A stretch of DNA of 64,000 nt, from positions 192,001 through 256,000 of the forward strand of contig CAWVRN010000002.1 of the NCBI GenBank assembly GCA_963932905.1, written 5' to 3'. Position numbers and translations under genes: made by a program. Below, in pieces: positions 1 through 64,000 of this stretch (positions are counted from its first letter, which is position 1; every line of letters starts with the position of its first letter). Below the pieces are notes generated by a model. The model saw only the letters and a program-made list of their open reading frames with translations, was not told the DNA's origin and ran no database searches. The stretch is from an uncultured Bdellovibrio sp. (GTDB lineage: Bacteria; Bdellovibrionota; Bdellovibrionia; Bdellovibrionales; Bdellovibrionaceae).

Positions 1-603
1 GGTTTCGCCCTTAACTTGTTCGGGACTCATGTAGCCAAACTTACCTTTTAGAGTTCCAGAACTTGTTGATTCTGATTTTCCGGTGGATTTAGCGATACCG
101 AAGTCGATCACCTTAACTTCGCCATTGTAGCTGACCATAATGTTTTGCGGACTGACATCACGATGAATGATATTTAACGGCTGACCAGTATAAATGTCTC
201 TTGCACTGTGAGCATAGTCTAAACCGCTGGCGACTTCTTTGATAATGTAGGCGATAAATTCTATAGGCAATTTTCTATTTTCGTTCCCTAGTGCCTGAAT
301 AATTTGCTTCAAATTTTTACCGTGAACAAATTCCATCACTATATAAAATTGATTGATCTTATCTACGCCAAAATCGAAAATGTTTACGATGTTAGAATGA
401 TTTAATTGCGAAGCAACCTTGGCTTCCTCTTTGAACATGGCAATGAAGTCGTCATTTTCAGAATACGCTTGTAGAATTTTTTTGATGGCAAAAAATTTGT
501 GGACACCCTCGGCACCTGAGCCAATAGCCAAATGGATTTCGGCCATACCACCGGCGGCCATCTGTTCTAATAGTGTGTATTTACCCAATTTCTGAAACTT
601 CAT
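1..603 (-). CDS. Hanks-type Ser/Thr protein kinase, N-terminal part (runs off the window start; not in ORF track)
   Basis: Manual translation from ATG at 603: MKFQKLGKYTLLEQMAAGGMAEIHLA...FAIKKIL...EEAK...HRDVSPQNIMVSYNGEVKVIDFGIAK...GTLKGKFGYMSPEQ. All core kinase motifs present; paralog of 51175..53178. Confidence 0.93.
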   Translation of the reverse strand, partial: MKFQKLGKYTLLEQMAAGGMAEIHLAIGSGAEGVHKFFAIKKILQAYSENDDFIAMFKEEAKVASQLNHSNIVNIFDFGVDKINQFYIVMEFVHGKNLKQIIQALGNENRKLPIEFIAYIIKEVASGLDYAHSARDIYTGQPLNIIHRDVSPQNIMVSYNGEVKVIDFGIAKSTGKSESTSSGTLKGKFGYMSPEQVKGET

Positions 604-648
604 TTCAGTATATAAAATCGGTTTTTACGTAAAATAAAACAGGGAACT

Positions 649-1332
649 TTAGTCCAGAACCTGATCGATGAACTGGCCGAATTGAGTCAACACTCCGGGC
701 GGAATTTCATGGCCCCCGTTAAAGAAATGTGTCTTCGTCTTTAGTCCAGCTTCCTTTAAAAAGGTATCTAACGCACGCGATCCTGCAATCGGTAGTACAG
801 GATCAGACTGCCCGTGACTTATGAATGCATTTTTACCTTTCAAATTTTCTGGGGGCTGGGCTTTTAGATAGGCTTTGTTGATCAAATTTGTCGATAACAA
901 CCCTAATGAGCTGAAGTTTTGAGGAAACGTAAAAAATAAATCCTGAGCCAGCATACCGCCTTGGCTAAACCCAGCAATGAGAGTTTTTTTGGGATTTAGA
1001 TCTTTCATTGCTAACCATTTCTGGAATTCGCTGCGCAATTTTTCAATGCCTTTAGGAACTTCAACCGATGTATCCAGCGCAGAACCGGCCTCTTGATAGC
1101 GATCAATAGGAATTGGCCACCATGCTCTTCCGACCCAATGGGCACCAAGGGGTATGCTTAATGGGCCATTAGGAAAAAACCAATTACATTTCACCTTTGT
1201 TTGAATCATTTTCGATAAAGGGTATAAATCCTGTGCATCAGCTCCATAGCCATGAAACAGAATAACGTTTGCATATTTGTCATCTTCGAATATTTCTACA
1301 GCGTCTTTATCAAATAGATTCATGGTGGACAT
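649..1332 (-). CDS. Phospholipase/carboxylesterase, alpha/beta hydrolase
   Basis: LFHGYG, GFSQGG nucleophile elbow, HGQSDPVL (Asp), GGHEI (His). Confidence 0.9.
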   Translation of the reverse strand: MSTMNLFDKDAVEIFEDDKYANVILFHGYGADAQDLYPLSKMIQTKVKCNWFFPNGPLSIPLGAHWVGRAWWPIPIDRYQEAGSALDTSVEVPKGIEKLRSEFQKWLAMKDLNPKKTLIAGFSQGGMLAQDLFFTFPQNFSSLGLLSTNLINKAYLKAQPPENLKGKNAFISHGQSDPVLPIAGSRALDTFLKEAGLKTKTHFFNGGHEIPPGVLTQFGQFIDQVLD

Positions 1333-1361
1333 CTTAACACTAAAACGTTTACTGTATAAAG

Positions 1362-2864
1362 ATGAAATTTTCTGAATTCACTGATTTTTTTCCTCCTAAT
1401 TCGGTCGTTTTCCCTAAAAAATCGCGCTCTTTAGCTCGTACTGGCAAAATTAGCCAGCTGGTGGATTCGTCAAATAAAGTCGTTAAATCGAGTGTGTTTT
1501 TCGCCATCAAGGGAAATGCGAGTGATGGACACAAATATATTGCCGATGCTGTCAAAAAAGGCGCAGCGCTTGTTGTCCTTGAAGATAAATCGTTTACTCA
1601 AGATGTAAAAACGGTTCCGTACATTTTAGTTAGCGATAGTCGACGTTATTACGAGAAAATGTGCTCGTTATTTTTTGGACGTCAAGACGAAGCGATGTTC
1701 AATGTCGGTATCACTGGAACGAATGGTAAAACTTCGACCACCTATATTATTGAATATTTATTGCAGGGGCACGGGATAAAAACGGGAGTTATCGGAACCG
1801 TTAACCACCGAGTTGGAAAAAAAGTATGGCCTACAAGTCATACGACACCTGACCCATGGACAGTACATAGTCGTTATAAAGATTTCCGCAAGCAAGGCGC
1901 TCGCGCCACGGCGGTTGAAATCACCAGCCATGGTATTGATCAGAAACGTATGCATTCCGTTAATTTCGACATCTGTATTTTTACAAATCTAACCCAAGAT
2001 CATCTGGATTATCACGGTACCATGGAGAATTATTTTTCGGTAAAAGAGAAACTTTTTACTGAATTACTGGCGCAATCAAGCAAACTAGAAAAATTTGCAC
2101 TGATCAACGGTGATGACTCTTATGGTAAGAAATTGAAAACACATTCGACTGTGACGAAACATTTTTTTGGAAAAAATAAAACGTTTCCCATTTGGTTCGA
2201 GGTAAAAGAAAAATATTTCGAATTCCAAAAATTAGAAATTGGTTATTTTGATCAACGCTTTCAAATGAAGTTTCCGCTGCTGGGTGATCATAATATTTAC
2301 AATTTCATTTCTACATTGTTCGTCTGTGATTATCTGAAAATACCAATGCCTTTGGTTATTAAGAAGATGGAATCATTTGCTGGTATTCCCGGTCGACTTC
2401 AGAGAGTTCGTGAAGTAAAAAACAAAAATGTATTTGTTGATTTTGCCCATACGCCAGACGCGATTGCCAAAACTATTGAAACCGTTCGCGAACTTCGTTC
2501 AGAATTAAAAATGGCAAATAAAATCATCACCGTATTTGGATGTGGTGGTGATCGCGATAGTACAAAACGTCCGATCATGGGCCGAATTGCTGAAGAAAGA
2601 TCAGATGTGGTGATCGTGACATCAGATAATCCAAGAACCGAAGACCCCAACGCCATCATCGAGCAAATCAAAGCTGGATTTAAAAATCAAAACGATAAAG
2701 TATTTGAACCCAATCGATCGCTTGCGATTCAAAAAGCCATGCAGGTTTCTAAACCAGGGGATATCGTTTTAATCCTGGGTAAAGGACACGAAAACTACCA
2801 AATTATTGGCGATAAGAAGCGTCCGTTTGACGACTACAAAGAGGTTATAAAGTATGCAAAGTGA
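1362..2864 (+). CDS. murE: UDP-N-acetylmuramoyl-L-alanyl-D-glutamate--2,6-diaminopimelate ligase
   Basis: GITGTNGKTST, TNLTQDHLDYH, DFAHTPDA, FGCGGDRD, DNPR (meso-DAP specificity motif), GKGHE. Confidence 0.96.
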   Translation: MKFSEFTDFFPPNSVVFPKKSRSLARTGKISQLVDSSNKVVKSSVFFAIKGNASDGHKYIADAVKKGAALVVLEDKSFTQDVKTVPYILVSDSRRYYEKMCSLFFGRQDEAMFNVGITGTNGKTSTTYIIEYLLQGHGIKTGVIGTVNHRVGKKVWPTSHTTPDPWTVHSRYKDFRKQGARATAVEITSHGIDQKRMHSVNFDICIFTNLTQDHLDYHGTMENYFSVKEKLFTELLAQSSKLEKFALINGDDSYGKKLKTHSTVTKHFFGKNKTFPIWFEVKEKYFEFQKLEIGYFDQRFQMKFPLLGDHNIYNFISTLFVCDYLKIPMPLVIKKMESFAGIPGRLQRVREVKNKNVFVDFAHTPDAIAKTIETVRELRSELKMANKIITVFGCGGDRDSTKRPIMGRIAEERSDVVIVTSDNPRTEDPNAIIEQIKAGFKNQNDKVFEPNRSLAIQKAMQVSKPGDIVLILGKGHENYQIIGDKKRPFDDYKEVIKYAK

Positions 2865-4284
2865 ATCGTTAAAACTAGATGATGTTTTAAAATGGACGGG
2901 CGGAAAGCTAGTCCATAAAGCGAAAGATACATTCGATTTTATCGGCACGGATTCTAGAGCAGACTTAAAAGAAAAACTTTTCATTCCCTTGCGCGGTGAC
3001 GCGTTTGACGGTCATCAATTTATTAAAACGGCAATTGAAAAGCAGTGTAGCGGAGTCATCTTTGATTTGAAGTCTAAAGATCCCGTGGCATTTGATAAGA
3101 CTGCAGTCACGCTGATTCAAGTCGCCGACACACTAAAAGCTTTGCAAGATATCTCTCACGGCTATCGCAAAAAATTAAATAAGACGATCGTGGCCATTAC
3201 AGGTTCTGCTGGAAAAACAACGGCTAAGGAATTCACATCACAAATTTTTAATACATATAAAAAGTCATATGCGAATGTAGGTTCATTTAACAATCATTGG
3301 GGCGTACCATTTTCGTTACTGAATATGCGTTCCACTGATGAATACGGCATCATTGAAATGGGAATGAATAACTATGGTGAAATTCAGCGATTGGTTGAAA
3401 TCGCCGATCCGGACGTTGTCGTTTGTACTATGGTTGGCCTAGCTCACTTTGAACATTTTGGGTCACAAGAAAATATTGCTAAGGCAAAAAACGAGATCTA
3501 TCAGTTTTCACGGCCAGATGCGCTGCGAATTTTTAATATTGATGATGTGAATGTTAAAAAGATGATGGGCACGTTTTTGAAAAATCATCCTGGAAAAAAA
3601 ATATTGCAGTTCTCGCATAACAACGCGAATGCCGATGTTTATTTAACTTTGAAAAAAGTGTCTTCAGAAGGATTGTCTATCGAGGGACTGATCGCGGGGC
3701 AAACGGGTAAAGCACTGGTTCCCGTATTTGGTAAACACAACGTCACGAATGTACTAACGGCAGCGACATTGTCTTTGGCCATTGGAATGAAGCCGGAAAT
3801 GATTTGGGCAGCGCTGGGCAAACTAAAAACAAACTGGGGACGTAATCAATTGTTAAAAGCGGATGTGGGAGCTCAGGTTATTTTCGATGGCTACAACGCA
3901 AATCCAGATTCTATGCAAAGCTTGATTGAAAATGTCAGCGAGACACCGGTCACCGGCAAACGTGTTCTAGTCTTAGGTGAAATGCTGGAGCTGGGTGAAA
4001 CTAAAGCTCAGTTTCATTTTGAATTGGCTAAAAAAATTAAGGCGAAGAATTACGATCAAGTTGTATTTTATGGGCCCTCATGGAAACAATTCAAAGACGC
4101 GTTTGATACAGCGAGTGCAAAACCACAAGTTTGGGCGACTGAAAAAATGGATGAATCTATAATTAATGAAATTAAAAGGGATCTGAAGCCAGGTGACCTA
4201 GTGGCAATCAAAGGGTCACGAGGCATGAAGACCGAGAAAGTTGTTTCTCTGCTAGTTAAGGCTTTCTCGCACGAAAAGATTTAA
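2854..4284 (+). CDS. murF: UDP-N-acetylmuramoyl-tripeptide--D-alanyl-D-alanine ligase
   Basis: TDSR, FDGHQF, ITGSAGKTTAKE, NNHWGVP, EMGMN, DGYNANPDSM, LGEMLELG, KGSRGM; overlaps the murE end. Confidence 0.96.
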   Translation: MQSESLKLDDVLKWTGGKLVHKAKDTFDFIGTDSRADLKEKLFIPLRGDAFDGHQFIKTAIEKQCSGVIFDLKSKDPVAFDKTAVTLIQVADTLKALQDISHGYRKKLNKTIVAITGSAGKTTAKEFTSQIFNTYKKSYANVGSFNNHWGVPFSLLNMRSTDEYGIIEMGMNNYGEIQRLVEIADPDVVVCTMVGLAHFEHFGSQENIAKAKNEIYQFSRPDALRIFNIDDVNVKKMMGTFLKNHPGKKILQFSHNNANADVYLTLKKVSSEGLSIEGLIAGQTGKALVPVFGKHNVTNVLTAATLSLAIGMKPEMIWAALGKLKTNWGRNQLLKADVGAQVIFDGYNANPDSMQSLIENVSETPVTGKRVLVLGEMLELGETKAQFHFELAKKIKAKNYDQVVFYGPSWKQFKDAFDTASAKPQVWATEKMDESIINEIKRDLKPGDLVAIKGSRGMKTEKVVSLLVKAFSHEKI

Positions 4285-4773
4285 ATAAAACTTAACCAAG
4301 AATTCGACTTTAAATTCAGATCCATTGAACGTCCAAATGACTTCGTCAAATGGGCGAACTTGGATTTGTAATTTCTGATCATCAAAAATCTTAGAATTAA
4401 CTTTTGATTCAATTGCATGAACCGAGCTAATCAACTGTGATCCGATGAAATTAAAACGAATTTCGATAACACCTGGCTCTTTCATTGTGAATATCATTTT
4501 GTAACCATTACGGAACAACATGAAATCAGAATGAGTTTGAGCAATCGTATAGATTTTTATTTTGCTTTGAGGTGTTGGTTTTAGCTCGTTATACATCTGA
4601 GTCGCTTCAGTGAACTGAGCTTTTAAATCGTAAAGTAAATCTAAAGTGGATTTAACGATTAGGCGCTGTTTTTTATATTCTGGATTAGAATCAACAATGC
4701 CTGATTCTAAAATTTTGTTTTCGGATTCGATGAGTTCCTTAATCCATTCCATTTGATTCATCCATGCCCCCAA
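4252..4773 (-). CDS. Hypothetical protein
   Basis: 173-aa ORF filling the gap; 3' end overlaps murF convergently; no motif recognised. Confidence 0.7.
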   Translation of the reverse strand: MGAWMNQMEWIKELIESENKILESGIVDSNPEYKKQRLIVKSTLDLLYDLKAQFTEATQMYNELKPTPQSKIKIYTIAQTHSDFMLFRNGYKMIFTMKEPGVIEIRFNFIGSQLISSVHAIESKVNSKIFDDQKLQIQVRPFDEVIWTFNGSEFKVEFLVKFYLNLFVRESLN

Positions 4774-4848
4774 TGGTTACTAAGTCCTTATTAGGATAAG
4801 GGCTTAGCTCGTTGGTTTGCAACATAAAAGATACAGTAGGGAGGGCTC

Positions 4849-7767
4849 TTAGAAAAAAGAGCCGACTTGAAAGCTGGTCGTAGCAGATGAATTAGAAGTG
4901 TATGAACCGGCCAGAGGGTTATAGATACCGATAATTGCCGTTAGTGGCATTTGATACGCAATATTTAAATCAAAACGGAATTCAAAACCCATGTTCCAGA
5001 AACTTTGGTTCGTAGAAACACTTTTGAATACGTTATCTGTTTTATGGTAAGCACGACCGTCCAAGAAGACGCCATCTGAAATAATTGCGCCATGCAAACG
5101 ACGTAAAAAGATCGGGTGGGTTGAATTACCACGATTGATTTCGCGCATTGGGAAGCGATATTCAAACTTAGGATTGATCATTGTCTCACCCACAAATTGC
5201 CCTTGCAGGTAGCCGCGCATTAGGAAATACGGAACAATGGGGTCTTGTTGCAACAATAATGAATTAGTGGCCATTCCTAAAATGGGGCTAATTTTATCGC
5301 TTGAATAAAGAGCATCTAACTTGAAGTAAATGACGTGATTTTCAATAAGCAAATCTGGCCAGTATTGAGATGTCCCTAACAAGAACTGTGTTTGTTGAAC
5401 TTTTTCGCCGCTTTTTAAATACTGATTCATTCCAACATAATAATTCTGCCCCGAAAACGGTGTCGAAAGTGCGTTGGTGCGCTCTAGATCTGCATAGTTA
5501 AACATGAAGCCTGCGCCTTCACGGCTATACTGAGTCGTCGAAGTTCGTGTATCGATCTGTTTCGCGCTGATTTGTAAAGTGGCGTTCTTGCTCATATGCC
5601 AAATGTTAGGCTGAACGAAAACGGAACGAGTTGAATAGGTGGCTGCGTTGGAAGCGAAAACGAAATATGTGGTGTATTCGTTGTAAACAAATCCAAATTT
5701 ATGCTTATAAACCTGGTTTAAGTATGTTCCATCAACAGCTGTTTTTCCCGTTGCGGAATCGAAAATTAAATCTAACGAATACGTATGTTTTTTTAGCGGA
5801 TCGAATCCACTTGTTTGAGCTTGCAAAAGGAAACGACTGTCGCTGCTAGATGTGGCAACAAAGGGAATCCAGTAACGTGGCCAAAGATAGGAATAGGGTG
5901 AATAATCACGTACGGGATAGTTTCCTTTTGGTTCTTGTGCCATAGGAGTTTTTGTTTTGTCAGGAAACTGATTCGCATAGATACGGCTGATTTTAGGCAG
6001 CTCCCCCGGTGTTTTAGTCAAATCTGTTTGGCTAGAAAAATGAACTTGTGGACCTTTTGATGTTTGCTTTGTGTAGTAAATATCTTTTGTCAGCGGATCC
6101 AGAGCGTAAGAAAAAGATCCCGTATAAATATGTGTAACGGCTTGAGCCGTGTTGTCTTTCAAATTGTTGATGTATACGTTGCGGATACCATTTTTTGTCG
6201 ACGAGAAATATAAATTGCCACCAATGATTGTCGGGTAGCGAGCCTCTGAGAAATCGGTCAGTATCGGTTTCATAGAGCCGGAAGAAATATCATACGATAC
6301 TAAATATTCTTCTGTTGTTGGTTTTCTTAACGAAAAAATGATCGTATTCGCATCGACATAGCTTGGATTGGAAATACGTTCTTGCAGTGGCGCTGACCAA
6401 AGAATTTTTACTTTTTTTGTTTTCAAATCCAAAATCGCTAAACGAGTTTTTAACGCATCTAATTTTACAAATACGACGTTTTCGCCGTCGGGTGACGGTG
6501 AGGCTTCTCGTGCGCGTTCACCAGATGTCAGGCGCTCTGTTTTCTTTGTAGTAAAATCGAACATGAATAAATCAGAAAATGATTCGGCCGGGCTATAGGA
6601 ATCGATCTTGTCGTAGATGATTTTGTATGTCTTCGGAAGCCACGAGATGCGTTGAATGTTGCCCGCGATAGGACCGTCGGTATGCTGGTCTTCATCGCCC
6701 TCTTCGTAAATATCGTCAATTTGGTTAGCATTTTCGATTTGGCTTGGATCTAGAACCACGAAGTTATTGTTTTTATTTTTTTCGATGATTTTAACTTCTT
6801 TAACATCGCGATTTGAAACGGCTAAGTAAGCGAGATATTTACCATCTGAACTGATAGCCGGGCTAGATGAGTATTTTGATTTTGGATCCATCGGCTGAGC
6901 GATGGATTCTGGTAATTGCTTGATGACATCAATCTGTTTCAATATTTTTTCTTCAGTGATGAAAAGAGTATCTTCGAAGAATTTTTCATAATCGCTGCCT
7001 AGATAGTCTTCGGCGGGAGTATTGATAAAAAACGGGACGCGGCCAGCTTGGCGATCGTGCAGTTGCTTTACAATCGTAGGCGTTTCTTCCGCGGCCATTT
7101 GAGCCCAAATAATAGAGCCAAATAGGTACGGGCGATTGCCCTCGGGCCATGTATGCAAGAATTCATTGATTTCGAAAATCTTAAAATCGCTCAAGGTGTC
7201 GCTGAGAACAAAAGATCTTAGCAATGATTCTTGGTAATTGGATCGAAGGCGGCCACCATTTGAAAGCTGTGTTTCAAGATAAACTGAAACACCTTCTTTC
7301 CACCAACGTGGCATCAATCCATTTGGGGAAATAATGGAGCCAAAAACAGGACGTAAGTAACGATAAAAACTGCGGGCACCCTCGAAGGTTAAAATATGAG
7401 CATATTCGTGCGCTAAAAGCTCGAAAGCCCAGTCGCCGTAGTCAGCTAGACTTTCACTTGTATTCGGTAACACTGGATAGATCATGATATGAGGATACGG
7501 AATGCGAGTTGCATACCCATTGGTCAAGTCGGTTTTGTCATTGATGACCACGGTTGTTTTTGTCGGTTTTTGCGAGAAATATGGGTCTAGTGCCTTGTAA
7601 GCGCGCTCTAAACTACCGGCGATGAAAAAGCCGGTGTCCATTTTTTTTTCGTCTACAACGACGTAAAAATGCGGAGTTTCGATTGTTTTAAAGCGTATCC
7701 TAGGTGGAACTTCAAAACTATGGGCTAAAACAACAAGAAAAAGAAGAGATAAAAATATTTTTGACAT
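4849..7767 (-). CDS. Omp85-like outer-membrane protein with N-terminal HEXXH metallopeptidase-like domain and TolB/PD40 propeller
   Basis: Signal peptide; LAHEYAH...PRWWKEG; PD40-like repeats (SPAISSDGKYLAY, ASPSPDGENVVF); C-terminal MRGY and FEYRFP motifs, terminal Phe. Confidence 0.75.
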   Translation of the reverse strand: MSKIFLSLLFLVVLAHSFEVPPRIRFKTIETPHFYVVVDEKKMDTGFFIAGSLERAYKALDPYFSQKPTKTTVVINDKTDLTNGYATRIPYPHIMIYPVLPNTSESLADYGDWAFELLAHEYAHILTFEGARSFYRYLRPVFGSIISPNGLMPRWWKEGVSVYLETQLSNGGRLRSNYQESLLRSFVLSDTLSDFKIFEINEFLHTWPEGNRPYLFGSIIWAQMAAEETPTIVKQLHDRQAGRVPFFINTPAEDYLGSDYEKFFEDTLFITEEKILKQIDVIKQLPESIAQPMDPKSKYSSSPAISSDGKYLAYLAVSNRDVKEVKIIEKNKNNNFVVLDPSQIENANQIDDIYEEGDEDQHTDGPIAGNIQRISWLPKTYKIIYDKIDSYSPAESFSDLFMFDFTTKKTERLTSGERAREASPSPDGENVVFVKLDALKTRLAILDLKTKKVKILWSAPLQERISNPSYVDANTIIFSLRKPTTEEYLVSYDISSGSMKPILTDFSEARYPTIIGGNLYFSSTKNGIRNVYINNLKDNTAQAVTHIYTGSFSYALDPLTKDIYYTKQTSKGPQVHFSSQTDLTKTPGELPKISRIYANQFPDKTKTPMAQEPKGNYPVRDYSPYSYLWPRYWIPFVATSSSDSRFLLQAQTSGFDPLKKHTYSLDLIFDSATGKTAVDGTYLNQVYKHKFGFVYNEYTTYFVFASNAATYSTRSVFVQPNIWHMSKNATLQISAKQIDTRTSTTQYSREGAGFMFNYADLERTNALSTPFSGQNYYVGMNQYLKSGEKVQQTQFLLGTSQYWPDLLIENHVIYFKLDALYSSDKISPILGMATNSLLLQQDPIVPYFLMRGYLQGQFVGETMINPKFEYRFPMREINRGNSTHPIFLRRLHGAIISDGVFLDGRAYHKTDNVFKSVSTNQSFWNMGFEFRFDLNIAYQMPLTAIIGIYNPLAGSYTSNSSATTSFQVGSFF

Positions 7768-7909
7768 TCTTTAAGGGTAATACCTAAAGCGTTGCAACAT
7801 CAAACTCGTTTGACTTTTAGAAGCCATGCAATAGATTTTATACTGTTATAAAAATGCACGTCGTGAAGAAAGTCGTGGATACACGTCAAGAAATAACAGG
7901 AGAATTGAA

Positions 7910-8440
7910 ATGACAACAATGAAAAATGTAACAAAATTAATCTGTATCTTAGCTATCGCAGTCGCTTTCGTTAACTGCCGTGGTAAAGAAGAAAAACCGT
8001 CTGATGCGACTCCAACTGAATCAACTGGTCCAACTGCAGAAAATTCAGCCGTCGATTCAACGGCGATGTCGTTTGATCCGTCTGGTTCTGATAGCGGTAA
8101 AATCGATGGTCTAAAAACAGTATTTTTTGACTACGATAAATCAACCCTATCTGGCGAAGCAAAAAAAGTAATTGCTGGTAATGTTGAGTGGATGAAAAAA
8201 AATACAAACGCTAAAGTTCAAATCGAAGGTCACTGCGATAACCGCGGTTCAATCGAATACAACGTAGCTTTGGGTGAGCGTCGTGCCAATGCCGTTCGTG
8301 ATTACATGGCTAGCCTTGGTATTTCTGGAAACCGTTTAGCAACCATCAGCTACGGGGAAGAAAAACCTCTAGTGTCATCAGAAAACGAATCAGCTTGGAA
8401 GAAAAACAGAAGAGCTAACTTCGTTCCTTCATCAATGTAA
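7910..8440 (+). CDS. pal: Peptidoglycan-associated lipoprotein Pal
   Basis: Lipobox FVNC; VFFDYDKS, IEGHCDNRGSIEYNVALGERRA, SYGEEKP, NRRA; SD caggag. Confidence 0.94.
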   Translation: MTTMKNVTKLICILAIAVAFVNCRGKEEKPSDATPTESTGPTAENSAVDSTAMSFDPSGSDSGKIDGLKTVFFDYDKSTLSGEAKKVIAGNVEWMKKNTNAKVQIEGHCDNRGSIEYNVALGERRANAVRDYMASLGISGNRLATISYGEEKPLVSSENESAWKKNRRANFVPSSM

Positions 8441-8448
8441 TGTAGGTA

Positions 8449-8763
8449 ATGATTAAAAAATTATTCTTATTTTTAATCAGTGTTGTTAGTTTATTAACCA
8501 TCGGATGCCAAACCGTTGAGCCTCCTCTTGAGGAATGGGTTTTGGCTAGAGCGGCTTACGAAGCCGCTCGTTCCGTTCAGGCTGCCAAATACTCGCCTGG
8601 GTTTTGGCATCAGGCCGAAGAGTCTTACAAAAAAGCACGCATTTTGTACAAAGAAGAAAGTTACGAAGAAGCTAAGCTTGAATTCGTAGCTGCCCGAAAA
8701 GCCGCTGAAAAAGCGGAAAATTCCGCCCGATTAAAACGTCAGCAAAGTGGAGAGGTATTATGA
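8449..8763 (+). CDS. Small helical lipoprotein (DUF4398-like)
   Basis: Lipobox TIGC; Ala-rich helical pattern ARAAYEAARSVQAAKYSP...AEKAE; lies in the pal operon. Confidence 0.7.
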   Translation: MIKKLFLFLISVVSLLTIGCQTVEPPLEEWVLARAAYEAARSVQAAKYSPGFWHQAEESYKKARILYKEESYEEAKLEFVAARKAAEKAENSARLKRQQSGEVL

Positions 8764-9431
8764 AAAAGTTAGTAGCCGGTCTTTTGTTAGCAGCCATGAT
8801 GACGGGTTGTTTGAAAACTCGCACCGATGTTAAAGAGACAGAAACTAAACAAGTAATGGCTCAGCAAGTAACAACTTTGCAGCGTACAAACGCGGACACA
8901 GCAAATCGTATTGCTGAATTAGAACAAGAGATTCGCGAAATGAACGGAAAAGTTGAAGTCCTGGAAAACAAGCTCAGCAAGCAAAATCCTGAAAATGATA
9001 AACAAATAAAAAATATGAACGAGCAAGTAGGCGAAGCGAATAAAAAGCTAGCAATTTACCAAGAAGAATTATTAAAACAGGAAAAAACGATTCAACAACT
9101 GACTCACGAAGTTGAAACAATGAAAGCGGAAGCCGCGGCCGCGAACAAACCGGCAGAAAAAGAAGTTGAAAAGAAAACGCCACTTCAGTTAGCAGACGAA
9201 CACTTCAAGCAAAACGACTGGAAAAAAGCCATCATTCAATATCAAAAATACAGAGACGAAAACCCTAAAGGCAAAAAGTTAGCTGAAAGTACCTACCGCA
9301 TCGCCTACGCGTTTGGTGAGCTGGGAATGAAAGAAGAAGCTAAAACGTTTTACGAAGAAGTTATTGCAAAGTTTCCAGCTTCCGTAGAGGCTAAAAAAGC
9401 CAAAGCAAAGATCAAAGCATTTAAGAAATAA
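8760..9431 (+). CDS. cpoB: CpoB/YbgF-like coiled-coil + TPR lipoprotein
   Basis: Lipobox MTGC, coiled coil, C-terminal TPR (KKAIIQY...AESTYRIAYAF...EVIAKFPAS); downstream of pal. Confidence 0.8.
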   Translation: MKKLVAGLLLAAMMTGCLKTRTDVKETETKQVMAQQVTTLQRTNADTANRIAELEQEIREMNGKVEVLENKLSKQNPENDKQIKNMNEQVGEANKKLAIYQEELLKQEKTIQQLTHEVETMKAEAAAANKPAEKEVEKKTPLQLADEHFKQNDWKKAIIQYQKYRDENPKGKKLAESTYRIAYAFGELGMKEEAKTFYEEVIAKFPASVEAKKAKAKIKAFKK

Positions 9432-9608
9432 TTTTAAAAACCAGGCTCCTATGCCACATCTAGTTTTTTAAGCAGGACTTGTTGGGGGCCGTGTTAGCCC
9501 AGAAACGCGCTATTTTCCGCAGTGTATTTCATTTTTTGTCACTGTCTCATTTTGATATAAGAAACTGTCTCTGGCTGAAGCGTTCCAGGCGCCAAATCGA
9601 AGGTAAAT

Positions 9609-9623
9609 TGGCACGTTCAGTGC
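9609..9623 (+). promoter_or_regulatory. Putative sigma54 (-24/-12) promoter
   Basis: TGGCACG-ttca-GTGC (GG-N10-GC), 24 nt upstream of the ATG at 9648, followed by SD aaggag. Confidence 0.6.
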
Positions 9624-9647
9624 TCTTCTTATTCTTAAGAGGAGTTT

Positions 9648-10703
9648 ATGTTTTTCAAGGAATACAAACTAGAAATATTAATAGGATCATCATTAGCACT
9701 AGCTTCAGTGTATATGTTCCATCAATTGATGACTATTAAGCCTAGACATGTAAGTCCAGGGGATAAAATTTCTTTTGAAATGATTCGCCCTCAAAAAGAT
9801 ATCGTAAATGAATTTACTTTAGATGGTCGTGAGATCGATTCACGATTTGAAAATCCTTTTGTTAAGAAGGACCTGGGTAAACATGCTGATAAAAAGAATG
9901 TAAAGCCTAACATGGTTCCTATTCAGAAAAAAGCAACCGACAAGAAGAAAGAAGCAGCTAAAACTGAACCTAAGAAAACGGGCATCCAAGTTAACGTGGT
10001 GGCTCGGGATCAAAAAGCTCGTATGAAATCGGATGTTAATTACGATGACAGTGTCGGTGGTGTTAACTATCAAACGACTGCAACTGGTAATAACAATAGA
10101 GATGAACAAAAGAAAGACACGGAAAAGAACTCAAAGCGCAGCCTGTCTGAATTTGCAGATCTTTTAACGGATCCAAAAACCGAGCGTATTGCTCAGCTTG
10201 TGATGGCCATCCAAAATGGTGAAGTAAATCAAAGTGAACTTTATGATTTCATGGGAAAAATGATGAATTCAGACAAACCTAAAGTTCAATCGGTAGGTAT
10301 TTACATTGCTTATTACGTACCTACCTATGAATCATTCAGTTTGGTAACAAGTAACCAAGACAAGATGACTGGTGAAGTAAAAACGTACTCGGATCAATTC
10401 TTGAATTCGTTTAATCAAGCGGCTAAGCTGCCCGTGTTAGCGCAGGCTTTACAGTCAAGCGACATTAAAGTTGTTGTCAAAGCTGGAGAGGTTATTATTT
10501 TAGGATTGCAAAATATCAAAAATGGCCAAACGATAGATTATGGAGCTCGTAGTAACAGAGGAACGAATGAAATTAAATCGTCTAGCTTTTTGGATTACTT
10601 CTTACCAATCGCTGAAAGTCTTAAATCAAGTCAAAATCAAACTATCGCAAGTCTTGGCTCGGCTCTGTCTCAACAACTTTCATCAATCGCTAATACGCCT
10701 TAA
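9648..10703 (+). CDS. Hypothetical membrane-anchored protein
   Basis: N-terminal hydrophobic segment, Lys-rich linker, helical C-terminal domain; strong SD. Confidence 0.75.
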   Translation: MFFKEYKLEILIGSSLALASVYMFHQLMTIKPRHVSPGDKISFEMIRPQKDIVNEFTLDGREIDSRFENPFVKKDLGKHADKKNVKPNMVPIQKKATDKKKEAAKTEPKKTGIQVNVVARDQKARMKSDVNYDDSVGGVNYQTTATGNNNRDEQKKDTEKNSKRSLSEFADLLTDPKTERIAQLVMAIQNGEVNQSELYDFMGKMMNSDKPKVQSVGIYIAYYVPTYESFSLVTSNQDKMTGEVKTYSDQFLNSFNQAAKLPVLAQALQSSDIKVVVKAGEVIILGLQNIKNGQTIDYGARSNRGTNEIKSSSFLDYFLPIAESLKSSQNQTIASLGSALSQQLSSIANTP

Positions 10704-10740
10704 TTTCAAAAACTTAAATTTGCACAACGTAAAGATTCTT

Positions 10741-11448
10741 ATGTTGTTGCTACTTTTTACGCCGTCTACTTTTGCGTCCTTAAAACTACCAAACGGGCTA
10801 GATTCGGAAAAAAGAAAATCAATGATGAAGACAATAGGTTTTGTTGGTACGACAAAATATGTATCTAACGGATATATGCTGGGCGGCTTCGATGGTTTCG
10901 AAATTTCTTCTCAGTTAGAATCTGTAGCTTTTTCTAGTGTAAATTCGTTAAGTGCGACTGCTATTGATCAACAGAATCAAATACTGACCCGATTTGGTGT
11001 TGCTAAAGGTTTTTATCACGACATCGAAATTTCGTTTCAATTTATTCCATTTTTTCTACAAACAGAAATGTCAGGTTACAGCGGATCTTTGAAATATACA
11101 TTTTATGAAGATCAGGGTATGCCTTTGACGATTGATGTTTTAGTTCACGGTGGCGGAATTAATTTTGGCAATTTATTGGGTGTTCAAAGTACAGGTATGG
11201 ATTTCGTTATAAATTATTTCATGAAGTATTGGTCATTCTATGGTGGCTTTGGCCAATCACGAATTATCGGATCGTTCATTGGTGGTAATAATGGTTTAAC
11301 TGAAGATCATATGACTGCGACCGAAGATCTGGCTCAAAACCGTGTGTTAGCTGGTTTGTCATATGATTTTCAGAATTTTCAAATGGGATTGCAGGTTGAG
11401 CGATTCTACGAAGGCACCGCAATTTTGAAAATCGGTAAACGATTCTAA
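10741..11448 (+). CDS. Putative outer-membrane beta-barrel protein (start approximate)
   Basis: Signal-like MLLLLFTPSTFA, alternating amphipathic strands, C-terminal KIGKRF. The ORF-track start at 10540 overlaps the upstream gene. Confidence 0.65.
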   Translation: MLLLLFTPSTFASLKLPNGLDSEKRKSMMKTIGFVGTTKYVSNGYMLGGFDGFEISSQLESVAFSSVNSLSATAIDQQNQILTRFGVAKGFYHDIEISFQFIPFFLQTEMSGYSGSLKYTFYEDQGMPLTIDVLVHGGGINFGNLLGVQSTGMDFVINYFMKYWSFYGGFGQSRIIGSFIGGNNGLTEDHMTATEDLAQNRVLAGLSYDFQNFQMGLQVERFYEGTAILKIGKRF

Positions 11449-11532
11449 TTGTATTTCAATTTGAGACCTCTAAATCTGGTACGTCAACATGCTCCCCTGG
11501 TGGGATTTCTATTTTTAAAAATAAGAAACAAC

Positions 11533-12093
11533 TTATTTAGGCGGTTGCTGAGCTTTTGAGTCTTTGCTAGTTCTTTGTTTTTCTAGGAAGTCATCGCAAA
11601 AACTTTTGTATGAGAATTTGTCTGGTATTTTAGGGAAATTTAAACTTTCGGCTCGTGCTTTTGCCTTTAATTCTTGGGATCCGAAATCGGATGGTTTCAC
11701 CCCTTGGGTGATGAAAGACACGTTGGCATTGGCTAGCGTTCGTCGCGCTTGATATTCGACATTTTCAAGACGTTCAATTTCCTTTTCTAGTTCGGCACGT
11801 TCTTCGTACACCGAGATTTTTTCGTTTTCCGGTTTAACTAGAAGTAGAGGAATACACATAGTAGTGATTTTTGGTTTTTCTTTTTTTAGTTCGAAATTTA
11901 AAACGCCTTCAATTTTTTTCAATCGATCTTTAACGAGTTCTATATTTTCGGCCACTTGCTTTTTTATAGCTAAATAAGTTTCTTGGCGCTTCAGTCTGTT
12001 TTCTTTGGAATTGCGATAGTTATCAGGATTCGCATTTTCCGCAAATAGAATACGAGATAATAAAAAAGTAAAAATAACACATAGTTTGATCAT
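11533..12093 (-). CDS. Secreted hypothetical coiled-coil protein
   Basis: Signal peptide MIKLCVIFTFLLSRILFA; charged helical body. Confidence 0.65.
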   Translation of the reverse strand: MIKLCVIFTFLLSRILFAENANPDNYRNSKENRLKRQETYLAIKKQVAENIELVKDRLKKIEGVLNFELKKEKPKITTMCIPLLLVKPENEKISVYEERAELEKEIERLENVEYQARRTLANANVSFITQGVKPSDFGSQELKAKARAESLNFPKIPDKFSYKSFCDDFLEKQRTSKDSKAQQPPK

Positions 12094-12098
12094 ATCTT

Positions 12099-12887
12099 TT
12101 ATTTTGCCCCATAAATCTTTTGAATTAAAGCTTTATCACCAGCACTTAAAGATGTAGCCAAGCCCATTGCCGCACCCATAGCTTCATACCCAGGACGAGG
12201 TTTCATGATGATTTTTCCATTTACGCTGTAGGCTGCATTCCAATAATGCATAATTGACAAGAAATCATATGGTCCGCTGTTATCCATAGCCCCCAAGGAA
12301 AGTTTGTCATAAGAGTAGGCCATCTGCCCGGCATTTTGAGCGAAAACTTCGATATAGGTATCACGATCGGGCCGTTGATGTTCATGCATTAAACCAAAGA
12401 CGTGTCCTAGTTCGTGTAAAAGTGAAACGGAATTCCAGCACCAAACGGCGGCAAAATTAAATACACGCTCGCCGCCATTGGCCCCAGCGCCAAGGTCAGT
12501 CCAGCAACGATCGGCCATTTTCGTATTGGTTACAAATAGGTAATTTGATTCGAATAAACTTTTAGCGCGACATCTGATTTTGGCAACATCGCCCCAAGCT
12601 TCGCAGGCTTTCCAAAATAAATTTCGCTGTTCTTCCGTGATATTCGAGTGAAATTTGACGGGCACAACACCGTTCTTCCATACTTTTGATGAATAGGCTT
12701 GAAAACCAGAAGCGGCTTTTTCGGAAACTTGTGAGGCCATATCGATGCGATAGTCGCCATAATCGACGAAACTTTTTGTGTCGTCTTCTTTTTCTGTCGG
12801 TATGCCCGGAGGGTAACTAACTCCTTTTTGGCACGCAAGGATTCCAATGAAAACAGCAAATGCAAGGATCTGTTTTAGGTAATTCAT
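12099..12887 (-). CDS. Astacin-family (M12A) zinc metallopeptidase lipoprotein
   Basis: Lipobox ILAC; HELGHVFGLMHEHQRPDRD and Met-turn YDFLSIMHY. Confidence 0.93.
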   Translation of the reverse strand: MNYLKQILAFAVFIGILACQKGVSYPPGIPTEKEDDTKSFVDYGDYRIDMASQVSEKAASGFQAYSSKVWKNGVVPVKFHSNITEEQRNLFWKACEAWGDVAKIRCRAKSLFESNYLFVTNTKMADRCWTDLGAGANGGERVFNFAAVWCWNSVSLLHELGHVFGLMHEHQRPDRDTYIEVFAQNAGQMAYSYDKLSLGAMDNSGPYDFLSIMHYWNAAYSVNGKIIMKPRPGYEAMGAAMGLATSLSAGDKALIQKIYGAK

Positions 12888-13011
12888 TTCTTAATATTAC
12901 CACGAGCGCCTAGAGCCGTCTGCGCGTCCAAAGTAGTGAACGCGAAAAAAAAAATGAGCGAGACCAATGAAGAGAACATGGTACGCATCAATATTTTGAG
13001 GTTATTCGAAG

Positions 13012-13482
13012 CTAGCTTTTTTCGATTTTAGACACAATCGATGTAGTTGATTTTCCATCGATAAACATTAACGAGAGCACTTGTCCCCCGTAGCCTTGAA
13101 CGAATTCGCCGCCAACGATCTGGTTGATCTTCCAATCGCCACCTTTAACAAGAACGTCCGGGTGAACCATCTTGATCAAGTTTTCAGGAGTGTCTTCTGT
13201 AAAGATAACTGTAGCGTCAACAGACTCTAGCGCGGCTAAAATTTCAGATCGGTCGTTTTCGCTTTGAATGGGACGAGTTGGCCCTTTAAGGCGTTTCACA
13301 GACGCATCAGCATTGATTCCTACGATTAGGAAATCACCTTTAGATTTTGCTTCTTTTAAATATTTAACGTGACCGATATGAAGTAAATCAAAACAGCCGT
13401 TGGTGAACACAATTTTTTTGTTTTTTCTAACGGCGTTTAGTTTTTCTAGGAGAGCATTAGTGTCGGAGTAGAATTGGCCCAC
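13012..13482 (-). CDS. rfaE2: D-glycero-beta-D-manno-heptose 1-phosphate adenylyltransferase (HldE domain II, stand-alone)
   Basis: VFTNGCFDLLHIGH, GINADASVKRLKGPTRP, PDVLVKGGDW, STTSIV. Confidence 0.94.
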   Translation of the reverse strand: MGQFYSDTNALLEKLNAVRKNKKIVFTNGCFDLLHIGHVKYLKEAKSKGDFLIVGINADASVKRLKGPTRPIQSENDRSEILAALESVDATVIFTEDTPENLIKMVHPDVLVKGGDWKINQIVGGEFVQGYGGQVLSLMFIDGKSTTSIVSKIEKS

Positions 13483-13495
13483 GGTTTTTACCTGT

Positions 13496-14326
13496 TTATT
13501 TTCTGCGAACTAAAGGTAAATCCAAAAATTCACCCAGGAAATCACGATCGAATGCCCATGATACCAACGGAACAATGAACCCACCAGTTACCATGATCAA
13601 GATACTTCTTAAGGCAATTTTAGTTAGCGCAAAGAAATCAACCTTGTCGCCGCGAACTTGGATTTTTTGATCATAAGCCCATTCACCCGGCGTGTAGCCA
13701 AGGAATGACCGAAAGGTAACATAGTAAATGAAACCAACGCTGCAGAATAAAAGAAACAATGAAATGTACACAGAACCCTGATCATCTGGGTTTCTGATAT
13801 TTTGTAGCAAATCGATTTTTGTGATGGCAAGCAATGCAACCAAGAATAACAAGCTAGAGGCTACTACCAGCATTAAATCTAAAACCATCGCCGTAAATAA
13901 TGGGCCAGAGGCTTTGTAAACCGCTTCGGTTTTAGACGTAATAACTTTGGTAACTTGATTTTTTGGAATTTCAAACTGTTGAGAGGCTTTCTGTTTCGAC
14001 GTTTCGATATTTTTCAAAATCTCGTCCACGATATCGTGAGTTTGGCCTTGAGCCAATGAAGCGCGTGTTTGATAGCTGTCTAAATCCGAAGTATCGACGG
14101 TTACAGGTTTCGATTTCTTGTTTGGTAGTGGAGTTGAAAACATCGCCGCAGCCGATTGGCCAGCAACAGACTTGGTCTGTTTAGACGTCTGATTCGTTGA
14201 AGCTTTGTTTTCAACCAAAGGCGCCGCTTTTTCATTCAGTGGTTTTTGGTTTCTGTGAAAACCTAGACCATCGGTAATTGGTTTGAATTCAAATTCTTCG
14301 AAGGGATCTACTTCATTGTGCATCAT
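13496..14326 (-). CDS. RDD-family membrane protein with N-terminal low-complexity region
   Basis: AMVLDL, three TM helices, GYTPGEW, IALRS pattern. Confidence 0.75.
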   Translation of the reverse strand: MMHNEVDPFEEFEFKPITDGLGFHRNQKPLNEKAAPLVENKASTNQTSKQTKSVAGQSAAAMFSTPLPNKKSKPVTVDTSDLDSYQTRASLAQGQTHDIVDEILKNIETSKQKASQQFEIPKNQVTKVITSKTEAVYKASGPLFTAMVLDLMLVVASSLLFLVALLAITKIDLLQNIRNPDDQGSVYISLFLLFCSVGFIYYVTFRSFLGYTPGEWAYDQKIQVRGDKVDFFALTKIALRSILIMVTGGFIVPLVSWAFDRDFLGEFLDLPLVRRK

Positions 14327-15093
14327 GCCTCCATAAGATCAAATTCATACTTTAGGATGGACAGTCCAGTAAGGCAAGCCGTTTCGACCCTTAAAACCTG
14401 AGTTCCCAGAGTGACAGGACTTAAGCCAAGGTTCTGTAAGCCATTGATTTCATTGGTGGAAAATCCACCCTCGCTGCCAATGACCAATCCTATGTTTTTG
14501 ATCGGTTTGTGTTTTGCTTCGTCCTTGAACTTGGCTATCGCCTGTTTCGCATTTAGGGCTGATTCCCCTTCATAAAAGAATAGACACTGATCGATCGCCA
14601 ACTGGTTAATTTTCTGCGAGAAGTCTTTCCAGGCGAAGGGTTTTTCAAGACGCATCAGTTCGCCGCGGCCGGATTGTTGAGTCGCGGACACGATGATTTT
14701 CTGCCAGCGTTCCAGTTTATGGGCGAAATCCTTTTCTTGCATGCTTTTTACAAATGAATAGTCAGAATAGAACGGGTGGATGGAATGAACACCCATTTCC
14801 ACAGCTTTTTCCATAACAGATTCTAGCGTCGAGAATTTTGGCATCGACATGAACATGTGAATATGAGGATGTTTTAGTTCGGGAATTTTTCTAACTTCGA
14901 CAACAGTTACGGACGCGCGTTTTTTTTCGACGTTATCCACATGAACTAAAAAGCCTTGTCCGGTCGAATTGATTAATTCAAAATGCTGATCTTTGCCGAC
15001 TCGACAGACGTCAAAGATATGATGAAACAAATCTTTATCGATAACGAGCTGTTCACCAACTTGAAGATTGATGTCAAGCCAGTATCTACGCAT
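14323..15093 (-). CDS. rsmE: 16S rRNA m3U1498 methyltransferase
   Basis: HHIFDVCR, EKAVEMGV, ATQQSGR, IGSEGGFS, LGTQVLRVETA. Confidence 0.94.
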   Translation of the reverse strand: MRRYWLDINLQVGEQLVIDKDLFHHIFDVCRVGKDQHFELINSTGQGFLVHVDNVEKKRASVTVVEVRKIPELKHPHIHMFMSMPKFSTLESVMEKAVEMGVHSIHPFYSDYSFVKSMQEKDFAHKLERWQKIIVSATQQSGRGELMRLEKPFAWKDFSQKINQLAIDQCLFFYEGESALNAKQAIAKFKDEAKHKPIKNIGLVIGSEGGFSTNEINGLQNLGLSPVTLGTQVLRVETACLTGLSILKYEFDLMEA

Positions 15094-15991
15094 GAGTAAC
15101 CCAGTAGCCTATCCAGTCGTCTTTTTCTAGGCGCATTTCAATTTTTAAATTTTGGTCTTCGATAAAGTCAGAAAGGAATTCAGCTTCATGTTCTTTCAGA
15201 ATTCCAGTAAGAATCATAGAACCATTGGCTTTCATACACTTCACAAGGCTTGATTTTATTTTTAAGAGAACACCATCGATGATGTTCGCTACAACCAGAT
15301 CATAATTTTCACGTATCTCTTCTATGGGAGTTCCAGAAACGTCAAACTGAGTTGTATTATTTTTAGTAACGTTTTCGCCCGCAACGCGAATGGCTTCTGG
15401 ATCCACTTCTAAACCCTTAACGCTGGCAAAACCTTGATGACGAGCCAAAATACCAAGAATCCCCGTGCCTGTGCCGACATCAAGTAACGTGTGCGTGTTT
15501 AGGTTAGATTGCTGTTTTCCGTATTTCACTATTAAGTAAGAAGCCATCTGAGTCGTCGCGTGGGTGCCAGTGCCGAATGCCATTCCGGGATCGATGAATA
15601 TAGGAACCGGGCAATCGGCAGGTACAGGTTCCCAGCTAGGGACAACCCAGTATTTATCTACCAGCTTGAATGCTTTGAAACCCTTCTTCCATTCCTCTAA
15701 CCAGTCTTTGGTTTCTTCTTCCGTAATTTCCCAGTCTACATTCGGAGCCATATCAGTTAAACCGTCAAAGAAATTGCATCCTGGGCGTTCATTGAAAAAT
15801 ACATCGACTGAAAAGTTTTTTTGGTACAAAACTTTTGGATCATAAACCAAACTCGGTTGGACAAAATTTAGTGCCTCTGAAACGCCTAAAGCGCCGCAAT
15901 CAAAGCAGTGTTTAGTTATCGTAGATTCATTTTCTGAGGTAATATTTTTAAGCTTGATCTTGATATACGTATTGGCTGCAGTAGTTGTCAT
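15086..15991 (-). CDS. prmA: Ribosomal protein L11 methyltransferase
   Basis: DWLEEWKK, IDPGMAFGTGTHATT, LDVGTGTGILGI, VVANI. Confidence 0.95.
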   Translation of the reverse strand: MTTTAANTYIKIKLKNITSENESTITKHCFDCGALGVSEALNFVQPSLVYDPKVLYQKNFSVDVFFNERPGCNFFDGLTDMAPNVDWEITEEETKDWLEEWKKGFKAFKLVDKYWVVPSWEPVPADCPVPIFIDPGMAFGTGTHATTQMASYLIVKYGKQQSNLNTHTLLDVGTGTGILGILARHQGFASVKGLEVDPEAIRVAGENVTKNNTTQFDVSGTPIEEIRENYDLVVANIIDGVLLKIKSSLVKCMKANGSMILTGILKEHEAEFLSDFIEDQNLKIEMRLEKDDWIGYWVTHA

Positions 15992-16101
15992 GGGCGTAAG
16001 AACTAGCAGGTTACTCTGACGTGGTCAAAAACGTTTTTCTTTAGTGCTGTTAACTATTTACAGATTACAGGGTTGGGGGCGAGAAAGGGTGTAAAAAGCG
16101 T

Positions 16102-16479
16102 TTAGTTAGTTTCTAATGAATCGCCGATCATGAACCATGGGTTATCTAGCATAGGAAGCTCTTCACGTGAGAATGTCTTTACTTCGCGGGCAACGGCAAT
16201 TTTTCCATAGACAGCGATAATTTTGAGTTGGCCAACTGGGGCCTGGATTTCACCCATGACTTGTGAGCCAGAAGCGTCTCTCAGAGTGACTTTACGGGTA
16301 ACCGTGTAGACTTGATTTTTCTTAAGTTTGGCACCGTCGCCATTCTTGATGTAGAAGTCTTTATAAACAGGATCTGTATCAGATAACGGGATGTTTCTGC
16401 GTACTTCAAATATTGAAATTTCATCGGCCGAAGCTAAAGAGTGCATTCCTAGTAAGGCCAGAACTAAAATCCATTTCAT
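16102..16479 (-). CDS. Secreted hypothetical protein
   Basis: Signal peptide MKWILVLALLGMHSLASA; beta-rich body. Confidence 0.75.
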   Translation of the reverse strand: MKWILVLALLGMHSLASADEISIFEVRRNIPLSDTDPVYKDFYIKNGDGAKLKKNQVYTVTRKVTLRDASGSQVMGEIQAPVGQLKIIAVYGKIAVAREVKTFSREELPMLDNPWFMIGDSLETN

Positions 16480-16486
16480 ACTAACC

Positions 16487-16513
16487 CTATCGGAGTCTCA
16501 TTTTTAGACTTCA
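16487..16513 (-). promoter_or_regulatory. Putative sigma28/FliA-type promoter
   Basis: TGAA-N15-TCCGATAG on the minus strand, 7 nt before the ATG at 16479. Confidence 0.5.
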
Positions 16514-16675
16514 CAGAACATAGGACTAGATTTCAAAGTAGGTTGTTATGGAAAACACGACCTTTGTGGCTACTCTTCGTTTGAATTGGTGAAAGATCAG
16601 TCATAGGTCGTATTGAAATTTGAATTTAATTTAATACTATGAATTTGAGCCAATAATATTCAACCTGGAGACGAA

Positions 16676-17701
16676 ATGATCGAACTTAATAATTTGAAAA
16701 CTATTTTAAAAATACTGGGCGTAACGTCACTTGCGATAGGTTTTGCTGCATGTAAATCTGGTGATAATGGATCTGGTAGTGGATCTAGTTTGGAAATTCC
16801 TCAAATGGCCGGGCCTGTTTCGGGCGGCACAGGTACGGCGGTTATACCTCAAGCGACAGGAACGGCTATTACCGGAAGTACAACACCAGCCAATTCCCAA
16901 GCGGCTGCGTTTAAGAGTTTAGTAAAATCATTTTTAGATTTTAGCAAAGTGACAGATCAGTTTTCGTGTTTTGCAAAAACTCTTGTTAACAACGGTGTGG
17001 TTCAAGGAGATGGCACAAGCGTTGTGTTTTATGATGATCAAGATTCTTCGGCTTACAAAGCCAAATTTAGTGTCACTGCTAACGGAACCGAGCTTGTGAA
17101 TTATAAAATGTACCTGTGTTCAAGTGGTGCTTCGACGAACAGTTTTTACGTCACGGCTGCGAAATCGGGGAACAATATTTCTTTCACTATGAAATACAAA
17201 TATTCAACATCCGTTGAAGGCTCAATGACTGTAACAGGACAAGTGAATGGTGGCGACTGGTTAAACAAGGTGGTTGAAATGCAAAATGTCGCTTCCAACA
17301 ACATTTATAAATTTCAAATGACCCAGACATCGTCAACAATGACTTTAAAATCAGCCTCTGATGCGGCTTCGGGAACAGACTATTTGATGTATGGGAAGTT
17401 TGGAGTGTCGGGAAGCGGTGCCGATAGCTATGCGATGACAGAAGGCACAGCGAAGTATTATATTAACGGCACGGGTTCTGAGCTTGTATCTCATTGGAAT
17501 TCCACGGGTGCAAATGCTTCAACAAGCGCCTACGCTGCCGATGTTTCAGCGGCCAGTTATTACTCTTTACCTTTGAGTTTTTCTGGCGCTATCGGTGGCG
17601 ATGAAATTTGGGATTGTTCAAATGGATCTACACAAACGGTTTCTTCGTCATCCTTAAGCGCTTCGGTCAAATCCCAACTAGAGGCTTGTAGCAGCAACTA
17701 G
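16676..17701 (+). CDS. Ser/Thr/Gly-rich surface lipoprotein, hypothetical
   Basis: Lipobox FAAC, GSGSGS linker, beta-rich body, several Cys. Confidence 0.75.
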   Translation: MIELNNLKTILKILGVTSLAIGFAACKSGDNGSGSGSSLEIPQMAGPVSGGTGTAVIPQATGTAITGSTTPANSQAAAFKSLVKSFLDFSKVTDQFSCFAKTLVNNGVVQGDGTSVVFYDDQDSSAYKAKFSVTANGTELVNYKMYLCSSGASTNSFYVTAAKSGNNISFTMKYKYSTSVEGSMTVTGQVNGGDWLNKVVEMQNVASNNIYKFQMTQTSSTMTLKSASDAASGTDYLMYGKFGVSGSGADSYAMTEGTAKYYINGTGSELVSHWNSTGANASTSAYAADVSAASYYSLPLSFSGAIGGDEIWDCSNGSTQTVSSSSLSASVKSQLEACSSN

Positions 17702-17721
17702 AACTTAGCTGCTGCAAGAAA

Positions 17722-18630
17722 TTAATCTTTGAATAGTTTATTAAAATCGCGATTTTGCTTATGAGTCGCTTTGAACGACCGCTTGCCCACATGCTTACCT
17801 GGAGCGGGTTTGGCCAGTTTTGGCTTAGCATTCAATTTAGGTTTTGCGTCAGCGGGTAAGTCTTTGATGAATACTTTTTTAAGATCAGTTTCGTCAAGGT
17901 AAGTCAGTTCACCGCGCTCAAGGTGGCCCAGTTTCAATTGGCCGATAGCGATACGTTGAAGTTTTAAAACGTCGTAACCAATTTTTTCAAACATGTAACG
18001 GATCTGACGATTTTTACCTTCGTTGATAACAATCTTGATCCAATTGTACTGTTTGGAGCCTTCTTTGCGGCTGATTTTTTCGATATGGATAGCGCGCACG
18101 CGGCCACCAGGGATAGACACGCCCATTTTCAGCCGGTTTAAATGCTTTTCATCAGGTTGGCCATCGATTTTCACCAAATAGGTTTTAGTGATATCATTCT
18201 TTGGTTGCATTACCTTGTTAGCGAATTCACCGTCGTTTGTGAATAGCAGTAAACCTTCAGAATCCCAGTCTAGACGTCCCACAGGGAACACGCGTTGAGA
18301 AATATCGCCAAGGTAATGAGCAACCGTTGGGCGACCTAGTTCGTCTTCCATCGTAGTCAAAATGCCTTTTGGTTTGTGAAGCATTAAGTAGATTTTTTCA
18401 GTGACTGGCTTGATAGGCTTACGGTCAACAGTGATGCGGTCTTCTTTAGGATTTACTTTGATACCTAACTCGAATACCTTTTTGCCGTTAACTAGGACGC
18501 GGCCGTCAGCGATGATACCATCGGCGGCCCTGCGGGAACAAATACCAGAATCAGCTAAAAACTTGTTGAGTCTTACAGTTCCCGAGTTGTCGGAGTTTTT
18601 AGATGTGGTTTTATTTGATTTGTCTGCCAT
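17722..18630 (-). CDS. RsuA/RluB-family rRNA pseudouridine synthase
   Basis: S4 domain RLNKFLADSGICSRRAAD, PVGRLDWDSEGLLLFTNDG, EGKNRQIR. Confidence 0.93.
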   Translation of the reverse strand: MADKSNKTTSKNSDNSGTVRLNKFLADSGICSRRAADGIIADGRVLVNGKKVFELGIKVNPKEDRITVDRKPIKPVTEKIYLMLHKPKGILTTMEDELGRPTVAHYLGDISQRVFPVGRLDWDSEGLLLFTNDGEFANKVMQPKNDITKTYLVKIDGQPDEKHLNRLKMGVSIPGGRVRAIHIEKISRKEGSKQYNWIKIVINEGKNRQIRYMFEKIGYDVLKLQRIAIGQLKLGHLERGELTYLDETDLKKVFIKDLPADAKPKLNAKPKLAKPAPGKHVGKRSFKATHKQNRDFNKLFKD

Positions 18631-19586
18631 GGTTCGCCGCTCTTTGCTGGATCGTTTTGTGTCGTCACAAGTAAGTGACGGACTTTTCTTATCAAGTCCT
18701 CTAGGCGTTTGTCACCTACATACACGTTTTCAAGAGCGGATTCGGATTGAGAGAGTAAAATAGTAATATAATTCTGCCAAGATTCTGAATTTTTTTCCCA
18801 GAAACCAAGGGTAATGTCCTCTAGCTTCTTAACGATATCGCCATAGAACGGATCTGTGCTTCTCGACACAAAGAACTGTTCTATGCGCTTAACCGGCCAG
18901 AATAGCTTTGGAATATCATGCAGTTTGGCGCTTTGGATGTCCTGCGATTTCTGGAACATGTATCCGCGAGTCAGGGCGCCCGAAATAAGGCCATTTTTGA
19001 TCGTAAACTGCATCAAGTGATGGGGGCTGACTTCCAGAGTGTGAACAAACTGAGAATCAATCTCCATCGATGAATCAAACGAGATTTTAAGCTGAGTGCG
19101 AAGAGGCTCTAGAACACCATTGCGGATCGTGAATTTGCGGTCTAACTGAAGAACGTCGATGCCGCTGCCATCTTTTAAAATAAACGCGAACCACTTTTTC
19201 TGTTCCGTGAAAATTTTGAATTTTACTTCTTTCATGTAACGGGCCCGAATGTATCGAGTCAGAATTTCTTCAACGGCCTTAGGAGATTCCACTTCGATAA
19301 TTTGGATTTGATCAGGGAAAGTAATTTTTGTTAGATCAAAGTGGTTTTGATAAAAATCGTTAAAGTTTTTTAATAAAATTTGTATTTCGTGGCTTAGATG
19401 CCCTCGATTTGAGTACCAGTGCGAGTATTCAAGACATTGGTAAAAGAATTCGCTAATTAAACCATCAGATAATTCTTCTTCAGGCGAATGAAAGGCTTTT
19501 AAGTAGTTGTACAAAGCCAAACGCGTTGGAGACGTGTGTGGATTTATTTCGGTTAAAAACTTGATTAAATAGGCAACTTTCAACAT
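18573..19586 (-). CDS. Hypothetical cytoplasmic protein
   Basis: 337-aa ORF; 3' end overlaps the pseudouridine synthase start by 58 nt. Confidence 0.75.
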   Translation of the reverse strand: MLKVAYLIKFLTEINPHTSPTRLALYNYLKAFHSPEEELSDGLISEFFYQCLEYSHWYSNRGHLSHEIQILLKNFNDFYQNHFDLTKITFPDQIQIIEVESPKAVEEILTRYIRARYMKEVKFKIFTEQKKWFAFILKDGSGIDVLQLDRKFTIRNGVLEPLRTQLKISFDSSMEIDSQFVHTLEVSPHHLMQFTIKNGLISGALTRGYMFQKSQDIQSAKLHDIPKLFWPVKRIEQFFVSRSTDPFYGDIVKKLEDITLGFWEKNSESWQNYITILLSQSESALENVYVGDKRLEDLIRKVRHLLVTTQNDPAKSGEPWQTNQIKPHLKTPTTREL

Positions 19587-19655
19587 AAGAATAAAATAGG
19601 AATTTTTTAGTGATTAGTCTAGCATTATCTTCTATATTCTCGGTTAGAAACCATC

Positions 19656-20186
19656 TTGGGAGGGTTTGTGAAAAAAGAGCTGAATTACACTTTCTTTGAT
19701 ATCAACACGGGCATGCCGGCGAAACAGAGCGTTTTTGTCACTGCCAATCAGCCTCCTCCGGCCAACTGGAATTTTGCCCAAGATCAGGAAAAGATAGCCA
19801 TGACCAGCGTTCCGACACCAGAAATTTCTGGAAATCAGAATGAATTGGCTGATGTGAAAATGGAAATCATGGAAATTCAAAAAGCCTCAAAGCTGCGCAC
19901 TGACCGATATAATTTGTCATTGCAGCGCCTAGAAGCCCAGCAAAACCAAATGGCTAATGATATTTCGGAAAAATTTGCTTTGCTTTTACAGAAATTGAAC
20001 GAGCAAAAAAAGTACGATCAAAAAGTTCAAGACATCGTTGATCGCCACAACAATTTGTTAAAAGGCTACGAAGTTCGTTTAAATCAAATGCAGAAATTGT
20101 TAATGCAAAAAGAACAAGATTACGTTGAAGCCGTAACGTCTCTTAAAGAACTAAAAGCTGAAATTGGACGCTTGAAGCGTTTATAA
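19656..20186 (+). CDS. Coiled-coil hypothetical protein
   Basis: Heptad Leu/Gln-rich pattern. Confidence 0.7.
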   Translation: MGGFVKKELNYTFFDINTGMPAKQSVFVTANQPPPANWNFAQDQEKIAMTSVPTPEISGNQNELADVKMEIMEIQKASKLRTDRYNLSLQRLEAQQNQMANDISEKFALLLQKLNEQKKYDQKVQDIVDRHNNLLKGYEVRLNQMQKLLMQKEQDYVEAVTSLKELKAEIGRLKRL

Positions 20187-20190
20187 AAAA

Positions 20191-21480
20191 ATGAAACAGC
20201 TGGGATTGCTTTTCCTTTTGGGTTTGTTGCTGGTTGGATGTACGACAGGACAAATTATCGAAAAAAAAGAGTATGCGCCCGTAGTTGAAGCTTTAAAAAA
20301 TGATAATCGTAAACTGGCATTGAATCGCTTTCCCAACAAAGAACAAAGTCATTTTATCCCGCTATTAGAAAAAGTGTACCTACAGTTGATTGATGATGCC
20401 GACGTAATCACTAAAGACTCAAAAGAGACTCCCGAATTTACGCAGCTGCTGCGCGAATCACGTGAAATTGAACGCAACGAAAAATTATCGGTGTCGAACG
20501 AAATCAACCAGCTGTTTTTTATCAAAACGGATGAAGGATACTATCCGGCTAATCACGAAATTTTTTGGATGCACTATTTGTTAGGGCTGACATTTATTAA
20601 AAGAAATCAAATTGCGAGTGCGCGAGTAGAAGCTAAGCGTATTTCTGAATTGTTCGCTCGCGTTGATATGAGCGGTAAACCATTTTACGACAATGCGGGA
20701 ATTCGAATTCTTTCAGCGTCATTGTGGGCCATGTGTGGTGAAAAAGAAAATGCCATCGTAGATCTTCGCAAAGCCGAAGCTATGGGCGGTTTTGTAGGCG
20801 CCAATCAATACGAAACAAAACCGATCAATTGGAATCTACTATTCAAAGGCACTGGGTTTACACCGAACAGTGATTCAAGTTCGTTTTCAGACAAAATTAG
20901 TGGTTTCAAGGCGATTCAATTTAAAACTGAAATTCCTGTACAAAATGTTCCTGAACAAAAGACAGAGAGTTCACGGATTGTTTTTTCTTCCAAGTCTTGG
21001 CACACGGAAAACTTAGTCCGCAATGAATCATTCAAAGAAACCATTCAGAAATCAAAATACATGTCGCGTATGTTTAAGAGTGAGCTTGAATATCAATCGT
21101 TGAACTTGCTTACCAGCGTTGCGACGGGTGTAGTTTTAGCGACGGGAATAACGGTTGGTGTGGCTATCGTTGGTGGCGGTATATATTTATTGGCTCAGTC
21201 GGGTGCCTCTGGAAGTGCCGGTGAGGGTATTCTGCAAATCATGGGTATTGGAATTATTGCAGGTACCGAAATTTATAATTCAGGCATGAGGTTTTACGAT
21301 TCAACTCAGAATAAAATTCAATCAGAACGTAAAGAATTCCAAGATGTAAGCCGGTTCTATCGTTACGTTCGTTTTGTTCCTGATTATTTTGTGTTGGATA
21401 TAGACTCATCCGCAAAAACACCTACATTCTTGAAAAACGAAAATTCTGCTGGTCGTATTAATCTTCAATTTGAACCCTAA
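20191..21480 (+). CDS. Hypothetical lipoprotein with TPR-like helices and a C-terminal Gly-rich hydrophobic hairpin
   Basis: Lipobox LVGC; YYPANHE...ARVEAKR helical repeats; VATGVVLATGITVGVAIVGGGIYLL...IMGIGIIAG. Confidence 0.7.
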   Translation: MKQLGLLFLLGLLLVGCTTGQIIEKKEYAPVVEALKNDNRKLALNRFPNKEQSHFIPLLEKVYLQLIDDADVITKDSKETPEFTQLLRESREIERNEKLSVSNEINQLFFIKTDEGYYPANHEIFWMHYLLGLTFIKRNQIASARVEAKRISELFARVDMSGKPFYDNAGIRILSASLWAMCGEKENAIVDLRKAEAMGGFVGANQYETKPINWNLLFKGTGFTPNSDSSSFSDKISGFKAIQFKTEIPVQNVPEQKTESSRIVFSSKSWHTENLVRNESFKETIQKSKYMSRMFKSELEYQSLNLLTSVATGVVLATGITVGVAIVGGGIYLLAQSGASGSAGEGILQIMGIGIIAGTEIYNSGMRFYDSTQNKIQSERKEFQDVSRFYRYVRFVPDYFVLDIDSSAKTPTFLKNENSAGRINLQFEP

Positions 21481-23260
21481 GGTCGTCGATACGTTTAAAG
21501 AATTTTTCTTTGCTTTCAAATTCAGTTAGGGTTTTTGCTTTGATCCAATTCCCGTGCGAATCAAAGAATAGAATTGTCGGTAGACCAACGATACTATACT
21601 TTTTCTTCAGTTCATTAAGCGAAGTTGAATCTTTTGTCGCATCCATTTTAAGAAGAACGATATTTTTTGTGCGTTCTCTGAATTCTGCCGATGAAAACAC
21701 TTTTTCTTCTAGTTCCCAGCAGGCTGCGCACCAATCAGCAAAGAAGTCGACGATCACTATTTTCTTATCTAATTTAGCCTGATCTAGCGCGGCGTCAGAA
21801 AATGGAGTCCATAGTTTATCTTTATTGAACTTAACTTCTTGGAATTCAGTGCCAGGACCTGATTTCCCATCAAGACCCGTGATGCCCATTACAAAAAATG
21901 CAAAACCTAAAATCAAGACAGCTTGCATGAAACCTTTGCGAACTAAATCACGTTTTCTGTTCGTCGGCTTTAGGAAAGCACCATATAAACTTGCAAGGAC
22001 CACAAGTCCCACTCCCAACACGCTTTGGAAAACGCGCAGAGGAACTAATAGTTCGAAGTAGTAAAAGAATCCTACTAGCATCAATGTACCCAGGATAACT
22101 TTCGTGGTTTCCATCCATGGGCCTGAACGTGGTAACTTGCGCATTAGTTCCGTTGAAGATCCTAGGATAATGAAAATCAAACCCATGCCCATCGCGTAGG
22201 TAAATAGTAGAAAAAAACCAAATACAGAGTTTTGTTGGGTTGAGACATAAGTCAAAATAGAAACTAGCACTGGTCCCACGCATGGACTTGCTACGATGCC
22301 AGCGAATAAACCAGAAAGATACGCGCCTAGGTATCCCTTTTTCTGAGGACCTTGACCAAATCGTTGTGTGATAAATCTTGGCATTTGCAAATCGAAAGCG
22401 CCGTACATCGAAAGAGCCATCAAGAAAAACAGGCCGCAGATGAATGTCAACACATAGGGATTCGACAGAATTGAGCCAAATAACATTCCTGATTTAGCTG
22501 CTATTAGTCCCAAAACAGAATAGGTTGTGGCGATACCCAGTACGTAAACAACACTGATCAAAAAGTTTGTTAATCGCGTTCGTTTTTCGGAATGATTATT
22601 TAAAATAGCTAACGTGATTGGGATCATTGGGAAAATACACGGGGTAAAACTAGTTACGATACCGGCCAAGAAGGCTAGGATCAAGGCAAGCCATAAACTT
22701 TGCCCTAAAAAGTAACTAAATCCTTCAGCAGAAAATAGCGACATATCTTTTGGCATATTAGCCAGTGTGGGCTTTTCTTTTCCGACAAATGTGACAGGTA
22801 GAGAAACATCTTTGCTTTTTGGGAACAAACAAAACGCATCCGAGCATGCCTGATATGTTAATTCGAAAACTAGCTTTCCGTTGTCATCGACAAACCGGTC
22901 CGGCGTTTCTAGAAGTATAGACATGGCCGAATTGCCTTCAACACCTGTGCGATCTTTTTTAGAAAATTTATCGAACCATTTTTTTAATGGATTCAGAGAA
23001 ATTGATTTTACGATGATTCCCGATGGTTCTAGAACTGTAATTTTAAATTGATCTTCATAAGCATGAAAACCTTTAGGCAATTGCAAATTCAGCTGAACAG
23101 AATATTCGTTCTTAGGTTTGATTTCCGACGGACTTGACGCCACCTGAATGCTGAGAGGATCTTTTGCATTTTCTTGTGCGTGCGAAGTATTCATGCCCCA
23201 AAGGCCAGTTGTCAGCGCAATAAATGCTAGTAGTGTGGTTGTCAGTCGAGTGTTATGCAT
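21458..23260 (-). CDS. dsbD: Thiol:disulfide interchange protein DsbD
   Basis: N-domain YQACSDAFCLFP; TM domain TPCIFPMIP and ASPCVGP; thioredoxin DFFADWCAACWE. Confidence 0.94.
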   Translation of the reverse strand: MHNTRLTTTLLAFIALTTGLWGMNTSHAQENAKDPLSIQVASSPSEIKPKNEYSVQLNLQLPKGFHAYEDQFKITVLEPSGIIVKSISLNPLKKWFDKFSKKDRTGVEGNSAMSILLETPDRFVDDNGKLVFELTYQACSDAFCLFPKSKDVSLPVTFVGKEKPTLANMPKDMSLFSAEGFSYFLGQSLWLALILAFLAGIVTSFTPCIFPMIPITLAILNNHSEKRTRLTNFLISVVYVLGIATTYSVLGLIAAKSGMLFGSILSNPYVLTFICGLFFLMALSMYGAFDLQMPRFITQRFGQGPQKKGYLGAYLSGLFAGIVASPCVGPVLVSILTYVSTQQNSVFGFFLLFTYAMGMGLIFIILGSSTELMRKLPRSGPWMETTKVILGTLMLVGFFYYFELLVPLRVFQSVLGVGLVVLASLYGAFLKPTNRKRDLVRKGFMQAVLILGFAFFVMGITGLDGKSGPGTEFQEVKFNKDKLWTPFSDAALDQAKLDKKIVIVDFFADWCAACWELEEKVFSSAEFRERTKNIVLLKMDATKDSTSLNELKKKYSIVGLPTILFFDSHGNWIKAKTLTEFESKEKFFKRIDDLRVQIED

Positions 23261-23268
23261 TTCATATC

Positions 23269-23295
23269 CTATCGGTCTTTGGATAGTATAACTTA
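23269..23295 (-). promoter_or_regulatory. Putative sigma28-type promoter of dsbD
   Basis: TAAG-N15-ACCGATAG, 8 nt before the ATG at 23260. Confidence 0.45.
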
Positions 23296-23362
23296 GTTCT
23301 GAAGAAAGGTTGAGAATCTTTTCAGACCTAGGTCCGGAAAAATCAAACTTTGTGCCCTGGTC

Positions 23363-23389
23363 TCAATATTTTACGGCGAGTGCCGATTA
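23363..23389 (+). promoter_or_regulatory. Putative sigma28/FliA promoter of motAB
   Basis: TCAA-N15-GCCGATTA versus consensus TAAA-N15-GCCGATAA, upstream of motA. Confidence 0.7.
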
Positions 23390-23406
23390 TTTACTCGAGG
23401 TAAAAT

Positions 23407-24273
23407 ATGGGATTTGTAGGTGTTATAGTCGTTTTCGCCATGGTGTTCGGTGGTTTCATTTTAGCCGGTGGACATTTAAGCGTTATCATTAGTGCAGCCC
23501 CACTTGAATTGATGATCATCGGGGGAGCCGCTCTGGGCGCGTATATTATCGCTAACCCTCTAAAAATTATCAAAGCGGGATTCAAGCTTGGTATACACGC
23601 GATGACGGCAAAAGGTCCTCAAAAAAGTGACTACTTAGAGCTTTTGCAATTGTTGTTTCAGATCTTTCAAGTGTTCCGTAAAGAGGGACCTCAAGGGATC
23701 GAGAAACATATTGAAGATCCAACCAAGAGTGAAATTTTTAAGGCGTATCCAAATTTTATGAAGAATCATCACGCCGTACATTTTCTGTGCGACACGATGA
23801 AGATCACACTATCTGCTGAATTATCTCCATATGACGTAGATGATTTACTAGATGGCGATATCAAAGCGATCCACGCCGAAGAACATATGGCTCAGCATGC
23901 AGTGCAAGCCGTAGCCGACGGGTTCCCGGGACTAGGGATCGTTGCCGCCGTTCTTGGTATCGTTAAAACCATGGGACATTTAACTGAAGGTACCGAAGTT
24001 ATCGGTCGCCTTATCGGTAATGCCCTTGTTGGAACGATGTTAGGGGTTTTCGGTGCCTACGGTATGATCGGTCCAGTTGCATCTAAGATGGCTGCTGATA
24101 TCGAAGCGGAAGGTCGTTATTTAGGATGTATTAAAGCAGCTATGATTAGCTTACAGCGAGGCGCCCCTCCCTTAGTGTGCGTAGAGTTTGCTCGTCGTGG
24201 AATCATGCCTGAAGAAAGACCAACATTCGAAGAAATGGACAAGGCAACAAAAGACATTAAGAAAGCGGCCTAA
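23407..24273 (+). CDS. motA: Flagellar stator protein MotA
   Basis: ELMIIGGAALGA, RKEG...IEKHIEDP, DGFPGLGIVAAVLG, ALVGTMLG, VEFARR...RPTFEE. Confidence 0.95.
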   Translation: MGFVGVIVVFAMVFGGFILAGGHLSVIISAAPLELMIIGGAALGAYIIANPLKIIKAGFKLGIHAMTAKGPQKSDYLELLQLLFQIFQVFRKEGPQGIEKHIEDPTKSEIFKAYPNFMKNHHAVHFLCDTMKITLSAELSPYDVDDLLDGDIKAIHAEEHMAQHAVQAVADGFPGLGIVAAVLGIVKTMGHLTEGTEVIGRLIGNALVGTMLGVFGAYGMIGPVASKMAADIEAEGRYLGCIKAAMISLQRGAPPLVCVEFARRGIMPEERPTFEEMDKATKDIKKAA

Positions 24274-24293
24274 TCAATAGGTCAGTTAGAAAT

Positions 24294-24315
24294 AGAGTCG
24301 CACTGATGCGACTCT
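24294..24315 (+). other. Intergenic stem-loop between motA and motB
   Basis: AGAGTCGCA-ctga-TGCGACTCT, perfect 9-bp stem with no U-tract. Confidence 0.6.
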
Positions 24316-24336
24316 GAGTAGTAAACGAAGGAACCA

Positions 24337-25278
24337 ATGGCTAAAGAAAAACCAATGATCGTTATCAAAAAAGTCATCGTGACCGGAGCCGGTCACCATG
24401 GTGGTTCGTGGAAAGTGGCCCTGGCCGACTTCATGACTGCGATGATGGCGTTCTTCCTGGTTATGTGGCTATTGGGTCAATCCGAAGATACCAAGAAAGC
24501 GATCTCTGATTATTTTTCGACTCCATCCGTGATTGAATACAATTTCAAAAACTATGGTGCGACGATCACATTGGAAAAACTATTTTTGGATTTAGTGAAT
24601 GAACCTCTGCAAGCCTTTGAATCGTTCATGGAACCAATGGATAAAACTCCGAATTTACTAGATATGGGTTCGGCCAGCGTTGTAGCGGGTTTCCTTGCAG
24701 ATTCTTTAGCCGAAGATGCTCAGAATGTTAAGATTGATCAAACAGGTTTTGAATTTGATCTGCCAGAAACAATTTTGTTTGCAAAAGGTTCTGCGGAGCC
24801 AGGCACTCGATTCATTGAAGTCATGGATAAAATCAAAGGTGTTACGACAGGTTTAGAAGATGCAAAAATCGAATTGAAATCTGTGGTAACAACTGGGACG
24901 TTGACAGATTCCCAAGAGAAAAACGCAATGGACGTGGCTCAGGCACGTTTGGATTTAGTTTCCAATAAAGTGAAAGCTGGTCTTGAAAGCACAACAGTGG
25001 ACATCAACGGCGGAACCAGTGTTGTGAACACTAAAGGTGATCCGGCTGCAGAAAAGAAAATTGGTTTTGTCCGTATTTCTATAAAGCAAAAAGACCTTAA
25101 ATCTAATGGTCAACCACAAAGAAAATTGGAATCAGCATTTGGACCGGCTAATCAGGAAGTAAATGTTTATGATAATTTTGTGAACCAATTAGCTAACCAA
25201 AAGAAAAACGCGGCTGAAGCTAAACCTGAAAAAGGTGACAATAAAGGCAGCGCGAAACCAGAGTCTATCAAAAAATAG
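24337..25278 (+). CDS. motB: Flagellar stator protein MotB
   Basis: HHGGSWKVALADFMTAMMAFFLVMWL with the conserved Asp; C-terminal OmpA-like domain is degenerate. Confidence 0.92.
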   Translation: MAKEKPMIVIKKVIVTGAGHHGGSWKVALADFMTAMMAFFLVMWLLGQSEDTKKAISDYFSTPSVIEYNFKNYGATITLEKLFLDLVNEPLQAFESFMEPMDKTPNLLDMGSASVVAGFLADSLAEDAQNVKIDQTGFEFDLPETILFAKGSAEPGTRFIEVMDKIKGVTTGLEDAKIELKSVVTTGTLTDSQEKNAMDVAQARLDLVSNKVKAGLESTTVDINGGTSVVNTKGDPAAEKKIGFVRISIKQKDLKSNGQPQRKLESAFGPANQEVNVYDNFVNQLANQKKNAAEAKPEKGDNKGSAKPESIKK

Positions 25279-25352
25279 AAACCAAGAATATTGAAACTAA
25301 TGGCATTTCTCAGATTGAGATAGGGCCGTTGGTTTGCATCGATTTAGTTTAA

Positions 25353-26051
25353 ATGAATTGGTTTCACGTACTGTTGGCTTTATTACTGCTTTCTTTAAAC
25401 GGTTACGCCAACAATAGGGTTAGTTTATCGGAATATCTGCGTAAATATAGTATTGCCGACCTTCGTCCTACGCAGGCTGCCGTTGGTTTTCGTGAAGTAA
25501 AACGGAAAAAGAACAAAATCGAAAATCTTAAATCACATAAAAATCTGCAAGAGTATTTTGAAGGTAATTCGGTGCCGGTAGTTTTGGGGCCAAATGATCA
25601 AGTCTATATGATTGATCATCATCATTTTACCCTAGCGGCTAGCCGGGCTGGGTATAACGAAGTCTATATTCACATAATTGCCGATTTATCTGCGCTCAAC
25701 ATTCAGCAATTTTGGAAAGAAATGAAATCGAGAGCCTGGGTTTATTTGAAAATTAAAGGTCGCACCATTAGTGAATATATGCTGCCACGATATATTACGG
25801 GATTGGTGGATGACCCGTATCGTGCTTTAGCCGGGAAAGTTCTTCAAAAAGACGGCTTCAAAAAAACGGAAACTCCGTTCGCAGAATTTGAATGGGCTGA
25901 TTTTTTTCGCACGCGTATTTCTTCAGAGTTAGTTGATAAGGACTATACCAGAGCCGTTGAGGTTGCTTTGAAACTTGCAAAGACCGATGCCGCAAAGAAA
26001 CTACCGGGATATAACGGTAACGCGCTTTGCATCGAAGTCTATGCTCAATAA
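25353..26051 (+). CDS. Secreted ParB/Srx-like (ParBc_2-type) protein
   Basis: Signal peptide MNWFHVLLALLLLSLNGYA; LRPTQAAVG, IDHHH, DDPYRALAG, TPFAEFEWADFFR. Confidence 0.85.
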   Translation: MNWFHVLLALLLLSLNGYANNRVSLSEYLRKYSIADLRPTQAAVGFREVKRKKNKIENLKSHKNLQEYFEGNSVPVVLGPNDQVYMIDHHHFTLAASRAGYNEVYIHIIADLSALNIQQFWKEMKSRAWVYLKIKGRTISEYMLPRYITGLVDDPYRALAGKVLQKDGFKKTETPFAEFEWADFFRTRISSELVDKDYTRAVEVALKLAKTDAAKKLPGYNGNALCIEVYAQ

Positions 26052-26126
26052 AAACATAACGTAAAATAGGTATTGAACTGCCATACGACTGTTGAATTTA
26101 AGCCCAAGTTCAAGAATACTTATTGA

Positions 26127-27350
26127 ATGACAAACACCGCGACTACATCAAAAAAATCTATTTATTTTATATTTGCTACGATCATGCTGGATATGATCGG
26201 TATTGGTTTAATCATGCCGGTATTGCCAGACGTAATTAGACGTTTTATTTCTGATCCTGGTCAGGTCACTGAAAATTTTGGATATTTTATCGCAATTTAC
26301 GCAGTCATGCAGTTTGTGGCATCACCTATATTAGGTGGCTTATCTGATCAGTTCGGTCGTCGTCCAATTTTACTTGGTTCTTTGTTGGGTGCCGGTATCG
26401 ATTATATTTTTATGGCTTTAGCGCCGTCGCTGAATTTACTTTTCTTGGGCCGTATTATCGCAGGGCTGACTGGCGCTAGCATGACGGTGGCTAATTCTTA
26501 CATTGCGGATATTTCGGACGATAGTAATCGTTCGTCTAATTTTGGAATGATTGGAGCTGCTTTTGGGATTGGATTTATTGCCGGTCCAATCATAGGTGGT
26601 TTGCTGGGACACTTTGGTCCGCAAATGCCGTTCTACGGTGCTGCCGTATTAAATATTTTAAATTTCTTATTTGGGTTATTTATTTTACCCGAATCTTTGA
26701 AAAAGGAAAATCGGCGAGTTGTTAACTGGAAAAAACTAAATCCGTTCACGACGATCGTTAACACGATGAAAATTCCGGCCATGAGTTTGTTTGTATTAAC
26801 ATACGCATTGTTGTTCCTTGCTGGTAACGTGCATCCAAGCGTTTGGACACTGTACACAGAATCTAAATTTGGTTGGAACTCAATCCAAGTAGGCATTTCG
26901 CTTAGCTTCGTTGGATTAATTTACGGAATGAGCCAGTCGTTGTTAACCTCAAAATTAGTTCCGAAGTGGGGCGAACAAAAATCACTGGTCATCGGAATTT
27001 TCTTTAATGCGTTTGGATTTTTGTTATATGGAATCGCGCCATTTGGTTGGATGATGTATGGGATTATGGTGCTGTCGGCACTACAGGGACTATCGATGCC
27101 GTGTTTGCAATCGATTATGACCAAAAAAGTAGACGTTCGCTATCAGGGAGAATTACAAGGTGGACTGGTTTCTGTTGGCAGTCTCACATCGATTTTAGCG
27201 CCGCTGATTTATACAAATACCTTCAATTGGGGATCCCAATCGGGCGAAATGATGTTGTTAGGTGCGCCTTATTTTGTGGCCACGTTGTTCGGATTGCTCG
27301 CTCTATTTTTGGTTCAAAAAAGCTTGGGAAATAGGCCAGCACAAGTCTAG
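26127..27350 (+). CDS. TetA-like (DHA1/TCR) MFS efflux transporter
   Basis: LDMIGIGLIMPVLP, GGLSDQFGRRP, GRIIAGLTGA, FGIGFIAGP, LPESL, QGELQG; about 12 TMs. Confidence 0.92.
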   Translation: MTNTATTSKKSIYFIFATIMLDMIGIGLIMPVLPDVIRRFISDPGQVTENFGYFIAIYAVMQFVASPILGGLSDQFGRRPILLGSLLGAGIDYIFMALAPSLNLLFLGRIIAGLTGASMTVANSYIADISDDSNRSSNFGMIGAAFGIGFIAGPIIGGLLGHFGPQMPFYGAAVLNILNFLFGLFILPESLKKENRRVVNWKKLNPFTTIVNTMKIPAMSLFVLTYALLFLAGNVHPSVWTLYTESKFGWNSIQVGISLSFVGLIYGMSQSLLTSKLVPKWGEQKSLVIGIFFNAFGFLLYGIAPFGWMMYGIMVLSALQGLSMPCLQSIMTKKVDVRYQGELQGGLVSVGSLTSILAPLIYTNTFNWGSQSGEMMLLGAPYFVATLFGLLALFLVQKSLGNRPAQV

Positions 27351-27517
27351 TTGCGTGGATCATTCCGTCGAGCTTATTGACGGTGACTGTCTGTGACTCA
27401 ATGTAAATCGTTTAGCTAGGCTTGTGTGGTTATATCAAATAGGACTTACTTCAGATTGGAACGGTTATCGCTAGATAAACTCTGGAAATATCAGTCTCGT
27501 TTGAATAGAGGAAGTCA

Positions 27518-29635
27518 ATGCCACAGGCTACGGACCAGCGTCAAAGATTCTTGTCAATCTCAATGTCTATTTTACTGGTCATTTCGCTTCTCGTTTCAGT
27601 TGTCCCTTCGACATCTACGGCTGTCGCTTCAAGCCAACATTGTTCACAATTTTATCGCGGCTTTAAAACAGATGTGTTGTTCGGGATTTCCCCGACAGCT
27701 GGAGTTTATACATCTAGAGCATCCGACTTTGTTTCTGTGAAGAAGGCCATTGAACGTGTGAACGAAGCGGTCAGTTTATCACATAAAAGCCATAAAAAAG
27801 TGTCCATGGCTAATAGTCGAAATTTATTTGTTCTTAGCGAGCAATGGGAACCATTAGCAAGTTCTTTCGCAGCTTATGAAAACGCAAGATTTGTTGTTGC
27901 CGATAAAATGATCGACGCACCCACTGGCACTGTCTTGTACAAAAATGTTCAGTTCGGCTACAAAGGTGTGCAAAAGACGGGACCCTATTTAGATAAATTA
28001 AAAAAATCGGGATTTAAAAATTATGGGACATTGACCTATATTTTGGCAGACGCAATGTCTGGAAAAATATTAGAGGTTGGCGGAATTCATAAGGATCTTT
28101 TGGCCGAATTTAGGTTGCATTTACTAGGACGTGAAGTTCAAGAAAAAGAACTACGACGTTATTCAGAAGTTTATAAGATGATGATCGAGCATTTCCAGCG
28201 ACAGGCAGACGGTCGCGTTGTACTTGCCGAATTTAATAGAAAACGAGGATGGCCAGAAGGATTTGCAGAAAATGCCGGGCTTTTCTACTTAGAAAATGTT
28301 CAGGCTCTAATTGCGTGGGCTCGACAAAACCAAGTAACTCAAGAAGAACTAGTGCGAATGGGTGTTGTTCGTCGTAACTATACCCAGTTAGGAACTCGAA
28401 ACGAGTATTCGATGATATGTTCCCATTCGATAATGATCCCATATTTTTCTCCAAAAGGCGATGTGGTCAAACTTAAAGCGCGACAACTAAAAAAGACTAC
28501 GACAGGTAAAAAGTATCTCGATTTTTCAGAAGATAAAACCATCACCAATGGTAATCAGTTACATCGACGTTTATTTAATTCGGCTGTGTTAAATCATATC
28601 CAAGGCAAACCAGTTATTATTACCGAAGGCGAAATTAAAAGCCTGGTGGCCACACGAATTGGTAAAATTGATACTGTGGCTATTCCTGGAATCAGCCAAT
28701 TTGAAGACGACATGGCTCATGCGCTTGTTGCGGCCAAAGCGTCAGAATATATTGTTGTTTTAGATCGTGATCCTGAAGGTAAAGCATTGATGAATTTGGA
28801 TCATTTGACGGACAGCCAGCGTGCTGCCTACGTTATTGCTGCAAAATTAGAAGAAGCTGGAGCTCCTGTGGTTAAAGTCGGCATAATCCCGGATTCACAA
28901 GGGACTGGTAGTAAAATAGGCCTTGATGATATGATATTACAACACGGCCCTGACAGTGTAAAAGATCTTGTCAAAAATGCTAAGCCACTAAAAGCATATG
29001 CTGAAGCTATTCACGCAGATCAACAAATTGCCGAGAATATAGGGATACAAACGATATTGACTCAAGCTCTACGTGTTGGACATTTAGCAATGAAAAATGG
29101 GTTGGCTTCTGTTGATGCCAATGATGTTCGGATGTTAGAAAAATTTAGATCTCAAGTACTTGCTGATTTTGAAAATCATTTGGCGACTAATTATCCGGGT
29201 TCTCGAAATCTAAGACAACCTACTTATGGATATAAATTTATTCCACCTCAAACAGATCAAATGCCTAATCCAAGAAAATTCAAAGCTCAAGGGGGCGATC
29301 CCGAATTAAGTTTCGGTCGAAAAGACTTTCTGAATGCCATTCTACTGTTTGAAGTTGTCGATTCAAAATCAAGTTTGATAGATAACGACCTGATTGTTGC
29401 GACCAACCAAAAGACACGAGAGCAATTGAAGGTGATTTTTCCAAATGACGAATATGGATTTGCAGAAAATGTCACGATTAGTAAGTCTTTCGGTGGGGCG
29501 ATGGAGACTATTCAGGTTCCTCTGCTGATCTATCGATTGGAATCCCATAAAGTTGTGGCTCTGGCTCGTCCCTCAGAGCTGACCAAACAAGAAGAAAGTG
29601 ACTGGGATTCTGATTTGTTGGCCATGGTCCGTTAA
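27518..29635 (+). CDS. Signal-peptide-bearing protein with a DnaG-like catalytic core/TOPRIM domain
   Basis: SD gaggaag; hydrophobic N-terminus ending AVA; RG...GLFY...LVRMGVV...IMIPY...G.VV...AR...KYL...LFN; ITEGEIK, VAIPG, VVLDRDPEG, KIGLDD. Confidence 0.8.
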   Translation: MPQATDQRQRFLSISMSILLVISLLVSVVPSTSTAVASSQHCSQFYRGFKTDVLFGISPTAGVYTSRASDFVSVKKAIERVNEAVSLSHKSHKKVSMANSRNLFVLSEQWEPLASSFAAYENARFVVADKMIDAPTGTVLYKNVQFGYKGVQKTGPYLDKLKKSGFKNYGTLTYILADAMSGKILEVGGIHKDLLAEFRLHLLGREVQEKELRRYSEVYKMMIEHFQRQADGRVVLAEFNRKRGWPEGFAENAGLFYLENVQALIAWARQNQVTQEELVRMGVVRRNYTQLGTRNEYSMICSHSIMIPYFSPKGDVVKLKARQLKKTTTGKKYLDFSEDKTITNGNQLHRRLFNSAVLNHIQGKPVIITEGEIKSLVATRIGKIDTVAIPGISQFEDDMAHALVAAKASEYIVVLDRDPEGKALMNLDHLTDSQRAAYVIAAKLEEAGAPVVKVGIIPDSQGTGSKIGLDDMILQHGPDSVKDLVKNAKPLKAYAEAIHADQQIAENIGIQTILTQALRVGHLAMKNGLASVDANDVRMLEKFRSQVLADFENHLATNYPGSRNLRQPTYGYKFIPPQTDQMPNPRKFKAQGGDPELSFGRKDFLNAILLFEVVDSKSSLIDNDLIVATNQKTREQLKVIFPNDEYGFAENVTISKSFGGAMETIQVPLLIYRLESHKVVALARPSELTKQEESDWDSDLLAMVR

Positions 29636-29784
29636 GGACATAGCCTTGGCCAGGTATTGCGTCAAAAGATGGCCAAGTTTTATTAGTAATTCGCAAAAAA
29701 TCCCGAACGCCTATGGTTATAACTAAACAGTTTTGACATTAGTATTTTAGCTCTAATATGATCACTCTATCTAAATAGGGGTGT

Positions 29785-32028
29785 GTGATGAAATTATTGG
29801 TGGGGTTATTTCTATTAACAATGAATGTCTTTGCATTAGATTCACGGACTAAGCCGCCGGCAGAAAAGCCACCGGCAGATCGTTCTGCTGATGTAAACCG
29901 AGTGAATGTATTCGCAAATAAGAATTCGCTAGATCAAGTCCTTGGAGATCAAAAATTCCAAGAACGATTTGCCGCCATCACCGGTCCTTTAGAACAGCAA
30001 TGGCCAGCCATCACAACGGATTTGAAAAGTCGCTTCAGTCGTGAAATTGACCGCTACAATTTTTCAACTGTGTTTGGTCTTCAAGGAAATAAACTAAAAA
30101 TTCTGGGCGGTAATGTCGCCGAGATCGAAACAAATATTAAAAACTTTCAAATTTCTGCAGACGCATACTACCGCTTAGAATTAAAACCTTCGTTCCGTGA
30201 AGGTAAACAAATGCGTAAAGATATCTATGTGATTGGTTTGAAAGGATCGAGCACGATTTCGATCGGTTCTGAAGTCAGAATTACTTTCTTCCGTGAATTT
30301 GATTCAAAAGCCGATGCCTTATCAAATTTAAAACCGTACGGTTTGGACCGTATACCTAAAAGTTCGGCAGATTTAATTAAGAAAATTAATATCGATGACG
30401 GTGTTCGCGTAGAAGTAATGGGAAATTTAGAAATTTCGAAAGAGTTTAATAAAATCGCGAATAGTTCAAACTTGTCGGCGATCTTGGGTTACGACTTGTT
30501 TCAAGGCCTATTCACGGCCGATATCTATCGCTACACGGAAACTGATGTACGTGCGCGTTTCATGGGAACGATCAATCGGGGTACAGTGAAAGCAAAAGCG
30601 GGTTTGAACTGGCTGTATAGCTTTAAAGGAGCGAAGATTTTACCACGATGGTTAAAAGAGTTATTTGAAGTGAATTTAGATGTTAATATTTCTAAGTCGT
30701 TTAACTTTTTCGATAGGTATCCTATCGAAACTCACGTTGCTGATTACTATTTTAGATTTAACAATATGACGTTGATACAAGCTTCAGTTCCACCGGGTTG
30801 TAACTTTCAAGTTCCAACGGGTATTGCCTCTATTGATAGCGCAGGATTAAGCCCTGAGGCGGCGTTTGACGAAGTTCTTCATAATGTTCGTAGTGGTAAA
30901 TTCATGGCTGTCTTTAATCCTAATCTCGAAGAGTCTGCATTGTCAGCCTCTTTCCTAAGAAATGCCTCTCGAGCGGAAACCATAGCCTGTGTGGATGCCT
31001 CGTTGCCAAATTATAAAAAACGCGTACAGCATTTTTTCAAGGGCCGCATGTTGTCTGATGTGTTCTCTTTGAACTTTGGTCCTAAGATCAGTCATTTGCT
31101 ACGTAGTACTCAAACAGAAGGAAATTCTGAAGTGTATGTGGCCTCACTAGAAAGAGGACAAGAATTTAACTACTACATTTTGCTAAATACCGCGACGAAG
31201 ACTGAAAATTCGTTTTTATTTGGCCGGTGGGAAAACGAATACGAATCAGATTTGGATGCTTTATATCAATCGGACAAGGAAAAAAATATTCGTGGGTTTT
31301 TGGATTTCGTAAAGCGTATTCAGTACCGTGACAAAGTAATGTCGACGTCTAAATTAAGTGAAATCCGCGACATCCTAGCAAGATCAATCCCGACGAATTT
31401 TCCAGATAGAAATAAATTGTTGGATTTGGTTCCAAAAACAGAACAACGTGATGCGTGGATTTCTTTTGTCTACACATTGTCTAGTCGGGTTATTTTTGAA
31501 TTAGAAAAAATGGACAAATTGGTTTTGTACACGAAGTTAGCTAACTTCGTTGCAAATCACCCAGAAAGAAATCGGATGGGTTTGCCATCCGATAATAACG
31601 AGGGTGGTGAAATGAATCAGACTGAATATATCAATGAGTTATACTATCGCTTGGTGAAATTAACGGATTCGACTCAAAATTCAAAAGATCGTTTTCGAGC
31701 GTTAGAACAATTGATGAAAGACCGGATTTTCACTGAATATATATTCCGAGAATTCTTTCCATCATTGATTACGTCAGATATCGCCAATAATGAAATGAGT
31801 GTGGCAATGAGTGTAACCTCAAAAGATATCACTTTGGCTGAAGATCGTATCGGTAACAACCAATACTCCCAAGTCTACAGTGCTGTTCTGCTACTACGAT
31901 CGATCCTAAATGATAGATCACTAGATATCCGTTTAGAAAGCGCCACTGCGGCGGATCCGTCGGCGGACGCTGTATCTGGTCCTAATTCCTCGAACCCAGT
32001 TAATATGAAGGGCTTCAAAGTGTTTTAG
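29785..32028 (+). CDS. Large secreted hypothetical protein
   Basis: Signal peptide MKLLVGLFLLTMNVFA; 747 aa, mixed beta and alpha; no family recognised. Confidence 0.8.
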   Translation: MMKLLVGLFLLTMNVFALDSRTKPPAEKPPADRSADVNRVNVFANKNSLDQVLGDQKFQERFAAITGPLEQQWPAITTDLKSRFSREIDRYNFSTVFGLQGNKLKILGGNVAEIETNIKNFQISADAYYRLELKPSFREGKQMRKDIYVIGLKGSSTISIGSEVRITFFREFDSKADALSNLKPYGLDRIPKSSADLIKKINIDDGVRVEVMGNLEISKEFNKIANSSNLSAILGYDLFQGLFTADIYRYTETDVRARFMGTINRGTVKAKAGLNWLYSFKGAKILPRWLKELFEVNLDVNISKSFNFFDRYPIETHVADYYFRFNNMTLIQASVPPGCNFQVPTGIASIDSAGLSPEAAFDEVLHNVRSGKFMAVFNPNLEESALSASFLRNASRAETIACVDASLPNYKKRVQHFFKGRMLSDVFSLNFGPKISHLLRSTQTEGNSEVYVASLERGQEFNYYILLNTATKTENSFLFGRWENEYESDLDALYQSDKEKNIRGFLDFVKRIQYRDKVMSTSKLSEIRDILARSIPTNFPDRNKLLDLVPKTEQRDAWISFVYTLSSRVIFELEKMDKLVLYTKLANFVANHPERNRMGLPSDNNEGGEMNQTEYINELYYRLVKLTDSTQNSKDRFRALEQLMKDRIFTEYIFREFFPSLITSDIANNEMSVAMSVTSKDITLAEDRIGNNQYSQVYSAVLLLRSILNDRSLDIRLESATAADPSADAVSGPNSSNPVNMKGFKVF

Positions 32029-32055
32029 TAAACAGGGTCACTAATTATACAAATG

Positions 32056-32085
32056 AAAAAGCCACCTTGCGGTGGCTTTTTTTTT
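32056..32085. terminator. Bidirectional rho-independent terminator
   Basis: aaaaaGCCACC-ttgc-GGTGGCttttttttt between convergent genes. Confidence 0.88.
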
Positions 32086-32088
32086 AAC

Positions 32089-33867
32089 TTATTCAAAAGT
32101 TCTAGTTCGTCTTTGTGTTGGTGCTGCTGAATCGCCTCGGCGTGGAGGTGGCATTGAACCACCGCTACGAGGACGACGACTGTAGCCGCCTCTTTCACCG
32201 CCGCGTGCTTCACTGCGCTCGCCGCGACCCTCAGTGCGTTCAGCACGTTCTGGGCGATCACCACCGCGATCATCGCGATCACGGAATGATGTTGGCGCTT
32301 CTTCACCGCGTTTAGCGAAACGGTCTTTGGCAAAATGAATGGCTGTTGAACGTTCACGACGACGGTCACCGCGCATAAAGCTTGGACGTGAATCGGTACG
32401 AGGGCCACGACTACCATACCCGCCAGCTTTGAAGTTTGGATCCATTTCGCGAGGAATACGACCATTCAAGAAATCAAATGGCACTTCATAATCAGATGCC
32501 GACGCATCGACTTTAGAAGCCAAGAATTTAAAGATTAATTCTTCTTTAGTTAATTCATTCAATGCTTGGAATTCAGACGTAGCTTTGAAATTTTCTTTCA
32601 AAGTTGGAGTCAATCCACCCGCTTTTAAATTTAAAACAGCTTCACTGGCTGACTTTAATTTGTGATTTAAAACTTCAGATAACGTTGGGATGTTACCTTT
32701 GATCAAGTTAGCTTTAGTTTTCTGTTGAACTGTTTTTAGTAAAGACAATTCACGCGGAGAAACAAGAGTATAAGAGAAACCTGTTTTACCGTTACGGCCA
32801 GTACGACCAATACGGTGAACATAAGATTCAACATCCCATGGTAAATGGAAATTCACTACGTGTGTTAAATCAGGAATATCTAAACCACGAGCGGCAACGT
32901 CAGTTGCCACGATAACTTTAACTTCTTGGCTCTTGAAACGTTTTAAAGTCCACTCGCGCTCTTTTTGGCTCTTATCACCATGAAGAGATTCAACATGGTA
33001 ACCACGTTTGTTTAGCTCTTGTTCGATCTGAGCACATTTGATTTTAGTTTCGCAGAAAATGATTCCGTAGAAATCATTTAAAGCATCTAACAAGTGAGTT
33101 AACGCTTTTAATTTCAAATCTTCTTTTACCGTGAAGTAAAGCTGAGTGATTTGCTCTGATAAGTTACCTTTTCTTTGAACTTCAACCATTGTTGGATCAT
33201 TCAAATATAAGCTAGTGATCTTTTTGATCGCTGGGCTCATCGTTGCAGAGAATAACCAAGTTTTGCAACCCGCGCGACGTTGTTTGCCACGTGGTTGATC
33301 TTCGTCTTGATCAGCATCATCTTTAGATGCTGATTTTTTCTCGGCATGAGTTTGCGCCAAGATTTCTTCTAAAGAATCACGGAAACCCATAGAGATCATT
33401 TCATCCGCTTCATCCAAAACCAAAGTCTTTAATTCGCGAATGTGGAATACACCTTGATCAAGCAAATCGATCAAACGACCTGGGGTCGCTACGATAACGT
33501 GCGCGCCACGACGTACATCTTCGATTTGTGTGCGATAGCTAGCACCACCGTAGATCGCTGCTACTTTCATTTTTTTGAATGATGAAAGCGTTTTTAATTG
33601 CTCAACGATTTGTAATGCTAATTCACGTGTTGGACTTAGGATCAAAGCTTGTGGAACTTTTTTCGCCATATCCAAATGCTCGATCATTGGTAGACCGAAT
33701 GCGGCTGTTTTACCAGTGCCTGTAGCGGCTAAACCGATAAAATCGCCTTCATGTTTTAATAATATTGGGATTGCTTTTGTTTGAATTTCTGTCGGAGCGA
33801 CGAAACCAATGCCTTCCAAATGTTTGATTAGCTCAGGCGATAAGCCTAAGTCTTCGAACGAACTCAT
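32089..33867 (-). CDS. DEAD-box ATP-dependent RNA helicase (DeaD/CshA-like)
   Basis: Q motif, ATGTGKT, PTRELA, TPGR, DEAD, SAT, ARGLD, HRIGRTGR; Arg/Gly/Glu-rich tail. Start MSSF at 33867 has SD gagg. Confidence 0.96.
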   Translation of the reverse strand: MSSFEDLGLSPELIKHLEGIGFVAPTEIQTKAIPILLKHEGDFIGLAATGTGKTAAFGLPMIEHLDMAKKVPQALILSPTRELALQIVEQLKTLSSFKKMKVAAIYGGASYRTQIEDVRRGAHVIVATPGRLIDLLDQGVFHIRELKTLVLDEADEMISMGFRDSLEEILAQTHAEKKSASKDDADQDEDQPRGKQRRAGCKTWLFSATMSPAIKKITSLYLNDPTMVEVQRKGNLSEQITQLYFTVKEDLKLKALTHLLDALNDFYGIIFCETKIKCAQIEQELNKRGYHVESLHGDKSQKEREWTLKRFKSQEVKVIVATDVAARGLDIPDLTHVVNFHLPWDVESYVHRIGRTGRNGKTGFSYTLVSPRELSLLKTVQQKTKANLIKGNIPTLSEVLNHKLKSASEAVLNLKAGGLTPTLKENFKATSEFQALNELTKEELIFKFLASKVDASASDYEVPFDFLNGRIPREMDPNFKAGGYGSRGPRTDSRPSFMRGDRRRERSTAIHFAKDRFAKRGEEAPTSFRDRDDRGGDRPERAERTEGRGERSEARGGERGGYSRRPRSGGSMPPPRRGDSAAPTQRRTRTFE

Positions 33868-34055
33868 AGTACCTCTTTCGAACAAGTCGCAACTTGTTCT
33901 TATGTGCTAGAGGGCATCTGAGTCGGCTTCACTATGTCACGTTTTCAAACGCTCTCTTTAATTAGTAGAGCGCAATCTACAGTAATAATTGGGAAATTCC
34001 CAGTTATTAAATTACTTTGTCTTTTTTATCGGGTAAAAATGAGAAAAAACAGTCT

Positions 34056-34778
34056 TTAAAAGCCAAAACCGACGCTAAAAATGCCGAAAACATCGCCGGC
34101 GCCATTGAATTGGCTAGGGGTAGACGTCGCTGTAACAGTAAATTTGTAGGTCAAATTGTTCGATTTACCCGCAATAGCAGTCATTAAATCAAAGTAATTT
34201 TGTAAGTTTTCCACGCTTAGGACCGTGTAACCCAGTTGATTTTCCCATGTGAAATCGGTGCTAATCTTGAACGATTTGTTAAAGGCAAAGTATTTGGACT
34301 TGGTTTCAGTGCCTTCCCAATTGGATTCAAGTTCATGAATGATCAGGTAATCAAATACGTTCAATTGCAAAGTCGTCGTATTACCGTCGCGAATACGGCT
34401 TTTGTAATACTGATTCATCGAATAGCCGATGGTCAAATTGACGTCTTTGTTGAATTCTAGTTTAAGCTCCACAGGAATTTTAATCAGAATGTGATTATCA
34501 AGCCCTTCATAGCTAACGTTAGATCCCCATAATCCAATTCGAAATTGAGGACCAATCGCCATGTACAGTGACGTTTGTAAACTGGGGTCTTTGTTCGTTT
34601 GACTTAATCCGTGCTGAACAAAGTGCGAAAGCATTGTGGCTTTGCCTTCGGTTTGGTAATTCGATTTTTGATCCCGACTAGATTGCGCAAGGACAGACTG
34701 TGAAGACAGAAATATAGCAAATAGTACTAGAGTTAAAACATTGAAAGTGCTATGGATAGTCCGCATAGAAAGGTTCAT
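34056..34778 (-). CDS. TorF/Gcw_chp-like putative porin
   Basis: Signal peptide; FVQHGLSQTNKDPSLQ...GLWGSNV pattern; C-terminal VGFGF. Confidence 0.75.
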   Translation of the reverse strand: MNLSMRTIHSTFNVLTLVLFAIFLSSQSVLAQSSRDQKSNYQTEGKATMLSHFVQHGLSQTNKDPSLQTSLYMAIGPQFRIGLWGSNVSYEGLDNHILIKIPVELKLEFNKDVNLTIGYSMNQYYKSRIRDGNTTTLQLNVFDYLIIHELESNWEGTETKSKYFAFNKSFKISTDFTWENQLGYTVLSVENLQNYFDLMTAIAGKSNNLTYKFTVTATSTPSQFNGAGDVFGIFSVGFGF

Positions 34779-34820
34779 GGCTTAATTATTTATCAAAATA
34801 GTCGAGTTTAAAAGAGAAAA

Positions 34821-35738
34821 ATGAACAAACAGAACAACAATTCATCAGATACTCAGACCATAGTACCTAACGCTTCATCAACAAGCGGGCTAGATACTCA
34901 AACCGCACTGAAAACTAAAATTTCGGATCTAACTTTTGTTGCATTTGATACAGAAACCTCTGGTGCATTTCCCATCAAAGAAGACATCGTTGAATTTGGT
35001 GCAGTCAAATGGCAGGGTGGGAAAGAAATCGATCGAATTGAATTTTTATTCAAGCCTCGTCGTCCAATGAGTGACTTCATCATCGGTATCCATGGTATCA
35101 CTAATGAAATGGTGGCTGATGCACCAATGATTGGAACAAATCTTCAAGAAATTAAGACGTTTATGTCGGAAGCGATTCCTGTGGCCCATCATGCTCCGTT
35201 TGACATGGGATTTTTGTCTGTTGAGTTTGAACGAGCACGAATGAAGTCACTTCATCTGCCTGTGGTATGTACTAGCTTGCTTTCTAGAAAGTTAATTCCC
35301 GAAACCACCGATCATAAGTTGCAAACACTTGTGAAGCATTTTCAGTTTAACAGTTTAGCAGCCCATCGTGCGTATGAAGATGCTAGATCCTGCATGATGG
35401 TCTTTAATAAATGTGTGGAACGTATGAGCCCAAACGCCACCTTGGAAGATATTGTGTCAGCTCAAGGAAAACGTTTAGTTTGGGACAATTTCTTTTTATT
35501 GAATCACAAAAATACAAATGTGCAAACGTTGATTCAGGCGGTAGAGACCGACAAGATGGTTCTTCTTCGTTATTCGAAGGGAGAAAAAAAGAATGAAACT
35601 CGTAAACTGATTCCTCAAGGTGTTGTCCGGTCTCCAGATGGGGATTACCTTCAGGCGATAGATCCCGAAGACAAAGAACAAAAATCAAAACGATATAAAT
35701 TAGAATATATCTCGGACGTTCAAATCGAGTATCTATAG
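34821..35738 (+). CDS. DEDDh 3'-5' exonuclease (DnaQ-like) fused to a C-terminal WYL-like domain
   Basis: FDTETSG, HHAPFD, HRAYEDA; C-terminal LRYSKG..ETRKLIP...YLQAID....KRYKLEYI. Confidence 0.85.
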   Translation: MNKQNNNSSDTQTIVPNASSTSGLDTQTALKTKISDLTFVAFDTETSGAFPIKEDIVEFGAVKWQGGKEIDRIEFLFKPRRPMSDFIIGIHGITNEMVADAPMIGTNLQEIKTFMSEAIPVAHHAPFDMGFLSVEFERARMKSLHLPVVCTSLLSRKLIPETTDHKLQTLVKHFQFNSLAAHRAYEDARSCMMVFNKCVERMSPNATLEDIVSAQGKRLVWDNFFLLNHKNTNVQTLIQAVETDKMVLLRYSKGEKKNETRKLIPQGVVRSPDGDYLQAIDPEDKEQKSKRYKLEYISDVQIEYL

Positions 35739-35740
35739 AA

Positions 35741-36034
35741 TTATTGGGGTTGAACGCGCGATCTATTAATAGTAAGTGATAATGCGCGATCACCGCCTAA
35801 AGCAAACGATCGGTTTGTGACGCTGATAGAGCCTTTGACGACCATTCCACCGCCAACTGCATTCATTTTTCCCGGAGTCATATGCAAGGTCATTGGCGAG
35901 GAAATAGACTTGGGAGTGGGACTCGCAAAATTGCCAGGTTTGGCACCCGATACGTAGTCCCGTACGAAGTTATTGCACCCGGGTAGAAAACTGAGAATAA
36001 AAATTAAAAGAGTCAGGTGTATAGCTTGTTTCAT
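35741..36034 (-). CDS. Small lipoprotein, hypothetical
   Basis: Probable start MKQAIHL at 36034; lipobox LPGC; short beta-rich body. Confidence 0.7.
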   Translation of the reverse strand: MKQAIHLTLLIFILSFLPGCNNFVRDYVSGAKPGNFASPTPKSISSPMTLHMTPGKMNAVGGGMVVKGSISVTNRSFALGGDRALSLTINRSRVQPQ

Positions 36035-36041
36035 AGGATGT

Positions 36042-36068
36042 TTATCGGTAGATTGAATGAAAAAATTA
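36042..36068 (-). promoter_or_regulatory. Putative sigma28-type promoter
   Basis: TAAT-N15-ACCGATAA, 7 nt before the ATG at 36034. Confidence 0.5.
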
Positions 36069-36095
36069 AATCTCAATTTGAATCAATAATAGAAC

Positions 36096-38384
36096 CTAAA
36101 AGTGATAGTTCAACACAGAAAAGCCCTCGGTGTAGCCCTCGCGATAGGGTAGACTATTTTGTGGAGCCGATTTTTCAGAGCCAGCTTCCAGCAAGTGAAC
36201 ACGGTAGCCAACCCCCAACGACCAATCGGTGGTTAAGAAATAACCGACATGACCCGAGATTTCTTTTTTCTGAGTTTTATCAGATCCCAATCCATAAACA
36301 AATTCCCCGCCACCGGTCCATCGAGATGCCCATGGAAATTCAAGGGATGTTCCAAATTTCACAAGGTCGTACGAGCTAGAATACGACCCGCCAGAATTTC
36401 GGTACATTTCGAATCCAAAAAAACCAGATATTTGTAATTGCCGATCTAAGGACCAAGGGAGTTTTGTAAATATACGATAGTGATAACGACCTTCGAAATT
36501 TTTCAAAGATTTTTGCGAGTTACCGTTGTCGTTCAATCCCACAGCGCCAGACTTCATCGTTCCTTCAAAACCGTTCGATCCACGCCAATAAGTCCCGTGC
36601 AACGCTAGGCCTGAAACGATAGGGTTGGCTTCATTATTGTAAAACTGTACTGACGAAAACTGCGTCCAAACAAATGCGTTAAGAGACATTTTTGACGCAT
36701 GAAATTTTTCATTCGTTACTGTTGACGTCCTGCCTTCAACTTTCAAAGTGCTGGAATTTTCGTTGCTAGCCACAGACCGAGGTTTTTCTTTTTTCGCAAC
36801 CAAAGGTGAAAGCGGAGGCGGCGGTTTGGGGGCCACTTTGATTGCTAGAGGCAAAGAGGCCGAGCTTTGCTGGCCATATTGATTTACTGTCCACGCTTGA
36901 GCTTGATAGTTTCCTTCAGCTTCTGGAGTCCAAGTTAATTGGCTACTTTTTATTTCTTTAACAGTCAGGCCGTTCGAATCGATAATTTCTATACGAGTTT
37001 CAATTCCCTGAGAATTCCATCGCATTTGAATTTCTTCACCTAGTAGCAGACTATCATTGTTGATTTGAGCCAAAACTGGGGGGCGAGGAGGCAGGGGGCG
37101 AAATACTTTGAATTGAGATGGCTGGGACCAGTCTGATAATTCTTGAATATTACTGACCGAGCGAAAACGATAGTAATATTCGCCGGTTTTGAAAAAGTTT
37201 ATTTTTATTTGATTCGATGCTGACCAAAACAACTTGCTATTTTCTTTGGAAAAATTAGCATCTTGAGAAGCCTGTACAACAAACCCCAGCGGATTGGGCA
37301 GAGTAGATTTTAAAGTCATCGGTATCGAAACTACATCATCAACCAACGGGATCGGGCCTTCTGGGCTTTGTATCGACATCTGTATACCGTCAATGAATTT
37401 TGGTTGGACAATAAATTTATTTATGGGGCTGGTAATTTTGTCATCCACAGTCACACGCCAAAAATTTTCCCCCACAAAAACTTTTCTCATAACGATTGTT
37501 TTTTCATTTGTTATAAATTTGTCGGCATTGGTCAGTTGGTCGTTGTTAGCGAATTCAACTGTACTTGTCTGGGCTTCGGTCGTCCAACTTAGTGTCTGGT
37601 CGAAAACAACAGAAATTGTTGGAGTTGTTTTTTCAAAAATTTGTAGTTCCTCTATGCTGTACAGGTCGTAAAGCTTCCAATTGTAAGTGATAGGACTAGA
37701 AACTGGTGATAAAATCGCAGGTGGCAACGGCATAGGATCTTCTGGTATCGCAGTAGTAGGCGGTTGCTGAGCCACATTGCGAAACGGTACTGCGGCAGAC
37801 CTGGGAATTTGGACAACTTTATTTTCCTCAAGTAACACAGGTCGTTGGTTTTTCTTTTTTACTGAGGCCTTACCTCTTATCAATCGCGCCTGCGATTTTT
37901 TATTTTTGTCCATGAAAAATTGTATTTCAGAATTTTTCCCAGTGACTTCTGTGACTTCACCTTGAATGGCAATTTTAATTTTACCGTTCACTTTGAATCG
38001 AAAGTTTCCAGACTGCAAATCGGCGACTTTTATTTTATCCATCATCTTGAAAACAATTAGCGAGTTTTCGCCAACCGTGATTTGATTCTTATTTGCCAGT
38101 TCGACTTTAGCGGATGATTTTTGACCAGCAAAAATAGAATCGCCGACTTCTATAGATTGATTCAATGTTGTTGGGCGCCATACAAGTTCGTGGTGTTGTT
38201 TTAGTCGTGTGTCGTTTCCTTGGTAAGTGATTTTGCCAATGGATAAGCCTTCGGGCTTTGATTTTTTTTCAAATAGAACTTTGTCAGCGAACGGAGTGAG
38301 TAAAAAAATGCAACACAGACAGACCGCAGCGGCTGTCCAAAAAATCGCGCGCTCTTCCTTGGCGAACTTTTTGTAGAAAATCAT
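36096..38384 (-). CDS. FecR-domain protein with Ig/FN3-like repeats and a C-terminal beta-barrel
   Basis: N-terminal TM; VGDSIFAGQKSSAKV...ITVGENSLI (FecR-like); GEYYYRFRS...SDWSQP (FN3-like); Pro-rich linkers; amphipathic strands ending LNYHF. Confidence 0.75.
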   Translation of the reverse strand: MIFYKKFAKEERAIFWTAAAVCLCCIFLLTPFADKVLFEKKSKPEGLSIGKITYQGNDTRLKQHHELVWRPTTLNQSIEVGDSIFAGQKSSAKVELANKNQITVGENSLIVFKMMDKIKVADLQSGNFRFKVNGKIKIAIQGEVTEVTGKNSEIQFFMDKNKKSQARLIRGKASVKKKNQRPVLLEENKVVQIPRSAAVPFRNVAQQPPTTAIPEDPMPLPPAILSPVSSPITYNWKLYDLYSIEELQIFEKTTPTISVVFDQTLSWTTEAQTSTVEFANNDQLTNADKFITNEKTIVMRKVFVGENFWRVTVDDKITSPINKFIVQPKFIDGIQMSIQSPEGPIPLVDDVVSIPMTLKSTLPNPLGFVVQASQDANFSKENSKLFWSASNQIKINFFKTGEYYYRFRSVSNIQELSDWSQPSQFKVFRPLPPRPPVLAQINNDSLLLGEEIQMRWNSQGIETRIEIIDSNGLTVKEIKSSQLTWTPEAEGNYQAQAWTVNQYGQQSSASLPLAIKVAPKPPPPLSPLVAKKEKPRSVASNENSSTLKVEGRTSTVTNEKFHASKMSLNAFVWTQFSSVQFYNNEANPIVSGLALHGTYWRGSNGFEGTMKSGAVGLNDNGNSQKSLKNFEGRYHYRIFTKLPWSLDRQLQISGFFGFEMYRNSGGSYSSSYDLVKFGTSLEFPWASRWTGGGEFVYGLGSDKTQKKEISGHVGYFLTTDWSLGVGYRVHLLEAGSEKSAPQNSLPYREGYTEGFSVLNYHF

Positions 38385-38520
38385 AACCTAGCAAATAACT
38401 CCGTTTCAAACTGATCGGATTAAACTGAGTCATTTCAAAGGCTTGTTCTTATTTTTTTTATCAAAATGTACCTCAAATCGAAATATTTGGGTGTCGGTGA
38501 AGAAATGGTTAAAAACAGTC

Positions 38521-38547
38521 TCAAGCTACTGAAAATACCGCCGAAAC
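38521..38547 (+). promoter_or_regulatory. Putative sigma28-type promoter of the fibre gene
   Basis: TCAA-N15-GCCGAAAC, 7 nt before the ATG at 38555. Confidence 0.55.
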
Positions 38548-38554
38548 GTCTGGT

Positions 38555-40912
38555 ATGGATTGGAACAAAATAAGGTTTTTAAGTTGGATTTTTGTCTGTG
38601 TCTATGTGTCTGTTGGCGTTGCCACTCAAGAAGTCCCGCAAACTTTGACTTTCGATGGTCGTGCGTATGGCGATTCGGATGCTACGGTTCCGATGCTCGA
38701 TACGATATCGACGAAAATTCAAATTCTAACACCAGCTCAAGACTGCGTTTTGTATGAAGAGACTCAAAGCGTGGATACGCGTTCAACAAACGGTTACTTC
38801 ACGATTCAAATTGGGTCGGCGGTTAGCGATCCAAAGCGAACAGGTTACGATTCCAATTTGTCTATGAGTCGCATTTTTGCGAATCGTTCTGTTGTTATTT
38901 CTGGTAAGCGGGTTACGGATGGAACAGCTTGTGGCTATACTCCAGCCAGTGGCGATAGGCGATACGTTCGGGTACAAATGACTCCGTCTGCCGATGGTAT
39001 TACACGTAGCATTTCGCCGAATATGGTTTTGGATTCTGTACCGAATGCAATGGTTGCTGAAACAGTTCAAGGTTTGGCTCCGTCCGATTTTATTCAGGTA
39101 AACAATAGTGGCAGTAGTGTTTTATCCCAATCGAATTTGGAAAATATTTTTTCCTCTACTAATTATCCTAATTTAGTAAACCTTCTTTCTGTTGCGCCAA
39201 CAAATTACGTAAGAACTGGGACTAACGGAAGCGCCACACTGCCAAGCGTCTCAGGAAATCCTGCCTCTGGGTTAACCGCAGGACAAATCTGGTACGACTC
39301 TGTGGCCAACGTTATTAAATATTACGACGGATCCACAAAAACTTTGGGAACGTCTTCTGGTTTATCAAGCGTTGGTTTAACATTACCTTCGATTTTCACT
39401 GTGACGGGATCGCCTTTGACAGCGAATGGGGCCATTTCAGCGACTCTTGCGAATCAAAATGCCAATCTATTTTTTGCGGGACCTTCAAGTGGCGGTGCTG
39501 CTGCGCCCACATTTAGAGCCATCGCATCTTCGGATTTGCCAACAACGGGTGCCTCGGGGATGTTCGTAAATGGTGGTAATTCTTTCGGTGTAGCGGCAAC
39601 CATCGGAACCAATGATGCCAATACGTTTGCGATTAAAACTAACGGAACTGCTCGTATGTCTTTTGATACCAGTGGCAATGTGGGAATTGGCGCCTCAACG
39701 CCTGTAACAAAACTTGATGTCCGCGCAGCAGACAATACAACAATTGCAACGTTTGGAAATACAAGTAACCAGGCCGTTTTTGAAATTCGGTCACAAGGCG
39801 CAAGTCAAAGCCAAGCGCTTGCGTTTAAACGAGCAGATGGTGCGTATGATCAATTCGGATTTTCTCCCCCATCTGGGTCGCATTCTAATTCGATTTTTAC
39901 TTCTGCAGGAGGATATGATTTTACGGCAGACTCGCAAGGCTTCGGGGTCGCTTCAAGCTCCTCTTTTGGAGTATTCGATTTTAGTGCGGTTACGGGTTTG
40001 ACATCAAGTTCGGGAGAACATAATTTTTTCTATATCAAACCTAAGATTAATCAATCGGGTACAGCTGGGTACAATGGATTGTATGTTGATGCCACTGAAG
40101 TAACCACGGGAAGTGGAAATAAAAACATTGCAAACTTTGCGTCTGGTGGCACATCTAGAATGGTTGTTGCTTCTAATGGCAATGTAGGAATTGGTACCAC
40201 GACACCAGCTTCGGTACTTCACGTAAAAGGAGGAATCGTGTCACTTGCTGGTGCAGATCCTTTTTTTGCGGTGTCAGCGCCTTACATGGCGGCAGCTGTG
40301 TCTTCAGGTCAGTCGACAACGCCTGTTTACTCTTTTTGGTATCAGAGCGGAACCGGAATTTCTAATCCTCTAGTCAATGCGGTGGGAGTAGCGACCGGTG
40401 GTACTGAACGCATACGTGTACTAGCGTCCGGGGAAGTGGGTATTGGGACAACTACTCCTAGTGCGGGATTGGATGTTGCTACGACCGGTGCTAACAGCGC
40501 TATTGTAGTTCCAAGAGATACAACAGCCAATCGCCCGACGGGAGTCGAAGGTATGATTCGCTACAATACGACAACTGCGAACTTTGAAGGATTTCAAGGG
40601 AGCTCTTGGAAAAAACTTCCCGCTTCAAATGACGTAACGTGTGCGTCGGCCTCTGAATCAGGAGTTGCCGGGACAGGTGTGGTCTGTATTCGGACTACAG
40701 ACGGAAAAACATGTATTCAAGGTTTGGGCGCTGGGACATGGTCATGTAATACACCTACTGGATGGCCCGGCGATAGCACATGGCAATGTACGCTTAGCTA
40801 TTCTACTGGATATCTTTCGGTCTGTGTCCGTGCTAACGATGGACATACCTGCTACAGCGTCCCGGGCGGTGGGGCGTGGACATGCTCCACTCCGACAAGC
40901 TGGGGATTCTAG
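38555..40912 (+). CDS. Phage-tail-fibre-like adhesin (Bdellovibrio MAT-type trimeric fibre)
   Basis: Signal peptide; LTFDGR...CVLYEETQ...NGYFTIQIG...SVPNAMVAE N-domain; three G(N/E)VGIG(T/A)xTP repeats; GMIRYNTT..FEG; Cys/Trp tip. Confidence 0.85.
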   Translation: MDWNKIRFLSWIFVCVYVSVGVATQEVPQTLTFDGRAYGDSDATVPMLDTISTKIQILTPAQDCVLYEETQSVDTRSTNGYFTIQIGSAVSDPKRTGYDSNLSMSRIFANRSVVISGKRVTDGTACGYTPASGDRRYVRVQMTPSADGITRSISPNMVLDSVPNAMVAETVQGLAPSDFIQVNNSGSSVLSQSNLENIFSSTNYPNLVNLLSVAPTNYVRTGTNGSATLPSVSGNPASGLTAGQIWYDSVANVIKYYDGSTKTLGTSSGLSSVGLTLPSIFTVTGSPLTANGAISATLANQNANLFFAGPSSGGAAAPTFRAIASSDLPTTGASGMFVNGGNSFGVAATIGTNDANTFAIKTNGTARMSFDTSGNVGIGASTPVTKLDVRAADNTTIATFGNTSNQAVFEIRSQGASQSQALAFKRADGAYDQFGFSPPSGSHSNSIFTSAGGYDFTADSQGFGVASSSSFGVFDFSAVTGLTSSSGEHNFFYIKPKINQSGTAGYNGLYVDATEVTTGSGNKNIANFASGGTSRMVVASNGNVGIGTTTPASVLHVKGGIVSLAGADPFFAVSAPYMAAAVSSGQSTTPVYSFWYQSGTGISNPLVNAVGVATGGTERIRVLASGEVGIGTTTPSAGLDVATTGANSAIVVPRDTTANRPTGVEGMIRYNTTTANFEGFQGSSWKKLPASNDVTCASASESGVAGTGVVCIRTTDGKTCIQGLGAGTWSCNTPTGWPGDSTWQCTLSYSTGYLSVCVRANDGHTCYSVPGGGAWTCSTPTSWGF

Positions 40913-42264
40913 TTCTCAACCCTCGTATTGGCGACTTCTTGGCCGCGAAATTTCTCTAGCTGAGTTAGCTTTTCAAGCTGAGAAATTTTCTCAGGGTGGA
41001 TGAACAAGATAAAACCTTTTGGTAGTAAAGCATCTACTTGGATTGATTTTCTAATGTCCGGATTTAAATCTATTAATTCTTCCTTGGAAATCAAACCCAT
41101 ATTAATTATTTTCGACGGTTTCATTCGTCGAGTTAATTTATAAGGTTGAAATTCAATGGTCGCCAATCGATCTAAGTCGGACCACAAGTCGTTCGAATAA
41201 GTTTCAACATACAATGCTGCTAAAAATTCAGAATAGAAATTCTCAGACGCAAAACTAAATTGTCGTGATTGAAAATTATTAATAATTTTAACGATGTTTT
41301 TAGTCTTCAATTTCTTAACGGCTTTCTTGATGCCGCCGGGGCCGTGATTGTAAGCCGTGATAGCCAAAGGCCACGACTTAAACATGATCATGTAGTTCTC
41401 TTTCATTAACTCCGCAGCAGCCTCCGTTGATTTTAATGGAGAACGACGTTCATCAATATGTGAATTGATAACTAGAAATTTCTTTCCGGTTCCATCCATA
41501 AACTGCCATAATCCCGCAGCGCCCACCTTGCTTGTTGCCAGTTTATTAAAGCTGCTCTCGACTAATGGTAAACGAGCTATCTCTTTAGGTAGACCGTGTT
41601 CTTGAAAAATTCTTTCCATATGAGGAAGATAACGATTGGCTACCGCTAAACCTTTAGAAAAGAAATCTTTCTGCCCCGTTTGCACCCGTACTCGTTGAGC
41701 TGCGAGTCGTACGTTTTTAACTATTGAGCCAGGTAGAGTTTGTAATTGATCCACCCACTGTTTTTCTCGCTCAGATAATTCTGGAAGATTCTTTCTGTTT
41801 AATTTTTTGGCTAATGCGCGTAATTCTGCACGAACAACGTTCAAGCGAATACGAGTTTCTTTATCTGCTTTTTCTGGATTAATCCACGGGAAGCGTTGAG
41901 GGCGCGCTAGAATTTCCGAGATATTAAAGATCTCGAAATGAATCCATGGGTAATCCATATGATGGATGATCTTATTTGTAGAATCATATTTAGAGTACAC
42001 TTCAAACCAAAAACCAACTCGTTGCTCAAGGCCTTCTGGAACAGCGAAGTCTGGATCAATTAGACTTTTTGGGTCTTTTAAAATTGTCTCTTTATCTAGA
42101 TTAGTTGAGCTTTCAGGGTTTTGAGCTGTCGGAATTGGAGTCACTTCAAATAGCGCCGTTTCGGCGTCTAGGGATGAAGAATTTTCAATGACAACCAATA
42201 AAAACAAGCCTAAAACAAGAAAAACTGCACATAGAGACTTATTCGATTTATAATTTTTTTTCAT
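40909..42264 (-). CDS. MltD-like lytic murein transglycosylase
   Basis: LPLVESSF (catalytic Glu), AAGLWQFM, DERRSP, LAITAYNHG; degenerate LysM-like C-terminus. Confidence 0.9.
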   Translation of the reverse strand: MKKNYKSNKSLCAVFLVLGLFLLVVIENSSSLDAETALFEVTPIPTAQNPESSTNLDKETILKDPKSLIDPDFAVPEGLEQRVGFWFEVYSKYDSTNKIIHHMDYPWIHFEIFNISEILARPQRFPWINPEKADKETRIRLNVVRAELRALAKKLNRKNLPELSEREKQWVDQLQTLPGSIVKNVRLAAQRVRVQTGQKDFFSKGLAVANRYLPHMERIFQEHGLPKEIARLPLVESSFNKLATSKVGAAGLWQFMDGTGKKFLVINSHIDERRSPLKSTEAAAELMKENYMIMFKSWPLAITAYNHGPGGIKKAVKKLKTKNIVKIINNFQSRQFSFASENFYSEFLAALYVETYSNDLWSDLDRLATIEFQPYKLTRRMKPSKIINMGLISKEELIDLNPDIRKSIQVDALLPKGFILFIHPEKISQLEKLTQLEKFRGQEVANTRVEN

Positions 42265-42286
42265 GCTAAATCATAGAGCAACCAAT

Positions 42287-43339
42287 ATGCCAATTTTTAA
42301 ACGTGTATTAGCCATAGAAACCAGTTGTGACGATACTTCCGTGGCTGTCGTTAGTTCAGACAATCATGTATTAAGTATGATGGCCGCCAATCAGGACAAG
42401 GATCATGCACTATATGGTGGAATCGTTCCAGAGATCGCGAGTCGCAATCACACATTTACTTTATTGCCGCTGGTGAATCAGGTTTTAGGCCACGCTAATA
42501 TGACTTTAAAAGATATAGACGGAATTGCAGTTACAAATAGACCTGGCTTGATCGGCGCACTGATCGTGGGTTTGACGTCGGCTAAAAGTTTATCGATGTC
42601 GCTAGATATTCCGTTCATTGGTGTTAATCACCTTGAAGGACATTTGCTTGCGCCGTTTTTGAAAGACGATTCTTATGCGCCTCCGAGTAATTTTAATTAT
42701 CCGTTCTTAGCTTTAGCCGTTAGTGGTGGGCACACCAGTTTGTATGTTGTGCATGACCTAGGAAAATATGAAATCATCGGACGAACGAAAGACGATGCGG
42801 CGGGGGAGGCATTTGATAAATTTGCTAAAACGCTTGGGTTTGAATTTCCAGGTGGAGTTAAAATTGATCAGTTGTCAAAAGGTGGCAACGTGGCCTTTGT
42901 TGATTTTCCACGAGGCTTAATTGATTCCGCAACTTTGGATATGAGCTTTTCAGGATTGAAATCTTCGGGAATGCGCTACATACAATCAATCGGCGCCGAA
43001 GAGAAAAACAAAAACATTAATTCTATTTGCGCTTCTTTCCAGGAAGCTATTGTGGATACATTGGTTACTAAACTAAATTTGGCATTTAAAAAGTATAAAA
43101 TTAAAAATGTGGTTTTGACTGGTGGAGTGAGTGCTAATTCACGTTTGCGTGAAAAAACGCTAGAGTGGGCACGTCGCCGCGGTATTACAGTTGCAATTCC
43201 TCCCCTGCGTTATTGCACGGATAATGCGGCCATGATCGGCATTGCTGGGATACAACGATTAAATCGTGGTGAACATTCTGATATGGGTATTGGTCCAATG
43301 CCCGATTATTTAAAATCTGACTTTGTAAACGAGTACTAA
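42287..43339 (+). CDS. tsaD: tRNA N6-adenosine threonylcarbamoyltransferase
   Basis: LAIETSCDDT, GGIVPEIASRNH, HLEGH, VSGGHT, DDAAGEAFDK, CTDNAAMI; start taken at MPIF. Confidence 0.96.
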   Translation: MPIFKRVLAIETSCDDTSVAVVSSDNHVLSMMAANQDKDHALYGGIVPEIASRNHTFTLLPLVNQVLGHANMTLKDIDGIAVTNRPGLIGALIVGLTSAKSLSMSLDIPFIGVNHLEGHLLAPFLKDDSYAPPSNFNYPFLALAVSGGHTSLYVVHDLGKYEIIGRTKDDAAGEAFDKFAKTLGFEFPGGVKIDQLSKGGNVAFVDFPRGLIDSATLDMSFSGLKSSGMRYIQSIGAEEKNKNINSICASFQEAIVDTLVTKLNLAFKKYKIKNVVLTGGVSANSRLREKTLEWARRRGITVAIPPLRYCTDNAAMIGIAGIQRLNRGEHSDMGIGPMPDYLKSDFVNEY

Positions 43340-44155
43340 ATGACAGTTAAAGAACGTTTGGATTTATTTTTCTCAAAATTTCCCGTTGAAGCTAAAAAAG
43401 CGTTGGGACAGAATTTTTTAGTCTCAGATTATGCAGTTACAAAAATGATTTCGAGTTTAAAAGAATTTAAATTTGAGAATCTTATTGAAATTGGACCGGG
43501 GCCGGGCGCATTGACGGATGTTTTGAAAACATTGACACCAAATTTTCGCGTTCTTGAATTGGATAATTTTTTTCACGAGTATTGGGTCGGTCAAGGACTG
43601 CCAGCTATTCACACGGATGCTTTGCGATGGAATTGGAAAGAAGAAGTTCTTGATCCTCAGAGTACTGTTTTAATCAGCAATTTGCCGTATCAGATTTCGT
43701 CCGCGATTGTAATTGATCGATCTATGGATGAAGTGCCATTGCAGGCCATGATTTTAATGTTCCAAAAAGAAGTCGCGCAGAAAATCAGAATGAAGTCTAA
43801 AACATCTGAATTTGGTTTACTTAGCGTAGTAGCTCAAGTTTTTTGGGATATCGAAACTGTCTGTGATTTAAGTCCTAGAGACTTTTTGCCGGCTCCTAAG
43901 GTAGCCAGTCGGGTATTATGTTTTCGATCCAAGAAAACGGACATCCAGGATAAGAAAGCATTCTTAGTATTTTGCAAGGCCGGATTTGCGCAGAAGCGAA
44001 AACTGTTAAAAAAGAACTTATTGACCCTAAATCAAATGGATACTCAGAAAATTATTGCCTCTTTCCAAAATTTAAACTTGAATGAGACGTCGCGCGCGGA
44101 AGAGCTGTCTCCAGCTCAATGGGTCGCTTTATACAAAGATTTAGGTTTTAAGTGA
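43340..44155 (+). CDS. rsmA: 16S rRNA m6,2A dimethyltransferase KsgA
   Basis: KKALGQNFL, EIGPGPGALT, SNLPYQISS, MFQKEVA, PAPKVAS. Confidence 0.95.
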   Translation: MTVKERLDLFFSKFPVEAKKALGQNFLVSDYAVTKMISSLKEFKFENLIEIGPGPGALTDVLKTLTPNFRVLELDNFFHEYWVGQGLPAIHTDALRWNWKEEVLDPQSTVLISNLPYQISSAIVIDRSMDEVPLQAMILMFQKEVAQKIRMKSKTSEFGLLSVVAQVFWDIETVCDLSPRDFLPAPKVASRVLCFRSKKTDIQDKKAFLVFCKAGFAQKRKLLKKNLLTLNQMDTQKIIASFQNLNLNETSRAEELSPAQWVALYKDLGFK

Positions 44156-44604
44156 GTATATTACTAATTCAAGATAATAAAAAAGCCAGATTCGATTACG
44201 AGATCCTAGAGGTCATTGAGGCTGGTATTGTTTTGATGGGCAGTGAAGTGAAAGCATTGCGAGAAAAAGATGTTCAATTAAAGGATGCCTACGTATCCTT
44301 TCAAAATGGAGAAGCATTCTTACAGAATGCTCACATCAGTCCTTATAAAGCCAGCAGCTATAATAATCACACGCCTGAACGTCTGCGAAAGCTTCTTTTG
44401 AATCGTAAAGAGATCAACAATCTAATGGGCAAGGTTCAAGAACGCGGTTTATCGATCGTACCGTTAAAAATATTTTTTAAAAAGGGTATGGTTAAACTAG
44501 ATTTGGCCTTAGTGCGTGGTAAAAAAGCCCACGATAAACGTCAAAGCATTAAAGAACGCGAGTCTAACAAATCGCTTAAACAGACCTTACGACATTCTAG
44601 ATAA
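44152..44604 (+). CDS. smpB: SsrA-binding protein
   Basis: NKKARFDY, EAGIVLMGSEVKALR, RKLLL, GKKAHDKR. Confidence 0.96.
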   Translation: MSILLIQDNKKARFDYEILEVIEAGIVLMGSEVKALREKDVQLKDAYVSFQNGEAFLQNAHISPYKASSYNNHTPERLRKLLLNRKEINNLMGKVQERGLSIVPLKIFFKKGMVKLDLALVRGKKAHDKRQSIKERESNKSLKQTLRHSR

Positions 44605-44607
44605 AAA

Positions 44608-45300
44608 TTAGCTAACTTTTCTTTTACCGGCTTGAACGATGTTGTCATTTAGCGGAATAACATTTGTTCCTTTGCCGTTGATGAATTCATTTTTGTTTTT
44701 TACGGTTTGGTTGTAGTCCAAACCTAGTTGTTTACACTTCATTTGAACTAGTTTCTGCCACGCCAGCAGCGAGTCGCGATTGGCTTGGTCGATATTTAAA
44801 CTACGTAAGATTTCTAGTTCTTGTTCGGTATTGCTTCTGAGAACGCGATAAAAGTATTCATAGTTAATTTTGATAGAGTTCAATTCGCTTTTGTTAGAAT
44901 CAAAAACAATCGGGTCTTTAAAGTTACCAATCATCAACTGTTGTAAGTGGTCTTCGATTTTTTTGATAGGTTTGATGGTATTAGAAGTAAATTTTTTTCC
45001 GAAATAGAGAATTAGGGAAAAAGAAAGCAAGGCGCTGCTAATGCAGTAAATCCATAGCCAAGATTTCTCTTGATACAAGTTTGTGATCAAAGTCGGATAG
45101 GTATTAAAAGCGATGGATTCAAAGAAATAGTAGTTACGCGAGAAAAAGAAAATCAAAGGTATAGCAAAAAGTGTAAACGCGAATGCAGAAATGCACGCAA
45201 AAATCAGGACGTAGTTCCATTCGAACTGATTGTCATGCCAGCTTTGCTGCTGTTTATGATGAACGTTTCTATTAAGCAATTTCCTAGGACCTTGAAGCAT
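44608..45300 (-). CDS. Two-TM membrane protein with a HAMP-like segment
   Basis: Two hydrophobic helices followed by IKPIKKIEDHLQQLMIGNF...ELNSI. Confidence 0.65.
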   Translation of the reverse strand: MLQGPRKLLNRNVHHKQQQSWHDNQFEWNYVLIFACISAFAFTLFAIPLIFFFSRNYYFFESIAFNTYPTLITNLYQEKSWLWIYCISSALLSFSLILYFGKKFTSNTIKPIKKIEDHLQQLMIGNFKDPIVFDSNKSELNSIKINYEYFYRVLRSNTEQELEILRSLNIDQANRDSLLAWQKLVQMKCKQLGLDYNQTVKNKNEFINGKGTNVIPLNDNIVQAGKRKVS

Positions 45301-45329
45301 ACTAACTAATCGGAAAGGCCGGATAAAAG

Positions 45330-46076
45330 ATGATTGCCTATAGCAAAGAAAAGGCTAAACTAGACGATATGACTAAATATTTTATATTCTTATTTGGACT
45401 TCTATTCCTACTTAACTGTTCTTCTACAGAAGATAAAAAACCAACGCAGCCTTTGGTCGAGGATAAATACAGACTTAAGGAAGATCGTGAAGAGATCAAC
45501 AAGCTGCGTAGCGAAGTTCCCGAAGAAAAGCGACAAGAGAACGATGAAATTGCACTTAATCTAAAATGGATGAATGAAAAACGCCTAAGTCCTTCCGAAG
45601 TGCGTAATCGTTTTTCACAAATGGCGTCACGAAAGCGCCGTATATTTAACCAAGACATAAATAAAGGTCGACAAGAATTCTCAAATCAAGAACGTAAGTC
45701 TCGTAAAGAGTTCGATGCGAAGCTAAAAGAAGAACGTGATTCTATCAAGAGTTATACTAAACGTACGGCCAAGGAAAAAAAAGAATCCATGGATGAGTTA
45801 GAATTAAAAAGAAAAGATTTTAATCTAAACCAAAAAACACAGCGTGATGCTTTTGAAGAAGAAGTAAAAGATAAAAAGAAAAACTTCGAAGACTACATGA
45901 GGCAAAAACAAGAAGAATTCAACGCGGATTTGAAAACATACACGAATGAGTACAACGATAGAAAGAAAGAAGAAAAAGATAAGCAAAAGCAAAAAGATAA
46001 GGAAAAATTAGAAAACAAATCGACGGAAAAAAATTCGGAATTGAAAAGGATACATTTGGAAACAGAAGGCCAGTAG
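45330..46076 (+). CDS. Highly charged coiled-coil lipoprotein
   Basis: Probable start MTKYF; lipobox LLNC; K/E/R-rich helix. Confidence 0.72.
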   Translation: MIAYSKEKAKLDDMTKYFIFLFGLLFLLNCSSTEDKKPTQPLVEDKYRLKEDREEINKLRSEVPEEKRQENDEIALNLKWMNEKRLSPSEVRNRFSQMASRKRRIFNQDINKGRQEFSNQERKSRKEFDAKLKEERDSIKSYTKRTAKEKKESMDELELKRKDFNLNQKTQRDAFEEEVKDKKKNFEDYMRQKQEEFNADLKTYTNEYNDRKKEEKDKQKQKDKEKLENKSTEKNSELKRIHLETEGQ

Positions 46077-46083
46077 TTGGTAA

Positions 46084-46785
46084 CTAGCTGCTGATTTTTT
46101 GGAAAAATGTGCGATAGAGTTCCATGTTGATTCGAGATAGGTTTTTTTCGTTTTCAGTACTTAAATTGTAAAATTGAAATCCGTATAGAAACAGATCATG
46201 TTTTTTGTCGTTAATAACTTCGCTACTGTCACTTCTGTGTCGTAAATGTGCCTTTAACGTTAGGGTCGGATGCCCCGGAACATTAATGTCCAGCTCCACT
46301 TCATCCCCTAGTTTAATAGTTCGCGTATCTTTGTGTGAAGCGACTCGGATGCCCCTAGTGCTTAAATCAAATACGCGGCCAGAAAACAATTCTCCCTTGG
46401 CTTCAACTGTTACTTTAGACGATAACCCAGCCGGAAATTTTAATCGGTAATTTTCCCGACGCTGAATCATATAGAAATCAGCATCTAAAGTTAAACACGG
46501 TACATTTTTTTCTGTCGTGTAGTGACATTTAAAAATATAAAGATTTTCTTTTTTGTATAGAAACTGGCAGATAATTTCTTCACCGTTTAAGACAGAAATA
46601 TCGTTTTTTGTAAATCGAATTTGTAAAAGATTGGGAGCTTTAAATGCTTGCGGACGAACGATGAAAAGTTCACTTGTTGATTTGCAAAGGATGTCTTCGG
46701 GGTGAGAAACAAGGTCGGTAACGACCTTGTTTTTCTCTTCGTTAGTCAACTTTTTAAACTGATCATCTCGCTTGAGCGTGTCCAT
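46084..46785 (-). CDS. PilZ-domain c-di-GMP receptor (YcgR-like architecture)
   Basis: QRRENYR (RxxxR) and DLSTRG (DxSxxG). Confidence 0.88.
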   Translation of the reverse strand: MDTLKRDDQFKKLTNEEKNKVVTDLVSHPEDILCKSTSELFIVRPQAFKAPNLLQIRFTKNDISVLNGEEIICQFLYKKENLYIFKCHYTTEKNVPCLTLDADFYMIQRRENYRLKFPAGLSSKVTVEAKGELFSGRVFDLSTRGIRVASHKDTRTIKLGDEVELDINVPGHPTLTLKAHLRHRSDSSEVINDKKHDLFLYGFQFYNLSTENEKNLSRINMELYRTFFQKISS

Positions 46786-46792
46786 AGTTCAT

Positions 46793-47092
46793 TTATGCGG
46801 CTTTTGGCACAGTTACTGGTTGGCAAATGCCTTTTTGACCAAGAACATTTCCTAGTGTACCCCAAAAACTTTCTTTGTGTTTTGTTTCATTTGGAGTGAA
46901 TTTGATTTTAGGAAAATCATTTTTTGTGTAGTGTTCGCAGAAGCTTTCTTTGTTTCCATTTCTCACAATTTTAAGCATCATAGAAAAATGGTCATTTGTG
47001 AATGTTTTGTTATCGACAAGAATTTGTCTTAACCCTTTTTCCGGGGTCATCGATAAAAAGTCATGCATTTCACTTGGATCATATTGAGACAT
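46793..47092 (-). CDS. Small hypothetical protein
   Basis: Start MSQYDP with SD ggagg; co-oriented with the PilZ gene. Confidence 0.7.
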   Translation of the reverse strand: MSQYDPSEMHDFLSMTPEKGLRQILVDNKTFTNDHFSMMLKIVRNGNKESFCEHYTKNDFPKIKFTPNETKHKESFWGTLGNVLGQKGICQPVTVPKAA

Positions 47093-47113
47093 AATGTGTC
47101 CTCCCATATAGAT

Positions 47114-47140
47114 TTATCGGCGTATTTCGAAAAATTTGGA
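47114..47140 (-). promoter_or_regulatory. Putative sigma28 promoter of the hypothetical-PilZ operon
   Basis: TCCA-N15-GCCGATAA; the -10 is a perfect consensus match. Confidence 0.6.
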
Positions 47141-47214
47141 GTGAAAACGCTGAATTTTTCGTGCAGACTCAGATTCAAGTTGATGTAATTTGAAAAGTAA
47201 TTGGACAGTTTGTA

Positions 47215-48081
47215 ATGCATAATATTGAAAAGACATCTAATGTCATTCGATCCCTGAGTGGTCTAGTTAATTACCATGACTTGGTAATTGGGGTTAGTGA
47301 TGAATATCATGGATTATTTGTCAGGGGTCCTGATGGCGATAGGTTTTATAATTTTTCTGGGTATCCCGCTCATCTTAGCTATAAAGATCAAAAAAAAATT
47401 AAGCCTGATCAAGAAAGTATTTCGCTGATTTCGTTCGAAGGCCGTGAATACATAATTGCGTTTCCGTCACTATCAAAGCCGAATCGAACCGAAGTCGGTA
47501 TTTTCCATGTTTCCTATAGTAACGGTCAGTTGCAGATTCATTCTCATAAACGATTCCAAGTAGGAAAACTTTATAACGAGCTTGTCGGAAATCGGGAAGT
47601 TAATATTGAAGGACATATTCTGTTTGGTGATGATTTACTTCTGCTGAATCGAGGAAACCAAACTTCCTGCAGTGAATTAGTATCTATCAAAAATGGAATG
47701 TCTTGGCTTGAATACGTTGTGGGGCGATCTTCAGATAAAGACTTTTCTTATATAGTTTCAAAAGCTAATGTTGATTTGGGACAGTTTCAAGGGCATCCCA
47801 TTCATTGGACCGATGCTCTTCGTGACAAAGACGACATGATTCTCTTTTTAGCTACCGTTGAAAAAACAGATAATGCTTATGACGATGGTGTCGTGCTGGC
47901 CAGTTTTTTGGGTCGCTTTGATGTTAAGACTCATCAAGTTTTGGAGATTAAGAAAATTATAGATGCAAAGAAGGCCGAAGGCATTTGCCATTGGCAATCA
48001 CGCTATTTGGTAGCTATCGATTCTGATTCTCCAGAGATGGTAAATGAGTTTTATAGCTTTTCTCAAGACGTATTAGATTGA
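47215..48081 (+). CDS. Hypothetical beta-propeller-like protein (DUF6929-like)
   Basis: SLSGL, KPDQES, NIEG, LLNRGN, KAEGI, DSD motifs. Confidence 0.6.
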   Translation: MHNIEKTSNVIRSLSGLVNYHDLVIGVSDEYHGLFVRGPDGDRFYNFSGYPAHLSYKDQKKIKPDQESISLISFEGREYIIAFPSLSKPNRTEVGIFHVSYSNGQLQIHSHKRFQVGKLYNELVGNREVNIEGHILFGDDLLLLNRGNQTSCSELVSIKNGMSWLEYVVGRSSDKDFSYIVSKANVDLGQFQGHPIHWTDALRDKDDMILFLATVEKTDNAYDDGVVLASFLGRFDVKTHQVLEIKKIIDAKKAEGICHWQSRYLVAIDSDSPEMVNEFYSFSQDVLD

Positions 48082-48161
48082 GTAGGACCTGGGAAAAATG
48101 GTTTTGACAACGCCAGCGTGGTCTCGTTAGCCTTAAAAAGAGTCAGGATAAGGAGATCTCT

Positions 48162-48656
48162 ATGTTTAAAATCTTAATCGCATTATTACTACCTTTGATG
48201 TCACAAGCGGCCTTACCACCCGCAAAAAATATTCAAAAAAGTCTTATCGTTGATCAAGGTGCTATCAGCGGCGGTATCGCAGGAAATGGATTTTCGATGC
48301 TTAAGATGCAATTAGTATCAATGCCATCCGTCAAAATGGAACGATACATTTTTGATATTGGTGATTTAAGAGGTCAAAAAATTAAAGGCCTCCCTGGTTT
48401 CTACCATGTGCAATTGGTTAAGAATCCACCTCAAGTCGTAATAGATTTCTCTCAAATGCCGGTTTCACGTGTTTTTGAAAATGATTTAACCAAAACGATT
48501 AAAAAATCTGTCTTAGTATCAAGCGGTAAGTTGATTTCAGACCCAACGGACAAAACATTAACTATGGTTTTGAACTTGAAAAGACCAGGTAAAATGAAAG
48601 TGATGCAAGTTAAAGGTGATAAAGACACTGGTAAGCTGGTTGTCGATTTATATTAG
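48162..48656 (+). CDS. Secreted AMIN-like domain protein
   Basis: Signal peptide; KNPPQVVIDF and KLVVDL motifs. Confidence 0.6.
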   Translation: MFKILIALLLPLMSQAALPPAKNIQKSLIVDQGAISGGIAGNGFSMLKMQLVSMPSVKMERYIFDIGDLRGQKIKGLPGFYHVQLVKNPPQVVIDFSQMPVSRVFENDLTKTIKKSVLVSSGKLISDPTDKTLTMVLNLKRPGKMKVMQVKGDKDTGKLVVDLY

Positions 48657-48674
48657 TTTCTAATCGAGGTCATT

Positions 48675-49406
48675 TTGTACGCGAAGATAGTTACTGCCAT
48701 TTTTTTTTCCACATTGTTTTGCCAAGCGCGCGTACTTAATTTAAGTGACGAAAAATTCTCTAGTTATTTTGCCCTTGAAGGCGGAAGTTCGCTTCTAAGT
48801 ACGAATCCGTTCGATCAAAATATAGCGAGTGTTGACTCTTATTCAGATGAATACAAAATGGGCCTAGGGGGTGAGTTTGGATTCGTCTATTCCTCACCTT
48901 ATGTGGGTTGGCGTTTTTCATTTGAGATTCTTAAACCATCTAAATTAAAGGAAGTCCAAGCTTTAGCAGGCTCGACAGCTCAACACATTGTGGATTCTGA
49001 TATTACCGCTGTGGCGCCTAAACTAGGATTGGAAATCCATTTAAACAAGAATCCTAATCATCGTTTTTATTTCTTTGGCTATTACGGATCATCAAATCTC
49101 ACGATGACTCACGTGTATTCGGGCGTTTCTTCACCTTATGTAGACCACACCGTCGAAGCCAAAGGTAGCGCAGCCGAAATGGGTGGGGGGCTTGGTTTTG
49201 AAATGAGTTTTGTGGATACCACTTCGATTACGTTTGAAGTGGGATACCGCAGCTTAACATTCAAAGAAATTAAGTATTCAAAAGACGTTACGACTTTCCA
49301 AGGTGCTAAAACGGTCGGCGAGGCTTTGACGAATTTAAATGGCGACAATCGCAGTTTAAATTTTTCGGGTGTCACGGGATCTATCGGTTTTCGCTTTTGG
49401 CTCTAG
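48675..49406 (+). CDS. Outer-membrane beta-barrel protein
   Basis: Signal peptide; GGGLGFE, FEVGYR; C-terminal SIGFRFWL. Confidence 0.75.
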   Translation: MYAKIVTAIFFSTLFCQARVLNLSDEKFSSYFALEGGSSLLSTNPFDQNIASVDSYSDEYKMGLGGEFGFVYSSPYVGWRFSFEILKPSKLKEVQALAGSTAQHIVDSDITAVAPKLGLEIHLNKNPNHRFYFFGYYGSSNLTMTHVYSGVSSPYVDHTVEAKGSAAEMGGGLGFEMSFVDTTSITFEVGYRSLTFKEIKYSKDVTTFQGAKTVGEALTNLNGDNRSLNFSGVTGSIGFRFWL

Positions 49407-51172
49407 TAGAGACGGCTAATCACGTCTTTATATTTTTGATCTAATAATTTTCGCTTCACTTTTAATGAATGTGTTAATAAACCATTTTCAACCGTGAATT
49501 CATCAGCGATCACTTGATATTTTTTGATAGACTCGTGATTCGCCAATTCTGAATTCACTTTCATTATATGACGACGAATTTCATCCGCAAATTTTGAGCT
49601 ATTAATAATTTTGCTTATGTCCGACGAATCCAGATCATTAGTTTCAGCCCATTTTTTCGTTTGTTGGTGGTCTAAGCTTAACAGTGCAATGATATATTTC
49701 TTTTGATCACCATGGATCAGAACATTGGCAATCAGCGGATTTAGTTTTAACAAACCTTCTAATTTTTGAGGTGCTACATATTTTCCATTGGCTGTTTTAA
49801 TCAAATCTTTCTTGCGGTCAGTGATACGTAAATGGCCTGATGGCGTTAGTTCACCAATATCGCCTGTCTTGAACCATCCATCTTCAAAGGCCGCTGCTGT
49901 TGCTTGTGAGTCTTTGTAGTATTCGATTGCGACCTTATTGCTTTTCAGTAGGATCTCGCCATCTTCGGCAAACTTCAATTTTACGTCACCAATAGGGCGA
50001 CCGACGGTGCCGATTTGAAAATCATACGGTGTATTAACTGCGATCGCAGCGGTCGTTTCTGTCAATCCATAGCCCTCTAAAATTTTGACTCCGCAATGAG
50101 CAAAGAATTCAGCAATAACCGGATTCAAGGGAGCTCCGCCACTAACACAGAAACGAAGTTGGTTGCCAAACGCACGGCGCACTTTGTCTAAGATCAAAAT
50201 TTGAGCGACTTCAGCAAGGGCCCAGTCTTTCAACGGCACTAATTCAAACTTACGAGTTTTATCAAGTTTGTTTTTTGCTTGGTTCAGAGCCCAATCAAAA
50301 GCCGCTTGTTTAATTTTGTTGTTTTCAATGTTGGCAATAACAGCGATATAAACTTTTTCAAAAATTCTTGGAACCGCAAAAACAAATGTAGGATTGATCT
50401 CAACCAAGTTGTTTTTGATTTTTTCCATACTTTCGGCAAATGCCATTTCATAGCCAAAGTGAGTATGCGCCCAATTTTCAATACGCCCGAATACATGAGC
50501 GAACGGTAGAAAGGTTAAGGTCCTGTCAGCGGAGGTCGCTTGACAACTGTTAAATGCTTCCACAACTTCGCTGATTATTTGTCGATGCGTGAGTACAACA
50601 CCTTTTGGATTTCCTGTGGTTCCACTGGTGTATACAATAGATGCCATTGTATCAATTTTTATTGAGTTAATCGTCGATTGAATTGCCTTCGTATCCTCTA
50701 GAGTTGTTTTTCCGTCCAAAATTTTATCCCAACTGATGATCGGTGAATCAACAAGATCAAATTTATCAATGATTACGATCGTCTTTACAGACGGACACGA
50801 TTGACTGATTTTTTCCCATATGCGAACTTGAGTTTTGTTTTCAAAAAACAAAACTTCGATTTCTGCATGGTTAATTATATATGACATTTCTTCTGGAGTT
50901 ACGGCCGGGTAGATAGGGACAAGAACTCGTTTAGCACATTGAGCGGCTAGGTCTGTGACACTCCATTCATAACGTGTACTAGAAACTATACCGACTTTAG
51001 CGAGTTCTGCTTTTGTGTTTTTAAGCAAGAAATTACTGATTTTGAAAATGTCTTTTTGATATTCAGACCAAGATACTTTGGTCCACTCACCTTTAGCTTT
51101 TATTAAAAATGCATTTTTTTCAGATCGCAGATGAAAGTCGGCGACGGTATAGGGCAGTGGTTTGGCCGACAT
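49403..51172 (-). CDS. Long-chain fatty-acid--CoA ligase (AMP-binding)
   Basis: YTSGTTGNPKG, EGYGLTET, GWFKTGDIG, ITDRKKDLIKT. Confidence 0.93.
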   Translation of the reverse strand: MSAKPLPYTVADFHLRSEKNAFLIKAKGEWTKVSWSEYQKDIFKISNFLLKNTKAELAKVGIVSSTRYEWSVTDLAAQCAKRVLVPIYPAVTPEEMSYIINHAEIEVLFFENKTQVRIWEKISQSCPSVKTIVIIDKFDLVDSPIISWDKILDGKTTLEDTKAIQSTINSIKIDTMASIVYTSGTTGNPKGVVLTHRQIISEVVEAFNSCQATSADRTLTFLPFAHVFGRIENWAHTHFGYEMAFAESMEKIKNNLVEINPTFVFAVPRIFEKVYIAVIANIENNKIKQAAFDWALNQAKNKLDKTRKFELVPLKDWALAEVAQILILDKVRRAFGNQLRFCVSGGAPLNPVIAEFFAHCGVKILEGYGLTETTAAIAVNTPYDFQIGTVGRPIGDVKLKFAEDGEILLKSNKVAIEYYKDSQATAAAFEDGWFKTGDIGELTPSGHLRITDRKKDLIKTANGKYVAPQKLEGLLKLNPLIANVLIHGDQKKYIIALLSLDHQQTKKWAETNDLDSSDISKIINSSKFADEIRRHIMKVNSELANHESIKKYQVIADEFTVENGLLTHSLKVKRKLLDQKYKDVISRLY

Positions 51173-51174
51173 GT

Positions 51175-53178
51175 TTATTCAACTTTCTTAAGAACCATTT
51201 CCAGTGTGCGACGAGTGTTTTCTTGAACATTAACAACCTCACGCGCTTTCATTCCTAAAGAATTTGTTATCTCGACCACTAGATTTTGGTTGGCCGGGAC
51301 TTTGATTTCTTGTCTTAATTGGTAGGTACTTTTGTATTCATTGTTGATAACGATTTTATAGTCGCCCCCCGCGTAAAGGGCATCGATAATTAACCGAGCG
51401 TATTGCTCTTCTTGCAGATTTTCTTTGATAATCATGTTGTCTCCGTTGATTAAAACGGATCTTTCGACATCAAAGTACCCTTGCTTTCTAAATTTAATAC
51501 GAACATCGCCTTTAGATGCGATGTCTAGTTTCATCGGCGTACGACCTTGGAATACATTGTCTAGATAAATTTCTGCCTGTTTCGGTTCCGAATCGAAATG
51601 TACCGCGAATTTTCTAACCGTCGGAACTGCGACTGGTTTTGTAGTTTGGCCAATAGCCTCGCAAACGGATTTGTCGCCGTCTTTACATCTAGCAATACAC
51701 TCTTTCAGTTTTGGTTGTGATTTACACAACGCCACGGGAGACGGAGCCATATCGACTGGATTGTTTGATGAATTGTGACTCTCGCCCTTGTACGCAAACT
51801 GATACCAAGCTAATCCGCCAATAACCAAAGCGGCCATTAGAACTGGCATATAGAAACTAGATTCTTTTTTGGTTCTAGTTTTCTCGAAATTGTATCTAGT
51901 AGCGCGCGTTTTTGGCGAAGACGAGTGTGACAAAGATGTAATAGACGTTTTACCTTTATTTGGTTCCTCTTGACGGCTATCGCGTTTTTTCAATTTAACA
52001 TCAATGTTTTCATTGATATCTACATTCAATTGCAAGTTTTCAACGTTGTTTTCAGCCATACCTGAACTAGGCAAAATAGGGCTGCCCTCAGATTTTTTAG
52101 ATTGAGAGTCTTGATTAGAATTGCTGTTGCTACTGCTATTGTTTTGATTTTTGAATTTCTCATTTACACGGGTTACCGTGTTCGACTCAACACCATCATT
52201 AGGTTGTATATGCGAGAATTCTACTAGTTTCCCTTTTTGTTCAGAATAGGCATCAGCGAATGCGTGCTTGATGAAAACACTGAAATCTTGTGGAGAAAAC
52301 TCTGGATAATGTGTATTTAAAAATCTATTTAAGTCTCGGTGTAAAGCCGCAGAAGTTTGGTAACGAAGATTTTTATCTTTTGCTAGAGCTTTACTAACGA
52401 TTTTATCTAACTCTGGATGAATTGACGGATCGATCTTTCTTAACGACGGAATATTTGATTCGCGAATTTTTCTTAAGATAGCGGCTTCGGAACTGCCAGA
52501 GAATAGGCGATCTTTTGCAAGCAATTCCCAAAGAACAATCCCTAATGAGAAAACGTCTGTACGCAAATCAATGTTTTGGCCATCGGCTTGCTCAGGACTC
52601 ATGTAGCCAAATTTACCTTTTAAGGTTCCCGCTTTGGTGGCTTCTAGTTGTGTTTCTGCTTTAGCGATACCGAAATCGATGATCTTGATTTCACCTTCAA
52701 AGCTGACCATAACGTTTTGCGGGCTCATATCACGGTGAGTGATATTAAGCGGTTTACCAGTTGTGCCATCTAGGCAGCGATGTGCGTGATCTAATCCAGC
52801 GGAAACTTCCTTGATGATGTAAACGATTTGATCGATTTGGAAATGATTAGCTTTCTTTTTTAATTCGTTCAGAATTTGTCGTAGATTTCTACCTTCGACA
52901 TATTCCATAACCAGATAGAATTGATTTTTTTCGATACCAAATTCGTGGATGTGAACGACGTTACTGTGATTTAAATTCACGGCAATCTTCGCTTCTTCTT
53001 TGAACATCTCGATGAATTCTTCGTTATCAGAATATTGCGGAAGGATGCGCTTGATAGCCACAAACTTACTTACGCCATTGGCACCCGAGTTCTTTGCCAA
53101 ATAGACTTCGGCCATACCGCCGGAGGCAAGTTTCTCAAGGAGTACATATTTACCAAAACGTTCAAATGTGTGAGCCAT
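51175..53178 (-). CDS. Transmembrane Ser/Thr protein kinase with an extracytoplasmic PEGA domain
   Basis: GGMAEVY, AIK, HRDMSPQN, DFG, GYMSPEQ; TM helix; DSEPKQAEIYLD...GRTP...RKQGY (PEGA). Confidence 0.93.
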   Translation of the reverse strand: MAHTFERFGKYVLLEKLASGGMAEVYLAKNSGANGVSKFVAIKRILPQYSDNEEFIEMFKEEAKIAVNLNHSNVVHIHEFGIEKNQFYLVMEYVEGRNLRQILNELKKKANHFQIDQIVYIIKEVSAGLDHAHRCLDGTTGKPLNITHRDMSPQNVMVSFEGEIKIIDFGIAKAETQLEATKAGTLKGKFGYMSPEQADGQNIDLRTDVFSLGIVLWELLAKDRLFSGSSEAAILRKIRESNIPSLRKIDPSIHPELDKIVSKALAKDKNLRYQTSAALHRDLNRFLNTHYPEFSPQDFSVFIKHAFADAYSEQKGKLVEFSHIQPNDGVESNTVTRVNEKFKNQNNSSSNSNSNQDSQSKKSEGSPILPSSGMAENNVENLQLNVDINENIDVKLKKRDSRQEEPNKGKTSITSLSHSSSPKTRATRYNFEKTRTKKESSFYMPVLMAALVIGGLAWYQFAYKGESHNSSNNPVDMAPSPVALCKSQPKLKECIARCKDGDKSVCEAIGQTTKPVAVPTVRKFAVHFDSEPKQAEIYLDNVFQGRTPMKLDIASKGDVRIKFRKQGYFDVERSVLINGDNMIIKENLQEEQYARLIIDALYAGGDYKIVINNEYKSTYQLRQEIKVPANQNLVVEITNSLGMKAREVVNVQENTRRTLEMVLKKVE

Positions 53179-53201
53179 TTAATCCCTTCTACTGCATTTA
53201 A

Positions 53202-53228
53202 CTATCGGTTTTTCTATAGTTACCTTAA
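53202..53228 (-). promoter_or_regulatory. Putative sigma28-type promoter of the kinase-acyl-CoA ligase operon
   Basis: TTAA-N15-ACCGATAG upstream of SD gaaggga and the ATG at 53178. Confidence 0.55.
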
Positions 53229-53344
53229 GAAAAGAATGTCTTTTTTAGCCTTGACCATAGTCCAAAAAAAATCGCTTTGACCTAAATAATTACAGGACAG
53301 ACGGGTTATTGATGTCTCATACTGAGATTAGAGTAGGAGGTTTA

Positions 53345-53953
53345 GTGCTTTGGGTTGGGATCACTGGTTCCATCGGGACTGGGAAGTCTACATTTTCAAA
53401 CTTGTTGCGAAAAAAAGGACACTTTGTCTTAGATGCTGATGTCTTGGCAAAGCAGAATTTGGAAAAAACAAGCCCCGCATTTGCCAAAATCGTCGCCGAG
53501 TTCGGTCGATCTATCCTGGATGCGAATGGAAATATAGATCGTGGAATTTTGGCAAAGATCGTTTTTTCCGATCGTCAAAAGCTGGAAAAATTAGAATCTA
53601 TTAGTCACCCGGAAGTTCAATTGGTTGTAGAGAAATCTAAAGACGAACATAGAAAAAACAATAAGAAATATCTATTTTACGACGTGCCGTTGTTGTTCGA
53701 AAAGAACATGGAAAAATCGTTTGATTTAGTTGTCCTGGTTACCTGTACTGTCGAAAATCAGATAAAAAGAATTAAAGCCCGAAACAATTGGTCCGACGAA
53801 GAAATACAGAAGCGGTTAGCCGCGCAGCTACCTTTATCTGAGAAAGAATCTAAAGCTCATGTTTTGATTAGTAATAATGGCGATTTGTCGCAATTGTCTC
53901 TTGAAGTAGACCGCTTTATTGCTTGGTTAAAGTCAACTCAAAACCAAGATTGA
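53345..53953 (+). CDS. coaE: Dephospho-CoA kinase
   Basis: GITGSIGTGKST, DADVL, IDRG.LA..VF, HPEV, DVPLLFE; GTG start with SD aggagg. Confidence 0.95.
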   Translation: MLWVGITGSIGTGKSTFSNLLRKKGHFVLDADVLAKQNLEKTSPAFAKIVAEFGRSILDANGNIDRGILAKIVFSDRQKLEKLESISHPEVQLVVEKSKDEHRKNNKKYLFYDVPLLFEKNMEKSFDLVVLVTCTVENQIKRIKARNNWSDEEIQKRLAAQLPLSEKESKAHVLISNNGDLSQLSLEVDRFIAWLKSTQNQD

Positions 53954-54480
53954 AACGAAATCGAATACGCCAGGCCTTTTAATCCATAGTAAGCCTGCGC
54001 TTGAAAATAGGTCGCAAAGTCGATATAGAAATTGATTTTTGATTGATTGATATTCACCAAGTTAGAAACTCCGTCGCGCCCCCAGATGAACTGACTAAAA
54101 CCTATTCCGTAGTCGTTCCAAACCGGGTCCATCAGAAACAAACTGGAAAAATCAGATTGTAATTTTAGTTCGATACTTTCATTCGAAGCCAGTGATGCGC
54201 CCCAAACAAATGTGCGTTCAAATTCAAATTCACTACGTCGAGCAATACCAATTAGATAGTGCCAATCTGTTTCATGGTTGTCATTGAACGCACCACTCAG
54301 TCCACCAAACTGCAATCGAAAATTCTGGGGAGAGGTGGGGGGAAAAAAATCATCATTTTCATGTTTCAACACAGATTTGTCTTCGATGGGCGAGATAGTC
54401 GTTGGTGCTGATTGGGGAGCCGCATTAACACCGTTTAGCACGACGAAGGTCAAAAAAATGAAAATTATAAAACTACGCAT
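53938..54480 (-). CDS. Secreted/outer-membrane hypothetical protein
   Basis: Signal peptide; beta-rich; ends SFQSWF. Confidence 0.65.
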   Translation of the reverse strand: MRSFIIFIFLTFVVLNGVNAAPQSAPTTISPIEDKSVLKHENDDFFPPTSPQNFRLQFGGLSGAFNDNHETDWHYLIGIARRSEFEFERTFVWGASLASNESIELKLQSDFSSLFLMDPVWNDYGIGFSQFIWGRDGVSNLVNINQSKINFYIDFATYFQAQAYYGLKGLAYSISFQSWF

Positions 54481-54534
54481 ACTAAAAAGTATAAATTGTT
54501 TTTACAATTTTTGTGAAGTGCTTATGGAGGATAA

Positions 54535-55713
54535 ATGAAAAAGTTAATACCTTTCGTAGGGGTTTGCCTTTTTTGGGGCCAAATGAGTTTGGCAGCCTAT
54601 GATGGGGTTTCTTATCGAATTCATCAACAATACCAATCGCCACGTGCGTTAGGTATGGGGAATGCGTTCGTTGCAGTGGCAAATGATTATTCGGCATTGT
54701 TTTACAACCCCGCAGGTTTAGCATTTCGTGAAAGCCACGAGGTCAATCTATCTTTCGATTTAGGTGCTACTGATGCCTTTGGTACATTTAGCAAAGACAT
54801 CTCTGATGCCGCGGCAACCAAGGGCTCCGAAACTGACAAACAAAACGCAATATTTAATGCGATTCAAAAGCAGTATGGAAAATCGTTCGGTGGACGTGTG
54901 ACGGCCCCTAATGGAATATGGGTCGGACAAGGTTGGGGTATCGGTTTTATTCCGGCAGATCTATCTATCGAGTTAACGCCGAATCAACCCGTATCTATCA
55001 GCTCGACAATGTATCTAGATACGACTTTGGCGTTAGGCTATGCGGATACATTCAAAGAAGTCGAAAATGCCAAGGTCGCTTGGGGAATCACCGGAAAAGT
55101 CGTCAATCGCGGGTACTTTAGTAAATCAGTAGATGCAATTGAGTTAGCTGCTGATTCAAATGTCGTTAAGACATCGGATTTAAAAGAAGGATATTTTATT
55201 GATGCGGATATTGGATTTTTATATAAACCACATATTCCCGACGATGACAGTCTGTTTTCGTGGTTTCGTTTAGCTCGACCAACGTTTGGTGCCGTGATTA
55301 AAAACGTAGTGGATGCCCAATCAGTAGGAAGTTTAAAGTTATTCAACAAAGAAGCTAGTGCCGATTCAAAACCGGCCAAGCTAACACGTGTAATTGATAT
55401 TGGAACCCGCTGGGAATACCCAAGCGCTTGGATTTTTGGTGGGCGTGGAACTTTAGATGTCAAAAACATTTTGCACCCAGCATTTAACTTCCATAAAGGA
55501 TTAAGTTTAGGTTTTGAATTCGATTGGACAGTAACAAATTGGTGGAAGGGCAGCTATCGAGTCGGCTTAGGCCAAGGTTATCTATCTGCCGGGTTATCAG
55601 CGATGTTCACTTGGTTTAATCTAGATTTGGTAACCTATGGCGAAGATGTGGGTACTTACAACACACCTAAAGAAAATCGCCTTTTCCTGTCTAGATTCTC
55701 GATGAATTTTTAA
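54535..55713 (+). CDS. FadL/PorV/TraF-like outer-membrane beta-barrel
   Basis: SPRALGMGNAFVAVANDYSALFYNPAGLA hatch motif; terminal Phe. Confidence 0.8.
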   Translation: MKKLIPFVGVCLFWGQMSLAAYDGVSYRIHQQYQSPRALGMGNAFVAVANDYSALFYNPAGLAFRESHEVNLSFDLGATDAFGTFSKDISDAAATKGSETDKQNAIFNAIQKQYGKSFGGRVTAPNGIWVGQGWGIGFIPADLSIELTPNQPVSISSTMYLDTTLALGYADTFKEVENAKVAWGITGKVVNRGYFSKSVDAIELAADSNVVKTSDLKEGYFIDADIGFLYKPHIPDDDSLFSWFRLARPTFGAVIKNVVDAQSVGSLKLFNKEASADSKPAKLTRVIDIGTRWEYPSAWIFGGRGTLDVKNILHPAFNFHKGLSLGFEFDWTVTNWWKGSYRVGLGQGYLSAGLSAMFTWFNLDLVTYGEDVGTYNTPKENRLFLSRFSMNF

Positions 55714-56345
55714 GACTGAATGTTGTATTTCTTCGCCCTTTCCGAAAGGGCGCTCAGTTCTTTTACCAAATATTCGATTTGTTTAGGATCTGAATTTTGC
55801 CCCGAAGTCACTTGCGCTAACGATAGCGTCAGGGAATCTAGTTCATTAAGTGCTTTTTGATTTATAGAATACAGTTCTTCAAAATGAGCTAAATATTTTT
55901 GATGAATCTCTAGTTTGCTTTTTTCTGCGACCGTTAATGTATCAGAAGATTTCCTAGATAAGTCCTTTACACTGCCGACGTTGTTACCGATGAAAATTGT
56001 AACGTCTTTTAATTTTCGGAAATTTTCATATAGGCTCTGCTGAACTTGTTGTACGGGCTGAAGATAACGATCGTAGGTAATTTCGCTAGGGTTGAATTTT
56101 TGATTCAGTGTTTGTAAGTAAGAGTTATATTTGTTTTCGAGTTCATCAAACTGTTTTGAAATTTTCTCGCCATATTTTTCTGCGTTTTCTGTAAATTGAA
56201 GTTTGAACAGGTCTGATTTTAACACCTTTGTAGCGTCGTTAACGTTTTTGATTCCCGAGGCACTTGAATAGCCACGGCTCTTTTTGATCAAGGCCATGCT
56301 GACTAAAATTAACGCAGCTAAACCCAAAATTAAGAACCAAGTCAT
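55710..56345 (-). CDS. Membrane-anchored helical protein (possibly XpaC-like partner of TelA)
   Basis: N-terminal TM followed by coiled coil; divergent from the SPFH-telA operon. Confidence 0.6.
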   Translation of the reverse strand: MTWFLILGLAALILVSMALIKKSRGYSSASGIKNVNDATKVLKSDLFKLQFTENAEKYGEKISKQFDELENKYNSYLQTLNQKFNPSEITYDRYLQPVQQVQQSLYENFRKLKDVTIFIGNNVGSVKDLSRKSSDTLTVAEKSKLEIHQKYLAHFEELYSINQKALNELDSLTLSLAQVTSGQNSDPKQIEYLVKELSALSERAKKYNIQS

Positions 56346-56495
56346 AGAAGAATCTCCTTGATGAAAACTGGCTTCTATTAAAGCGGTTATTCAGCGTTTT
56401 GCAACAAGTTAAGCGTAAAGAGATGCTTTAAGAAGTTTATTGTCATTATTTTTAACTCCCTATATATTTTAGGGGCAACTCAAAGGGAGGCTGAT

Positions 56496-57470
56496 ATGGT
56501 TTTTGGTTTTTTTAAGAAGCAGATGCTTGATGTAATCGAATGGCCAGATGAAGCACCCGGAGTTTTAGCATACCGATATCCAATGCAAGATCGTGAAATT
56601 CAAAACGGTGCTCAATTGACGGTTCGTCAAACCCAGTTGGCGTTATTCGTAAACGAAGGGGTAGTTGCGGATTTATTTGGTCCTGGAATGCACACAGTGG
56701 AAACACGCAACTTACCAGTGCTTACTAATTTGCAAAACTGGGACAAGATGTTCCAATCGCCTTTTAAATCTGATTTGATTTTCTTTTCTACGAACGAACA
56801 AATCGATCAAAAGTGGGGAACGGCGTCGCCCATCACTGTGCGGGACAAAGATTTCGGTGTAGTTCGTATTCGTGCATTTGGTACATTCAGCTATCGCATT
56901 AAGAACCCAAAAGTGTTTTACCAAAAGCTCTCTGCCAACAAAGAAATTTTCATGGCGGGGGATCTAGAGGGCCAATTGAAATCAACAATCTTAACGTCGC
57001 TGGCGACCTACTTTGGGAAATCTCAAGTTTCTTTCTTGGATATGGCCGCTCACCAAGAAAACTTCTCGCAGACATTGAAAACAGAATTAGCTGATGATTT
57101 TGAAAATTATGGTTTAAGCTTGGAGTCTTTCTATGTGCAAAGTGTATCGTTACCTGAAGACGTTCAGGCACAAATCGACAAAATGGGTTCAATGAAAATT
57201 ACGGGCGATATGAAACAGTACACTCAGTTTCAAGCAGCCGATAGTTTGACTAAAGAAGGCAATGGTAGTTCGGCTGGTGTTGAGCTGGCGACGGCACTTG
57301 CATTAGGGCAAAATGTAGCTAAATCGATAGGCTCAGGTGAAGCCAGTGGACCGACGAATGATGATGTCTTAAAAACAATCGGTCAATTGCATGATTTAAA
57401 AACTAAAGGCGTAATTTCAGAATCTGAATTCGAAGCTAAAAAAGCAGAACTGTTAAAGCAAATCAAGTAA
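56496..57470 (+). CDS. SPFH/band-7 (YdjI-like) protein with C-terminal SHOCT domain
   Basis: DVIEW, GAQLTVRQTQLALFVNEG, RAFGTFSYRI; C-terminal LHDLKTKGVISESEFEAKKAELL. Confidence 0.88.
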   Translation: MVFGFFKKQMLDVIEWPDEAPGVLAYRYPMQDREIQNGAQLTVRQTQLALFVNEGVVADLFGPGMHTVETRNLPVLTNLQNWDKMFQSPFKSDLIFFSTNEQIDQKWGTASPITVRDKDFGVVRIRAFGTFSYRIKNPKVFYQKLSANKEIFMAGDLEGQLKSTILTSLATYFGKSQVSFLDMAAHQENFSQTLKTELADDFENYGLSLESFYVQSVSLPEDVQAQIDKMGSMKITGDMKQYTQFQAADSLTKEGNGSSAGVELATALALGQNVAKSIGSGEASGPTNDDVLKTIGQLHDLKTKGVISESEFEAKKAELLKQIK

Positions 57471-57481
57471 AAGGAGTTTTT

Positions 57482-58687
57482 GTGGACACTAAAACAGCAG
57501 ATAAAACACGCATTGATGATATTTTTTCTACGGAAACTATTAAAAAAGATTTAGCTTTGCCCGATGCAAATCAGCAACTTCAAGCAAGCCCTAATGTTCA
57601 AGCGAACTTGGAAAACAAAGCGACTGAATTCATCGACCGAATTATGAATTTAAATCCGCAAGACTACAAAGGTCGCGAAGACAACAAGGCGGCCGTTGAT
57701 ACATTTGGTTTAGATTTGCAGCGTGAGGCCGCTAAGAAAAGTGAATTATTAAAACAGCCAGTTAAAAAATTGTCAGATCGTTCGCAAGAAGGTGGTGAAG
57801 TTGCTAACTCGCTGATCAATTTGAAATTAAAAGTAGAAGAATTAGATCCAGCTAAGTTTAATTTTGAACCAGGATGGGTTTCAAGAACTCTTGGATTTCT
57901 TCCCGGAATCGGCGATCCACTAAAAAAATATTTTTCAAAATTTGAATCGGCTCAGGACGTAATTGCCGCTATCATCAAGTCACTTGAAAATGGTCGCGAT
58001 CAATTGCAGCGTGATAACATCACGTTGACGGAAGATCAAAAAAGTATGCGCGAGATCAGCGACAAGTTGACTCAAATGATCGCTTTATCACAAGTGATCG
58101 ATAACAAACTTCAATACAAATTAGAACGCGAAGTTGCGCCGGGATCTGATCAGCATAAATTTTTGAGCGAAGAGATTTTGTTCCCACTTCGTCAACGTAT
58201 CATCGATTTGCAGCAGCAGTTAGCAGTCAATCAACAGGGCGTGATAGCAACTGAAATCATCATGCGTAATAATAAAGAATTGGTGCGCGGGGTGAATCGC
58301 TCGTTAAATGTGACCGTCAGTGCTTTGCAAGTAGCAGCTACCGTTGCTATGGCATTAGCTAATCAAAAAATCGTGCTTGATAAAATCAACAGCGTTAACC
58401 AGACGACTAATGACCTTATCGCGGGAACCGCATCGCGTTTGAAAACTCAAGGTGTGGAAATCCAAAAGCAGGCCTCATCAGCAAGCCTAAACATGGATAC
58501 ATTAAAAGTGGCCTTTCAAGACTTGAAAACGGCGATGGATGATATTTCTACTTTCCGTCAGAAAGCCCTTCCTCAGATGGCTCAGGCTGTAATTGAAATG
58601 GAGAAATTGACTACGGAGGCGCAGGCGTCTATAGCAAAAATGGACAAAGGTAACCAAGCTAAACCGACACTAGCCATTGATACATAA
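57482..58687 (+). CDS. Toxic anion resistance protein, TelA/KlaA family
   Basis: LKLKVEELDP, KYFSKFESAQ, LQRDN, RQRIIDLQQQLAV, NNKELVRGVNR, ALANQKIVL. Confidence 0.88.
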   Translation: MDTKTADKTRIDDIFSTETIKKDLALPDANQQLQASPNVQANLENKATEFIDRIMNLNPQDYKGREDNKAAVDTFGLDLQREAAKKSELLKQPVKKLSDRSQEGGEVANSLINLKLKVEELDPAKFNFEPGWVSRTLGFLPGIGDPLKKYFSKFESAQDVIAAIIKSLENGRDQLQRDNITLTEDQKSMREISDKLTQMIALSQVIDNKLQYKLEREVAPGSDQHKFLSEEILFPLRQRIIDLQQQLAVNQQGVIATEIIMRNNKELVRGVNRSLNVTVSALQVAATVAMALANQKIVLDKINSVNQTTNDLIAGTASRLKTQGVEIQKQASSASLNMDTLKVAFQDLKTAMDDISTFRQKALPQMAQAVIEMEKLTTEAQASIAKMDKGNQAKPTLAIDT

Positions 58688-58702
58688 GGATTTGAGGTTT
58701 CA

Positions 58703-59734
58703 TTGAAGACAAGTTTCAATATTGAAAAAATTGAATTAGACAGCAATCGTAAAGCACAGATTTTAAAAAAGATCCCACTCATGGCCAGCAAAAAAGTTCT
58801 TGTCGTGGGTGATGTGGGCCTAGATGAATATATTATCGGCGCTGTGAAACGTATTTCCCCTGAAGCTCCGGTTCCTGTGATGGATGTTGAATCTGAAGAA
58901 AAACGCCTAGGCTTGTCAGCAAACGTAGCCCAAAATATTACAGCTTTAGGCGCCCAAGTCGGCATTCTATCGGTCGTTGGAAACGATTTTGGTGCAGATT
59001 TATTAAAACCGCTATTCAAAGAAGCTAAAATCCCTTGGGATCTTATGCAGGTCGATGATTCTCGTCCGACAACGCGCAAATCGCGTGTGATGGCGGGACC
59101 TCATCACATCGTTCGTATTGATTATGAATTAAAAAAATATTTATCGGAATCAGTTAGCGCGCGCGTGTTTAAAGCCTACTCCGAGGCGATCACCCAATAT
59201 GATGGAGTGATTTTGCAAGACTACGCTAAAGGTATTTTCGACGAGACGTTGATTCAAAAAATGATCGATGAAGCCAATCGAGTAAAGGTGCCGGTATTCG
59301 TAGATCCACACCGTACGCAACCATTAGGTTTCTACCGTGGTGCTTCGTTATTTAAACCGAACTACGATGAATCATTAGTTCTTGCGGGTTTCAATTTTGA
59401 AGACCTTCGCGAGAATCCAAATAAAGTCTATGAAATCGGACAAACTTTACAAAAAAAGTTGAATACTAAAGATATCGTTATTACTCGAGGTAAAGAGGGC
59501 ATGACGATTTTCTCGGGTGAAAGAATTACCGAGGTTCCGACGTTTGCTAAGCGAGTATTCGATGTTACGGGTGCTGGGGATACAGTTATTGCGACTATAG
59601 CGCTATCACAGGTTGCGGGCTTTTCATTAAATGAATCTTGCCTATTAGCAAACGTGGCTGCAGGCAATGTCGTTAGCAAAGTAGGCTGCGTGCCCGCTGA
59701 CCTGAAAGAGATGATTGAATTTATTTCACACTAG
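58703..59734 (+). CDS. rfaE1: D-glycero-beta-D-manno-heptose-7-phosphate kinase (HldE domain I, stand-alone)
   Basis: VVGDVGLDEY, RISPEAPVPV, LQDYAKG, VFDVTGAGDTV. Confidence 0.92.
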   Translation: MKTSFNIEKIELDSNRKAQILKKIPLMASKKVLVVGDVGLDEYIIGAVKRISPEAPVPVMDVESEEKRLGLSANVAQNITALGAQVGILSVVGNDFGADLLKPLFKEAKIPWDLMQVDDSRPTTRKSRVMAGPHHIVRIDYELKKYLSESVSARVFKAYSEAITQYDGVILQDYAKGIFDETLIQKMIDEANRVKVPVFVDPHRTQPLGFYRGASLFKPNYDESLVLAGFNFEDLRENPNKVYEIGQTLQKKLNTKDIVITRGKEGMTIFSGERITEVPTFAKRVFDVTGAGDTVIATIALSQVAGFSLNESCLLANVAAGNVVSKVGCVPADLKEMIEFISH

Positions 59735-59767
59735 CTTTTTGAGTCGAAAACAGGCATACCTCTGGGC

Positions 59768-60934
59768 ATGCAAACAGAGTCTCAAACTACTGAAACTGAA
59801 GCGGTAACTGCGTCTAGCGCAGTGCCAAGTTCTAGAAACTTCTTCGCCCTAACTTTGGGTGATTTAGAGGCTCTTTTTAAGTCTTTCGGTAAAGAAAAAT
59901 TCCGCGCACAGCAAATCTACAAATGGGTCTACGATAAAAACGTGACTGATCCAGAACAGATGTCGAATTTATCAAAAGACTTCCGTGTTGAATTGAAAAA
60001 CATGATTCAGTTCGACCTTCCTAAAGTGGTTAAACATTTAGTCAGCAAAGACGGCACTCAAAAATTCCTATTTGATGTAGGTGATGGCAAAACGGTTGAG
60101 TCCGTAGTTATTCCAGCGGAAGATCGTCAAACATTGTGTATCTCATCCGAGGTGGGCTGTAATATGGCCTGCAAGTTTTGTTTTACTGGAAAACAAAAAT
60201 TGCAAAAGCGTTTAACGGCTGACCAAATCGTTGGTCAGTTCTTGCAGGTTCAAAGAGCAATGCCGGAAGGCCATCGCTTGACGAATGTTGTGTTCATGGG
60301 GATGGGCGAGCCTTTAGATAATTCAGATGAAGTATTTAAAGCGATCGAAATTTTGAATTCGCCATGGGGAACTAATTTTTCTCGTCGCCGCGTAACTGTG
60401 TCTACATCAGGTATCGTTCCAGAAATGCATAAAATCTGGGAAAATAAAACTCGTCTCGCGGTCAGTTTGAATGGGTACGATGATGAAAACCGTACTTCAA
60501 TCATGCCGATCAATAAAAAATACCCGCTGAAAGATCTATTAAAAGCGTGTGAAGTGTACGCTAAAGAAACGGGTGAGCGTGTAACGTTTGAATACGTTTT
60601 GCTTAAAGGGATCACGGATCAACTTGAACATGCAGAAAAATTGTTTCATTTAACGAAGCACATTCCGTGCAAGATCAATATTATCCCATTCAATGAACAT
60701 CCCGGTTCAGGGTTTGAACGTCCATCTGATTCGCAAGTAATGAAGTTTCAGCAATTGCTGATCGGTAAAGGTGCGCACGTATTGTTACGTCGTACGATGG
60801 GTCGTGATATTTTTGCAGCTTGTGGACAGTTACGAAGTGAATTTGAAAGTCATCCACAGCAGATGGACACGTCGAATTCCAAATTGATTCGTACTTTACA
60901 TTTAAAATCTAATTCACTATCGTCACATACATAA
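59768..60934 (+). CDS. rlmN: Dual-specificity 23S rRNA/tRNA m2A methyltransferase
   Basis: CISSEVGCNMACKFC, VFMGMGEP, EYVLL, IFAACGQL. Confidence 0.96.
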   Translation: MQTESQTTETEAVTASSAVPSSRNFFALTLGDLEALFKSFGKEKFRAQQIYKWVYDKNVTDPEQMSNLSKDFRVELKNMIQFDLPKVVKHLVSKDGTQKFLFDVGDGKTVESVVIPAEDRQTLCISSEVGCNMACKFCFTGKQKLQKRLTADQIVGQFLQVQRAMPEGHRLTNVVFMGMGEPLDNSDEVFKAIEILNSPWGTNFSRRRVTVSTSGIVPEMHKIWENKTRLAVSLNGYDDENRTSIMPINKKYPLKDLLKACEVYAKETGERVTFEYVLLKGITDQLEHAEKLFHLTKHIPCKINIIPFNEHPGSGFERPSDSQVMKFQQLLIGKGAHVLLRRTMGRDIFAACGQLRSEFESHPQQMDTSNSKLIRTLHLKSNSLSSHT

Positions 60935-60960
60935 ATTTTAAAAAACAGAAGGGGACTTGA

Positions 60961-61884
60961 ATGTCACAATTATTAGTTGTTGGATCACTTGCCTATGATT
61001 CAATCCAAACTCCGTCCGGAAAAGCAGATAAAACTTTAGGCGGTTCAGCTAACTATTTCTCTTTGGCAGCCAGCTTATTTGCCTCTGTGCGCGTTGTCGG
61101 CGTAGTGGGTGAAGATTACTCTCAGGCTGATAAAGAAATGCTACTAGCGCGCAAAGTAGATCTATCTGGCCTTGAAACAGTTCCTGGTAAGACATTTCAC
61201 TGGGAAGGCAAATACGAAGGCGATATGAACGAAGCTAAGACGTTAAAAACAGAATTGAATGTGTTTGAACACTTCAATCCTAAGTTACCGGCGTCGTTCA
61301 CGGAAACTCCATTCGTGTTCCTTGCGAACATTGCTCCTGAATTACAAACTCAAGTTCTATCGCAAATCAAAAGTCCAAAATTCGTTGGTATGGATACAAT
61401 GAACTTCTGGATTCAATCGAAAAAAGAAGCGTTGTTAAAAGTTCTAGCTAAAGTGGACGTTGTTTTGATCAACGAAGGTGAAGCAGATCAATTGACAGGC
61501 GCTAAGAATGCGATCGAAGCGGCTCCTAAAATCTGCGCGATGGGTCCACAGTACGTAGTTATCAAGCGTGGTGAATACGGTTTTGTATTGTACTCTAAAA
61601 CGGAAGGTTTCTTCTTATTGCCGGCGATGCCAGTACCTAACGTTGTTGACCCAACTGGCGCGGGAGATACGTTTGCGGGCGGCTTCTTTGGTTACTTGAC
61701 TTCATTCAACCAAAAACCAACATTTGAAGATCTTAAAAAAGCGTGTGTAGTCGGAACAATGTGTTCCAGCTTCACAATCCAAAACTTTGGCGTGAAGGCG
61801 ATCGTTGAAGTGAATAAAGAAAAACTTAAAGCCCGCTACGCCGAATTCAAAAAATCAGTGGGCTTAATCGAACCAAGTCTTTAA
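60961..61884 (+). CDS. PfkB/ribokinase-family sugar or nucleoside kinase
   Basis: VGSLAYD, LGGSANY, DPTGAGDTFAGG. Confidence 0.9.
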   Translation: MSQLLVVGSLAYDSIQTPSGKADKTLGGSANYFSLAASLFASVRVVGVVGEDYSQADKEMLLARKVDLSGLETVPGKTFHWEGKYEGDMNEAKTLKTELNVFEHFNPKLPASFTETPFVFLANIAPELQTQVLSQIKSPKFVGMDTMNFWIQSKKEALLKVLAKVDVVLINEGEADQLTGAKNAIEAAPKICAMGPQYVVIKRGEYGFVLYSKTEGFFLLPAMPVPNVVDPTGAGDTFAGGFFGYLTSFNQKPTFEDLKKACVVGTMCSSFTIQNFGVKAIVEVNKEKLKARYAEFKKSVGLIEPSL

Positions 61885-61887
61885 AAA

Positions 61888-61940
61888 GGTGCCAGGCTAC
61901 ATTTACGGACGCCCTGCGTCCGTAAATGTAGCCTGGCACC
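61888..61940. repeat. Perfect 25-bp inverted repeat (REP-like hairpin or bidirectional terminator)
   Basis: GGTGCCAGGCTACATTTACGGACGC-cct-GCGTCCGTAAATGTAGCCTGGCACC, flanked by an A run and a T-rich run. Confidence 0.9.
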
Positions 61941-61949
61941 CTTTCTTTC

Positions 61950-64000
61950 TTATTTGCCGCCGTAGAAGCGGATGCAGAGAATGTTTGAACTGCGTATATT
62001 GTTTAGGTCTTTTTCTAAAGCGTTTGCTTTTTCTGATCTTGGTACGTATTTTTGTTTGTCAAAAATCGAAGGGACCGAGTTTTTAACAGTTCCCACCGGG
62101 ACAAGTTTGGCTTCAGTGGCTAATAGTTGAATCATGTCTTCTGGGCGGTAGCCTGCTTTGCCATACGCTTCTTCATTTGTGAGATTGTCTTTTTTCATTT
62201 TTTCGCGACGTTTTTCTGCCATAAAAAACGCGACTTCTGGAGAACCCATTGAAGTTCCACTGATTTCGGCCCTTTGGTCATTGAACTGCAGAGCCTTGTG
62301 GCTGCGAACCATATCTGTTGTTTGTATTAGTAATGATCTTAGCATTGCAAATTCTTCGAAAGGAATTTGCATTCTTTCCATGGCATCAGCTACGCGCGAG
62401 TCCGAGTCATCAATCCCAGACATAAATCTTTGAGCTCTGAAGACTTCAGGATAACGAGCTTTAATCATCGTGTTCGACATATATAAACTGTATCCCATCG
62501 CACCCGAGTTTATGTTTTCTCCGCGAGCCATGAATTGAGCGTTTTCAGTGAAGATCATATTTGAAAAGCCTGAACGGTTGCCGTCTTCATTCGCGCTCAT
62601 TACGATCGCAATGTTAGAAACTTTTTCACCAGGCAAAGGACCCTCACCTGGAAGTTTATATTTTTCCAACCATTTAGGACGTAAATCAGCCGGGAAATCT
62701 GACTGTGTCGTTCCATCACCGACATTGTTACTATTACCAGCAGCCATAAAATAAAGAGTGTTTTTTCCGTGAGTCGCAAGACCCTCAGCAATCATATACT
62801 TTTGGAACTCGTTAAAAATAAAATCCATTTTTGAAGCTAGTTTTTCTTCAGGAGTATCTAGGGTCGCGTGGCGGGAAGGGAAACTAGATTCACCACCCAA
62901 TGAAAGATTGCCAATCGGACGTTTTGCCATTGCATCGTCTTTGAAGCGTTCAATCAAGTTTAAATGAAGTTCAAGACCAACCATGCCTCGTTGAGACGCC
63001 ATAGACATTAAGTTAGGTCCAAATTTTTGCGTCATGAATTTAGCTAATTTTTGAATATCTTCTTGGGTGTCTATCGATTTAGGCAAATTGGCGCGGCCTT
63101 CTGCCGTTTCTGTGATGCCATCTTTTTTTAAAGTATCAAAAATAGCGCGTGCCACTACCGGTTTTTGAAACCAGGCATTAAGTAATTCTAGATTTTTTAT
63201 TACCATTTCTTGTTGTACTTGAACGTTGGCACCGATAGCACCCAAACCAACCCGAGCACCATCAGCTACGTAACCTTTATTTAAATAAGCTTCGCCTGTT
63301 GTGGCAACGTGAGTTCCATGAAATTCTGCCTCTTTGTGCATGTCAGGCAGTTTTGTGCGCATGACAAATTTTCTATAAAGTGAACTCTCGCCAGGAATCC
63401 AGGGCGCACGTCCTTTTTCTTCAATTTGTTTCAAGATGACTTCGAAGTTTTTGTTTTTAGTGCCTTCGTAAATAAATTTTCTAACCAAATCCAAGCTAGC
63501 TAACTGGCCTTTGATTTCATTTATTTCCGCAAAGTTAGTTTGTGTCGCTGGATCTTGTAACATCGTCGCTAAAACACCCGTGTAAACGTTGAAAGCGCGC
63601 TCGATAATTTGATCCCAAGTAGCACCTGGGTAAACGGCTTTCATTTTTCGTAACGCCAGATAGAAATCATTAGACGGATTGTAAATTTGAGTTCCTAATT
63701 TTTTGAACGCAATTTGTTCTGATAGTTTTGCCATTGTATAGGCACCCACCAATTTCCTTGGTGTGTTTGTTTCAAAGTGATGACCTTTAAAATAGGTTGC
63801 CTGAACACCGATTAGTTTTTTCAAAGACGCACCTAGACCGGTTTCACCACCGACACTGAGTGCTTTATCAACGGTTGCTTGAAGTTCCTTTAATCCTTTT
63901 AATCTTTCTAATTCAAACAAAGATAAGAAGTCAGGAAGACCTGCATCAGATGACATAATCCAAGATGTTGCCGCAAACTTTAACAATGACGCATCTTCAG
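61950..64000 (-). CDS. S8 subtilisin-like serine peptidase, 5'-truncated by the window edge
   Basis: HGTHVA, NLSLG, AAGNS, ISGTSMGSP; frame stays open to the window end. Confidence 0.88.
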   Translation of the reverse strand, partial: EDASLLKFAATSWIMSSDAGLPDFLSLFELERLKGLKELQATVDKALSVGGETGLGASLKKLIGVQATYFKGHHFETNTPRKLVGAYTMAKLSEQIAFKKLGTQIYNPSNDFYLALRKMKAVYPGATWDQIIERAFNVYTGVLATMLQDPATQTNFAEINEIKGQLASLDLVRKFIYEGTKNKNFEVILKQIEEKGRAPWIPGESSLYRKFVMRTKLPDMHKEAEFHGTHVATTGEAYLNKGYVADGARVGLGAIGANVQVQQEMVIKNLELLNAWFQKPVVARAIFDTLKKDGITETAEGRANLPKSIDTQEDIQKLAKFMTQKFGPNLMSMASQRGMVGLELHLNLIERFKDDAMAKRPIGNLSLGGESSFPSRHATLDTPEEKLASKMDFIFNEFQKYMIAEGLATHGKNTLYFMAAGNSNNVGDGTTQSDFPADLRPKWLEKYKLPGEGPLPGEKVSNIAIVMSANEDGNRSGFSNMIFTENAQFMARGENINSGAMGYSLYMSNTMIKARYPEVFRAQRFMSGIDDSDSRVADAMERMQIPFEEFAMLRSLLIQTTDMVRSHKALQFNDQRAEISGTSMGSPEVAFFMAEKRREKMKKDNLTNEEAYGKAGYRPEDMIQLLATEAKLVPVGTVKNSVPSIFDKQKYVPRSEKANALEKDLNNIRSSNILCIRFYGGK

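Follow-up and report, generated by a model that had tools for sequence, protein, structure and literature searches.

Three unrelated enzymes encoded in the window (the whole analysed stretch of 64,000 nucleotides from an uncultured Bdellovibrio sp.) carry the same few residues at one terminus, which raises the question of whether this motif is a chance resemblance or a signal by which exported proteins are sorted. About 70 Sec-exported proteins of this one Bdellovibrionaceae genome were found to share a lineage-specific terminal tag with the core C-x-x-F-Y. This cysteine-phenylalanine-tyrosine end tag has apparently been undescribed so far: no NCBIfam sorting-domain model matched any of 72 tag segments, and no description was found in the curated models or literature of the libraries searched. 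It may explain how Bdellovibrio-like bacteria sort their exported proteins.

Tag carriers in the window

All three motifs of the original prediction were located in the ORF sequences, at the coordinates given there (Table 1). The ParBc_2 protein ends with NALCIEVYAQ (Cys codon 26028–26030), and its signal-peptide segment is absent from cytoplasmic homologues. Of the 120 homologues listed, 11 retain the tag, namely the close, signal-peptide-bearing relatives with 52–95% identity. In the AF2 model (mean pLDDT 90.8), the pLDDT of the tail falls from 59 to 40, and a low-confidence short helix at residues 226–231 starts at the Cys and is unpacked on the domain; as modelled, the tag is flexible and not packed against the domain. 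A cysteine also occurs in the LPGW[C/S]GP motif of the cytoplasmic ParB-like family, at a different position and varying with serine, so the tag Cys is not a structural cysteine of that family.

The primase-like protein reads ...STAVA/SSQH-CSQFY-RG around the predicted cleavage site (slash), with the codon of Cys42 at 27641–27643 and 15 residues between the end of the hydrophobic core and the Cys. Its DNAG_N, DUF3854 and Toprim_3 matches are weak, each under the Pfam cut-off, and the match to TIGR01391 (dnaG) is partial and scores 47 bits where the cut-off is 283. Orthologues with 29–31% identity were present in seven of nine other genomes of the genus, and in all seven the signal peptide is followed by C-x-x-[F/V/Y/I]-Y.

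The S8-like protein ends with NILCIRFYGGK (Cys codon 61974–61976, minus strand). Its full gene (G000:C2:253950-256763, 937 aa) runs 763 bases past the window end, so that the window does not include the N-terminus, which is a typical signal peptide (MRNRFNVLLSLLLTVSFTLNSYA); the mature protein has one Cys. The tag was kept in all five readable C-termini of genus orthologues (CQRFY, CLKIY, CINFY twice and CIRVY), a count omitting two loci cut by contig ends, while a homologue in family f5 ends with CLGLF. The motif SFCDDFL in the ORF 11533..12093 (minus strand), proposed earlier as a weaker fourth match, is ruled out as a tag because leucine replaces the invariant tyrosine and the motif sits 13 residues from the end.

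Table 1. Tag carriers and related features of the window (a slash marks the predicted cleavage site)
Feature	Position	Strand	Basis
DsbD gene	21458..23260	-	
ParBc_2 (ParB-like nuclease) gene, 232 aa, C-tag carrier	25353..26051	+	Pfam PF08857, E 3.8e-50
ParB-like protein, predicted Sec signal peptide, aa 1-19, MNWFHVLLALLLLSLNGYA/N	25353..25409	+	read from sequence
ParB-like C-tag core C-I-E-V-Y, aa 226-230, then A-Q and stop	26028..26042	+	sequence
Primase/Toprim-like gene, 705 aa, N-tag carrier	27518..29635	+	weak domain matches
Primase-like protein, predicted signal peptide, aa 1-37, ...LLVISLLVSVVPSTSTAVA/S	27518..27628	+	sequence
Primase-like N-tag core C-S-Q-F-Y, aa 42-46, 4 residues past the last AxA-type cleavage site	27641..27655	+	sequence
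S8 subtilase-like gene, 3' part, C-tag carrier	61950..64000	-	Pfam Peptidase_S8, 27.8-28.4 bits, cut-off 21.8
Subtilase-like C-tag core C-I-R-F-Y, then G-G-K and stop	61962..61976	-	sequence

Distribution and conservation of the tag

The census was based on our own set of 4190 ORFs of at least 80 aa, taken as longest ORFs whose starts are possibly over-extended; both ORF calls and signal peptides are heuristic predictions. C-x-x-F-Y occurred 81 times in this set: 30 copies lie within 14 residues of the C-terminus, 33 at residues 16–60, just after signal peptides, and only 18 in the remaining proteome. In an unbiased count of 26,499 gapped three-residue patterns, it ranked first at C-termini (30 versus 0.75 expected, Poisson P 3e-37), and in a count of the same type at residues 17–56 it ranked second (33 versus 2.6). 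The anticipated enrichment at the termini of exported proteins was thus present, and the C-terminal and post-signal-peptide copies bear out the idea of a portable Cys-aromatic tag usable at either end. Chance, which the original prediction had allowed for, fails as an explanation of the matches: with valine accepted in place of phenylalanine, as sometimes happens, 34 of the 4190 ORFs carried the motif within the last 14 residues, against 3.55 expected.

The geometry is strict, since both the Cys and a spacing of exactly two are needed; a DNA-pattern control gave 68 matches at the correct spacing versus 18 each at spacings of one and three. Tags lie no more than about six residues from the free end, often with asparagine at -2 from the Cys, and more than half of them lie at the mature N-terminus, the remainder at the C-terminus. 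In the N-terminal tags, the Cys is 8–23 residues from the hydrophobic core and, in 27 of 40, 3–5 residues past the last AxA site. The C-terminal tags (n = 32) have 0–6 residues between the tag tyrosine and the stop (mode 2), with the Cys 5–11 residues from the end, an invariant tyrosine at +4 and frequent K, R or G at +5/+6. Because the synonymous codons (TGT/TGC, TTT/TTC and TAT/TAC) are mixed, in about their genome-wide proportions, selection acts on the tag at the protein level.

Within the genus, orthologues with 29–44% identity retained the tag while its flanks diverged. All eight GDPD orthologues had the Cys tail, seven of them as C-x-x-[F/Y]-Y. Distant GDPD and ParB homologues from outside the lineage end without it, in a check suggested by the original prediction; comparison of homologues indicates that the tag was added to domains whose relatives elsewhere are devoid of it. 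Samples from two further genera in this family contained no tags (0 in 400 kb and 0 in 267 kb), so the tag is not a general route of Bdellovibrio-type predators. The status of the present organism as a predator is itself taken only from the names of related MAGs. A second dialect with the same layout, C-x-x-L-F, occurred in another family of the order. It was first seen in genome G040 (5 of 70 terminal Cys sites versus 4 of 796 body sites) and then tested in G028, where the corresponding figures were 6 of 55 and 2 of 724 (Fisher P 2.4e-6).

The lone cysteine, the cargo and the role of the tag

In 38 of 75 carriers, the mature protein has no cysteine besides that of the tag. Leaving the tag aside, cysteine made up 0.16% of carrier residues compared with 0.96% in the genome and 1.07% in other exported proteins, so that the carriers are about sixfold poorer in it. 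Moreover, the Cys count was odd in 50 of the 75, while other exported proteins favour 0, 2 or 4, and in two-Cys carriers the position of the second was scattered. The tag Cys is therefore an additional thiol without a pairing partner, in cargo from which cysteine has otherwise been purged.

A stricter signal-peptide heuristic was positive for 51 of the 75 carriers compared with 1106 of all 4190 ORFs, and the C-tag carriers have clear predicted signal peptides. Pfam matches among the carriers were MGDG synthase/GT1, two PLD, acyltransferases, APP1, GDPD, GNAT, UDPGP, C92, two S41, two S9, C1, two AAA+/M41, deformylase, ParBc_2, two ABC1, PPDK_N, DAO, RelA_SpoT, Metallophos, ADPrib_exo_Tox, PARP and PhoD; in relatives, the tag is also carried by Fic, MoxR, Macro, ABC1 and PNK3P+PhoD proteins, among others. 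The combination of Sec export with cytoplasm-type folds, noticed at first in the window, thus recurs among the carriers, and the motif lies outside their catalytic domains, as proposed. Judged by domain matches, the cargo is effector-like, with kinases, AAA+ proteases, ADP-ribosyltransferases, Fic proteins, nucleases and phospholipases. Since such cargo, which also includes RelA/SpoT and phospholipid enzymes, depends on ATP, NAD or substrates found in the cytoplasm, it most likely acts in the cytoplasm or membrane of another cell. The S41, S9, GDPD and PhoD carriers could be plain periplasmic housekeeping enzymes.

From these observations we infer, in line with the original prediction, that carriers are routed to a second step of export, attachment or prey delivery. 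More specifically, there is about an even chance that the exposed tag, via its lone thiol, passes cargo on after Sec export to a further step of sorting or delivery. After export and signal-peptide cleavage, the tag would fold as a short amphipathic turn that presents the Cys, F and Y (i, i+3, i+4) on the same side. In the periplasm or outer membrane, a receptor shared by the carriers would dock the two hydrophobic residues and engage the thiol, by a mixed disulfide or another thio-linked step, and the captured cargo would then be exported, displayed at the surface or delivered into prey. Low cysteine content would keep the cargo free of disulfides and hence translocatable. The +3/+4 pair varies by lineage (F-Y in this genus, L-F in the other family), as would be expected if tag and receptor co-evolve.

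A search for a receptor, enzyme or transporter tied to the tag found none, and carrier neighbourhoods had no conserved neighbour family in common, the carriers being mildly clustered (8 pairs no more than two genes apart versus 2.3 expected). DsbA-like Thioredoxin_4 genes were not genus-specific (2–3 copies versus 1–6 elsewhere). Thioredoxin_2/DsbD genes numbered 6–10 per genus genome versus 2–6 in relatives, a difference that is partly a genome-size effect and only suggestive as a hint of machinery.

It is rather unlikely that the tag is instead a covalent anchor in the manner of lipoproteins and MYXO-CTERM proteins, its Cys being lipidated or joined to a component of the envelope through a thioether or disulfide; we also doubt the associated picture, in which the enzymes are held on the predator's membrane, surface or vesicles without translocation and F-Y is recognised by the modifying enzyme. 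An invariant, unpaired Cys at a flexible end would suit this, as would cargo rich in membrane-lipid enzymes (PLD, GDPD, APP1, acyltransferases and MGDG synthase-like proteins) and the basic residues common after the C-terminal tag; a precedent is MYXO-CTERM, whose invariant sorting-tag Cys is predicted to be lipidated (PMC11980579). However, no hydrophobic helix follows the tag, so its Cys is not membrane-held as in lipobox or MYXO-CTERM substrates. The N-tag Cys, well past the hydrophobic core, is outside any lipobox, and the true lipobox of this genome is a separate pattern, F-x-N-C or L-x-S-C. Both the strong loss of other cysteines and the display of ATP-dependent enzymes outside the cell would be left unexplained.

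Less probable is that the thiol serves as a redox latch, by which dangerous enzymes are tethered or silenced while in the oxidising periplasm of the producer. Disulfide bonding to a holder protein or small thiol, with release or activation confined to a reducing compartment, for example the cytoplasm of the target, seems improbable, and so does a tag that controls activity rather than sorting. The mostly self-harmful potential of the cargo (nucleases, ADP-ribosyltransferases, Fic, phospholipases and proteases), the unpaired thiol, and the raised number of thioredoxin-fold/DsbD-type genes in the genus, one DsbD gene being in the window, are consistent with a latch. Nevertheless, enzymes with such varied active sites could hardly all be inhibited by a single short tag that lies outside the catalytic domain, the modelled ParB-like tail is free of domain contact, and no conserved holder gene was found beside carriers.

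Import boxes are short linear motifs on disordered ends, and the tag resembles them in this respect. Read by the target cell and not by the producer, it might hijack a prey or host factor and thereby bring enzymes into or onto the target, which we consider improbable to a slightly greater degree; the factor, with equally slim prospects, would be an import route (compare colicins with their TonB and TolB boxes) or a lipid transferase of the host (compare CaaX-type effectors). The eukaryote-type domains of the cargo (PARP, ABC1, APP1 and RTC4-like) and the failure to find producer-side machinery favour this, but the F-Y and L-F dialects are more readily explained by a co-evolving producer partner than by a conserved target factor, the Cys is off the CaaX position and N-terminal tags also exist. 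Finally, although the original prediction rested on three or four short matches and the ORF set is crude, the absence of any biological tag, with the matches due to chance, repeated DNA at gene ends, gene-calling artefacts or inherited structural cysteines, has a negligible probability, being refuted by the enrichment at both termini, the codon mixing, the retention of the tag by diverged orthologues and the spacing control, besides the lack of the extension in relatives outside the lineage.

Comparison with known sorting signals

As in the lipobox processed by Lgt/Lsp, an invariant Cys near a signal peptide provides the thiol as the site of chemistry. In the lipobox, however, the conserved residues come before the Cys, which lies directly next to the hydrophobic core and ends up as residue +1, whereas in C-x-x-F-Y they follow it at +3/+4, well past the core, and the motif is also C-terminal. 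The MISS/ITS signals of Mia40 combine a docking Cys with residues one helical turn off that are hydrophobic or aromatic, in an amphipathic segment of small, otherwise unfolded cargo; once this cargo has passed a general translocon, the receptor oxidoreductase captures it in a mixed disulfide. The principle may be analogous, but Mia40 substrates are small proteins of the mitochondrial intermembrane space with paired CX3C/CX9C motifs, whereas here the Cys is alone and the cargo consists of large bacterial enzymes; neither a Mia40-like nor a dedicated Dsb-like receptor was found. The CaaX box, one of the terminal lipidation signals of eukaryotes that are also exploited by effectors, likewise places hydrophobic residues after a Cys near the C-terminus and is portable across unrelated proteins. 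Its Cys is exactly four residues from the end, unlike that of C-x-x-F-Y, which in addition has its fixed tyrosine and N-terminal copies.

The MYXO-CTERM/myxosortase system of Myxococcota (PMC11980579) is a lineage-specific short signature with an invariant Cys on dozens of Sec-exported proteins per genome, thought to act by Cys modification followed by export through the type II system. Both are short, lineage-specific end signatures with an invariant Cys on Sec-exported proteins. MYXO-CTERM, however, consists of a motif, a transmembrane helix and an Arg-rich cytoplasmic tail and is C-terminal only, whereas at most six residues and no hydrophobic helix follow the present motif, and more than half of its copies are N-terminal. 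In the T9SS CTD, GlyGly-CTERM/rhombosortase and type II secretion systems, Sec-exported cargo also bears a portable second-step signal (PMC4804311 and PMC13393428); the likeness lies in this additional signal, needed after Sec export for crossing the outer membrane or being placed on it. T9SS uses a folded beta-sandwich domain, the tripartite GlyGly-CTERM includes a helix, and type II signals are conformational; by comparison, only C-x-x-F-Y is a linear motif of 5–7 residues with a lone Cys that can occupy either end.

Carriers of the tag in the window

The three motifs that the original prediction had placed at the termini of unrelated proteins were present exactly as described when the open reading frames (ORFs) were read directly. 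They follow the form C-x-x-F-Y, sometimes with Val instead of Phe, and are listed in the table together with neighboring genes and selected tagged proteins from elsewhere in the same genome (G000; 4.55-Mb, 58 contigs, 40.7% G+C), in which the window is G000:C2:192001-256000. The ParB-like carrier matched ParBc_2 (PF08857) with an E-value of 3.8e-50 and 170.5 bits (cut-off 23.6) over nearly the whole model (positions 3-157 of 158) and thus belongs to this family; it also has the DHHH and the other invariant columns common to 30 homologues. Its AlphaFold2 model comprised a confident domain (mean pLDDT 90.8), and over the last 12 residues the pLDDT fell to 59 and finally to 40; the short helix drawn there starts at the Cys and does not pack on the domain. 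The full subtilase-like gene encodes 937 aa with a typical signal peptide at the start, and the partial Peptidase_S8 match (PF00082) of this putative protease, over model positions 113-264 of 288, scored above the curated threshold (27.8-28.4 bits, cut-off 21.8). The remaining carrier was below all cut-offs (DNAG_N, 20.8 bits against 26; Toprim_3, 19.9 against 27.2; TIGR01391, 47.4 against 283.6); by its sequence it resembles a primase/Toprim core and is not a DnaG. A weaker match, SFCDDFL, which had been put forward as a possible fourth member, was rejected, having no Tyr and lying 13 residues from the protein end.

Tagged carriers, neighboring genes and other loci mentioned in the text
Feature	Location	Strand	Remarks
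ParB-like carrier	25353..26051	+	C-terminus ...GYNGNALCIEVYAQ*
Primase-like carrier	27518..29635	+	reads MPQATDQRQRFLSISMSILLVISLLVSVVPSTSTAVASSQH-CSQFY-RG
S8-like (subtilase-like) carrier	61950..64000	-	extends past the window; C-terminus ...SSNILCIRFYGGK*
ORF with lipoprotein-like leader	7910..8440	+	F.NC type, …AIAVAFVNC…
Exported coiled-coil-like protein	11533..12093	-	186 aa; source of the rejected SFCDDFL match
Astacin-family (M12A) metalloprotease	12099..12887	-	lipoprotein-type leader; adjoins 11533..12093
DsbD-type thiol:disulfide interchange protein	21458..23260	-	full (DsbD_N, DsbD_TM, thioredoxin); 2 kb upstream of the ParB-like gene
MotA/MotB stator pair	23407..25278	+	immediately upstream of the ParB-like gene
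MFS transporter	26127..27350		between the ParB-like and primase-like genes
Exported protein	29785..32028	+	747 aa; directly downstream of the primase-like gene; no tag, no Pfam match
Tagged protein L042	G000:C16:3667-4461		264 aa
Exported AAA+ protease L058	G000:C30:13797-17669		1290 aa; single cysteine
Exported AAA+ protease L066	G000:C35:1562-5200		1212 aa
T2SS cluster	G000:C14:43684-49610		GspE-like (562 aa), secretin without cysteine (783 aa), GspC-sized protein (313 aa)
Repeated pairs, DUF4423 (~270 aa) and ~350-aa protein	G000:C41:4160-8800; G000:C16:54200-56200; G000:C3:179476-185200		some near carriers

Enrichment, placement and cysteine content of the tag in the genome

Chance, which the original prediction could not dismiss with so few matches, was tested in a crude proteome of G000, obtained by keeping the longest ORFs (minimum 80 aa) and removing overlaps greedily (4190 ORFs, 91% of the genome covered). 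Both the gene and the signal-peptide calls were heuristics made for this analysis, and some ORF starts were over-extended. The pattern C..[FV]Y occurred 116 times, with 34 occurrences in the last 14 residues against 3.55 expected and 36 further ones beginning at residues 20-39, directly behind signal peptides. The strict form C..FY was split into 30 in the last 14 aa, 33 at aa 16-60 and 18 everywhere else; no excess appeared in the 4190 ORFs when the spacing was set to 1 or 3 or when another residue took the place of Cys at the first position. In an unbiased count of gapped three-residue patterns at C-termini, C..FY ranked first of 26,499 (30 against 0.75 expected, P 3e-37). The patterns next in rank, N.C...Y and N.C..F, widen the motif to N-x-C-x-x-F-Y. 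At aa 17-56 C..FY was second (33 against 2.6 expected), the pattern ahead of it being lipobox-like. Codons of the C-terminal tags were mixed at all three positions (TGT 22/TGC 14, TTT 16/TTC 14, TAT 24/TAC 12), which points to selection on the protein and rules out a DNA repeat or terminator overlapping the gene ends. An artefact is essentially excluded. Among the 75 tagged ORFs (carriers) of this genome, three were judged chance matches to C..[FV]Y: a nucleoside diphosphate kinase, a membrane spermidine synthase and a DUF4423 protein.

The tag was N-terminal in 43 of the 75 carriers, and the Tyr at +4 was invariant. The N-terminal tag Cys lay a median of 11 residues (range 8-23) beyond the hydrophobic core and, in 27/40 cases, 3-5 residues past the last AxA-type site. 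In the C-terminal tags (n=32) the Cys was 5-11 residues from the end, with 0-6 residues, most often 2, after the Tyr. In both placements the tag thus always lies no more than about six residues from a free end and always runs in the same N-to-C direction. The residues at -1 and -2 of the Cys were mostly S and N. Nearly all carriers of C-terminal tags had obvious N-terminal signal peptides, and a stricter heuristic was positive in 51/75 carriers compared with 1106/4190 ORFs overall.

Carriers were poor in cysteine. The tag Cys was the sole cysteine of the mature protein in 38/75, including proteins of 937, 1290 and 872 residues, and the cysteine frequency outside the tag was 0.16%, compared with 0.96% genome-wide and 1.07% in other exported proteins. 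Fifty of the 75 had an odd number of cysteines, while the other exported proteins favored 0, 2 and 4, the counts that disulfide pairing would give. An intramolecular partner was rejected, the position of the second cysteine being scattered in the 20 two-cysteine carriers. Together, the lone or odd counts and the scattered second cysteine indicate that the tag thiol is extra and unpaired, and that other cysteines have been purged. Cysteine depletion is known in substrates that cross an outer membrane unfolded. We put the chances at about even that the motif is a post-Sec sorting or delivery tag working through its thiol. Covalent anchoring through the same Cys seems doubtful, and a redox latch improbable.

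Conservation and spread among relatives

Three carriers were followed through the nine other genomes of the genus. The GDPD carrier had orthologues in 8/9 (58-78% identity), the primase-like carrier in 7/9 (29-31%) and the subtilase-like carrier in 7/9 (38-44%). All seven primase-like orthologues have a signal peptide followed by CVQFY, CIEVY (x2), CVGFY, CVDFY, CIHYY or CYSIY, and the flanks of the tag differ among them. All five readable ends of the subtilase-like orthologues are tagged (CQRFY, CLKIY, CINFY (x2), CIRVY), the other two loci being cut by contig ends. The eight GDPD orthologues all end in a Cys tail: CLNFYRK (x2), CMGFYR, CTQFYY, CSAFYR, CLRYYN, CLRYYK and, in the congener G004, a degenerate CLKNY followed by 8 residues. 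In comparison, GDPD homologues from other genera and families (23-32% identity) end about 12 residues earlier and miss the tail, and 7/9 of those read have a leader-like N-terminus.

For the ParB-like carrier, the tail was found in 11 of the best 120 homologues listed from a large protein collection; these are close relatives with a signal peptide, one of them named a Bdellovibrionaceae MAG by the source. The nearest named records were the MAGs Bdellovibrio sp. 28-41-41 and Bdellovibrionaceae bacterium UBA2316. Cytoplasmic relatives end in LPGW[C/S]GP, where Cys alternates with Ser. A cysteine intrinsic to the family was rejected as the origin of the tag, since that variable Cys aligns to N/K of the tagged proteins and the tag Cys is 5 residues beyond it, inside an added extension.

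Spread in the family was surveyed by a DNA-level census of AAYNNNTGYNNNNNNTTYTAY (AAY NNN TGY NNN NNN TTY TAY) against a control with one extra codon (spacing 3), which gave 68 against 18 in G000, 372 against 236 summed over nine congeners, and 222 against 208 in the 15 further genera of this family that were included. Because such a census is blind to variants and to dialects (a lineage's own residue pair at +3/+4), it was replaced by protein-level sampling of up to 400 kb from each of six relatives, with the ORFs read piece by piece. In the samples of the congeners G007 and G004 the tag density was about that of G000: the former had 2 C-terminal tags, 2 tags behind signal peptides and one variant, CVSIY, the latter 1 C-terminal tag and 3 after signal peptides. 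Post hoc, their F-Y pair was found at 3/49 terminal against 1/629 body Cys sites and at 3/58 against 1/925. No tag was seen in two other genera of the same family (G017, 400 kb; G016, 267 kb).

A second dialect emerged in genus g20 of another family (f5), where the subtilase-like homologue ends in CLGLF. In 400 kb of one genome of this genus (G040), L-F was the commonest +3/+4 pair, at 5/70 terminal against 4/796 body Cys sites, a post hoc count; examples are CASLF, CPNLF, CSKLF and CSALF behind signal peptides and one protein end, CGGLF*. Tested as a prior hypothesis in a second genome (G028), L-F was again concentrated at terminal Cys sites (6/55 against 2/724, Fisher P 2.4e-6), with CRDLF, CHKLF and CKYLF after signal peptides and the ends CEGLFR*, CGVLFHP* and CSELF*. 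The tagged proteins of the relatives are likewise Cys-poor and similar in type to those of G000; they include a 2100-aa ABC1 kinase, PNK3P+PhoD, Macro, MoxR AAA+ and Fic proteins. Hence, the layout, in which a lone Cys is followed at +3/+4 by two hydrophobic residues and either terminus of an exported effector-like protein may be used, is common to at least two families of the order, and the +3/+4 dipeptide differs between the two. The portable tag that had been proposed is supported by its enrichment at the ends of exported proteins and its conservation in the genus; the delivery role proposed with it stays a suggestion.

Cargo, candidate machinery and comparison with known signals

Pfam domains were found in 36/75 carriers. 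They comprised an MGDG-synthase/GT1, PLD (2), acyltransferases, an APP1 phosphatidate phosphatase, GDPD, a glycerol-3-phosphate oxidase-like DAO, a C92 amidase, S41 (2) and S9 (2) peptidases, a papain-like C1, a deformylase, ParBc_2, ABC1 kinases (2), a PPDK-type ATP-binding domain, GNAT, UDPGP, RelA/SpoT, a metallophosphoesterase, an ADP-ribosyltransferase exoenzyme, PARP and PhoD. In addition, two giant carriers, L058 and L066, join ClpB-like AAA+ modules to an FtsH-type M41 peptidase domain and have both a signal peptide and a C-terminal tag; for an ATP-dependent protease, export is unusual in its own right. Many of the cargo domains need ATP, NAD or nucleic acids, which a periplasm does not supply; this supports the view that they would act in another cell. 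That the tag is read on the target side is quite improbable. L042, which has no Pfam match, combines a signal peptide and CIGFY with a thioredoxin-like W-x-x-Y-C-P-D-C near residue 215; with tag and CPDC motif in one protein, it could be a tagged oxidoreductase.

The neighborhoods of the carriers were searched for a receptor or machinery. Carriers showed mild clustering, with 8 pairs no more than two genes apart where 2.3 were expected (P 0.0025), and a pairing of N-tagged with C-tagged genes was rejected, the pairs within 2 genes matching what a random mix would give (CN 4, CC 2, NN 2). No conserved neighbor gene or paralogue family stood out beside carriers. DUF4423-type and adjacent ~350-aa families recur near a few of them and look like regulators; in one DUF4423 copy, C..FY occurs by chance close to the end. 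Four secretins are present in the genome (one T2SS, PilQ and two Tad-like), and in G000 none of them looked unusual. PilQ shares a contig with two carriers, and the T2SS cluster is directly beside the N-tagged carrier L037, which may be a coincidence. A lineage-specific DsbA-like gene was not found, and Thioredoxin_4 copy numbers were the same inside and outside the genus. Thioredoxin_2-type matches numbered 6-10 per genome in the genus against 2-6 in the other genera searched, and three in G000 are DsbD-sized, DsbD-like genes, among them the window gene at 21458..23260; no link of Thioredoxin_2/DsbD-type genes to the tag was found. This excess fits a periplasm managing many lone thiols and proves no link. 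Overall, the searches of neighbors, secretins, DsbA-like and Thioredoxin_2 genes provided no nameable receptor.

A more detailed, and rather unlikely, form of thiol-based delivery would make the tag the coupling handle of a modular system with many cargoes, AB-toxin-like or working as a Mia40-like thiol relay. Through a disulfide to the one Cys at their terminus, a common carrier or translocator would take up about seventy different, otherwise Cys-free effectors, with the two hydrophobic residues a helical turn from the Cys as a guide. Once inside the attacked cell, it would let them go in the reducing cytoplasm. The tag and its receptor would have lineage-specific dialects (F-Y, L-F) in a bacterial predator. 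G000 and its relatives are uncultured organisms, and function is read here from sequence.

A 5-7 residue tag marking about 70 effector-type enzymes, usable at both protein termini and dependent on one cysteine, would offer a direct handle on Bdellovibrio-like post-Sec sorting; it predicts a cargo list from sequence and could serve as bait in a receptor search. The two dialects represent a natural experiment in tag-receptor co-evolution. The list itself, with exported AAA+ proteases, kinases, Fic, ADP-ribosyltransferases, the ParB-like nuclease and the primase-like protein, is one of candidate antibacterial effectors.

In the literature searched, 'CxxFY' appeared in no paper, no description of such a tag came up for the secretion signals, motifs or prey-directed proteins of Bdellovibrio, and no sorting signal for a Bdellovibrio-like second step (own periplasm versus surface or prey) was found. 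Against NCBIfam (E up to 1), 72 tag-bearing end segments hit neither a shared family nor a sorting-domain model, and a scan of the four window proteins gave no sorting-domain model either. The tag lacks the defining layout of the tripartite sorting signals (LPXTG, PEP-CTERM, GlyGly-CTERM, MYXO-CTERM), and a helix could not fit into the 0-6 residues after the Tyr in the 32 C-terminal tags. Among known systems MYXO-CTERM comes closest: its Cys is invariant, it marks dozens of cargo proteins, and surface display depends on the T2SS, but, unlike the present tag, it requires both a transmembrane helix and an Arg cluster and is strictly C-terminal (PMC11980579). A lipobox has its Cys immediately behind the hydrophobic core and [LVI][ASTVI][GAS] at -3 to -1, whereas here it is 8-23 residues past the core and the motif also occurs at C-termini. 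In G000, lipoprotein-like signal peptides favor a lipobox that is unusual in having Asn at -1 (F-x-N-C, F-Q-N-C); no pattern at aa 17-56 is more enriched than F.NC (34 against 2.4 expected), and ...FQN-C or ...FNN-C ends also occur in the G004, G007, G016 and G040 samples. The CaaX box, with its Cys exactly fourth from the C-terminus and two aliphatic residues, does not fit, nor does the C-terminal domain of the T9SS, which is folded and about 80-100 residues long, in contrast to a conserved element of 5-7 residues and, in the ParB-like protein, an unstructured extension of about 12. As it has neither a transmembrane helix nor a folded domain, the tag would represent a novel type of sorting signal in bacteria.

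In mitochondria, the Mia40 docking signal places its docking Cys and hydrophobic residues on the same side of an amphipathic helix, and a dedicated receptor oxidoreductase forms a mixed disulfide with the cargo. In the tag, the i, i+3, i+4 spacing is strict, and the helix modeled from the Cys onward reaches a pLDDT of only 40-59. The Mia40 docking signal appears to be the nearest mechanistic counterpart of the tag, a resemblance rather than membership.

What the first reader, a model, noticed from the sequence alone, without database searches (positions are those of the whole stretch)
27518..29635. Apparently exported DNA primase-like (DnaG core/TOPRIM) protein
Seen: an N-terminal hydrophobic stretch ending in A-V-A, about 190 aa of unknown domain, then a DnaG-like catalytic core with acidic TOPRIM motifs (TEGE, LDRD, GLDD), then an unknown C-terminal region. 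No CHC2 zinc-finger CxxH...CxxC is visible, and the gene is not in an rpsU-dnaG-rpoD or phage/plasmid context. Established: DnaG acts on cytoplasmic DNA, so export is paradoxical. Inference: a repurposed TOPRIM nuclease or nucleotidyltransferase acting on prey or extracellular nucleic acid.
Basis: partly seen in the sequence, partly recalled or inferred. Interest (0 to 1): 0.8.

Follow-up and report, generated by a model that had tools for sequence, protein, structure and literature searches.

The report
Exported primase-core enzyme with cysteine tag
This Bdellovibrio-type bacterium has a normal DNA primase gene and also a second protein whose predicted fold is the primase catalytic core behind a predicted export signal and a short cysteine tag; about 70 other predicted exported proteins share the tag, so it is likely a weapon acting on the nucleic acids of prey cells rather than a replication enzyme.

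Summary

It belongs to a distinct family of about 65 clusters with invariant catalytic residues:
- Short forms (Bdellovibrionota where labelled): 39 of 42 have a signal plus a Cys.
- Long forms: 0 of 26 have both. They add a second, degenerate core, often dsRNA-binding domains, and carry labels such as Saccharibacteria, Patescibacteria and Omnitrophica.

The Cys is part of a C-x-x-[FVY]-Y tag enriched at protein termini in this genome (38 C-terminal hits, 2.7 in shuffles). The 74 tagged proteins include RelA-, ADP-ribosyltransferase-, ClpB- and kinase-like enzymes and no envelope-type domains. Six relatives hold an allele only 23-26% identical at this locus.

Best reading (0.40): a Sec-exported effector that reaches prey cytoplasm and uses NTPs on nucleic acid, probably RNA. 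Main rival (0.22): a nuclease. Export, delivery and activity are untested. The scan found this family before in another genome (e1-2984804); ten paper searches found no description.

The parts
27518..29635 (+). Gene for the 705-aa signal-bearing DnaG-core protein
   Evidence: single copy in the genome
27507..27512 (+). Shine-Dalgarno-like AGAGGA before the ATG
27518..27628 (+). Predicted Sec signal peptide, residues 1-37, ending A-V-A
   Evidence: sequence; hydropathy and charge scan; same architecture in homologs
27641..27655 (+). C-x-x-F-Y tag (C42-S-Q-F-Y46), just after the predicted cleavage site
   Evidence: Cys invariant in 13 of 13 rows; genome-wide terminal enrichment
27683..28132 (+). 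N-terminal helix plus beta-rich domain (about residues 56-205) where DnaG has its zinc finger; fold not identified
   Evidence: secondary structure of model; no profile match to CHC2 zinc fingers, probability 0.06
28139..29038 (+). DnaG-type RNA-polymerase core (residues 208-507): basic-ridge subdomain (R243, R322, K332-Y333) plus TOPRIM
28622..28639 (+). TEGEIK motif: catalytic E370 and invariant K374 (Asp in DnaG)
   Evidence: E370 and K374 in 58 of 58 rows
28763..28771 (+). D416-R-D418 (DxD metal ligands)
   Evidence: both Asp in 58 of 58 rows
28913..28930 (+). K466-I-G468-L-D470-D471 motif (DnaG has D-P-D-D)
   Evidence: K466, G468, D470, D471 in 58 of 58 rows
29240..29632 (+). C-terminal alpha/beta domain (about residues 575-705) with conserved FPxDEY...PLxI; fold not identified
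   Evidence: no usable Atlas hit; REase-like guess not supported
27324..29672 (.). Stretch with no DNA similarity to a syntenic relative whose flanks align at about 80%
   Evidence: blastn against L029 aligns 23001-27323 and 29673-34000 only
25353..26051 (+). Nearby ParB-like nuclease gene with signal-like N-terminus and the same tag at its C-terminus (C-I-E-V-Y)
   Evidence: PF08857 E 3.8e-50; in tagged set

Best explanation
The protein has the predicted fold and the conserved catalytic residues of the DnaG primase core but no zinc finger, and it is likely an exported effector that a presumed predator would deliver into prey cytoplasm, where it would likely use NTPs to add or build short nucleotide chains on nucleic acid, probably RNA. 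Steps: (1) Shown: DnaG-core fold, intact acidic and basic active-site residues, separate housekeeping dnaG. (2) Predicted: Sec export with cleavage after A37, leaving C-x-x-F-Y at the new N-terminus. (3) Inferred: the tag, which sits at the mature N-terminus or the extreme C-terminus of about 70 exported proteins, is an address for a second transport step out of the cell and into prey. (4) Inferred: without a zinc finger it cannot prime at specific sites, so it polymerises or tails nonspecifically, corrupting prey RNA or draining NTPs. dsRNA-binding domains on the long relatives point to structured RNA as substrate.
Against: No export, delivery or enzyme activity was measured, and the organism is uncultured, so predation is assumed from its family. 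Two DnaG acidic residues are replaced (D270 by K374, D343 by G468), so the chemistry may differ from primase; the same pattern occurs in mobile-element primase-like proteins. Without curation, cytosolic-cosubstrate enzymes are not enriched in the tagged set (12 of 74 against 7 of 60, p 0.62). The difference appears only after removing seven control proteins that I judged by eye to be cytosolic proteins mis-called by my signal filter (12 of 74 against 1 of 53, p 0.008). The motif was chosen after seeing the data. The window's protein lacks both a dsRBD and the CxxxxC pair. Only 6 long forms have a taxon label, all from MAG records, and two labels (Bdellovibrionales, Gammaproteobacteria) do not fit a clean split.
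Confidence: 0.4

Rival explanations
1. It is exported and delivered as above, but the TOPRIM centre has been turned into a nuclease (like RNase M5) that degrades prey RNA or DNA for food or killing.
For: TOPRIM metal ligands are intact while two DnaG acids are replaced. Neighbours and fusions are nuclease-like: EEP genes follow the gene in L015 and L018, an EEP domain is fused in P0047, and a tagged ParB-like nuclease lies two genes upstream. Bdellovibrio secretes signal-bearing nucleases into the bdelloplast (PMC7925074, passages). dsRBDs fit RNase-like action equally well.
Against: The whole primase N-terminal subdomain and its basic ridge are invariant (R243 and R322 in 58 of 58). RNase M5 matches only the TOPRIM part.
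Confidence: 0.22
2. It is exported but works outside any cytoplasm (own periplasm, prey periplasm or medium) as a nucleic-acid-binding or processing protein for scavenging, and the tag is only a general secretion or folding signal.
For: The tagged cohort also holds ordinary secreted hydrolases: S8, S9 and S41 proteases, PhoD, GDPD, PLD. Sec export alone reaches only the periplasm (established knowledge). The genome has a GspD-like secretin.
Against: NTPs are scarce outside cells (established knowledge). The cohort's ATP-, NAD-, acetyl-CoA- and UTP-dependent members and a peptide-deformylase-like protein would have no cosubstrate there. Long relatives without a signal keep the same active site.
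Confidence: 0.18
3. The N-terminal segment is an uncleaved anchor (or is not used), and the enzyme is an accessory primase or repair enzyme in the cell's own cytoplasm.
For: This would explain the cytosolic cosubstrates directly. The gene is stable: 8 of 10 genomes of the genus carry it, one copy each, chromosomal. Long relatives have no signal.
Against: Short h-regions with small-residue cleavage-like sites and non-negative n-regions (34 of 34) point to N-in/C-out topology. There is no zinc finger or helicase partner. Sequence divergence at a fixed locus is unlike housekeeping genes. It was found in only 10 of 400 other phylum genomes with the narrow profile.
Confidence: 0.08
4. It is a domesticated mobile-element primase that is passed between cells to prime transferred DNA, as SogL is.
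For: The nearest outside relatives are TEGxxK/KGxDD primase-like proteins of mobile-element type. SogL primase is transferred by conjugation (PMC8406263, passages). The genome has conjugation genes.
Against: The locus is chromosomal housekeeping in 6 of 7 genus relatives with the gene. Conjugative substrates are taken from the cytoplasm without a Sec signal (established knowledge). The family is its own clade (SH-like 98, FastTree).
Confidence: 0.05

Closest known systems
Bacterial DnaG primase, RNA-polymerase domain (PDB 4edg, 5guj, 1dde; TIGR01391)
   Different: No CHC2 zinc finger. EGxxD is EGxxK and DPDD is GxDD. Has a signal peptide, tag and two unassigned domains. 47 bits against a cut-off of 284. 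The genome has a separate dnaG.
DUF3854 / CyRepA-type and other mobile-element primase-like TOPRIM proteins
   Same: TEGxxK and K-G-x-D-D motif pattern; weak DUF3854 hit; nearest rows outside the family in the tree.
   Different: CyRepA proteins are plasmid replication proteins with a C-terminal DEXDc helicase domain, and DUF3854 function is stated as unknown (PMC10079941, passages). This protein has no helicase, is chromosomal and has a signal.
SogL primase of IncI1 plasmid ColIb-P9
   Same: A primase that leaves its cell and enters another; several hundred copies are transferred (PMC8406263, passages).
   Different: SogL is a T4SS substrate of a plasmid. This protein has a Sec-type signal and a Cys tag, sits in a chromosomal locus, and has no known DNA cargo.
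TOPRIM nucleases (RNase M5, PDB 6tpq/6z2b; OLD and AriB recalled)
   Different: RNase M5 matches only the TOPRIM part. This family keeps the primase N-terminal subdomain with invariant basic residues.
Secreted Bdellovibrio nucleases Bd0934 and Bd3507
   Same: Signal-bearing nucleic-acid enzymes released into the bdelloplast (PMC7925074, passages).
   Different: Described as DNases; I did not compare their sequences. No tag is mentioned in the passages seen.

Membership tests
DnaG primase | RNA-polymerase-domain fold (N-terminal subdomain plus TOPRIM) | tested here: met
DnaG primase | Catalytic Glu, DxD and basic ridge | tested here: met
   E370, D416, D418, R243, R322 in 58 of 58 rows
DnaG primase | Asp of EGxxD and first Asp of DPD | tested here: not met
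   K374 and G468 in 58 of 58 rows, against D270 and D343 in this genome's DnaG
DnaG primase | N-terminal CHC2 zinc-binding domain | tested here: not met
   only Cys42 and Cys301; no PF01807 hit; profile probability 0.06
DnaG primase | TIGR01391 curated cut-off | tested here: not met
   47.4 bits against 283.6
DnaG primase | C-terminal DnaB-binding domain | tested here: inconclusive
   no Pfam hit; model shows an alpha/beta domain; domain-only fold search could not be run
DnaG primase | Primer synthesis on ssDNA | not testable with these tools
   needs an assay
DUF3854 / CyRepA | TEGxxK and KGxDD-type motifs | tested here: met
DUF3854 / CyRepA | Pfam cut-off, fused helicase, plasmid location | tested here: not met
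   20.5 bits against 23 and no helicase hit; chromosomal synteny
TOPRIM nucleases (RNase M5 type) | TOPRIM without the primase N-terminal subdomain | tested here: not met
   RNase M5 covers only 364-492, DnaG covers 208-507
TOPRIM nucleases (RNase M5 type) | Metal-dependent phosphodiester hydrolysis | not testable with these tools
   needs an assay
Sec/SPase I exported proteins | Basic n-region, hydrophobic h-region, small-residue cleavage site, no lipobox Cys at +1, no twin Arg | tested here: met
   own heuristic and by eye; no trained predictor available
Sec/SPase I exported proteins | Actual processing and localisation | not testable with these tools
   needs proteomics or fusions
Conjugation-transferred primases (SogL/TraC) | Encoded on a conjugative element beside T4SS genes | tested here: not met
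   housekeeping neighbours in the window and in six relatives
DRT-associated DnaG-like defence protein (PADLOC PDLC03800) | Adjacent reverse transcriptase | tested here: inconclusive
   41.6-bit hit to the model; the two flanking genes gave no RT hit, but not all window ORFs were scanned

The most novel reading that the evidence does not exclude
C-x-x-[FVY]-Y is the terminal address of an undescribed Sec-dependent route by which Bdellovibrionota put dozens of enzymes into the prey cytoplasm. One cargo is a primase core turned into an RNA-tailing or oligonucleotide-making toxin. Patescibacteria and Omnitrophota use the same weapon, fused to dsRNA-binding domains, and deliver it by their own export routes.
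Probability: 0.25. Interest if true: 0.9.

Novelty: new variant of a known kind. Interest (0 to 1): 0.7.

Why it matters
A 2026 review states that the prey's cytoplasmic membrane stays intact while its DNA, RNA and proteins are degraded behind it (PMC13689555, passages). The passages I saw name no route for predator enzymes to cross it. A five-residue terminal tag on about 70 predicted exported proteins, several of kinds that need cytosolic cosubstrates, makes that route testable with one Cys-to-Ala change. A primase core used as an inter-bacterial effector would be a new use of a textbook replication enzyme. Its presence in predators and in epibiotic lineages would point to a shared toolkit for attacking host cells.

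Tried and rejected
1. C-terminal domain as a dead PD-(D/E)xK/HsdR-N fold: suggested by the helix-three-strand-helix pattern, not supported by hhalign (probability 0.07). The test was weak, using only five weak HSDR_N_2 matches.
2. N-terminal domain as a degenerate zinc finger: probability 0.06.
3. RNase III domain in long forms: profile hits to RNase III chains are better explained by dsRBDs. The middle part is a degenerate repeat of the primase core (probability 97.5, E 6e-12).
4. Allele replacement at the locus: FastTree and IQ-TREE place the window allele apart from the syntenic alleles, but the AU test does not reject grouping them (p 0.485). Replacement and fast evolution in place remain undecided.
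5. The 105-row mixture-model tree did not finish, so the family tree is FastTree only.
6. Single-sequence PDB search gave only noise. The single-protein scan of named genomes found nothing. The metagenome scan found only an identical copy, L135.
7. No RNA holder was listed; this is no evidence either way.
8. The promoter/terminator scan found no promoter-like site upstream of the gene.
9. Domain-only folding and the Foldseek and wide VIA searches never ran because the machine was busy, so the folds of residues 56-205 and 575-705 are open.
10. Paper searches listed no paper describing this family or tag. The library lacks most subscription papers, and bioRxiv supplements could not be seen.

Full report

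The family. A profile search of 1.84 billion representatives gave 79 hits at E<=0.001, 64 at 1e-10 and 49 at 1e-30. With the narrow profile, 12 of 401 phylum genomes matched: this one, 10 full-length members and one weak partial hit. A broader profile found it in 8 of 10 genomes of the genus. In a FastTree of 105 core domains, 76 rows form one branch (SH-like 98), apart from DnaG-like and mobile-element TEGEFK proteins. R243, R322, Y333, E370, K374, D416, D418, K466, G468, D470 and D471 are invariant in 58 of 58 aligned rows. Against this genome's DnaG, the catalytic Glu, the DxD and the basic ridge are kept, while D270 is Lys and D343 is Gly. That pattern is shared with DUF3854-like proteins. 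A paper describes DUF3854 as Toprim-related, of unknown function, in cyanobacterial plasmid Rep proteins (PMC10079941, passages).

Two architectures. Short forms (mostly about 700 aa; Bdellovibrionota in most labelled loci, one labelled Deltaproteobacteria): of 44 examined, 42 are N-complete. Of these, 39 have a hydrophobic segment (10-residue mean >=1.75) followed by a Cys; 34 pass the stricter 2.0, and all 34 have non-negative n-region charge. The three misses are P0009, P0028 and P0049. I left out P0031 (same gene as L022), P0062, P0065, P0067 and P0069-P0081; several rows are near-duplicates, so counts are not independent. Long forms (0.9-2.1 k aa): 0 of 26 N-complete ones have signal plus Cys; one, labelled Omnitrophica, has a signal and about 500 extra N-terminal residues. 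The 19 long forms aligned consist of the short form, a second core lacking the catalytic motifs (internal repeat probability 97.5), and C-terminal dsRBD-like domains. PF00035 hits 12 of 29 long proteins scanned, 9 over cut-off. Six long forms have labels: Saccharibacteria, Patescibacteria, Omnitrophica, Rickettsiales, Bdellovibrionales and Gammaproteobacteria, all MAG titles. A CxxxxC pair occurs in 21 of 34 short and 0 of 21 long forms with sequence at that site; the window's protein lacks it. EEP nuclease-like genes follow the gene in two loci and are fused in one protein.

The tag. After seeing I defined C-x-x-[FVY]-Y. In 3995 ORFs of this genome it occurs 135 times: 64 in the first 90 residues, 38 in the last 16, and 33 inside. 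Local shuffles give 19.0 (max 33) and 2.7 (max 8), and odd and even contigs behave alike. 35 of 38 C-terminally tagged proteins have a hydrophobic N-terminus, against 52% of all ORFs. I scanned all 78 tagged signal-like proteins; 34 have Pfam hits at E<=1e-4. Four were then dropped by a filter applied to both sets (three membrane proteins, one short protein). Of the 74, 12 resemble enzymes needing cytosolic cosubstrates or substrates: RelA/SpoT, two ClpB-like AAA/M41 fusions, two ABC1 kinases, PARP-like (below cut-off), ADP-ribosyltransferase, GNAT, UDPGP, peptide deformylase, glycosyltransferase and acyltransferase. None has an envelope-type domain. In 60 length-matched untagged controls drawn from a pool of 1061, 17 have envelope-type domains (Fisher p 3e-7). 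Seven are cytosolic enzymes that my crude filter mis-called, so the cosubstrate enrichment is absent without curation (p 0.62) and present with it (12 of 74 against 1 of 53, p 0.008). The classes are my judgement.

The locus. In six relatives the gene lies between the same MFS gene (73-94% identical) and the same 747-aa gene (50-85%). Their alleles are 23-26% identical to the window's and 44-90% to each other. DNA similarity to L029 stops at 27323 and resumes at 29673. The AU test cannot reject a common clade (p 0.485), so this is either replacement or fast evolution in place. Both are more typical of conflict genes than of replication genes (inference).

Mechanism. Shown: fold, residues, separate dnaG, conserved signal-like N-terminus, terminal tag. 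Predicted: Sec export and cleavage after A37. Inferred: the tag routes the protein onward into prey cytoplasm. The invariant basic ridge, recalled as the NTP-binding site of DnaG, argues for nucleotidyl transfer. The missing zinc finger, recalled as needed for site-specific initiation, argues for unspecific tailing or oligomer synthesis. The dsRBD fusions argue for RNA. My odds: export about 0.9, reaching another cell's cytoplasm about 0.7 given export, nucleotidyl transfer rather than hydrolysis about 0.6; jointly about 0.4. Rivals: nuclease effector 0.22, extracytoplasmic role 0.18, anchored cytoplasmic enzyme 0.08, conjugation primase 0.05.

Known systems. It works like a DnaG core but fails DnaG membership (no zinc finger, two acids replaced, far below the TIGR01391 cut-off). 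The nearest precedent for a primase leaving its cell is SogL, a conjugation substrate (PMC8406263, passages). Secreted Bdellovibrio nucleases are known (PMC7925074, passages). Secreted enzyme effectors of Bdellovibrionota and multi-domain giants of Omnitrophota have been proposed for other folds (PMC12419801, passages; bioRxiv 10.1101/2023.11.21.568195, passages, no occurrence of 'primase' or 'Toprim' in the main text, supplements not visible). Ten searches listed no description of this family or tag. An earlier unchecked note of this scan, e1-2984804, reported a signal-bearing Toprim protein with an EEP partner and a Cys tag in another genome. It agrees with my reading but is not independent evidence.

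Verdict. A real, conserved and apparently undescribed variant of the DnaG core with a predicted export signal, belonging to a tagged cohort that looks like a predator's effector set. Interest 0.7.

Noticed in passing
G000 genome-wide (loci L057-L134): About 70 signal-bearing proteins carry C-x-x-[FVY]-Y at the mature N-terminus or extreme C-terminus. They include RelA/SpoT-, ADP-ribosyltransferase-, PARP-, ClpB+M41-, ABC1-kinase-, UDPGP- and deformylase-like proteins; 44 of 78 have no Pfam hit at E<=1e-4.
   Followed up: partly
window 25353-26051: ParB-like nuclease (PF08857) with a signal-like N-terminus and a C-terminal tag. It is present in L027 and L029 (51-70% identical) and not seen at the same place in L025 and L030.
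   Followed up: partly
window 29785-32028: 747-aa signal-bearing protein with no Pfam, NCBIfam or PADLOC family. It follows the primase-like gene in six relatives and has its own 11-of-12 sigma-70-like promoter match at 29733-29762.
   Followed up: no
L022:4498-10065: In a contig labelled Omnitrophica, the long form sits behind a signal peptide and an N-terminal region of about 500 aa with no Pfam hit. I recall this kind of N-terminus from Omnitrophota multi-domain exported proteins; not tested.
   Followed up: partly
L020:4921-5541: Standalone double dsRBD gene directly upstream of a 2099-aa family member.
   Followed up: no
L033, P0060, P0066, P0068: A Patescibacteria-labelled subgroup carries about 600 extra N-terminal residues with no Pfam hit ahead of the primase core.
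   Followed up: no
L195 (G000 C7:39340-40065): Untagged signal-bearing protein with a weak NADAR-domain hit (E 8e-5, below cut-off) in the control set.
   Followed up: no
L032:1653-12725: The Rickettsiales-labelled long form lies near serine-recombinase-like and Fic-like genes (named by eye), suggesting a mobile island.
   Followed up: no
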